Shown here piece by piece: positions 1-45,759 of a stretch of DNA of 45,759 nt (its first letter is position 1; every line of letters begins with the position of its first letter). This DNA comes from Octopus bimaculoides. Taxonomy: Eukaryota. The translations under genes were made by a program, and so were the position numbers. The notes beneath the pieces were generated by a model that ran no database searches, was not told where the DNA came from, and worked only from the letters and a program-made list of their open reading frames with translations. The stretch lies in contig NC_069003.1 in NCBI RefSeq assembly GCF_001194135.2, positions 7,566,201-7,611,959 of the forward strand, in the 5' to 3' direction.

Positions 1-785
1 ACACACACACACACACACACACACACAATACAGATGATTATGGTTTAAATACAAATGCATGTGAAGAGGAGAAAAAGCAAATTTGGTTCTAGCCTAGCTG
101 GGTGGTTAAGAAGTTAACTTTGCAATCATGAGGACGTAGGATCAATCTCCCAGCATAGCTTCTTTAGCAAGTCTCTTTTATAATGTCTCAGGTGAACCCT
201 TTCCTTGTGAGTGAAATGGTGCTGCCAGAAACTAACAGGAAGCCTATTGAATGGAATGTACATGCAGTTTAAAGGCCCTGGCTTTGTCACATTAAGTTAC
301 ATCAATTCTGCCTGAAATTTTCTTTAAAGGGTAAACAGCATAGGCATGGCTGTGTGGTGGATAAGGGGTTCACTTTAAAACCATGTGGTTGTGGGTTCAA
401 TCTCACTGTGCAGTGCTTTGAACAAATGTCTTCTACTATAGCTTCAGGACGACCAATGTCTTGTGAATGAATCTGGAAGACGGAAACTGTGTCGAAGCTC
501 CATTGTATGTATGCATTTGTATGTGTGCATGTGTGTGCATGCTTGCATACATGTGTGTGAGTTTGTGTGTGCATGTGTTTGTATGTGCATGTGTTTTTAT
601 GCATGTGCAGGACAAACACAGACACATACACATGCATATATATATATATATTACAATTAAAAAGGGTAAAGGATTATCAATTTATTAATTTATTAATAAA
701 TTAATAATTAATAATTTTTACCAAGCCCTTCGGTATGTAAGCACCATTATCGGTGTGGAACTTATTTAAAAGTTCTTATACATTT

Positions 786-976
786 ATAAACAAAATTAAG
801 GGATCAGCAACAGGTTGCTTCACCACATACCGAAGTTCAGAAATAGCAGCTAAAAATGCTGAAACTCCAACAGATAGCTATCTGTTGGAGTTTCAGCATT
901 TTTAGCTGCTATTTTTAGCTGCTATTTCTGAACTTCGGTATGTGGTGAAGCAACCTGTTGCTGATCCCTTAATTTT

Positions 977-982
<6 letters not shown>
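786..982. repeat. Spacerless ~92-bp-arm palindrome with a 13-bp duplication in the right arm
   Basis: Centre ...cagatag|ctatctg... at 877/878; the right arm has an extra copy of tagctgctatttt. Confidence 0.9.
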
Positions 983-1017
<35 letters not shown>

Positions 1018-1444
1018 TATATATATACATGTGCATGTTATAGGTGATAAGAGCCTTATGGGTGCAAGACCAACGGTCACTCTCTGACTGGCCATCGCAG
1101 GCAACCTTCAAAGTATTACTGTTCTAAAATCTTAGAGTGTACTTCTTTTTCAGACTTATGATCCACCGACTAATATATATGTATGTTTCCATGTACCAAA
1201 TCCACTCACAGGTCTCTGGCCAGCCCAAGGCTATAGCAGAACACACTTGACCAAAGAGTCATGCAGTAGTGGGACTGAACCCGGAACCATGTAGTTGGGA
1301 AGCAAGCTTCTTACCACACAGCCACACCTGCACCTGTACATAACTAGTTAGTATATAAGCCTGTTACAACTAGAGAAATCAAGCAGGATTTTATTACACG
1401 CTCTAACAGACTTACATTAACAGAATTCCAAATATATCCCCCAC

Positions 1445-1618
1445 CTTGAGTACAGTTTCGTTCCATGCAGTGTTTTACTTCCTTGCGATTGCCATCGCAG
1501 TGAGTCCTGTTTGGAAGGCAAATGCGGACCCTCTTTTGTCGGCCGTTACCGCAAGAGGTGGAACAGGGTGCCCAGCTGCTCCATTCGTCCCATTCTCCGT
1601 TCATTGGTGTCACGTCTT
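1445..1618 (-). CDS. TSP1 exon 16 (174 bp; 3' end uncertain)
   Basis: [58 protein letters not shown]; atttcag| ... G|gtgggg. A stronger phase-0 donor (AAT|gtaagt) lies at 1416. Confidence 0.82.
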
Positions 1619-1673
1619 CTGAAATAGATGACTTCTCTTTAATTACCAAAGTTGACAAAATGTCACAGGTGTT

Positions 1674-1712
<39 letters not shown>

Positions 1713-1715
1713 ATA

Positions 1716-1749
<34 letters not shown>

Positions 1750-2906
1750 ATCTATATCTATATATATATACATATTTATTCACACACACAATTTAAAAAC
1801 ATACAAATATGCATTTAAAATATAAATAATATTAGTTTACAGTTGTGTGCATGTGTGTANNNNNNNNNNNNNNNNNNNNNNNNNNNNNNNNNNNNNNNNN
1901 NNNNNNNNNNNNNNNNNNNNNNNNNNNNNNNNNNNNNNNNNNNNNNNNNNNNNNNNNNNNNNNNNNNNNNNNNNNNNNNNNNNNNNNNNNNNNNNNNNNN
2001 NNNNNNNNNNNATATATTTATTTATATAAGGGCATTATATAAATGTGGCTGTGGCCATGCTATGTGTATACATTTTTATCAATATTTAGCAGAAGCAACA
2101 GAGTGACTCAAGGTGAGAGAGCTTCATGCATTAGCACTTAGCACTTATATATAATATGGTCATGGGGAGATATTACCTAACTTGGAAGCAGGTGAGGGTT
2201 AGCAACAGGAAGAGCATCCAGACTTAGAAAAATCTGCCACAACAAATTCTGTCTGACCCATGCAAGCATGGAAAAGTAGACAATGAAATGATGATGATGA
2301 TGATGATGATGATATGACTAATTAATACCCATCCTTGTCATCAGGATTGTGTTACATACTCTAACGAAATTACATTAACAGAATCCCAAATATGTCCTCA
2401 GTTTTCGGTACAATTTGTAGAGACCACTTTGTTGTTTGAATAACTACTTAAATAGTAAATTTAGTATGTCATCACCATCATCATCGTCAACAGGTAAAAA
2501 ATAGTATTTAAAACTTAGCAAGTGTATAGTGAATATTTTCAAGGGCTTTCCTTACCTGTCTGACAAGATTTGTGCATGCATTCCTCCTCTTCAGTAACAT
2601 TTCCACGGCATCCAATACCCTTTGGCAAGCAGCTGCGAAACCTCCTTCGGCGGCCTGAGCCACATGATGATGAACAATGAGACCAGTCAGTCCATGATGT
2701 CCAGCTGTTATGGCTCTTGTTTGGTAATTCTAAAACATAAATATACATACATATACACACCTGTTTCTGCCTCTCTGTCTCACTCTCACCTTTCATTATC
2801 TGACACAAGGTCCCTTCTTCCAATGCCTCACCTCCTCTCAAAATTCCTTGTCTTGCAAGTTATTTAGTGACACTGTGTGTGTGTATATATATATATATAT
2901 ATACAT

Positions 2907-2938
<32 letters not shown>

Positions 2939-2988
2939 GTANNNNNNNNNNNNNNNNNNNNNNNNNNNNNNNNNNNNNNNNNNNNNNN

Positions 2989-3029
<41 letters not shown>

Positions 3030-6000
3030 TATACATATATATTTACTTATATACACGCACGCACACACACACACACATATATATATACATAAACACACAT
3101 CTGCCTATATATGCATGTGTATAATCTTTTATTTGTTTCAGTCATTTGACTGCGGCCATGCTGGAGCGCCGCCTTTAGTCAAACAAATCAATCCCAGGAC
3201 TTATTTTTTGTAAGCCCAGTACTTACTCTATTGGTCTCTTTTGCCAAACCACTAAGTTACATGGACATAAACACACCAACATCCGTTGTCAAGTGATGGT
3301 GGGGGGACAAACACAGATACACAAACACACACACACAAACACATATATGACAGGCTTCTTTCAGTTTTGGTCGGCCTGAGGCTATAGTAGAAGACACTTG
3401 CCCAAAGTGTCACACAACGGGATGAGAACCCGGAACCATGTGGTTGGTAAGCAAGCTACTTACCACACAGCCATGCTGGAGTGGCTGTGTGGGAAGAAGT
3501 TTGTTTCCCAACCATGTGATTCCAGGGGTCAGTCCCACTATGTGGAGCCTTGGACACATGTCTTTTACTACAGCCTTGGGCCAACTGAAGTGTTGTGAGT
3601 GCATTTGGTAGCTGAGTGAACTGGAGCAGCATGAAATAAAATATCTAACTCAAAGAAACAATGGGCCACCGGGAATCAAACTCTCAGCCCTACAATTGAG
3701 AGCCAAATGCCCTAACAAGTAACTCGTGTGCTTTCACAAAATATTATACGAAACCAGAAATATAAAACTGACCCCCCCACCCCAGAAATATCAGATGTGA
3801 CCAGAATTTAAAGAGACCTAAAATCCATGAAAATTACAACAATGGAAATTTCACACTGAGGTGATAAACTTAATCTAGCACCAGATTTAAGGCCTTAAGA
3901 TGACCCTTCAGTGCCTTTAGCAGAGTCCACTCTGTTACAAAGCACCGGGCTGAAATCTCCACATTGAATACTGCTTTATCTGTCCCTTCTATCAGTCTTA
4001 GAGGCCCTGTAAAAAAAGGCCATAAATATTGCCCTTTTCTCTTGATCAAAAGATGAAAAATAATATTTACATTAGCTTTGCAAATGTACAGTGAATATTT
4101 TCAAAGGTTTTCCTTACTTGAGTGACAAGGTTTGTGCATGCATTTATCCTCTTCAGTAATATTTCCACGGCATTTACTGCCCTTTGGTAAGCAGCTGCGA
4201 AATCTCCTTCGTTGGCCTGAGTCACATGTAGTTGAGCAACTGGACCATTCACTCCATGATGTCCAACTGTTACGGGTCTTGTTGGGTAATTCTAAAACAT
4301 GAATTTACATTGGATGTGCTAATTAATATTCAATAGAAAAGCCACTTTTGTTGCTAATAGCTAATATATATAATATATAATGAACTTATTGTATACAGTG
4401 CTCAGGTGCACTGCAATTCATCAGAAAAAGTAACCAAAACTGCATGAAGAGCACATAGAATGACACACAAAATGGGAACAGTGGATGAATCATTTAAAGG
4501 GGGAAAAAGGAGAGGGCACCAGGTAAACTATTGCAAATTTTGGGATGCATGGAAATTTTGAAGTATGTAATATCCTGACAAGTAGTTTATTCCATGCTTC
4601 AGCAATTCTGAGTGTGAAAAAATGTTTCCGTAAGTCATAGGTGCTGTGTTGTTCTTTTTTTTATTTTGTAAGTATGTCCACGAGTGTTATATAGACATAT
4701 GGAATTCAAAAATGTGCTCAAGGTTTTTGTTGGAAAGATGGTGGATAATCTTGTGGGTGTCTGCCAAGTCAGTTGCCAGATGTCGGAGCTTTAATGTGTC
4801 CCTGCCCAGGGAAAGAAGACATTCAGAGTATGGTAGATGCCTGATAGAGGGTATTCATGTGGTTGCATATTTCTCAACAGTTCCCAGGGGATTGATATAC
4901 TGAGCAAGACAGAAGTTCCAGGCTGGTGATGCAAACTCTAAGTGTGGACGTACCATAGCCATATACAGCTTTAAATAGAAGACTGGAGAGTAGCTGACAA
5001 AGGTCTTACTGAGTAACACTAAGGCACCCTCAGCCATCTTGACAATTTTAGAGATGTAGTTTGACTAACACAAATCGCCACTGACAGTAATACCTAGGTC
5101 ATGTTCACTAACAGACTTCTTAAAATTGGTGTTATTGAGGGAGTATGTAAATGCTAGGTCTTTCTTCCCAGACTGCATGGTGAAGCACTTGTCCACATCT
5201 AGCTTGAGTTGCCAGTCTGTAATCCATTACTGTATTGTGTTTGTAAAATAGGTCGGGAATTCTTCTCAGCACCTTTTGAACGTGGTCATTGCCAGTGCCG
5301 CTTGACTGGCCCTCATGCCTGCAGCATGTAAAAGCACCCACCACACATTCAGAGTGGTTGGCATTAGGAAGGGCATCCAGCTGTAGAAACCTTGCCAGAT
5401 CAGATTGGAGCCTGGTGCAGTCATCTGGATCGCCAGTCCTCAGTGAAACCGTCCAACCCATGCTAGCATGGAAAGCGGACTTTAAACGACGACGATGATG
5501 ATATATGTGCACATTGTTATATAAGAGGCAAGATGTATATTTATCACCTGGTGCATCCATATATATGTGTGTATGGTGTGTATATGCACAAAAATCTGAG
5601 TGTATGCCATTGTTTAGAGAATATGCAATGTACTCACAATGGTTAGCATGATTTATTTCCATCCATCATGGCTACATGTGGTTTGTTACTGATCTCTGAG
5701 TGTTTTCATATTTAACTACTTCACAGCAATAATAATAAACAGTTGATTCCAGATACCAGATCTAATCTGTTTATTTTTGTAATAATGGAGATAATAAATA
5801 ATGTAAAATTCCCATCACACACATGTATATGTATTTCTATTTTAGTTGGATCTCTTAAGTTCGCTGATGTGGTACAGATTAATTGTGCAAATCAAGATGC
5901 AGATACTTTTCAATCAGAAAATTCTCAGCCTGCCAGCTGCGTGCAATATCACTGGCTGTTTTTTTTTATATTCTTTTATTTGTTTCATTCATTTGACTGC

Positions 6001-7208
6001 AGCCATGCTGGAGCACCGCCTTTAGTCGAACAAATCGACTGCAGGATTTATTCATTGTAAGCCTAGTACTTATGTGTGTGTGTATCTTTGTGTCTGTGTT
6101 TGTCCTTCCACTATCACTCGACAACCAGTGTTGGTTTGTCTGTCTCCGAAACTTAGCAGTTCGGCAAAAGAGACTGATATTATAAGCACTAGGCTTACAA
6201 AGAATAAGTGCTTGGGTTCATTTGTTTCACTAAAGGCAGTGCTCTAGCATGGCCACAGTCAAATGACTGAAATGTGTAAAAGAGTAAAAGAATAAGTAGC
6301 TGAGCATTTCACAGACACGCATACACATAATGCAGTTCCCAGCGAGATTCAGTGTTATATGGAATGTGACAAAGCTGGCCCTTTGAAATACAGGTACGCT
6401 TCATTTTTTGCCACCTGAGTGAATGGAGCTATGCAAAATAAAGTGTTTCCTTGAAAGACACAATGGCCACTGGGAATTGAACAGCTGACCTTATGACTGT
6501 GAGCCGAATACCATTCAGACATGACCAAAATTTTAAAAGACCTAAAATCAGTGACAATTACACCAATGGAAACAAACTTAATCCAGCACCACATTTAATG
6601 CCTTAAGATGACCCTGCAGTGCCTTTAGCAGAGTCCACTCTGTTACAAGCACCTGGGTGAAATCTTCACTTTGAATACTGCTTTGTCTGTCCCTTCTATC
6701 AGTCTTAGAGGCCCTGTAAAAAAGGTCATAAATATTGCCCTTTTCTCTTGATTAAAAAGAATGAAAAATAATATTTACATTAGCTTTGCAAATGTACAGT
6801 AAATATTTTCAAAGGTTTTCCTTACTTGAGTGACAAGGTTTGTGCATGCATTTTCGCTCTTCAGTAATATTTCCATGGCATTCACTGCCCTTTGGTAAGC
6901 AGCTGCGAAATCTCCTTCGGCGGCCTGAGTCACATGTAGTTGAACAACTGGACCATTCACTCCATGATGTCCAGCTGGTATGGGTCTTGTTAAGTAAATC
7001 TAAAATATATATATGGAAAGTGGATATTAAATGATGATGATGAATGTTATGATTTCACTAAGGCATAGTGGTACATATATATGTGTGTGTATATATGTAT
7101 ATATATATATACACACACATGTATATACATACACACATATATATATATACATACACATATATATATGCATGTATGTATTTATGTGTGTGTGTGTGTGTAT
7201 ATATACAT

Positions 7209-7245
<37 letters not shown>

Positions 7246-10200
7246 CGTATATATATANNNNNNNNNNNNNNNNNNNNNNNNNNNNNNNNNNNNNNNNNNN
7301 NNNNNNNNNNNNNNNNNNNNNNNNNNNNNNNNNNNNNNNNNNNNNNNNTGTGTGTGTGTGTGTGTGTGTGTGTATATTTGAGATAATAATCAATTAAGTT
7401 AACAGAAGATGGATTTGGTATAACTCTTTATACCAATTCCATCTTCTAAGGGCATCCAGCTGTAGAAACTCTGCCAAATTAGATTGGAGCCTGGTGTTGC
7501 CATCCGGTTTCACCAGTCCTCAGTCAAATCGTTCAACCCATGCTAGCATGGAAGGCGGACGTTAAACGATGATGATGATGATGATGATGATGTTTTCTTA
7601 ATTGATTCTTATCTCAAATAACACTGCAGAATTCCTGAAGTAAATCCAACAGAAATATGCCCAAACTGAGGATGACACCAGGTAACCCAAACTGTGCCAG
7701 TGCTTTACTCAACACATCAGCGTGCAGGTGGCACGTAAAAAAACAAATTTGAGCGTGGCCATTGCCAGTACCGCCAGACTGGCCCTCGTGCCGGTGGCAC
7801 ATAAAAGCACCCACTACACTCTCAGAGTGGTTGGCGTTAGGAAGGGCGTCCAGCTGTAGAAACTCTGCCAGATCAGTGCCTTTAGCAGAGTCCTTTCTGT
7901 CACAAGCACCTGGGTGAAATCTCCAGTTACAATATAGCTTTATTCTTTCCCTCCACCCGCCACTCCATGAGTCTTAGAGGTCCTGTAAAAAGGGTCATAA
8001 ATATTGCCCTTTTCTCTTGATTAAAAAAATGAAAAAAATATTTACATTAGCTTTGCAAATGTACAGTTAATATTCTCAAAGGTTTTCCTTACTTGAGTGA
8101 CAAGGTTTGTGCATGCATTCATCTTCTTCAGTAATATTTCCACGGCATTCACTGCCCTTTGGTAAGCAGCTGCGAAATCTCCTTCGGCGGCCAGAGTCAC
8201 ATGTAGTTGAGCAACTGGACCATTCACTCCATGATGTCCAGCTGGTATGGGTCTTGTTAAGTAAATCTAAAACACACATATATATGGAAAGTGCACATTA
8301 AATGATGATGATGATGATGATGATGATGATATATGTTACGATTTCATTTAGGCATAGTGGTATGTATATATGCATGTATGTATATATATATATATATATA
8401 CATATATATATACACGTGTGTGTGTGTGTTTATATGCAAGGTTTGATCAATAAGTATCCGGATTGTTGCTATAGCAACTAAGCTAAAGCACACAGAGTGA
8501 AGCAGCTTGGCAAATATTGACCTTAAACTCTATAGTGCCACACTGTGGGATTGAACCTGGAACCATGTAGCTGGGCGAAGACGAAAATGGCTGCCATTTA
8601 AGCGATGTCATTTTTCATATGTGATGTAGTCATCATCATCATCATCGTTTAACGTCCGCTTTCCATGCTAGCATGGGTTGGACGATTTGACTGAGGACTG
8701 GTGAAACCGGATGGCAACACCAGGCTCCAGTCTAATTTGGCAGAGTTTCTACAGCTGGATGCCCTTCCTAACGCCAACCACTCAGAGAGTGTAGTGGGTG
8801 CTTTTACGCGTCACCCGCACGAAAACGGCCACGCTCGAAATGGTGTCTTTTATGTGCCACCCGCACAAGCCAGTCCAGGGGCACTGGCAATGATCTCGCT
8901 CGAAAATCCTACGGGAGCCAGTCAGGCGGTACTGGCAACGGCCACGCTCAAAATGGTGCATCTCATGTGCCACCCGCACAAGAACCAGTCCAGGGGCACT
9001 GGCAACGATCTTACTTGGCTTGCCGGGTCTTCTCACGCACAACACATTTCCAAAGGTCTCGGTCAGTAGTCATCGCCTCGGTGAGGCCCAATGTTAGTGG
9101 TGTTGCAAAATTTGTCTTGTGCTTATTAATTTCCATTATGTCCTTTATATCGTATCAAAATTTCATGCATCTATCTGTAAAGTTAAGGAAGTTATCAAAA
9201 ATTGAACCCATCAGGAACTTTTGGGACACTGTATTATACTAAACCAGAAATGTAAACTGAAAATAAGGAATATCAGATGTGACCAGAATTTAGAGAGACC
9301 TAAAATCTGCGACAATTATGACAATGGAAATTTCACACTGAAGTGATAAACTTAATCCATTGCAAGGTTTAATGTCACAAGATGACCCTTCAGTGTGTTT
9401 AGCAGAGTCCACTCTCTTATAAGCACCTGGGTGGAATCTCCAGTTTGAATACAGTTTTGTAAAAGGGTCATAAATATTGCCCTTTTCTCTTGATTAAAAA
9501 AATGAAAAATAATATTTACATTAGCTTTGCAAATATACAATGAATATTTTCAAAGGTTTTCCTTACTTGAGTGACAAGGTTTGTGCATGCATTCATCTTC
9601 TTCAGTAATATTTCCACGGCATTCACTGCCCTTTGGTAAGCAGCTGCGAAATCTCCTTCGGCGGCCTGAGTCACATGTAGATGAGCAACTGGACCATTCA
9701 CTCCATGATGTCCAGCTGGTATGGGTCTTGTTGAGTAATTCTAAAACATGAATTCATATTAGATGTGCTAATTAATATTCATTAGAAAAGCCACTTTTTG
9801 TAGCTAAGAGCTAATTTATTCACAGCCCACCAGCTTCTTATGTTATCATTTGCTGTTTAACTAGTATTATGCTACATCAATTTCACTGATTTTCAATCTG
9901 GTTTTTAGTGGCTGGCTAGCAACTGCTGATGATCCATAGCTTATGTTGAAATCATGTGATACATTAATGCTAACTGCCAGTTGAGGAAAATTTTGTCAGC
10001 TAATATAGCCTGTGCTTTCTAGCATTTATCGTCTATATAAGAATATTTGTTGGGATGTTCACTGCAGTCGAAGGCCTTCTAAGCAGCACATCCAATTTAG
10101 GTTAGATGGTTAATATATATATATACAGGGTGTCCACAAAGTATAGGTACATTGAGTAAATATCATAACATAAACAATTAAATATAAGAAATAATAATTT

Positions 10201-10329
10201 CTTAAAATATGTGTTGATCCCATGTGGGTACATGGAGTAAATAAAATCATAACATAAACAATTAAGTATAAGAAATAATAATTTCTTAAAGTATGTGTTA
10301 ATCCCATGTACCCAGACTTTGTAGACAGC

Positions 10330-10364
<35 letters not shown>

Positions 10365-10751
10365 TAACAGAATGACATAAAGAATCCAAGGTTGTGAAAG
10401 ATTTCAGAACATTTATAAAGAGGTCTTACAACTGTTTCTGGGATGTTTCATATATCTCTTCATCAGAATTTAACCATTTTCTTGCACTGTCTCTGATGAA
10501 GGGATATATAAAATATCCCGGAAACAGCTGTAAGACCTTCTCTTTATAAATGTTCTGAAATCTTTCACAGCCTTGGATTCTTTATCTCATTCTGTTAATT
10601 TTTTTAATATATACACATGCTAATATATAACCTACGTTGGACTCCTCATTCACATAATCACCAAACCTGGAGCTTAACTATAGTCTGTCTATAGCACTTA
10701 CTCAGCATTACCTGACACCTTTGGGTCTTCTGACACCATTAACTCTCATAA

Positions 10752-10792
<41 letters not shown>

Positions 10793-12176
10793 NNNNNNNN
10801 NNNNNNNNNNNNNNNNNNNNNNNNNNNNNNNNNNNNNNNNNNNNNNNNNNNNNNNNNNNNNNNNNNNNNNNNNNNNNNNNNNNNNNNNNNNNNNNNNNNN
10901 NNNNNNNNNNNNNNNNNNNNNNNNNNNNNNNNNNNNNNNNNNNNNNNNNNNNNNNNNNNNNNNNNNNNNNNNNNNNNNNNNNNNNNNNNNNNNNNNNNNN
11001 NNATATATGTGTGTGTGTGTGTGTGTGTGTGAGTAAAAATAAATACAAAAAAGGGGTTTTGTATGATCGTGTATAGAGGAATATATTATTTTATTTAAAA
11101 GAATTCCAACTCTGTCTGTTTTTTATGTTTTATTTATACTCTTGTAAAATTCATGTGGGATATAGAATATGGAATATATAATATATAATATAAAATATAA
11201 AAATGGATGGTACAATGAAATGAAGTATTGAATGTCTTATTGAATATATGGAATATGTCTTATTGAATATATGAAATATTGAGTGTTCAATATAAAGGAT
11301 TAAGTATATAAAGGCGAATACGTATTTTCTATACCTTGTGGTATTTCATCATGGCCGGTACGACAGTTAAAACTGATGGCAGATAGACAAAAGAAATCTC
11401 CATCACCAGAAATATAGCACAATTGTTTCCAGCCATGTTAGGCCAGCATCTTGTTGCTGTATCAGTAAGCTTGCCATAAACTCCAAGCAGTATGTCTCTC
11501 CCAGAGTGTAATAATTACTGTTAGTATTTTTAAAAGACCAACACAGATAAAACTTTAATGTCCAGTAATAAAACCCGTCTGTTAACTGTTTACGGGCATT
11601 GTCAGTTACTTCTTCATGCAGCCCGAGAAACACATTTTCATTCATCAACTCAACCTGTCCTCACCTCAGACCAGCCAACAAACCGACTCGCAACAACACC
11701 TAAAATCTATCATGAATACAACAATGGGAATTTGATACTGAAGCGATAAACCTAAATCCATCACCAGATTTAATGCCTCGAGATAACCTATCTGTGCATT
11801 CAGCAGAGTTCAATCTGTTACAAGCACCTGGGTGAAATCTCCAGTTTCAATATAGCGTCATCCCTCCCTTCAATCAGCCTTAGAGGCCCTGTAAAAGGGT
11901 CATAAATATTGCCCTTTTCTCTTGATTAAAAGATAACAGATAATATTTACATCAATTTGGCAAATGTACAACAAATATTTTCAAGTGCTTTCCTTACCTA
12001 TTTGACAAGGTTTGTGCATGCATTCTTCGTCTTCAGTAATGTTTCCTTCGCATTCACTACCCTTTGGTAAGCAGCTGCGAAATCTCTTCCGTTGGCCTGA
12101 GTCACATGTAGATGAACAATGTGACCATTCACTCCATGATGTCCAGCTGCTGTGAGTCTTGTTTGATAATCCTAAA

Positions 12177-12207
<31 letters not shown>

Positions 12208-12587
12208 GCTAACAATATAGCCTGAACAGGATAAGCTACTCCTATTTTGCAGAAAAAAAGTGTTGGCGGCCATAGAAACTGGTTTTAAAAAAGGGCGCAT
12301 AAATTAAAAAAAAAATAGCTGCGAAAAGAGCCCAGAAAATGGGCAACACCCCCTACAAAATGGGTGGGGGTGAAAAGTTGCCAACAGGTGGCTACACGAA
12401 ATTTAACTCTATACTTTAAAGAGCGTCTTCTACTTTCGCCTTGAGCCAACCAAAGCTTGTGTGTGGATTTCATAGATGAAAACTGAAAGAAGCCCATGAG
12501 GTGGCTGCAGGGTTGTAGAAGTAGTAGTAGTAGTAGTGACTGTACTAGTTACTATTGTTACTGATGTTACTACTACTACTGCTGCTG

Positions 12588-12622
<35 letters not shown>

Positions 12623-12637
12623 GCTGCTGCCACTGCC

Positions 12638-12673
<36 letters not shown>

Positions 12674-12683
12674 TCTGCTGCTG

Positions 12684-12715
<32 letters not shown>

Positions 12716-13155
12716 GGTACTACTACTGGTACTACTGCTATGGCTGCCACTGCTGCTGAAGCGCAGCAGCCATCAAAAGGAAACCAGTCACCAGCACCAT
12801 GTGAATTTTGTAAGAAAAACAAGTGAACTTCCAGAACTGATGTCATGAAAGATTCATTTAATTTCTTTCAATTTTGTTTTTCCCTTTTATGTCAGCATGA
12901 CCGGATCACCTTAAAAACCAATGCCTTCTTCGTTCACGACAAAATTCTCAAAGCATTTNNNNNNNNNNNNNNNNNNNNNNNNNNNNNNNNNNNNNNNNNN
13001 NNNNNNNNNNNNNNNNNNNNNNNNNNNNNNNNNNNNNNNNNNNNNNNNNNNNNNNNNNNNNNNNNNNNNNNNNNNNNNNNNNNNNNNNNNNNNNNNNNNN
13101 NNNNNNNNNNNNNNNNNNNNNNNNNNNNNNNNNNNNNNNNNNNNNNNNNNNNNNN

Positions 13156-13203
<48 letters not shown>

Positions 13204-14984
13204 AGAGAGAGAGAGAGAGAGAGAGAGATACAATATACACTCACACAGTCAAATGTTCATGGTTACCATCCTGGTAGAATGCAATCAATATACACCACAA
13301 ACAGTATACAAACAATACAAACAAGCAACTACAACACACAAACAAACACCACACTATTACCAGACAACACAACCATGCCATTCCACAACCACTACACATC
13401 ACGACATTACCCTATACTACAACACAACACACTACTAAATTCAACTGAACAAATGATCTGTGGAATACATCTAGTTGCTTCAATAACTACTTACATAGGA
13501 ATCTTATTCTTTTCTGCTCTAGGCACAAGGCTCGATTTTTACCTTGCTTGGAAACAAATAGGGGTTGCCACTGGGAAGGGCATCAGGCTGTAGAAAACTC
13601 TGCCCTAACATACTCCTGTCTGACCCAAGCAAGCATGAAAAAGCAGGTGTTAAAATGACAATGATTAATTTATTAGATTCAGGTTTGTAGTTTTAGTTAG
13701 ACAGGTATTTTTTATAATGGCTGCACCACAATGGAATGAGTGGCAACTCATTAAAATTGCTGCCCTAATATTGATAGGGAAAGGGCCATGCTCTGGCACT
13801 CTGTCGTTGTGATGACAAAGATTCCAGTTGGTTCAAGCAACAGGATGGCCTGCTCATGAAATTAACGTGCAAATGGCTGACCACTCTACAGACACGTGGA
13901 CGCTTGAAGTAGTTCTCAAGGAGATTCAGTGTGACAAAGCTGGCCCTTTGAATTACAGGTAGAATTCATTTCACCAGCTGAGGTAAAGTCTCTTGCTCAA
14001 GGACACTAAGCCTTGTGAGTGGATTTAGTAGACGGAAACTGAAAGAAGCCTGTCATGTATATGTATGCATGTGTGTGTGTGTGTGTGCATGTCTTTGTCC
14101 CCTTACCATTGCTTGGCAATTGGTGTTGGTGTGTTTACATCCCCATAATGTAGCGGTTCAGCAAAAGAGACTGACAGCGTAAGTACCAGGCTTAAAAATA
14201 AAAGAAGCACTACGGATTATTCATTTGGCTAAAAATTCTTTGAGGCAGTGCCCCAGTATGGCCACAGTCCAGTGACTGAAACAAGTAAAAGATAAAAGGT
14301 AAGATACAATATGAGTTGTGTGTGGCAAGGATGGGGTGGCGGTGGTGGATGGAGCATATGCAGTTTTGATTGGACCAAAGCAGAAACAAAACCAATTACA
14401 TCTAAACTAAGATGTATCAGATGATTGGATATTAGCCCTTAAGGGTAACGAGATGAAATACATTCTTGAGTAAGAGTAAATATCTCATCTCATAGAAAAA
14501 CCTTAGAGGCATGAAACTTTATTCGATGTTCAAAAACATCACGGTAAACCAGAAATAAGACTACAAAAAGAAATTCATTTCAAAGGTAGCTAAGAATAGA
14601 TGAGAATTTAAAACAGATCAAAAATCTGTGACTACTACAATATCATTTGCTTATGTGAACTTTGCAAATGTACAAGTGAATATTCTCAAGTGTTCTCCTT
14701 ACCTGCTTGACAAGATATGTGCATGCATTCTTCGTCTTCAGTAATGTTTCCCTCGCATTCACTACCCTTTGGTAAGCAGCTGCGAAATCTCTTTCGTTGG
14801 CCTGAGTCACATGTTGATGAACAATGTGACCATTCGCTCCATGATGTCCAGCTGCTGTTGGCTTTGTTCTGCAATTCTAAAATATACAGATATACATGTA
14901 TGCTGTTTTCCTGTTATTCTTCTTGGTTTACATACGTATGTACATACATACATACATATATACATACATATAAATAACTGATAA

Positions 14985-15051
<67 letters not shown>

Positions 15052-16238
15052 TATAATAAAACAAAGATTGGAAAATTTGGTATATTTTTCAATTTCATGT
15101 TACACGGAGGCCAGACGAAATGTCAAACAGAAATCTGTGGGATAGAATGAACCAAACTTCTATCATTGAAGAAATTCTGAAAAGGAAATGGGGCTGGATC
15201 TCCAAATAGCATTGCAGGACAAGTGTTAAACTGGCCACCTGAAGAAAAGCAATCGGTCTCCTTTGATCTGAAGTCAAAGGCGTAACCCAAGACTGCATCT
15301 TCTGGCATCAAATGGTCATGACCCCGTGTTCCTTACTGTGTAATGTGGACTAAAAGGAATTTATTTCAGGTGAGACCAAGAATAGACGAGAATTTAAACA
15401 GACCAAAAAAAAAAATATATATATAATAAACTGTGACTGTTACAACAATTTCTATTTTTACAAGAACTTTGCAGATGTACAATAAATATTTTTAAATGCT
15501 TTCCTTACCTGTGTGACAACGTTCATGCATGCATTCTTCCTCTTCATTCTCACCTCCCTGGCATTTACTGCCCTTTGGTAAACAACTGCGAAATCTCTCT
15601 CGGCGGCCTGAGTCACATGTAGTTGAGCAATGAGACCATTCACTCCATGATGTCCAACTGCTATGGGTCTTGTTGGGTAATGCTAAAACATACACATACA
15701 TATATATAAGGGTGGCTGGCTCGCAATTTTACAACCGAAAGGCAGAAATATATATATGTGACTGAGGCTGTGTTCTCAGTCACTTTAGTGATGTATGTAT
15801 GTATGTATATAAACAATTGTAGCATGGAAGGTGTTTATAAGCCATTTAAAATAACACACAAAAACCGTTAGATTCACTTTAAATGTTGAAGTGAATCTGA
15901 CGGTTTTTGTGTGTTATTTTAACCCTTTAGCATTTAAACCGGCCATATCCGGCCAAAAGTATTCTGCCTATTCTATGTTCAAACTGACCAGATCTAGTCT
16001 TTCACACCAACCCTACAATAACATTTTAAAAATTAACAGCTACCTCATCAAAATCTCATAGCTACAAGATAATGCATGATTACTTCAAAACAATGTGGAT
16101 AAAAAAGCATTAATTATGGCAGAATAATGTGAACACTAAAGGGTTAAATGGCTTATAAACACCTTCCACGCTGCAATTATTTTTGTTCCAGAACACGATC
16201 TCAGATCAAGTCACTTGCTGTGCAAGTACATCTCCGTA

Positions 16239-16303
<65 letters not shown>

Positions 16304-17663
16304 GGTGCATCAGCATGGCCGCAGCTCTAAGCTGAAACTTTGAAATGAAATGAAAAAATATATATGTATATATATATATATATGGTGACCACTGGTAGTC
16401 AGTTAATATAAGGGAGATAATCATTTCTTCATAATATTTGATAAGATTAGAAGTGTAAATTTGAAATTAAGGAATAAGGAAGAGGTAATGAGATGTGGGT
16501 TCTAAATACAGAGGACAAGCGAAGGCTAGGGGGACTGATGCTCGTATGTCCTGCTGGATGTGCAATGTCAGTGTACATGTGTGACAGAGCACTAGTGTCC
16601 TGAGGGAAAATTTGGACATAAGAGGAATTAGTTGTGGTCTGCAAGAGAGAAGACTGAGCTGGTTTGGTCGTGTAATGTGGATGCAAGTTGACATCGCTGA
16701 AAGTGGATGGTGCTCATGGAAGAAGGAGACCCAGGAGAACAAGGAACGAAGTACTAAAGGCTGATCTCAAAATGCTGAGCCATGTGGAGGAGATGATGAC
16801 AAAGGACTGAAATATATGGTGTATTGCAGAATTGATACAGTTGCTGGTGCCACATAGAAAGCACCGGTGCTGGTGTCATGTAAAAAGCAGCCATTAATTT
16901 TTGTAAAGTGGCTGCTGTAAGGAAGGGCATCCAACCGTAGAAACCAAACCACAAAAGACTATGAAGCCCAGTACAGAGGGGGGGGGGAGTTACAATAAAG
17001 TTGAAGAAGAAGAAGAAGAAGAAGAAGAATTGAAGGAGAAATAAATTGTTATTGTTACCTGTGATGCAATGCCTTTCAATGCAATCTTTTACGTCAGTTG
17101 TCTTTCCATGGCATTCCCTGCCCTTTGGTAAGCATCTGTGAAATCTCTTTCGAACGCCTATGCTGCATGAAGTTGAGCAGTGTGACCATTCACTCCATGA
17201 CATCCAGCTGCCAGAGGTTTTGATAGGCAATACTAAAATATGTGTGTATATATATAGATGTATATATATGTAGATATGTAATATATATACTACATACAGT
17301 ATATATTTATATATATGATATATACATAATATATGTATATATGTACATGCATAATATATTTATAACATATATTTATACATAATATATATAATATATAGCA
17401 TATAAACTATCTATCTGTCTATCAATATATGTCATAGATGATATGTATGTGTTATACATGATATGTACATTATGTATATATATATATATATATATAGTCA
17501 ATCCAAACATGAAATAAAGTGTCTTGCTCAAGAACACAACACACAACCTGTTCTGGGACTTGATCTTACAACCTCATGATTGTTAACCTGATGCTCTAAC
17601 GACTGAGCCATGCACCTTTAATCAATCTATCTATCTATCTATCTATTTATCTATCTCCCTCTG

Positions 17664-17695
<32 letters not shown>

Positions 17696-18698
17696 CACAC
17701 TATATACACGTACATGCGTACATATATATACATATAGATGGGGTCTGATCAATAAGTATCCGGATTGTTGCCATAGTAACGAAGCTAAAGCATGCAGATT
17801 GCAGCTGCTTAGCAAACATTGGTCTTGAACTCTGTTGTGTATGTGTATTAAGATTCAACACTCTAGCTCACTTCTGCTGTTTACAGCTGTGCTTGGAAGG
17901 AAGCAGTGTAGCGTGTGATCGTCGCATTGACCATTACAAAGAAAGCTGTCATGGCGATATCGGCTCAGAGGCCTATGCAAAGTTACAGAAAGTGTATGGA
18001 GTGGAGTGTATGAGCCGCACACAAGTGTATGAGTGGTTCGGTTCAGATGTTTCCAAGATGGTCAAGACAATGTCGATATTGACGAATGCTCTGGGTGACC
18101 CACAACCAGTAGAACTGAGAAAAACATTGCAGATGTGCATGCAGCTGTGAGGGGAATCATTGAATCACCATCCGTGAGTTATCAGCAGATGTGCAGATTA
18201 GATATGGCTCAGTTCACTCCATTATCACTGAAGATTTGGGTATGAGACGCATGTCTGCCAAGTTTGTGCTAAAAGTGCTTTCAGCTCACCAAAATAACAC
18301 TTGGGTTTCAGTTGCATGAGATCTTGACTGTGTCGAGAATGGAAACTTTGCGTAGGGCTCTGAGCAGATATTGCCAAGCTTTTGCCAAAATTTGATGCAG
18401 ATTCTCTGCTCAACCTTCTCTGTCATGGCCTATGCAATGATCACAAGCTAAAAGCCTTCCTTCCAAGCACTATCGTAAAAGGCGGAAGTGAGAGAGAACG
18501 TTAAAAGTTAATGTGCATGCACAACAGAGTTCAAGGTCAATCTACATGCTTTAGTTTTGTTACTATGGCAACAGTCCGGATACTTATTGATCAGACCAGA
18601 AAGATAGATATCTGTATATATATATATATATATTACTCTACCTCTGGTATTTGAGTACTCTTTTTACCACCCTGTTGCACATTTATGTGCTTACTCCA

Positions 18699-18735
<37 letters not shown>

Positions 18736-18742
18736 ACACGTT

Positions 18743-18781
<39 letters not shown>

Positions 18782-19497
18782 TTATTAAGTTTGATTAACT
18801 CTTGAAGTATATACAACAATATCTAATATCATATTATAATAACTCTTGTCACTCTGTCGGTGAGTGAGCCGGTGCCGTGTGCTCTGGTTGTCTGCCAATG
18901 CTTTTGCTTGGATCAGGTTACCACATGAATTAGTTGTAAAGACCCATCAATCCAGAACATCTACAGAGAGCTATTTAATGAACATTAAATGAACATTAAG
19001 GAAAATTTGATTATCTAAGTTATTGCATTTCTGAATCATTAGTTTGCTCATTAATCTAGCTAATGTTTATATATTGGTAGCTTGGTGATTATAATGGATT
19101 ACTATGATATATAAGAATTTCTAGCTTTAGCATATCTGTACCATATATTCCTCTACTATATATTCATGTTTACTTTACAATTATAAATGGAATGTGTATA
19201 AGTAAATTTATATGTACACATTATTTACATTATTTATATTTGATGGATATTTGTCCTCATCTTGTTTGTTGTTAATACAACGCTTCGGCTGATATACCCT
19301 CCAGCTTTCATCAGGAGTCTTGGGGAAATTTTAAACTTGGGCTCTCATTCCTAAGGTATTTTTCGATATTATTATTATTATTATTATTATTATTATCATT
19401 ATTATTATTATTCAGGTCACTGCCTGGAATCGAACTTGGAATCTTGGGATTAGTAGTCCGTGCTCTTAACCACTACGCCATATACCCGAAACACCAG

Positions 19498-19543
<46 letters not shown>

Positions 19544-22500
19544 CTTATTGTGTGTACATATAATTCCTCATCTCTTGAATATAGAACTGAATTTATACAC
19601 CTATTCATATAAGAAAATCATATACATATATATCAATATTAAATCATTGCATTTCATATTTAATAAACCAAGTCAATTGTTGCTTTTCATTTGATCTACT
19701 CTAATCATAAACAGCTGTTCCTGGCAGGGGATGATGTTTGAACAGAAATTGATCAAGCTACAGTAAAACTTCATGATGAACAATTTTTTATCCGATGAAT
19801 TTCTCATACAGTAATGTGCATACAAGAAAGCATTTTGGCATTTCATGCATTGCTCTGTGTTGAAATAATGCTTTCTATTTTGTAGCCATGGAAATCATTT
19901 TTTTAATATAAAAAGGCAGAATTCTGGTTTAAGCACCCTATATAAACCCACATAACTTCTTATATTTTATGGAATTTTCAGAAAATGTTTGTGAAAATGT
20001 GTTTTCTTCATACAGGAATTCATATTATAATGAAAAAAAAAAATTTTTTTAATTTTTCAAACCTCTCCTCCCATCCCATATATCCTAAAAGTTCCACTCT
20101 CTTTCCAATTTTAATTTTTAAAACAGAGTTTAAAATGCAGATTTTTTGCTTAAATCCCAGCAATGGACCACCCTTGGGTGCATCATCATTCCATTAAATG
20201 TGTTTGAAGGGAGAAAAATATTGAAAAACATCAATACACATCAGCAACAAAGAAACGAGAGAGGTATCAGGTGGTCATGAGATGTGCTAAAAACAGCAGC
20301 TAAATTACCCTGAATCACACATAACCAATCTCGGAGTGGTTGGCGTTAGGAAGGGCATCCAGCTGTAGATACTCTGCTAGATCAGATTGGAGCCTGGTGC
20401 AGCCATCTGATTTGCCAGTCCTCAGTCAAATCGTCCAACCCATGCTAGCATGGAAAGCGGACGTTAAACGATGATGATGATGATGATGATGCTCATCCTG
20501 TTGCTAACTATTTCCAAATTTTCAAATAAGGGATATCTTATTCCATATGTCTTTGAAGGTGCAAGACTAGTGGGTGATTTGTCAACAAGGTTAATAATAA
20601 CATCATCATCACCGCTTCTAGCTGACTGATTTTTGAGAAATACACACACACACAAGGAGAGAGAGAGAGTTCTTTCAGTTTTTGGTTTCTAAAGTCCACT
20701 CACAAGGCTTTAATCAGCTAGCGTTACCATAGATGACATTTTATTAAAATGCTGCACAATGGCAATGAACTCAATGCCATGTGATTTAAGAACCAAACTT
20801 CTCAACCACAGAGTTTTTTTTAACAATCTAGATAATACAGCTTAGCATGGATCAGTNNNNNNNNNNNNNNNNNNNNNNNNNNNNNNNNNNNNNNNNNNNN
20901 NNNNNNNNNNNNNNNNNNNNNNNNNNNNNNNNNNNNNNNNNNNNNNNNNNNNNNNNNNNNNNNNNNNNNNNNNNNNNNNNNNNNNNNNNNNNNNNNNNNN
21001 NNNNNNNNNNNNNNNNNNNNNNNNNNNNNNNNNNNNNNNNNNNNNNNNNNNNNNNNNNNNNNNNNNNNNNNNNNNNNNNNNNNNNNNNNNNCACACACAC
21101 ACAAACACACATACATAAACAAACGGCTTCTTTCAGTTTCTGCCTATCAAACCCACTAACATTGGCCTGAGGCTATAATGGACGACACTTTCCCAAGGTG
21201 CCTTACAGTGGGACTGAACTCAGCACCACGTGGCTGAGAAGTAAACTTCTTACCACACTGCCATGCATGATGATGAAGGCTTTGGTTAACCCATGGCTAT
21301 AGTAGAAGACATTTGCCCAAGGTACCTTGCAGTGGGACTGAACTCAGAACTGTGTGGTTGGGAAGCAACCTCCTTACCATGCAGCCACACCTGCACTTAT
21401 ACACATAAATCTATTCATAAAACACTACATTATAGGGATTTTCAGTGAATTAATGCAGCAGTGAAGGCTGCAAAAGATGAAACAATAAAATCACAAAAGG
21501 TCACAAAGTGTAAGAGGTTACTTCAAGGATTTTGCCTTTTGTAAAAGAAAAAAGAAAAAAAAAAAACGAAACAACAAGAATCTCTGATAAAACAAACATT
21601 CAAAGAAATATTTTCAAGTGCTTTCTTTACCTTTGTGACAACGTCTAATGAAGCAGTCTTTCGTACTAATATTAAATCCCTTGCATTCAGCACCTTTAGG
21701 CGAGCAGCTGCGAAATCTTCTTCGGTGGCCTTTGTTGCATGCTTTCGAGCAGCGTGACCAATCACTCCATGATGTCCAATGGCCATTAGTTTTGAGGGTC
21801 AATGCTAAAATATATATGTATTCATATATATATATATATATATATANNNNNNNNNNNNNNNNNNNNNNNNNNNNNNNNNNNNNNNNNNNNNNNNNNNNNN
21901 NNNNNNNNNNNNNNNNNNNNNNNNNNNNNNNNNNNNNNNNNNNNNNNNNNNNNNNNNNNNNNNNNNNNNNNNNNNNNNNNNNNNNNNNNNNNNNNNNNNN
22001 NNNNNNNNNNNNNNNNNNNNNNNNNNNNNNNNNNNNNNNNNNNNNNNNNNNNNNNNNNNNNNNNNNNNNNNNNNNNNNNNNNNNNNNNNNNNNNNNNNNN
22101 NNNNNNNNNNNNNNNNNNNNNNNNNNNNNNNNNNNNNNNNNNNNNNNNNNNNNNNNNNNNNNNNNNNNNNNNNNNNNNNNNNNNNNNNNNNNNNNNNNNN
22201 NNNNNNNNNNNNNNNNNNNNNNNNNNNNNNNNNNNNNNNNNNNNNNNNNNNNNNNNNNNNNNNNNNNNNNNNNNNNNNNNNNNNNNNNNNNNNNNNNNNN
22301 NNNNNNNNNNNNNNNNNNNNNNNNNNNNNNNNNNNNNNNNNNNNNNNNNNNNNNNNNNNTTATATTAGTTTTGATTGCATCGTCATTTCTCTCCCATTCT
22401 TAACAAAGCTGTCCAATGAACGGAAACGTGAAACTCTGAGTAACAGCTTTTTGTTATATTTCTGCTGCTTTTAAATAAAGCATATTACTCTACCTCTGGT

Positions 22501-24017
22501 ATGTGAGTACTCTTTTTTCCAACTTGTTTCACATTTATGTGCTTACTCTGGTATATAAGCTACTTAATGACCTCCCATGTACTGGCGGTACAGAAAATCA
22601 CCCAGGACACTCAGTAAAGTGGCTTCCAGCTGCAGAAACCATGCCAAAGCAGACAATGGAACCTGGCACAGTTCTTTGACCTGTTGGATCTTGTCAAGCC
22701 GACCAACCCATGTCAGCATGGACTGAATACAGGTGTTAAATGACAACGACAATGATGATGATGAAGACAATGATAGTGGTGAAGTTAGCGATGGTGGTGA
22801 TAGAGAATATGGCGGTAGTGGTGTTGCAGGTAATGGGGAATGATGATGATGATGATGATGTACAAGCACATTCTGTGTTTGTGTGCACGGATGACAAATC
22901 TCCCATGCTCCCCACACTCCTGCCTAGAAAGGAGTTTAAAGACATAAATCAGGAACGGATTATTAGTATTGGTGAAAATAAGAAATGCCAAAAGTTGGGA
23001 AAAGAATGGTAGAATCAGAAGAAAGGAAGAAAGAAAGAAAGACTGGAAAATACGTTTTTTTGTGATGTCAAAATTCTGCTTTTTCTTCATCCGTCGGTTT
23101 CTCTTTAATCTTTCTGTCTCTGTCTCTGTCTGTCTGTCCATCTCTCTCTCTCTCTCTCTCTGGAATAGTGGAATAGAGAGAGAGATAGAGAATGAGAAAT
23201 ACACATCGAGAGACAGAGACATAGATAAAGAGAGAGACAGAGAGAGAAACAAAGAAAAATAGGGAGGTGGAGGGGTGGTGATGGTGGTAATGGAGATGGT
23301 TTAAAAACACAATTGGACAAAGAGTTTATTGCAATATATATATCTTTAATGCTTTAGTCTGGAGTTGCTATATAGGTGCAGGAGGTGTTGTGTGTTAAGA
23401 AGCTTGCTTCCCAACCACATGGTTCTCGGTTCAGTCTCACTGCGTGGCACCTTGGGCAAGTGTCTTTGAGTATAACCTTGGGCCAACCAAAGCCTTGTGA
23501 GTGGATTTCGCAGACGGAAACTGAAAGAAGCCCGTCGTGTATATATATATATACATACATATATATATATATATANNNNNNNNNNNNNNNNNNNNNNNNN
23601 NNNNNNNNNNNNNNNNNNNNNNNNNNNNNNNNNNNNNNNNNNNNNNNNNNNNNNNNNNNNNNNNNNNNNNNNNNNNNNNNNNNNNNNNNNNNNNNNNNNN
23701 NNNNNNNNNNNNNNNNNNNNNNNNNNNNNNNNNNNNNNNNNNNNNNNNNNNNNNNNNNNNNNNNNNNNNNNNNNNNNNNNNNNNNNNNNNNNNNNNNNNN
23801 NNNNNNNNNNNNNNNNNNNNNNNNNNNNNNNNNNNNNNNNNNNNNNNNNNNNNNNNNNNNNNNNNNNNNNNNNNNNNNNNNNNNNNNNNNNNNNNNNNNN
23901 NNNNNNNNNNNNNNNNNNCTGGGGTCGATTTATTCGACTAAAGGTGGTGCTCCAGTGTTGCCGCAATCAAATGACTGAAACAAGTAAAAGAATAAAGAAT
24001 AAAAGAATATCTATATG

Positions 24018-24101
<84 letters not shown>

Positions 24102-25290
24102 TATACACACACACATATATATACATACATATATATGCAAATGTGGCTTAGTGGATAGGGTATTTGGCTCATGATCGTAAGGTCGTGAGTTCAATTCCCG
24201 GCAGCATGTTGTTTCCTTGAACAAGACACTTCATTTTAGGGCACTCCAGTCCACTCAGCTGGCAAAAATGAGTAGTACCTGTAATTCAAAGGGGCCAGCC
24301 TTGTCACATTCTGAATCTAACCTGAGAACTATGTTAAGGGTATGTATGTCTGTGGAGTGCTCAGCCACTTGGATGCTAACTTCACAAGCTGGCTATTCTG
24401 TTGATCGGATCAACTGGAACCCTCGTCATCATAAGCAATGTTGTTGGCACTCCGTCGCTTACGACGTCGAGGGTTCTTGTTGATCCAATCAACGGAACAG
24501 CCTGCTCGTGAAATTAACGTGCAAGTGGCTGAGCACTCCACAGACATGTGTACCCTTAACGTAGTTCTCGGGGATATTCAGCGTGACACAGTGTGACAAG
24601 GCTGGCCCTTTGAAATACAGGCACAACAGAAACAGGAAGTAAGAGTGAGAGAAAGTTGTGGTGGAAGAGTACAGCAGGGTTCGGCCACCATCACCTGCCG
24701 GAGCCTAGTGGAGCTTTAGGTGTTTTCACTCAATAAACACTCACAACGCCCGGTCTGGGAATCGAAACCGCGATCCTATGATCGCGAGACCGCTGCCCTA
24801 ACCACTGGGCCATTGCGCCTCCACCATAAGCAATGGCGTGCCAGTTATATATACAATGAGTATATAGGGATAAATTATGTAGGTGGGTACCGAAATAACT
24901 GTCCAGGTTCCAGCTAACGACATCAAGTAATATGAAGCATCAAGGATCACTAAAGGGTGAGTAATCCCACTGTAATACTTCTGATGGATTAGGATTACTG
25001 GATTATGAATATTTCCACTGGATTATAAATATGTTCAGGTGTGTAAATCCAAAACAGTTACAAACAATACAGAGACTGGTACTCTCTTTACTCTTACTTG
25101 TTTCAGTCATTTGACTGTGGCCATGCTGGAGCACCACCTTTAGTCGAGCAAATCGACCCCGGGACTTATTCTTTGTATGCCTAGTATTTATTCTATTGGT
25201 CTCTTTTTGCTGAACCGCTAACTGACGGGGACATAAGCATACCAGCATTGGTTGTCAAGCAATGCTAGGGGGACAAACACAGACACACAA

Positions 25291-25323
<33 letters not shown>

Positions 25324-25665
25324 CATATATACGACGGGCTTCTTTCAGTTTCCGTCTACCAAATCCACTCACAAGGCTTTGGTCGGCCTGAGGCTATAGT
25401 AGAAGACACTTGCCCAAGATGCCACGCAGTGGGACTGAACCCGGAACCATGTGGTTGGCAAGCAAGCTACTTACNNNNNNNNNNTTTGACTGTGGCCATG
25501 CTGGAGCACCACCTTTAGTCGAGCAAATCGACCCCGGGACTTATTCTTTGTATGCCTAGTATTTATTCTATTGGTCTCTTTTTGCCGAACCGCTAACTGA
25601 CGGGGACATAAGCATACCAGCATTGGTTGTCAAGCAATGCTAGGGGGACAAACACAGACACACAA

Positions 25666-25698
<33 letters not shown>

Positions 25699-28600
25699 CA
25701 TATATACGACGGGCTTCTTTCAGTTTCCGTCTACCAAATCCACTCACAAGGCTTTGGTCGGCCTGAGGCTATAGTAGAAGACACTTGCCCAAGATGCCAC
25801 GCAGTGGGACTGAACCCGGAACCATGTGGTTGGCAAGCAAGCTACTTACCACACAGCCACTCCTGCGCCTACATTTTCAAATTTTTCTTTAATTTAACAG
25901 TAAATTATACAGCATAGTTAGTTAGTTAACTAACTAATTATACTGTATAATTAACTATTAAATTAATGAAAAATTTGAAAATGTACCAGTCTCCACATTC
26001 TTTGTAATTGTTTTGTAGTAACATATGTGTAGTAACAAGACTTGCTAGAAATAGCAGCCAAATCTTCCTTATATATATTATCTACTACCTTCTGTATGTA
26101 TGAGTTAAAAATGGGGGCCACTATATGATAGAAGAAATTAAAATTAAAGCATAAATGAGAAAAATATGCCAAAAAAAATTTGGTTTCCATGAATTCTATA
26201 TTTGTGCGTCGTTAGTAATGGAAGTAAAATTCGTAAAAGAAATGGAAATGAAAAGAAAACAGAAAATCACATTGTCTCTTTTCTCTCCCACAAAAACACA
26301 CATAATGTGACACACAGACACACACACACACACACACACGTGCATGTGATACAAACACATGTACATACATAGGTACAAACATTCTCATTCTACATACCAC
26401 TTCAAATAATCATGGCTGCAATTTTATTGCTCACAGCTTCATTTAGACTCCAAGCCATTTGCTTTCATTCACAAATAAAACTTCTACTTAACCATCGGAT
26501 TTCCACAGTTTATGGCTGCTTCAGTGTAATAAGTGGAGATGTATGGCTTGGTGGTCGGTGGGGTGGGGGGTCATCTTTTTATCTAATATCTTTCACTTGT
26601 TTAAGTCATTAGACTGTGGCCATGCTGGGGCACTGCCCCGAAGGATTTTTAGTCGAATGAATTGGCATCAGAACTTAATCTTTTGTTAAGCCTGCTATTT
26701 ATTCTGTTGGTCCCTTTTGTCAAACTGCTAAGTTACTGGGATGTAAACACACCAACACCGGTTGTCAAACGATGGTGGGGGACAAACACAGATACAATGA
26801 CACACACACATAAATGACAGGCATGGAAGGCAGACACTAAGCAATGATGATGATGATGATGATGATGCATTTGAATATGTTTTGTGTTCAGGCCTCCACT
26901 CAATGAAGATTTGTAAGCAAAAGTGTAAATACATGGTATAACTTTACTTATTAGCAAAAGTTATAAATATGATCCTTACCTACAAAACAGCTCTCCATGG
27001 CACAAGTTTCAACATCNNNNNNNNNNNNNNNNNNNNNNNNNNNNNNNNNNNNNNNNNNNNNNNNNNNNNNNNNNNNNNNNNNNNNNNNNNNNNNNNNNNN
27101 NNNNNNNNNNNNNNNNNNNNNNNNNNNNNNNNNNNNNNNNNNNNNNNNNNNNNNNNNNNNNNNNNNNNNNNNNNNNNNNNNNNNNNNNNNNNNNNNNNNN
27201 NNNNNNNNNNNNNNNNNNNNNNNNNNNNNNNNNNNNNNNNNNNNNNNNNNNNNNNNNNNNNNNNNNNNNNNNNNNNNNNNNNNNNNNNNNNNNNNNNNNN
27301 NNNNNNNNNNNNNNNNNNNNNNNNNNNNNNNNNNNNNNNNNNNNNNNNNNNNNNNNNNNNNNNNNNNNNNNNNNNNNNNNNNNNNNNNNNNNNNNNNNNN
27401 NNNNNNNNNNNNNNNNNNNNNNNNNNNNNNNNNNNNNNNNNNNNNNNNNNNNNNNNNNNNNNNNNNNNNNNNNNNNNNNNNNNNNNNNNNNNNNNNNNNN
27501 NNNNNNNNNNNNNNNNNNNNNNNNNNNNNNNNNNNNNNNNNNNNNNNNNNNNNNNNNNNNNNNNNNNNNNNNNNNNNNNNNNNNNNNNNNNNNNNNNNNN
27601 NNNNNNNNNNNNNNNNNNNNNNNNNNNNNNNNNNNNNNNNNNNNNNNNNNNNNNNNNNNNNNNNNNNNNNNNNNNNNNNNNNNNNNNNNNNNNNNNNNNN
27701 NNNNNNNNNNNNNNNNNNNNNNNNNNNNNNNNNNNNNNNNNNNNNNNNNNNNNNNNNNNNNNNNNNNNNNNNNNNNNNNNNNNNNNNNNNNNNNAGCTAT
27801 GAGATAATGCATGATTAATTCAAAACAATGTGAATAAACAAACTTCACATTTGACAGAGCAACACGAATGCTACATGGTTAAACCAGACATATCTGACCT
27901 CTCAAACCTACCCTACAATGTTACTCTAAAAACGAACAATCCCATCATTGAAATGTCGAAGCTATGAGATAATGCATGATTAATTCAAAACAATGTGAAT
28001 AAACAAGCATCACATTTGACAAAATAACCTGAATTCTAAAGAGTTAAGCCCTTAATGTCACAATTGCCAAGATAATATCACCTCCTTTCAACTTGATGGT
28101 ACAGCCTGATACTTCATCATCATCATCATCATCTTCTCTCTTTTCTAACTGGAGTGGCCATGTTTCTTTCCTTACAGTCCAACCCATGCCAGGATGTCCA
28201 ACCCACAGTCAATGGACATTAAATAATGATGAGGATGATGAGGATTTATATTGATGTCTTGTGAGTAAATTTGGCAGATGGAAACTGTGCGGAAGCCTGT
28301 TGATTATATATGTATGCTTATATGTATGTATATGTGTATGCATTTATGCGTGTGTGTTTCTCCATTATGTGGCAACAGACATTGGTTTGTTTACATCCCT
28401 GTAACCTAGCAGTTCGACAAAAATGATTGATAAAAGAAGTCAATTTGTTTGATTAAAACCTTCTTAAGCAGTGCCCCAGCATGGCTGCAGTCCAATGATT
28501 GAAACAAGTAAAAGACAAAAGATACATATATACACACACATACAAACATATATGTGTATATAAATGACGAAAGAACAGAAAATTATGCAATGAGCTTCAT

Positions 28601-28958
28601 TAGCTTACAGCTGTCTCTGCTATAAGATGCAATGCACCCAGAGCTGAGTGCTTGTGCATCACCTTATAGCTTCCTTAGAGCTTTTAAAATGAAGTAGTGC
28701 ACTTAATTTTTAGAAACTCTGGCTGAACGACATCTTATAGCAAAAACAGGTGTGAACTAATGAAGTTCATTGTATAATTTCCTGTTCTTTTCTGATTTAT
28801 TTAATTTCATAATTGTGCTCTGTACTCAACTAATGCTTCATTCTGAGCATATGTATACTGGGTTTTAAGACTGTGATATTAGTATCACTATGCCTAAGCG
28901 AAACATTAATACACACACACACACACACACACACACAGAGACACAGATAGGCAGACAA

Positions 28959-29025
<67 letters not shown>

Positions 29026-30057
29026 CACAGCCAGAGAGAGAGAGAGTGAGACAGAGAGAGACACACACACACACACATATGCAGATACATGCATGCACAC
29101 ACACACACACACACATACACACACACACACACACATACACACACACACACAGATAGGTTGATAGACAGATAAACAAATAGTTTGACATAGAAAAATATTC
29201 CAGCAACTTAGCAGTTTGGCAAAAGAGAAGTAGTGGCTCGACCTGGAGAGACTCCCTGATCTCCGAACCATGAACCCTATTAGGTAATATTAATACTGAG
29301 ACTCTTGGGCAGAATCTCATTTCGGTGCCTTGTATTCATGATTGTATACTTTCGGTCCTTAATTTCAATTCTGAATTTCTAACCTTGTTTTGTATTATGT
29401 GGAAACAAAACAGCTGTAACCATTAGAGGGAACAGGTGTTTTTCAAAATAAAAACCTTTTTCAAGAAAATCATTTCAAATACATGCTTACCATGGACACA
29501 GAGAGACAGGACACAGGGTCCGACCTCTTTGACAACACCAATACACGAAGAGCTATTCAGCAAACAGACGCGATTTCTGCTGCGATGACCATTACCACAT
29601 GTCACTGAGCAAACTGACCATTCATTCCACGGAGTCCACTCTAAAAGAAGAAAATTGTGAACAGATGACCATTATTAAATTGTATTAATTCGATGTTGGT
29701 TTACAGCAACATAAAATCATAGATATGCATAAATTTATGTATGCAATTGTCTACAAATGTGTATGTAGACACACCCTCTCATTTTCCTTATTTGTGTATG
29801 CATATATATATATATATATACCAACATCTGCCACGACTACGATTTCACTTGGCTCGATGGGTCCTCTTCTGAAGCACATCATATTGCCAAAGGCTTCAGT
29901 CATTTGTCATTGCCTCTGTGAGGCCCAATGCTTGAAAGGTGCTTTTTATGTGCCACAAGCACAGGAGCTAGTTACAGGACATCAGTATCGGTCACATTGC
30001 CTCCGTGAGGATCAATATACATACATATATACATATATATATATGTATATATATATG

Positions 30058-30119
<62 letters not shown>

Positions 30120-33100
30120 CATGACAAGTTTCTATCAGTTTCCACCTACCAAATCCATTCACAAGGCTTTGGTTGGCCCAGTGCTATAGTAGAAGACACT
30201 TGCCCTAGGTGCCACAAAGGAGGATTGAACCAAAGACCATGTGGCTGGGAAACAAACTTCTCTCCACCACACAGCACAGCCATGTCTTCCCCCCTTAGCA
30301 GCAGTATATATCTGATGTATGATAGTAGTATTAATGCTGCATAACTGTACAGAACTATACAGAATCTTCCTCGGTAGCCCCACATCCACCGGCCATCCAT
30401 ACCTGACTTCGTTATTACTTCCCCACTCTTTAATTATTTGTATTATCCAAGTGTGACCTTACCTGAATCACAGTGTCGTTCCATGCATTGCACAGTTTCT
30501 GTAGAAAAACCAATGCAGTGTGAATTTAAACAAACACGCTCCCTTCGCTGGATACCATAACCGCATGAGACTGAACATGCTGACCAGTCATGCCATGCCT
30601 TCCATTTTCCAAATGAAAACACTGTTGTTGCTTTTGTAGTTGTTTTTGGTGGTGGTCTTGTGGGTAAACTTTTTATTTTTATTTTTATTGTTGGGTTTGC
30701 TGTTGTTGTTGTTGTGGTCGGTTTTGCTGCTGTTGTTGTTATCGGATTTGTTGCTTTTGTTTGTTTTGTTGTTATCGTGATCACTTTTGCTGTTATTCTT
30801 TTCACTAAGAAAAAAAAGAAAATCAAATAAAAGAAAATGTGGAGTTAAGTCACTGAAACAGTAATACTTGCAAAATTTCAACTACAAATAGACACAAACA
30901 CACAAACACACAAACACCATAGCACATGACATTGGATCTTCCGTGCTTGACAACAAGAATTCAGTTGTTTGACCAAGTGAATTAATTGTTCCTGAATTAA
31001 TGAATAAACAACTGTTTATTTGTTAATTCAAAGTATCGTGAAGTACTTGCTCAAAGTACCGTGAAGTGGGGCTGAACCTGGAACCATGTGGTCAGGAAGC
31101 AAGATTCTTACCACGCATGATATGTACATATGTATGTATGTATATATCATCATAATCATCATCATCAAACGTCTGTTGTCCATGCTGGCATGGGTTGGAC
31201 GGTTTGACTGGGCTGTCATGCTGGAAGGCTGCACTAGACTCCAGTCTGATTTGGCTTGGTTTTCTACAACTGGATGCCCTTCCAGATGCCAACCACTCTG
31301 AGAGTGTAATGGATGTTTTTATGTGCCACTGGCACAGATACCATTTGCATGACATCAGGGTGCTTTTATGTGCCACCTGTATGGGTGCAAATTTGCTTGA
31401 CACCAGTATTTTTCCCAATCGTGATTTTGCTCAGCTTGATGGGTCTTCTTCTCAAGCATAACATAATGCCAAAGGTCTTGGTCATTGCCTCCGTGAGGCC
31501 CAACACTCAAAAGGAATTCAGCCACTTTGCTTCTGTGAGGTGCAACACTCAAAAGGAACTCAGACACTTTGCTTCCACTTTCTTCGTCCATACACATCAC
31601 ATGACCATACCAGCGCAGTCGTCTCCCTTGCATAGCCCATCTGAGGCCTCTTATGCCTAACTTTTCTCTCAAGATGCTTACACTCTGTTGAACATGCACT
31701 CTGACATTGCACCTCCAGCAAAGCATACGGGCTTCATTTCTTCCAAGCCTATGCATGTTCTCGGCTGTCACAGCCCATGTTTCACAGCCATGCACTTAGT
31801 TGCTTTCAACTAAGTAGGGGGAGTATTTGACGGGGTGGTGAGGTGATTTTTATGCCAGAGTCAAGCAGAGGCAGAGGTGTCTTGCTATAGAGAAGATACA
31901 CGGCTACCCTGCGTTTATATAAGGGCTGTAAAAAAAAAAGAATTTAAGGGGGGTAACAATTAACTGCCAGAGCAGTATAAGCATTTTTCCTTTACCTGAA
32001 TCACATGTCAGTAACATGCATGAAGCCATTTCAAGCAGGTCCCCCTCGCAGTGAAAACCATAAGGCAAACATACACGCGTGCGCTTTCTGATCCCGAGCC
32101 CGCAGGAGCTGGAACACTGTGACCATCCTTGCCATATGGTCCAGTGTCCTGTTGGAACAATTATTTTGACAGAAGCCACATTCTTCGTTGTTCTCGCTGC
32201 CGTAGTTGTTGTTGGTAATTCGGTTGTAGTTACTATAAAAAGAAAAAAACATTGAACAGACAATTGGAATTATGTAAGATGAATAAAATGGCAATTATTT
32301 AACTCAGTGTTTCTTTCTCAACCATTTTTTAGCTATGGGTCCTCTTAGTTCCTATTTTACTTGGATTGACCCCCACCACCACCATATATAGCCATTCGAT
32401 GTTTTAAAAAAAATCCTGTTATATTTTCATAATTAAATATCACTGTGAAGGCATGTGGCTCAGTGGTTACAGTACTCAGCTCATGATTGCAAGGTTGTGA
32501 GTTCGATTCCCAGTGATGCATTGTGTCCTTGAGCAAGACACTTTATTTCATGATGCTTCAGCCCACTCAGCTGGCAAAAATGAATAGTACCTGTATTTCA
32601 AAGGGACTGGCCTCATCATACTGAAACTCCCAGAGAACTAACTATGTTAAGGGTGCATGTGTCTGTGGAGAGCTCAGCCACATGCATATTAATTTCATGA
32701 GGGGGCTGTTCCGTTGATTGGACCAACTGAAGCCCTCATCATCGTAACCAGTGGAGTGCCAAGTATCACTAGGAATTGTATTAAAAAATTGAAATATCTT
32801 GTGTAATGTAGAAGTACAACCAAAATATTGCACAAAATCTTTGGTTTCAAATTTTGGCACAGGGCCAGCAACTTCAGGGGAAGGAGTAAGTCAATTACAT
32901 CAACCTCAGTGTTCAACTGACACTTATTTTATTGACCCCAGAAAGATGAAAGGCAAAGTTGACCTTGGTGGAATTTGAACTCAGAACTTAGAGGCAGACG
33001 AAATGCTGCTAAACGTTTTGCTTGGTGTGCTGACAGTACTGCCCTCTGTCTGCCTTCTATTGCACCAAAATTTTAACAACAAATTATTATATGGATCTCT

Positions 33101-33596
33101 AAGGGTCTTGTGGACCTCAGCTGAGAACCACTGAGTTAACCCTTGTTATTTTTTATCATTTACTTGGTTCAGTCACTGGGCCCTATCTTGAGAGTTTTAC
33201 TTGAACAAATTGGGCCCCAGTACAATTCTTACAGAATGCCTGCGTATGTCAATTTAAATAACACTGCACTTCATATTCAAAGCACTGATGAAGCTATAAA
33301 ATGTTATTCAGGCACTCAACTATGAGTCCACTGTGTCTTATAGCAGAAACAGCTGTAAGTCAATAAAGTTCATAAGATATTTGTTTATTCTCCTGTCATC
33401 TCATTTTCTTATTTTGATATCAAAAAATTAAATAATCTCAAAACCTAATAAAAATTAATGAGGAAAATTTCTGCAGCTTAATACTTTGTATTATATACAC
33501 AGCCAATTTAACTTTTGATTTTAGTGAAAAAAAAAAGATGTATTTACATACAACAGAAATCTATGTGTACATACACACATACATACATATATATAC

Positions 33597-33645
<49 letters not shown>

Positions 33646-36600
33646 GACAGTACTACTTTCATTTGAAATATGTGTGTGTGTATATATATATATGTATATT
33701 ATGTAAATATGCATGTGTGTGTGCATATATATACATATATGTATATGTATATATATATATGTGTATATATAAATACATACATATATATGTATGTATATAT
33801 ATAAATGTGTATATAATGTATGTGTGTATATGTGTGTATGTGTGTGTGTGCTGCACAAATGTATGTCAGTGTGATTTGTCAATGATGTTAGAATATTAAG
33901 TTTCACATCAGCTTTAGTTGAGTGTCACGCAAGCCCAGGGCAATTATCTGGCCATTAACCTTTATTGATATGAAACCTGGAAATAACGTACCTGCAAAAG
34001 ATGAAATTACAGCACAATGTCTATAATGTCTGCATACACACACACACACGTACAAACACTACTCATACATTTGTGAACACACATACGCCCACGTATTAAT
34101 CAATCTAGTTGATTGTGTAAAATTATATTGTGGTATATTTTCTTGTTTATATACAATGTAGTTTTGCTGAAACATTGTGTGGTATGACTTTAAAGAATGT
34201 AGTTGTGTAAGGCGGGAACAATGCGAGAAGGTCAAAAATAAACTACAAAAGGAAAAGGAAACATAACAAAGTGGCAGTTTTACTTTGTATTTCTATATTT
34301 CGGGGTGAAAACCCCTTCTTCAGGACATTTGGGAAAAAATTCATTGCTCAGAAAAAGTCGTTGTTCAGATGTGAGACAATGACTTTCTCCAACTACCACT
34401 TTAATCAAATGTCCTGAAGAAGGGGTTTTCACCCCGAAATATAGAAATACAAGGTAAAACTGTTGTTTTGTTTTGTTTTCCTTTTGTAATTTACTTTGTA
34501 CCTTCTTGCATTGTTCCAGCTTACACAACAAGCTTCTTTAAAGTTATTTAAATATGTAACAGCAAAAATAATATGTTGCAGTACTTGACTGTTAAAAAAA
34601 AAAAAAAAAATAATAATACCATGTGGCCTTTGTTATTTAATGACTTGGCCACTCCTGATCCATAAGGTCCCAATATCCACACAGTCGAAGAATGGATTGG
34701 AAGTGGTTGAGACTACCTTGAAGTCTGATCTTCATCGCCCTTTATGGGCAGAATAACAAGTTCAAGCCCCTGCTTCAGCAGTTTGAGGGAAGGATTTATG
34801 GTGACTCATAAAGGAGGTTCTGCAATTTTCAGTAAAACTTTTGTCATCATTCTCAACATCATCATTATTATTTAATATCTGGAAAATGGTGAACTGGACA
34901 AAATACTCAGTAGCATTTCATCCATCTCTATGGTCTGAGTTCAAACTCCACTGAGCTTGACTTTGCTTTTCATCCTTTCGGTGGGGTTGAGGAAATAAGT
35001 ACCAGTTGAGCACTGGGGTTGATGTAATTGACTTTACTCCTCCCACAAAATTTCAGGCCCCAAAATTTGCCTGAAACTACCAAATGTTGAACAATAATAA
35101 TAATAATCCTTTCTACTGGAAGCACAATGCCTCAAATTTTGAGGGCAAGGGATTAATTCAATTACATCAACCCCAGTGTGTGACTGGTACCTATTTAATC
35201 AACCGTGAAAGGATGAAAGGCAAAGTTGACCCTGGTGGCATTTGAACTCAGAATGTGTAGACAGACGAAATACCCCTAAGCATTTTGCGTGGTATGCTAA
35301 TGATTCTGCCAGCTCACCACCTTGCATAATAATAATAATAATAATAATGATGATGATGATGATGATGATGAGATTGTTAAGTTCCAGCTATCCCTCAAAA
35401 TACAATAGAATGGTTAATGCTTTCGACCATTGTTTCCGTTGGATCAGAATCAACTTAGGGGTCAACAACAATGGCAGCAATCAGGGAAAGTTTGGCTTTA
35501 GATGTCGAGGTGAAGTTCCCTAGACACTGACCTCGCATATATTGAACACTTGTGGATAAAGATAAAATGGCTTAATGACCCTTCAAAACTTACCAACACT
35601 ACAGCTCATTGCTCTGCAGACGATCTGTTGTGTCATGCTGCCTTCACAACGAGAACCTATCGGTAAACACAGCCGTTGTCTGTGCCTCTGGCCCATGCCA
35701 CATGTGACGGAACATGTGGACCATGTGTTCCATGCTGTCAAATGCCCTGAAGGCAGAGCTGCTGTTCCTGAAAATAAATAAATAAGTAAGTAGTCACAGG
35801 AATGGTTGTGTAGTAAGAAGTCCACTTCCAGACCATATGTTTTGGGGTTCAGTCCCACTGTATCTTTCATGGGTTCTTTTATATTTGATTTGTTTCAGTC
35901 TTGGAGAACTTTTGTCGAATGAAATGATCCCAGGACTTTGTTTTTCAATAGCCTGGTAGTTAGTCTATCAGTCTCTTATGACATACTAGTAAGTTATGGG
36001 GACGTAAACATACCAACACCAGTTGTCAAGTGGTGGGGGGTGACAAACACAGACACAAAGATTCACACACACACATACACACATGCACACAAGCACACAC
36101 ACATGCACACACACATACACACACACATGCACACAAGTACACACACAAGTATCTAGTTTATGTTTTCTGAATCAACTCACAAAACATTGGTAGAGAATGT
36201 AACATACAGTTCTATATATTTAAGAGATGAGGAATTATGTACATTATTTACATTAGACAGATATTTGTCCTCATCTTGTTTGTTGTTAACACAATGTTTT
36301 GGCTGATATACCCTCCAGCATTCAACAGGTGTCTTGAGGGAATTTTGAACCTGGGTTCTCATTCCTTAACCACTACGCCATATGCCCATGGGCATATGGC
36401 GTAGTGGTTAAGAGCGCTGGCTACTAGCCCCAAGATTCCGAGTTCGATTCCAGGCAATGACCTGAATAATAATAATAATAATGATAATAAAAATAACAAT
36501 AATAATAATAATAATAACAACAATAATGAAAAATACCTTAGAAATGAGAACCCAGGTTCCAAATTTCCCCCAAGACACCTGATGAAGGCTGGAGGGTATA

Positions 36601-37490
36601 TCAGCCGAAACGTGTTAACAACAAACAAGATGAGGACAAATATCTGTCAATTGTAAATAATGTAAATAAAGAATGTAACATATATTGACAATTCTAGTAC
36701 TGCAAATCTTGAAATGACCATCCACAGAGAATTACTTTACCTAAGTTACAGTGTCTCTTCAAGCAGGATGCCTTCTCTGAATGGTTGCCGGGGCAATAGA
36801 AGCCTGGTGGTAGACACATACGATGCCTCTTCCTGTGACCAATTCCACAGGATGTTGAACATGGAGACCACTTGTACCAGACAGTCCATTCACCGACGTG
36901 GGTCACTGATGGTGCTGAAAGAAGAAATTGAAATGAAGAGAGGAAGGAAAAAGCACATCTGGTTGGCTGAACAGGTATGAAGTTAATGTAGGGGACAACT
37001 GAAAAGAAGAGGATTGATTGGAACAGGGGATAGTGAAGAGGACTGCATATTATGAGTAATGGTTAGGGTGATGGTGGTGGTAGTTGTAGTTATAATGGAA
37101 GTAGTAGTAGTAGTAGTAGTAGTAGCAGCAGCAGTGGTTGTAATGGTGGCAGTGGTGGTTGTGATGGAAGCAGTAGTAACAGTAGTAATGGTGGTGATAG
37201 TTGTGGTAGTAGTAGTAGTAGTGGTGATGGTAGTGATGATGATGATAGTTGTGGTGGTGGTGGTGGTAGGGGTGGTAGTAGTAGTGATTGTAATGGTGGT
37301 GATAGTTGTGGTAGTAGTAGTAGTGGTGATGGTAGTGATGATGATGATAGTTGTGGTGGTGGTGGTGGTGGTGGTAGGGGTGGTAGTAGTAGTGATTGTA
37401 ATGGTGGTGGTAGTTGTGGTAGTAGTAGTAGTGGTGATGGTAGTGATGATAATGGTAGTTGTGGTGGTGGAGGTTGAGGTGGTGGTGGTG

Positions 37491-37525
<35 letters not shown>

Positions 37526-37613
37526 TGTAGTAGTAGTAGTAGTAAACAAAACAAAACAGTGAGGGGAGAGGAATAACAGAGTACCACAGTACATATTATC
37601 ATAAGCCTTCTGC

Positions 37614-37652
<39 letters not shown>

Positions 37653-40600
37653 CTGCAGCAGCAGCAACAGCAATAAACAAAACAAAACAGTGAGGGGAGG
37701 GAAATAATAGAATACCCAAGTTCAGATCATCATAAGCCTTCTGATGCCAGTCTGCCTTTGACCACACCCTCTGCCCAGTTCTACGATGCAAATAATTCCC
37801 TTTAATGTGAGCTAAACACTGCATATTCAGGTACCTACATAATCAACTCTTGCCTTTTTGGGGGATAGTTGTGGCCCCTGCCAACAGTAGAAGGCACAGT
37901 TATCGCTGAGTGTGACGAGACATTGCAGGAAAGGCAAGGAGTAGCAAACTTCCTTGCAGACCCTGAATGTATCCATTTATAACTAACAAACTGGCACTCA
38001 GTCAGTTCCGAGAACCAGGGTTCCAGTTGACCAGGTTAATGGAACAACCTGCTTGTGAAATTAACATGCAAGTAACCAAGCACTCCACAGACACATGTAA
38101 CCTTAACCCTTTCGTTACCTTATTTCTGTTGAGATGCTCTGTGTTTCTTTCAATTACTTTAAATATAACAAAGGATTTAGTAAAATAACTTAGTTATCAT
38201 TAAGCTGGTGTTAGGGACATTAATTGTGACTAAGGTCTGGTGGAAGATTTTAATTCAAAACTTATGAAAAAAAGACATTTGTAATACAGAGCCAGAGCTG
38301 GTTTCAGGTAGGTTGGTAACAAAAGGGTTAATATAGTTCTCGGAGAGATTCAGCATGACAAAGGATGTGACAAGGATGTGGCCCTTTGAAATTACAGGTA
38401 CCACTCATTTTTGCCAGTTGAGTGGACTGGAGCAATGTAAAATAAAGTGGCTTGCTCCAGGATATGACACGCCACCAGGAATTGAACTCCTGACCTTATG
38501 GTTCTTAGTAGAATATCTCTAGCCATTAGAGATTAAATCCTTTTGAGGTTGACTTTTGCTTTTCAGCTTCTGAAGTATGTGTGACGGTATGCCAGTATGT
38601 GAAACTGCGTGCTAAAGCAGTTGTACATGCATACATCTGTGGCAAAGCTGGCAGAGTTGTGAACACGCTGGGTAAAATGCTTAGCGGTATTTTGTCTGTC
38701 TTTACGTTCTGAGTTCAAATTCAGCTGAGGTCAAACTTTGCCTTTCATCTTTTTGGGGGTCAATGAAATAAGTACCAGGTAAGTGGTGGGGTTGACATAA
38801 TCAACAAGCCTCCACTCCTTCAAATTTCAAGCCTTGTGCCTAATGTAGAAAGGATTATTAAGAAAACTTTCGGCTGAAGGGAGATTGATAAAAATCAAAC
38901 ATCCAGTCAACATCATGGTGTCTGGAGTGATCACTAGTGATGGCAACGTTATGCCTCTGTTCATCTTCCCACACGGCCTCAGACTCAACACAAAGGCCTA
39001 CATCAAGTGCCTGGGAGAGGTAGTACTGCCCTGGGCCAACAGGCTGGCTGGTGGAAGACCCTATGTCTGGTAAGAGGCCTCTGCACGATGCCACACAAAC
39101 AGGAGAACACAGTCATGGCTATCAGATATGGTTTGGTATGGTTGCTACAGCTGGCTGCCCTTCCTAGGACCATTCACCTTACATAATGGACAGTGCTTTT
39201 TATGTGGCACCAGGACAGGTGAGGTCTGTTTTGGCAGGATTTTTGTACAGCTGGATGCCCTTCCAAATGCCAAACACTTTACAGTGTGAACAGGATGCTT
39301 TTTACATGACACCAGCAATGGTGGGTCACCAGGTAACTCACATGACAAAGAACAACAATACTAATGTTATTGCTATGGTGATGGTTCAGAAAAATCATTA
39401 AAGCGCCAGGAAAATGGTTTGCAATTTTTCTTGGAAATCTTCCGAATCCTGCCAAGGTTAATTTTGCTTTGAATCCCCCCCCCCCCCAGGGTCAATGAGA
39501 TAAAGTACCAGCCAAGTACTGGAGGACAATCTGACGAACACCTTCCCATAATCCCACAGGCTTTGTTTCAGGCCTTGTGTCTATGTTAGAAATGACTGTT
39601 AGTAGTAGTAATACTAAGAAGATATCATACTTACCTGTGGGACGTTTAGCTCCATATGCATTGTTTGGATGTGTGTGTGTATGAGTTATGTTGATCTCTT
39701 TCTTTCTGCCTGCTGTTAGTGAATTGTTTATATATTTGTCGTTTACATTGATATTAATGTTCACGTCCATTGGTGAATGGTTTGTTGTTGTTGGTGGTGG
39801 TAGTGGTGGTGATGATGGGGGTGGTTGTGCTGTTGTTGGTGGTGGCGGTGGTGGTTGTGTAATTGGTGGTGTTGGTGACGGTGGTGGGGGTGGTTGTGTT
39901 GTTGTTGTAGTTGTCATCGTATTGGGCTGTGGAGTAAACGAAGTTTCGCTTTGATCATTAACTGCTGTTGGTTTAGCAGTGACATTCTTCACAGGCTGAA
40001 GAAATTCAATTTTTATTTCAGAACTATCGCTGTCATTTTTGGTATTTTTACTCGTCTTTAAAATTATTCGTGAGTTGTTGGCGGTGTTCTTATGGAAATC
40101 AATTTGAACTTTAAACGGTTTTCTTTTTTGCCAACCTACATTCTTAATATTCAAAAATTTCCTCTGCATTTCGGCTGCAAGTAAGCTTTGAGGATTTACA
40201 AATATAGCTTTTTTTTCAGGAGAATATGTAAAATTGATTTTGAGATCGTTCAGTATACCAATGAGTTTGTAGAAATATTCAAGGCCCAAATATGTATTTT
40301 TACTCATATTTAGTTCATTCCCATTGAATGAAATTTTAATCTCAGGACGTTTCCATTCAGAACGTGAACCAGGTTTAACCTTTTTCCATTTGCTCTGCAT
40401 TGATTTGTGAGTTTCACTTTGAGGTTCTTTCATTGAAGCTTCAGAAGAGGATGCGACAAGTGATTGCATAGCCTCTCCAGTTGTCTTTTTGTCCCCTGTT
40501 TGCTTATTATGGTCATCAGCATTCAGATTGGTCGAGAGGTTTTTAGAGGTGTCCGTGTTATTTTCATCGATTAGAGAAATAAGCTTCAGCAAGAGTTTAT

Positions 40601-41296
40601 TTCTGTCTTCTTCAGAAGAGTTTTGATTTTGAGCTCCTGACGAATGTTCACTCGTTGAATGGGGAAGAAAACCGTATTTCTTTAAAAAAATATCTTCTAG
40701 AAGTTGGTGCAAAGATTTTGAAGGGGAGGGATTTTGATGCATAAACACATTCTGTTCCTTACTTTTCAACATAGCATTTTCCTTATTCTTCTTGTGCTTC
40801 ATGAGGTTTTTGAAAACATGGTAAAACACAGTCGAAAGACACCTAGTATTCAATGGCAATGAACATTTGTGAGCTAGTTTATCAATGTCTTTATAGATCT
40901 TTTCACGCAGAAGATAATAGCTTTGTACATCATCACCATTATAATGGTTGTTAACGTCATACATCGACTCTTCTTCTTCCTCCTCCTCTTCCCCTGACAC
41001 ATCATCTTCATCAGTGTCACTTGAACCACCTAGCATATAATTATCATCATCGTCATCACCATTGTGTCTAATCATGTCACTTTTTAACAATACCCAAGGC
41101 GTATGTTTTCTGTTGGGCATGTTTCTCCATGCAGTCTGATCTCTTTTAATAACAATGCCTGAGGTCCTTTTCAGAATTGGCTTTGGAACTTTCTTATGCC
41201 ATCGACTATAAAGATAGTCCTCCAATTCATCAGAATCGATGCTTTCAGCATTCCTGTTGTAGGCCACTGAGTAAAGATTTCTATCCACCCAATTAT
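1445..41296 (-). CDS. Partial multi-exon gene: large low-complexity exon plus 16 TSP1 (TSR) exons; probable secreted or cell-surface adhesive/ECM protein (~1551 codons in the exons found)
   Basis: 17 exons with AG/GT boundaries, all phase 1-1, join in one open frame; 16 encode WxxWxxW-CxxxC-xxG-RxR-C...C...C...C TSR motifs. No start or stop exon identified. Confidence 0.85.
2556..2729 (-). CDS. TSP1 exon 15 (174 bp)
   Basis: [58 protein letters not shown]; gttttag| ... G|gtaagg. Confidence 0.9.
4118..4291 (-). CDS. TSP1 exon 14 (174 bp)
   Basis: [58 protein letters not shown]; gttttag| ... A|gtaagg. Confidence 0.9.
4577..5140 (-). mobile_element. Decayed CR1/L2-type LINE ORF2 3' fragment
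   Basis: Translates to [12 protein letters not shown]...[20 protein letters not shown]...[11 protein letters not shown]...TRGHTYKI...[16 protein letters not shown], matching the CR1-clade RT C-terminus. Confidence 0.8.
6826..6999 (-). CDS. TSP1 exon 13 (174 bp)
   Basis: [58 protein letters not shown]; attttag| ... A|gtaagg. Confidence 0.9.
7449..7592 (+). mobile_element. RTE-tailed SINE 3' end (family C); further copies at ~5300-5500 (+), 7760-7878 (+), 8631-9100 (-), 20335-20492 (+), 31150-31500 (-)
   Basis: agggcatccagctgtagaaactctgcc...caacccatgctagcatggaaagcggacgttaaac(gat)n. Confidence 0.8.
8093..8266 (-). CDS. TSP1 exon 12 (174 bp)
   Basis: [58 protein letters not shown]; gttttag| ... 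A|gtaagg. Confidence 0.9.
9567..9740 (-). CDS. TSP1 exon 11 (174 bp)
   Basis: [58 protein letters not shown]; gttttag| ... A|gtaagg. Confidence 0.9.
10126..10332. mobile_element. Tc1/mariner-type MITE with internal ~85-bp tandem duplication
   Basis: TA|CAGGGTGTCCACAAAGT ... ACTTTGTAGACAGCCTG|TA imperfect TIRs flanked by TA. Confidence 0.75.
10489..10536 (+). ncRNA. Minimal type I hammerhead ribozyme motif (Penelope-type), right arm of inverted repeat 10362-10600
   Basis: GUCU CUGAUGA A GGGAUAU-auaaa-AUAUCCC G GAA ACAGCUGU A AGAC: intact core, 7-bp helix II, palindromic helix III, 4-bp helix I, GUA triplet. Confidence 0.7.
11313..11520 (-). mobile_element. Probable Penelope-like element 3' remnant ending in a decayed hammerhead (11313-11356)
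   Basis: GGC C(A)UGAUGA A AUACC-acaa-GGUAU A GAA AAUACGUAUU C GCC. Upstream frameshifted ...SNK/DAGLT resembles PLE GIY-YIG C-termini (weak). Confidence 0.5.
11998..12171 (-). CDS. TSP1 exon 10 (174 bp; absent from the ORF track)
   Basis: Manual translation [58 protein letters not shown]; attttag| ... G|gtaagg. Confidence 0.9.
   Translation of the reverse strand, partial: DYQTRLTAAGHHGVNGHIVHLHVTQANGRDFAAAYQRVVNAKETLLKTKNACTNLVK
12525..12770. repeat. Compound (CTA)n/(CTG)n trinucleotide repeat
   Basis: Visible tactactac/gctgctgct tracts; intronic. Confidence 0.85.
14703..14876 (-). CDS. TSP1 exon 9 (174 bp)
   Basis: [58 protein letters not shown]; attttag| ... G|gtaagg. Confidence 0.9.
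15125..15260 (+). mobile_element. Decayed RTE LINE 3' fragment
   Basis: [22 protein letters not shown]...QVLNWPPE resembles RTE LWERTNQ.PIEEEI.KR.W.WIGH...QAL.W.P. Confidence 0.55.
15509..15682 (-). CDS. TSP1 exon 8 (174 bp)
   Basis: [58 protein letters not shown]; gttttag| ... G|gtaagg. Confidence 0.9.
15923..16143. mobile_element. piggyBac-type MITE (TTAA TSD) inserted in a hairpin element
   Basis: TTAA|CCCTTTAG ... CTAAAGGG|TTAA. Confidence 0.8.
16510..16790 (+). mobile_element. Decayed RTE (BovB-like) LINE 3' fragment
   Basis: Encodes ...WMCNVSVHV...[26 protein letters not shown]..., same family as 31560-31800 and 42745-42998. Confidence 0.65.
17059..17232 (-). CDS. TSP1 exon 7 (174 bp)
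   Basis: [58 protein letters not shown]; attttag| ... G|gtaaca. Confidence 0.9.
17737..18600 (+). mobile_element. Internally deleted mariner element with ~55-bp TIRs
   Basis: TIR ggtctgatcaataagtatccggattgttgccatagtaacgaagctaaagcatg at ~17742 and its complement at 18543-18597; transposase HTH remnant [26 protein letters not shown] solo end of the same family lies at ~8440-8520. Confidence 0.85.
19205..19487 (-). mobile_element. tRNA-headed SINE (family E) with hammerhead-like 3' part
   Basis: A box TGGCGTAGTGG, B box AAGTTCGATTCC, (AAT)n spacer, then CTGATGAAAGCTG...CAGCCGAAGCGTTGTATT; homologous to the copies at 36170-36680. Confidence 0.75.
21631..21804 (-). CDS. TSP1 exon 6 (174 bp)
   Basis: [58 protein letters not shown]; attttag| ... 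G|gtaaag. Confidence 0.9.
23375..23540 (+). mobile_element. tRNA-derived SINE (family A); further copies at ~344-510 (+), 1185-1330 (-), 3350-3475 (-), 3480-3615 (+), 21120-21390 (-), 25331-25474 (-), 25706-25860 (-), 30130-30280 (-)
   Basis: Recurrent gtggctgtgtggtaagaagcttgcttcccaaccacatggttccgggttcagtcccactgcgtggcaccttgggcaagtgtc...gacggaaactgaaagaagcccgtcg followed by a microsatellite tail. Confidence 0.8.
24443..24823 (-). mobile_element. tRNA-headed SINE family D; second copy at 43829-44197 (+)
   Basis: Head ggaggcgcaatggcccagtggttagggcagc...ggtttcgattcccagaccggg and a shared body ending tcgtaagcgacggagtgccaac. Confidence 0.8.
25095..25300 (-). mobile_element. SINE family B; further copies at ~3130-3345, 5975-6070, 25485-25675, 26600-26810, 35885-36060
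   Basis: Recurrent tttgtttcagtcatttgactgtggccatgctggagcaccacctttagtcgagcaaatcgacccc...ggggacaaacacagacac(ac)n; orientation inferred. Confidence 0.7.
28602..28682 (-). ncRNA. Decayed hammerhead motif with long helix-II loop
   Basis: AGCU CUAAGGA A GCUAUAAG...CUUAUAGC A GAGACAGCUGU A AGCU; core mutated, stems intact; same family as 33281-33361. Confidence 0.45.
29491..29640 (-). CDS. TSP1 exon 5 (150 bp)
   Basis: [50 protein letters not shown]; cttttag| ... G|gtaagc. Confidence 0.88.
30463..30804 (-). CDS. TSP1 exon 4 with long Thr/Lys/Pro linker (342 bp)
   Basis: [15 protein letters not shown]...[49 protein letters not shown]; ttcttag| ... G|gtaagg. Confidence 0.88.
31560..31800 (-). mobile_element. 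Decayed RTE LINE 3' fragment
   Basis: [26 protein letters not shown]...[26 protein letters not shown]. Confidence 0.8.
31996..32232 (-). CDS. TSP1 exon 3 with Thr-rich linker (237 bp)
   Basis: [17 protein letters not shown]...[51 protein letters not shown]; tttatag| ... G|gtaaag. Confidence 0.9.
33281..33361 (+). ncRNA. Hammerhead motif with long helix-II loop (core intact, helix I decayed)
   Basis: CUGAUGA A GCUAUAA...UUAUAGC A GAA ACAGCUGU A. Confidence 0.55.
34285..34452. repeat. 47-bp perfect inverted repeat; each arm is a minimal hammerhead motif
   Basis: Arms 34285-34331 and 34406-34452; AUGUC CUGAAGA A GGGG-uuuuca-CCCC GAA AUAU A GAAAU on + (34409-34448), mirrored on -. Confidence 0.8.
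35594..35767 (-). CDS. TSP1 exon 2 (174 bp)
   Basis: [58 protein letters not shown]; ttttcag| ... G|gtaagt. Confidence 0.9.
36225..36680. mobile_element. Head-to-head pair of family E SINEs joined by a 48-bp perfect palindrome (36365-36412)
   Basis: cttaaccactacgccatatgccca|tgggcatatggcgtagtggttaag; the left copy (-) is internally deleted, the right copy (+) is near full length. Confidence 0.85.
36741..36914 (-). CDS. TSP1 exon 1 (174 bp)
   Basis: [58 protein letters not shown]; tttcag| ... G|gtaaag. Confidence 0.9.
37060..37545. repeat. Compound trinucleotide repeat (GTA/GTG/ATG) with ~105-bp higher-order units
   Basis: Unit ttgtggtagtagtagtagtggtgatggtagtgatgatgatgatagttgtgg...gtaatggtggtgatag repeats ~2.5 times (37201-37470). 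Confidence 0.8.
38107..38327. mobile_element. piggyBac-type MITE inserted into a SINE
   Basis: TTAA|CCCTTTCGTTACC ... GGTAACAAAAGGG|TTAA; it interrupts the SINE motif ...ccttaa|tatagttctcgg... Confidence 0.8.
38868..39125 (+). mobile_element. Tc1/IS630-family transposase fragment
   Basis: [58 protein letters not shown]...APC/HT-like continuation. Confidence 0.8.
39635..41296 (-). CDS. Large internal exon (1662 bp): acidic tract, basic/Asn-rich middle, Pro/Thr stalk
   Basis: Lies within the 598-aa ORF 39492..41288. Acceptor ttttcag|ATAATTGGGTG at 41296, donor ACAG|gtaagt at 39635; length divisible by 3; phase 1-1 like the downstream TSR exons. Confidence 0.8.
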
Positions 41297-41438
41297 CTGA
41301 AAATACAAATAAGAAAGCCAGAAAGGTTATATTTTACTAATTCTCTCCCCTGATCCCCAAGAACATATGTACGTATGTATGTGTGTGTGTGTATATACAT
41401 ACATATATATAAGTATATATGTGTGTGTGTGTGTGTGT

Positions 41439-41474
<36 letters not shown>

Positions 41475-41482
<8 letters not shown>

Positions 41483-41783
41483 TAGGGTACTGCATAAGCA
41501 TCTGCTTTGCTAAAAATAGAAGTCAAAATACTTCTAAGTTGAAGAAGAATTTAAAAAGAAGAACCAAAGATGTAGAAAAGAAAAGTAATATCTTCCCTTA
41601 ATTTGATAAGTTTCTCGCAGAAAACTGGAAACAGACAAGCTTGCTTATATAAGGATGGTGCTTATTTACACCCATCACTTGATGTCAAGACAAGGCTACA
41701 CACCTTAAGAATGTAAAAATATAAAACAAAGCTATGTAGGCCTATAGGCCATCGACTTACAACCAGTCAGTCGGAACCAATTG

Positions 41784-41832
<49 letters not shown>

Positions 41833-41900
41833 GTAGCTTAGAAGTATTTTGACTTCTATTTTTAGCAAAGCAGATGCTTATGCAGTACCCTAGTACATAT
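41475..41900. repeat. 64-bp perfect inverted repeats (41475-41538 / 41837-41900); third diverged arm at ~42317-42378
   Basis: atatgtactagggtactgcataagcatctgctttgctaaaaatagaagtcaaaatacttctaag and its exact reverse complement. Confidence 0.8.
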
Positions 41901-42399
41901 GAATATACTTATCGTTTAACGTCCGCTTTCTATGCTAGCATGGGTTGGATATTTTGTATAATTATTAATTTTGCTTATATGGCTTTTACACGTGGGGCCA
42001 CTAACGTTATTATTTTAGGAATAATATTATTCTTTTATATCTATAAATAATTTCACATGGTTCGTCTTGTTTCAATGGTGTTTGGCCACTCAAACGAATT
42101 TACAGGAATGGTAATAGTGAATTTCAGTAGCTGTCCCTTGCAGATCTGACTGAAAAGAATCAGGTACCTCTGGCGCTAAATTTGAAATCATGATATCAAA
42201 TTAACTGACATTCCTCCTGCATCCTTTGAAGAGATAAGACACTAATCTTATTCACTAAATTTTTCTTTTCTTATCAGGCCTGTATTAATTTAGTAATTTT
42301 GGTAATTCTTCTGTTGCTTAGAAGTATTTTGACTGCTATTTTTAGCAAAGCAGGTGCTTATAAAATACCCTAATATATATAAATATATTGTTGATTGCT

Positions 42400-42607
42400 T
42401 AACAGAATGCACATGTATTGGACTTGTTAAGAAGCTCAATATTTGGGTTCCACATAAATTGAAAGAGGTTCACTTAACACAATGAATCAATATTTACAAT
42501 ATGCTTCTCAAACACAAAGAAATTGGCCCTTTTTTTAAACGAATCATCACCAGTGATGAAAAATGGATTGTCTACAATAACACCAGTCAAAAACAATCAT
42601 GGTCCAA
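42400..42607 (+). mobile_element. Mariner transposase fragment
   Basis: WVPHKLKEVHLTQ*INIYNMLLKHKEIGPFFKRIITSDEKWIVYNN: WVPHEL motif and first catalytic Asp (TGDEKW-like). Confidence 0.85.
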
Positions 42608-42744
42608 GTGTTATGTGGTGACAGGAAGTGCATCAGGCTGTGGAAAATCTGCCTCAACAAAAACTCTGTCCTAACCATGCAAGAATAGAAAAGTGGAAGT
42701 TAAAAAATTATGATGCATGTTTGTATATGTGTTTGTGTGAATTT

Positions 42745-42998
42745 GAGGCATCAGATGTTGTGTGCAAGAGAGAAGACTGTGCTGGTTTGGCCATGTGATG
42801 CATATAGATGAGGACAGCTGCATAAACAAGTGCCAAGCTCTAATTGTGGAGTGGGGTACCTGTGGAAGGAATAAACCTAAGATGTTGGTTGAAGTGGCGA
42901 GAAAGGATCTTTGGATGCTGGGCCACACTGAGGAAATGACAAGGGCCCAGGAGATGTGGAAATTTGTTGTACTTGATAAGACACGTCAAGCTAAGTAA
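42745..42998 (+). mobile_element. Decayed RTE LINE 3' end
   Basis: QERRLCWFGHVMHIDEDSCINKCQALIVEWGTCGRNKPK. Confidence 0.8.
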
Positions 42999-43149
42999 AA
43001 TCGCTCTTTTCCACACATACACACTTGTCCTTTCAGGTGCCGGTGCAGCTTAGAAAGTACCTGTGCCAGTGCTGCATTAATGCACCAGTGACGGTGCTGT
43101 ACAGATGCTCCCATGCTGGTGGCACATAAAAAACACTCAGCACACTTGT

Positions 43150-43480
43150 TAAATGACTTGTGGTAAGCTGCATGTCCAAATTACGATAGCTTTGTGGACT
43201 TGATTCTCTACAATAAGTGTCTTTGAACTTTCAGCTTTTCTAGAACAGCAATGTTTGCTACCCTGTCTTTCCAGCTTAGCCCCCTCAACCTGCAAAAGAT
43301 CCCCATCTGAAAGGTTTTTATCTTCTTCATTGCTCTGTACATTATCCAAGTTTTTGCCTCGTAGAAGACAATTGGCAACAACATAACAGTCTACCAACCT
43401 CAATTTTAGGTGTAATCTTATGTCTTTTGAGGTAAAGATCTCTTTCATTCTTATAAATGTAGTTTTAGCCATCCATTATT
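43150..43480 (-). mobile_element. Decayed RTE LINE fragment (second subfamily)
   Basis: MAKTTFIRMKEIFTSKDIRLHLKLRLVDCYV resembles RTE AKAAF.KMK.I.TS..ISL.LKLRL..CYV. Confidence 0.7.
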
Positions 43481-45019
43481 TATTCCTTGAGTATAGACAC
43501 ATTTGGGAGTAAAAACACAGAAGTTATGTAACATAACAGTATGGAACAGATAGATAATGCATAGAGCAAAATACAGAATTATTACTTACATGACAGCATG
43601 GTCCAGATAAATAGGTATAATTTGAAAAGAGCTGCCATTCAAGCACCATTCAGAATATAACCTGCAATAGTAACAACATCATATTCACTGTTAACTCTAC
43701 TAATCATCAATATTGAACTTAAAAGGTTTATTTTCCTATGCTGTCTCAGTGTAACTGTTTCGGTTTTTTTACTCATTTATGGGCCCCCACTCAACTTTTC
43801 TTTTCCCCCTGTTAATAGTATTTGCTTAGTGGAGGCGCAATGGCCTAGTGGTTAGGGCAGTGGACTCGCGGTTTCGATTCCCAGACCGGGTGTTTTGAGT
43901 GTTTATTGAGCGAAAACACCTAAAGCTCCACAAGGCTCCAGCAGGGGTTAGTGGCGAACCCTGCTGTACTCTTTCACCAAAACTTTCTCTCACTATTTCT
44001 TCCTGTTTCTATTGTGCCTGTAATTCAATGGGCCAGCCTTGTCACACTGTGTCATGCTGAATATCCCCAAGAACTACGTTAAGGGTACACGTGTCTGTGG
44101 AGTGCTCAGCCACTTGCACGTTAATTTCATGAGCAGGCTGTTCCGTTGATTGGATCAACTGGAACTTTTGACATCGTAAGCGACGGAATGCCAACAAGTA
44201 TTTGCTTAAACAATCAATGTCTCTATGGATAGACAGTATCACTTACATACTGGGATTAAAGACATATACTATATTCCATACTTCAGCCCCACTGCATGGT
44301 ACCTTTGCCAATTGTCTTCTACTTATTTGTGTCTCATGTAACCAACATTGGTTCCTCCTCATGCTTTTCTTCAGAGGTATTGACTTACAAAGTTTCAAGA
44401 ACATGAATGGCATCACTTTCAGTGGTCAGTGAGGACTTATGAGGGTCTTAGTCTACTGCATCTTCTCCAGACCCAACGAGCAAAAGAAAACCCCAAAGAA
44501 TAAAAAGTAAAAAAAACCATGGCCACTTATTTCAGCAATTCCTGAGCAAGACTTGAACTTTGAAACTAGAGGTATTATCATCATCATTTAAAGTATGTTT
44601 TTCATGCTGTCATGGGTTGGACAGTTTAACAGGCACTGGCCAGCTAGGGAGCTGTCCAGACTCCAATTGTCTGTTTTAGCATGGTTTCTACTGCTGGATG
44701 GATGCCCTTCCTAATGCCAACCACTTTACAGGGTGTACGGGGTGCTTTTTACATGACACCAGCATGGGTGCTTCACATGTAGCACTAGCATGAGTGCTTC
44801 TTATGTGGCACCAGCACAGGTGCTTTTTACATGGTAACAGCACATAAAAATATATTTAATTATCCAGCTAATTAAGTTCTAGCCATTTTTAATGTTGCTT
44901 GAAACCTTTCCATGACTATATTTCTAATGAGTAAACTATTTATTTTGATTAATTTTTTAATATAATCAAGATTCTAAAAATGTTTAGTAAATTTATCTAA
45001 TCCACAACTTTAGAAACAG

Positions 45020-45345
45020 CCACCATCAATGTAGGCACAACAAAGAGTAGGTCTGGAGAGATTGTTAAATTTTGGTGCAAAGACATGTAGACTTGTTCTG
45101 TATGCAAGGAGGTATGGTGGAGAGGAGACTCTGCAAGATTCTTCATGGCATGGAGCAAAGGTATAAATTTTGATTGAGGTAATCTTGGTTAACTGTGATA
45201 ATTATCTCTGCTTTATGCTCCAGTCTGGACTGGCAGACAAACTGAAGCACCAATTTTATGAGGTCTTCATGCAGCAGACTACCTTGATTCCAAACGACAA
45301 TGATCCTATCATCATGGCAGGTTACTTCAACAAACATGTTGGGTA
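45020..45345 (+). mobile_element. Decayed RTE LINE apurinic endonuclease fragment
   Basis: TINVGTTKSRSGEIV...KEVWWRG...QSGLADKLKHQFYE...PIIMAGYFNKHVG, matching APE motifs T.NVGT, QE.RW.G, GDFNGHVG; contains stops. Confidence 0.8.
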
Positions 45346-45759
45346 ATGTTTTAACGAAGCTAAAATTGGGAATATAATTACAAAATAAATAATAATAATA
45401 ATAATAATAATAATTAATTCTGTTTTATTGGCCACAAGGGCTAATATAAATCAAAAACATGAAAGGACAAAGACAGGACGAAGGTTACAAAGGGTTTTGT
45501 CCGAAAAGGTAGAAAACGTTCGTGTAAACAGTTAGGAATAACAGAGAAAGATATAACAAATAAAAGTCCCAATAGGGGGAGGCGCTTCGAAAGGTTACAC
45601 GTGGAAAAACCCAGCAGAGAACAATAATAATAATAATAATAATAAAAACAGTGAGCGAAAGCCCAGCTCCTTGGGAATTAACCATGCCCGTCACTAAGGT
45701 GGTGCACTGAACGGCACCGCCCCCTCGCTAATTCAATGGTGCATCCTCAGATTTCCTTC

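Follow-up and report, generated by a model that had tools for sequence, protein, structure and literature searches.

A tandem array of TSR exons in Octopus bimaculoides is shared with Octopus vulgaris and contains a group of exons evolving in concert

Introduction

Properdin is essentially a string of thrombospondin type 1 repeats (TSRs), each encoded by one exon. ADAMTS proteins are defined by a reprolysin metalloprotease along with a disintegrin-like domain, and ADAMTSL proteins by Cys-rich/spacer and PLAC domains. Apolipoprotein(a) kringle IV-2, nebulin and Dscam1 provide known cases of tandem exon arrays with concerted evolution or alternative splicing. In Dscam-type clusters each alternative exon supplies the same portion of a single domain, which means that exactly one has to be used; transcripts have one variant per cluster, and docking/selector RNA pairings are found. 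Large arrays made up of symmetric exons often show a degree of skipping. TSRs belong to the class 1-1 modules (PMC7502776), and the super-repeats of nebulin have been described as an array of the tandem kind (PMC1553488).

The DNA analyzed here is a stretch of 45,759 nt from O. bimaculoides (NC_069003.1, positions 7,566,201 to 7,611,959; hereafter the window). It possesses most of one octopus gene, the 5' two-thirds, on the minus strand. All TSR exons of the window are part of this single gene, which continues past the window. It is an ordinary kind of TSR-rich gene which was previously uncharacterised; the literature yielded no functional study of it and nothing relevant on TSR expansions in cephalopods.

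Results

Organization of the gene

The gene starts with a signal-peptide-like exon, which is followed by a 1662-nt exon without recognisable domain and then by the TSR array (Table 1). In the first coding exon an in-frame TGA immediately precedes the ATG; TCAT/gtaagt forms the donor (slashes mark exon borders). The encoded N-terminus, MAALFKLYLFIWTMLS, is hydrophobic and its amino acids are identical at the O. vulgaris locus (L001, OX597836.1:10,039,142-10,118,564, gap-free in a long-read assembly). Judged by this hydrophobicity, it may work as a signal peptide.

The large exon is bounded by ttttcag/ATAATTGG at the acceptor and CCACAG/gtaagt at the donor. Its product contains acidic D/E runs and ends in a Pro/Thr-rich, mucin-like tail, and it has no match in Pfam or PDB. 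Protein searches with the 598-aa N-terminal ORF and with its 328-aa part free of low complexity gave no matches, and even the O. vulgaris orthologue was missed. An exhaustive search of a representative library of 1.84 billion proteins with the N-terminal ORF returned two low-complexity matches and nothing else. Relatives of the 553-aa region would thus seem, from the searches made here, to be detected in Octopus alone. The AlphaFold model of this exon, built on an alignment of two sequences, was unusable (pLDDT 32, pTM 0.17).

A Thr-rich ORF of 203 aa (36983-37594) is not accepted here as a mucin exon, as it has no phase-1 acceptor and consists of a trinucleotide array; the different length and composition of its O. 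vulgaris counterpart also disfavour it. An Rfam scan of the window gave no matches.

Table 1. Features of the window, in the order of transcription, with the comparison of each exon with its O. vulgaris positional counterpart (V01, V02 and so on)
Feature	Position	Strand	Description	Nucleotide differences	dN/dS
First coding exon	43590..43638	-	49 nt, phase-1 end; encodes MAALFKLYLFIWTMLS		
Large exon	39635..41296	-	1662 nt, phase 1-1, 553 aa		
E01	36741..36914	-	TSR, 174 nt, phase 1-1	9	0.15
E02	35594..35767	-	TSR, 174 nt, phase 1-1	21	about 1.0
E03	31996..32232	-	TSR and Thr-rich linker, 237 nt, phase 1-1		0.38
E04	30463..30804	-	TSR and long Thr/Lys/Pro mucin-like linker, 342 nt, phase 1-1		0.57
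E05	29491..29640	-	Short TSR, linker-free, 150 nt, phase 1-1		0.35
Assembly gap	27017..27794		778 N		
E05b, 3' end	26980..27016	-	37 nt of 17th TSR exon, rest cut by assembly gap		
E06	21631..21804	-	TSR, 174 nt, phase 1-1	15 (1:1 orthologue)	
E07	17059..17232	-	TSR, 174 nt, phase 1-1	31	
E08	15509..15682	-	TSR, 174 nt, phase 1-1	19	0.23
E09	14703..14876	-	TSR, 174 nt, phase 1-1	12	0.25
E10	11998..12171	-	TSR, 174 nt, phase 1-1	13	0.17
E11	9567..9740	-	TSR, 174 nt, concerted group E11-E14		near 1
E12	8093..8266	-	TSR, 174 nt, concerted group E11-E14		
E13	6826..6999	-	TSR, 174 nt, concerted group E11-E14		near 1
E14	4118..4291	-	TSR, 174 nt, concerted group E11-E14		near 1
E15	2556..2729	-	TSR, 174 nt, phase 1-1	17	near 1
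E16	1445..1618	-	TSR, 174 nt, phase 1-1		

The TSR exon array

A six-frame motif scan of the window identified 16 complete TSR-like ORFs, every one on the minus strand, and a phase-aware splice-site search found all of them bounded by AG and GT and in phase 1-1. Each exon possesses a single clear phase-1 acceptor AG and a single phase-1 donor of the GTAAG type, with the exception of E16, whose weak donor (AAG/gtgggg) is identical in O. vulgaris. TTTTAG acceptors and near-consensus GTAAG donors were present on nearly every exon. The introns of the array range from 632 to 7686 nt. The joined product of 997 aa contains 16 Pfam TSP_1 (PF00090) stretches, and the match (E = 2.3e-127, 415 bits, cut-off 21.6) places the array far beyond chance. 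Pfam families other than the TSP_1 type were not found in the window model.

These searches bear out the initial annotation, which described 16 one-domain TSR exons of phase 1-1. The recount gave the same 13 exons of exactly 174 nt, the others being E03, E04 and E05, and the same distance of 4 in 174 nt between E11 and E12. The gradient of divergence which it reported along the array is real, with 79-98 differences in E01-E05 and E16 and 4-37 in E08-E15. Thr-rich linkers had been assigned to all of exons 1-5; they were found in E03 and E04 and are missing from E01, E02 and E05.

Six cysteines are present in all 33 exons counted in the two species. The same 33 exons have three tryptophans each except E02 and V02, which have two; in E02 leucine replaces the first tryptophan (LTAWNTW). 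The WxxW motif occurs in 16 of 16 window exons, and the O-fucose sequon Cxx(S/T)CxxG in 15 of them (29 of 33 in both species). An RxRxR-type middle strand is visible in the alignment of the TSR exons.

Assembly gaps and the 17th exon

The window has ten N runs, most of them bordered by (TA)n or (TG)n microsatellite. With respect to the 16 complete TSR exons all ten are intronic, and none interrupts any of these exons. The gap at 21847-22359 stops 43 nt upstream of the E06 acceptor, which is intact. Across every gap, order and orientation agree with the gap-free O. vulgaris locus. As every exon is in phase 1-1 by itself, the reading frame is independent of gap lengths.

The earlier suggestion that an exon may hide in an N gap proved right for the gap of 778 N. 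At its edge lies the 3' end of E05b (12 readable residues, then a G/gtaagg donor), which aligns to the end of V05b (L001 26005-26196, 192 nt). On the far side of the gap, window position 27795 corresponds to L001 25656, and V05b begins 349 nt further. From this synteny, the gap should contain the remaining ~155 nt of E05b. The window has at least 17 TSRs, 16 complete ones and E05b.

The orthologue in O. vulgaris

No known gene had been recognised at first; an annotated, uncharacterised orthologue exists in O. vulgaris, CAI9739278.1 (P0003; UniRef100_A0AA36BRK8), which carries the automatic name 'disintegrin and metalloproteinase with thrombospondin motifs adt-1-like isoform X2'. Amino acid identity is 81% in the large exon (P0003 residues 5-570) and 95% in E01. 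In a cluster look-up P0003 is a singleton. The whole window is colinear with L001, introns included, at a nucleotide identity of about 80-93%. L001 contains 19 TSR exons with order and phases as in the window. Most have the same length, including V05 (150 nt, like E05); V03 is 222 nt (E03 237) and V04 is 354 nt (E04 342). Downstream of V16, two further TSR exons are followed by one Ig and one EGF. Orthology and exon number were compared with this one other species, and dS between the two is about 0.16. As the same exons stand in the same order in O. vulgaris, including four of the E11-E14 type, the array is not lineage-specific and the count is equal in both species. The lineage-specific, expanding array proposed earlier is contradicted by this equal count in O. 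vulgaris, the sole orthologue examined.

P0003 is the longest product recorded for the O. vulgaris gene. It uses seven of the 19 TSR exons (V01-V03-V04-V05b-V10-V17-V18) and leaves out 12, V02 among them. V10, one of ten exons of the E06-E15 type, is its sole member of the E06-E16 block. By Pfam it has TSP_1, one Ig_3 match which at 25.6 bits misses the cut-off of 30, and weak EGF matches. The protein begins at the second in-frame ATG (MLS...), so it has no signal peptide. It is an EVM/PASA consensus, a kind of model which can derive from protein alignments or from ab initio calls (PMC10700109). Since it lacks the conserved upstream ATG and the signal peptide, its exon choice is not reliable, and the 7-TSR model of O. 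vulgaris is weakly founded.

Selection on the exons

In 12 pairs of orthologous exons no cysteine or tryptophan has been replaced. Under neutrality, the joint probability that the ORF and all cysteines and tryptophans are retained is 3e-18, and decayed pseudo-exons were not found. Selection preserves the TSR scaffold (six cysteines and the Trp ladder) in every exon, while the loops change fast. As the cysteines and tryptophans are kept in every exon, all exons appear to be used in at least some mRNAs. The dN/dS values near 1 in E02, E11 and E13-E15 could reflect relaxed constraint on rarely used exons.

Inclusion and skipping of exons

We infer from these data that most exons are included by default and that some in-frame skipping is likely. 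The array would then not be specialised to generate diversity by combinatorial or mutually exclusive splicing. Two other modes of splicing were weighed against default inclusion.

Fully constitutive splicing, in which no mRNA would lack any of the 19 TSR exons and the short O. vulgaris model would be purely an annotation artefact, has less than an even chance. The near-consensus donors and acceptors, the scaffold-preserving selection on each exon and the conserved exon count all fit with it, as do the truncated 5' end of P0003 and the mixed evidence types in the annotation pipeline. However, the transferred name 'isoform X2' implies at least two predicted isoforms for the nearest nr match, dN/dS is heterogeneous among exons, and large symmetric-exon arrays often show some skipping.

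Regulated TSR cassettes, used combinatorially or one at a time and variable in copy number, would give adhesion or recognition isoforms differing in length and charge. All exons are phase 1-1 with one TSR each, so that, as claimed initially, any subset can be skipped in frame and all combinations remain in frame. Among the window's 174-nt exons the net charge lies between -2 and +11; in E04 it reaches +13. Polypyrimidine tracts are weaker in E06-E16 (9-14 of 20 pyrimidines, vs 16-18 in E01-E05), and an element of ~30-45 nt directly after the donor is common to nine exons, E06 and E08-E15. Both features are compatible with regulated exons. Gene conversion, described below, means that ectopic recombination is active among E11-E14 and could also make copy-number variants. 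Moreover, P0003 skips its 12 exons despite being the longest product recorded; if it is real, skipping would be the rule and not the exception. On the other hand, exon count and order are equal in two species at the dS given above, and the skipped exons of P0003 are no less constrained than the included ones (pN/pS 0.52 vs 0.41), its exon choice being unreliable in any case. The mutually exclusive use suggested initially is disfavoured at several points. Exclusivity is not forced, as every exon by itself codes for a complete, autonomous domain, and introns of at least 632 nt leave no steric exclusion. For the post-donor element, the only intronic element screened, reverse-complement matches stayed at chance level in both species (9-16 nt, E >= 0.33). 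Regulated cassettes are therefore unlikely. It is likewise doubtful that tissues or cells choose subsets of the 19 TSR exons, with the post-donor element as common splicing control and P0003 as a genuine isoform among many which would differ in length, charge and glycan load.

Concerted evolution of E11-E14

E06-E10 and E15 are each nearest to their positional orthologue (12-31 differences). E11-E14 differ at 4-14 positions within species vs 12-19 between species, so the paralogous exons are closer to each other than to their positional orthologues. Inside these exons three sites are fixed by species and three more are nearly so, and no site supports positional orthology. In contrast to the exons, the upstream 200-nt flanks are 1:1 orthologous (E11/V11 90%, E12/V12 97%, E13/V13 87%); those of E11 and E12 are 68% identical to each other. 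The flank types run A-B-B-A in both species. As the upstream introns are orthologous 1:1 while the exons cluster by species, the near-identity of E11-E14 is the result of gene conversion and not of recent duplication. What had been taken as a homogeneous recent cluster is a set of old copies which were homogenised. Recent duplications which arose separately in the two species, or an assembly error due to short reads and gaps, would account for the clustering by species and fit with the N gaps in three introns around E11-E14 of the window, but are very improbable, since the same four exons are found in the long-read, gap-free O. vulgaris assembly, with the same flank order, each upstream flank nearest to its positional orthologue, and similar lengths of the surrounding introns.

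Discussion

The product is predicted to be a large, secreted, heavily glycosylated protein of the extracellular matrix or of adhesion; secretion and glycosylation are suggested by sequence motifs. It may form a multivalent TSR rod, C-mannosylated and O-fucosylated, which would bind glycosaminoglycans and matrix or cell-surface partners, and the length of the rod would set its reach and valency. Tandem duplication of units made of an exon and an intron probably built up the array before the split from O. vulgaris, and exon number and order have been stable since. In E11-E14 the coding parts and ~250 nt of downstream intron are homogenised repeatedly in each species. We consider this account as a whole (one gene, a secreted TSR-rod protein, a stable old array, gene conversion and default inclusion) to be probable.

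On a small scale, the locus illustrates cleanly how single exons of a domain array evolve in concert. Where orthologous flanks adjoin exons homogenised by species, the pattern is easily mistaken for recent duplication or a growth in copy number. From the public gene model of O. vulgaris, the signal peptide and as many as 12 coding exons are probably missing. Extensive regulated skipping, if true, would make the gene an invertebrate example in which whole TSR modules generate isoform diversity, a reading which the present data do not call for.

The protein lacks a protease, so the automatic name 'ADAMTS adt-1-like' is incorrect. Pfam found no metalloprotease, disintegrin, Cys-rich/spacer or PLAC domain in the window model or in P0003, and the 5' end of the gene in the window is complete back to the signal-peptide-like exon. 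Proteins automatically named 'SCO-spondin-like' or 'hemicentin-1-like' from bivalves, gastropods, corals and dinoflagellates have long TSR arrays which match the 997-aa array at 25-35% identity. This likeness is at the domain level only, and the octopus N-terminal region is not shared. An identity with SCO-spondin was rejected, as the VWD, LDLa, TIL/EMI and C-terminal cystine-knot (CTCK) domains between which its TSRs are interspersed were not found in the window model or P0003. Hemicentin, which also has Ca-binding EGFs and a C-terminus of the fibulin type, was rejected too, as its N-terminal VWA, long Ig array and G2F were not found; P0003 has one sub-threshold Ig_3 and one weak EGF.

Of the solved structures, TSP-1 TSR1-3 (7yyk, E = 3e-21) comes nearest, along with properdin (E = 6e-18 to 5e-17). 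The octopus TSRs share with properdin and the thrombospondin-1 stalk the WxxWxxW, CSxxCG and R-ladder pattern and the six cysteines. Those proteins have 3-7 TSRs, whereas the octopus protein has 19 (by the O. vulgaris count), with mucin-like linkers, and adds the 553-aa N-terminal region and a C-terminal Ig and EGF. Nothing seen in the octopus protein pointed to complement or to trimerisation domains.

Like apolipoprotein(a) kringle IV-2, the nebulin super-repeats and the Dscam1 clusters, the octopus array is composed of repeated exon-plus-intron units with one module each, and has exons which are homogenised within a species beside flanks which remain orthologous. Unlike apolipoprotein(a), it shows no copy-number difference between the two species. 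Docking/selector pairing of the Dscam type was not found for the post-donor element. In contrast to Dscam, every octopus exon specifies an entire TSR, six cysteines included, and the exons need not exclude each other.

Organization of the TSR exon array

A six-frame scan for the motifs WxxWxxW...CSxxC and CSxxCGxG...RxR revealed 16 open frames resembling thrombospondin type 1 repeats (TSRs), all on the minus strand. Splice sites (AG acceptors, GT donors) were sought with the intron placed after the first codon base on either side. Except for the E16 donor, each TSR exon, named E01 to E16 from high to low coordinate, possesses one obvious acceptor and donor pair of the TTTTAG/TTTCAG and GTAAG types. 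The span of the array, the 174 nt length of 13 of the 16 exons and the difference at only 4 of 174 positions between E11 and E12 agree with the initial annotation. The odd lengths are found in E03 (237 nt), E04 (342 nt) and E05 (150 nt). Pfam TSP_1 recognized 16 domains in the joined 997-aa product (E = 2.3e-127). The gradient of divergence proposed earlier is real in pairwise differences: E01, E02 and E16 differ from every other 174-nt exon at 79-98 positions, E06 and E07 from later exons at 50-65, and E08-E15 among themselves at 4-37. The Thr-rich linkers, previously assigned to all of E01-E05, are found in E03 and E04 only. The observation of a TSR array is confirmed, with modest additions: a 17th TSR exon, an exon resembling a signal peptide and a large N-terminal exon. 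Transposable elements abound in the introns, as shown by LINE-type ORFs, with motifs such as ...RRLCWFGHVMH..., and by SINE-type repeats.

Coordinates of exons, intronic elements and neighbouring features in the window and in the gap-free orthologous locus of O. vulgaris (L001)
Feature	Window	L001	Strand	Remarks
First coding exon	43638-43590	about 9962-10010	-	49 nt; encodes MAALFKLYLFIWTMLS, then one base and gtaagt donor
Large exon	41296-39635		-	1662 nt, phase 1-1; ttttcag before ATAATTGG, CCACAG before gtaagt
TSR array	36914-1445		-	E01 start to E16 end
E05b 3' end	27016-26980		-	adjoins gap 27017-27794; GATGTTGAAACTTGTGCCATGGAGAGCTGTTTTGTAG followed by gtaaggatcat
Post-donor element after E06	21630-21600		-	
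Post-donor element after E11	9566-9522		-	
Post-donor element after E12	8092-8048		-	
E16 donor	1445	54984	-	weak AAG/gtgggg in both species; other TSR exons GTAAG-type
Rejected Thr-rich ORF	36983-37594		-	203 aa, poly-Thr/Ile; TRF array 37172-37543
Duplicated unit	25110-25849			375 bp x2.0, 99% identity, spans 10-N gap 25475-25484; probably scaffolding duplication or tandem SINE-like element
LINE-type ORF	31355-31795		-	reverse transcriptase tail-type motifs
LINE-type ORF	42762-42998		+	reverse transcriptase tail-type motifs
tRNA-like SINE-type repeats	near 1340-1230 and 21400-21300			
Next gene downstream in O. vulgaris	outside window	71749-78308	-	261 aa, PhyH family (phytanoyl-CoA dioxygenase-like)

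The 5' end and the large N-terminal exon

A 598-aa ORF at 39492-41288 corresponds in fact to the large 1662-nt exon. Its 554 codons together with the 997 of the TSR array make up the 1551-aa model of the initial annotation. The first coding exon has an in-frame TGA directly before its ATG, and its peptide, identical in O. vulgaris, looks like a signal peptide as judged by hydrophobicity. The public O. vulgaris model (CAI9739278.1, here P0003) begins 39 nt downstream of this conserved start, with the second in-frame ATG, so that its N-terminus is probably truncated. The 553-aa region of the large exon contains acidic runs and a Pro/Thr-rich stretch at its end. It has neither a Pfam family nor a PDB relative, a search of 1.84 billion representative proteins yielded no credible relative, and its AlphaFold model is useless (pLDDT 32). 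A Thr-rich ORF in the neighbouring intron was discarded: it lacks a phase-1 acceptor, consists of an intronic trinucleotide array, (GTN/ACN)n, and is of another length and composition in O. vulgaris.

Assembly gaps and a hidden exon

The window contains ten N runs, most of them flanked by (TA)n or (TG)n microsatellites. All are intronic and none overlaps E01-E16. The joined frame is independent of gap lengths because every exon is phase 1-1 by itself, and exon order and orientation across all gaps are the same as in L001. At the edge of one gap, the last 12 residues of a further TSR exon, E05b, and its phase-1 donor are readable. They align with the end of V05b, a TSR exon of O. vulgaris that terminates in DVEDCVKESCFV followed by gtaagg, and synteny with L001 places the remainder of E05b, an expected 155 nt or so, within gap 27017-27794. 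This brings the TSR exons of the window to 17 or more and bears out the earlier suspicion of an exon hidden by this gap. For three other gaps under the same suspicion, O. vulgaris gives no support: no exon is present in the O. vulgaris interval (about 160 bp) matching gaps 21847-22359 and 23576-23918, and no TSR exon in that matching gap 20857-21091. A further exon private to the window's species is at most a formal possibility there. The stretch 21847-24447 (about 2.4 kb with two gaps and sequence of low complexity) is matched in O. vulgaris by no more than this interval of ~160 bp and represents an insertion or expansion immediately upstream of E06.

Conservation of exon number in O. vulgaris

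The best cephalopod match of the TSR model is P0003 (1182 aa), with 81% identity in the N-terminal region. Its gene is situated on the gap-free chromosome record OX597836.1, within 10,039,142-10,118,564. The window and L001 are colinear throughout, introns included, with roughly 80-93% nucleotide identity and a synonymous divergence of about 0.16, so the window comes from an Octopus species other than O. vulgaris. L001 possesses 19 TSR exons, all phase 1-1 (V01-V05, V05b and V06-V18), of which V17 and V18 lie beyond the point matching the window end. Exon lengths are equal in both loci, with the same exons at 174 nt, except V03 (222 nt), V04 (354 nt) and V16 (177 nt). An Ig-like and then an EGF-like domain follow the TSRs in O. 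vulgaris. Array copy number is thus conserved between the two Octopus species. The initial annotation had proposed a lineage-specific expanding array, against which it said an equal exon count in an orthologue would count; number and order of TSR exons are equal in O. vulgaris.

Concerted evolution of E11-E14

In a distance matrix covering both species, the positional orthologue is the nearest exon to each of E06, E07, E08, E09, E10 and E15 (15, 31, 19, 12, 13 and 17 differences). E11-E14 differ among themselves at 4-14 positions and V11-V14 at 5-13, against 12-19 between species. Three exon sites are uniform in 4/4 copies within each species yet distinguish the two, a further three do so in at least 3/4 copies, and no site within these exons supports positional orthology. 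The 200 nt upstream show 90% (E11/V11), 97% (E12/V12) and 87% (E13/V13) identity, compared with only 68% between E11 and E12, and the A-B-B-A order of flank types is common to both species. Since flanks follow position while exons follow species, these four exons existed as distinct copies before the two species split. The coding sequence of E11-E14 with roughly 250 nt of downstream intron has since been homogenised within each species by gene conversion. Recent duplication, which would account for the exon similarity and had been read from it, is ruled out by upstream flanks that are 1:1 orthologous while the exons cluster by species. An assembly artefact is excluded because a long-read assembly holds the same structure. 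The apparent youth of the array is a product of exon-level concerted evolution.

Constraint on the TSR exons

Among 12 orthologous pairs of 174-nt exons, none of the 189 codon-position differences alters Cys or Trp. Random placement of the observed number of substitutions in each exon left the ORF and every Cys and Trp intact with a probability of 0.001-0.16 per exon and 3e-18 jointly. No decayed TSR copies were detectable in the window or L001. Both observations show that every exon is preserved as a TSR able to fold. Beyond the scaffold, the sequence changes quickly. dN/dS is 0.15-0.25 in E01, E08-E10 and E16 and 0.8-1.4 in E02, E11 and E13-E15, all from small counts and with values for E11-E14 confounded by conversion. 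The O-fucose sequon CxxS/TCxxG is present in 15/16 window exons, WxxW in 16/16, and two N-glycosylation sequons in each of E09-E16.

Splicing of the array

As proposed earlier, in-frame skipping is possible, phase 1-1 symmetry allowing any exon subset to drop out. Exon symmetry alone is no evidence of regulated use, because TSRs generally belong to the class 1-1 modules (PMC7502776). P0003, the longest product on record for the O. vulgaris gene, joins V01-V03-V04-V05b-V10-V17-V18 and omits 12 TSR exons. The annotation behind it merged Iso-Seq, RNA-seq, protein alignments and ab initio predictions via EVM and PASA (PMC10700109); the missing signal-peptide-like start lowers trust in its exon choice. 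Polypyrimidine tracts are weaker at E06-E16 (9-14/20 pyrimidines) than at E01-E05 (16-18/20). A post-donor element, gtaaRgaaaRcMcttgaaaatatt..., occupies the first 30-45 intron nt after E06 and E08-E15 and is absent after E07. Among old paralogues it is conserved at least as well as the exons; for E06 compared with the others, identity is 70-87% in the element and 58-68% in the exon. It may serve these introns as a common splicing element, and with the weak tracts it hints at regulation. We consider the chances about even that some exon skipping is real. Exons in P0003 are not clearly more constrained than the skipped ones (pN/pS 0.41 vs 0.52). Fully constitutive use of the TSR exons is a tentative but serious possibility. 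A dedicated combinatorial splicing system is improbable. Mutually exclusive use, also suggested initially, is opposed by the whole domain per exon, by introns of at least 632 nt and by a post-donor element for which neither species offers a complementary partner beyond chance level. As a whole, the initial interpretation is partly supported.

Relation to known TSR proteins

Pfam detected no metalloprotease, disintegrin, spacer, PLAC, VWD, LDLa or VWA domain in the window model or P0003. The automatic name ADAMTS on P0003 ("ADAMTS adt-1-like"), which would call for a metalloprotease and a disintegrin domain or, for an ADAMTS-like protein, a spacer and PLAC, and the names SCO-spondin (VWD, LDLa) and hemicentin (VWA) on P0003 or its database neighbours reflect TSR content alone. 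The gene is an ordinary matrix gene with a TSR array, and its orthologue is annotated, uncharacterised and mis-named. Among solved structures, three consecutive repeats match TSR1-3 of thrombospondin-1 (7yyk, E = 3e-21) and also properdin.
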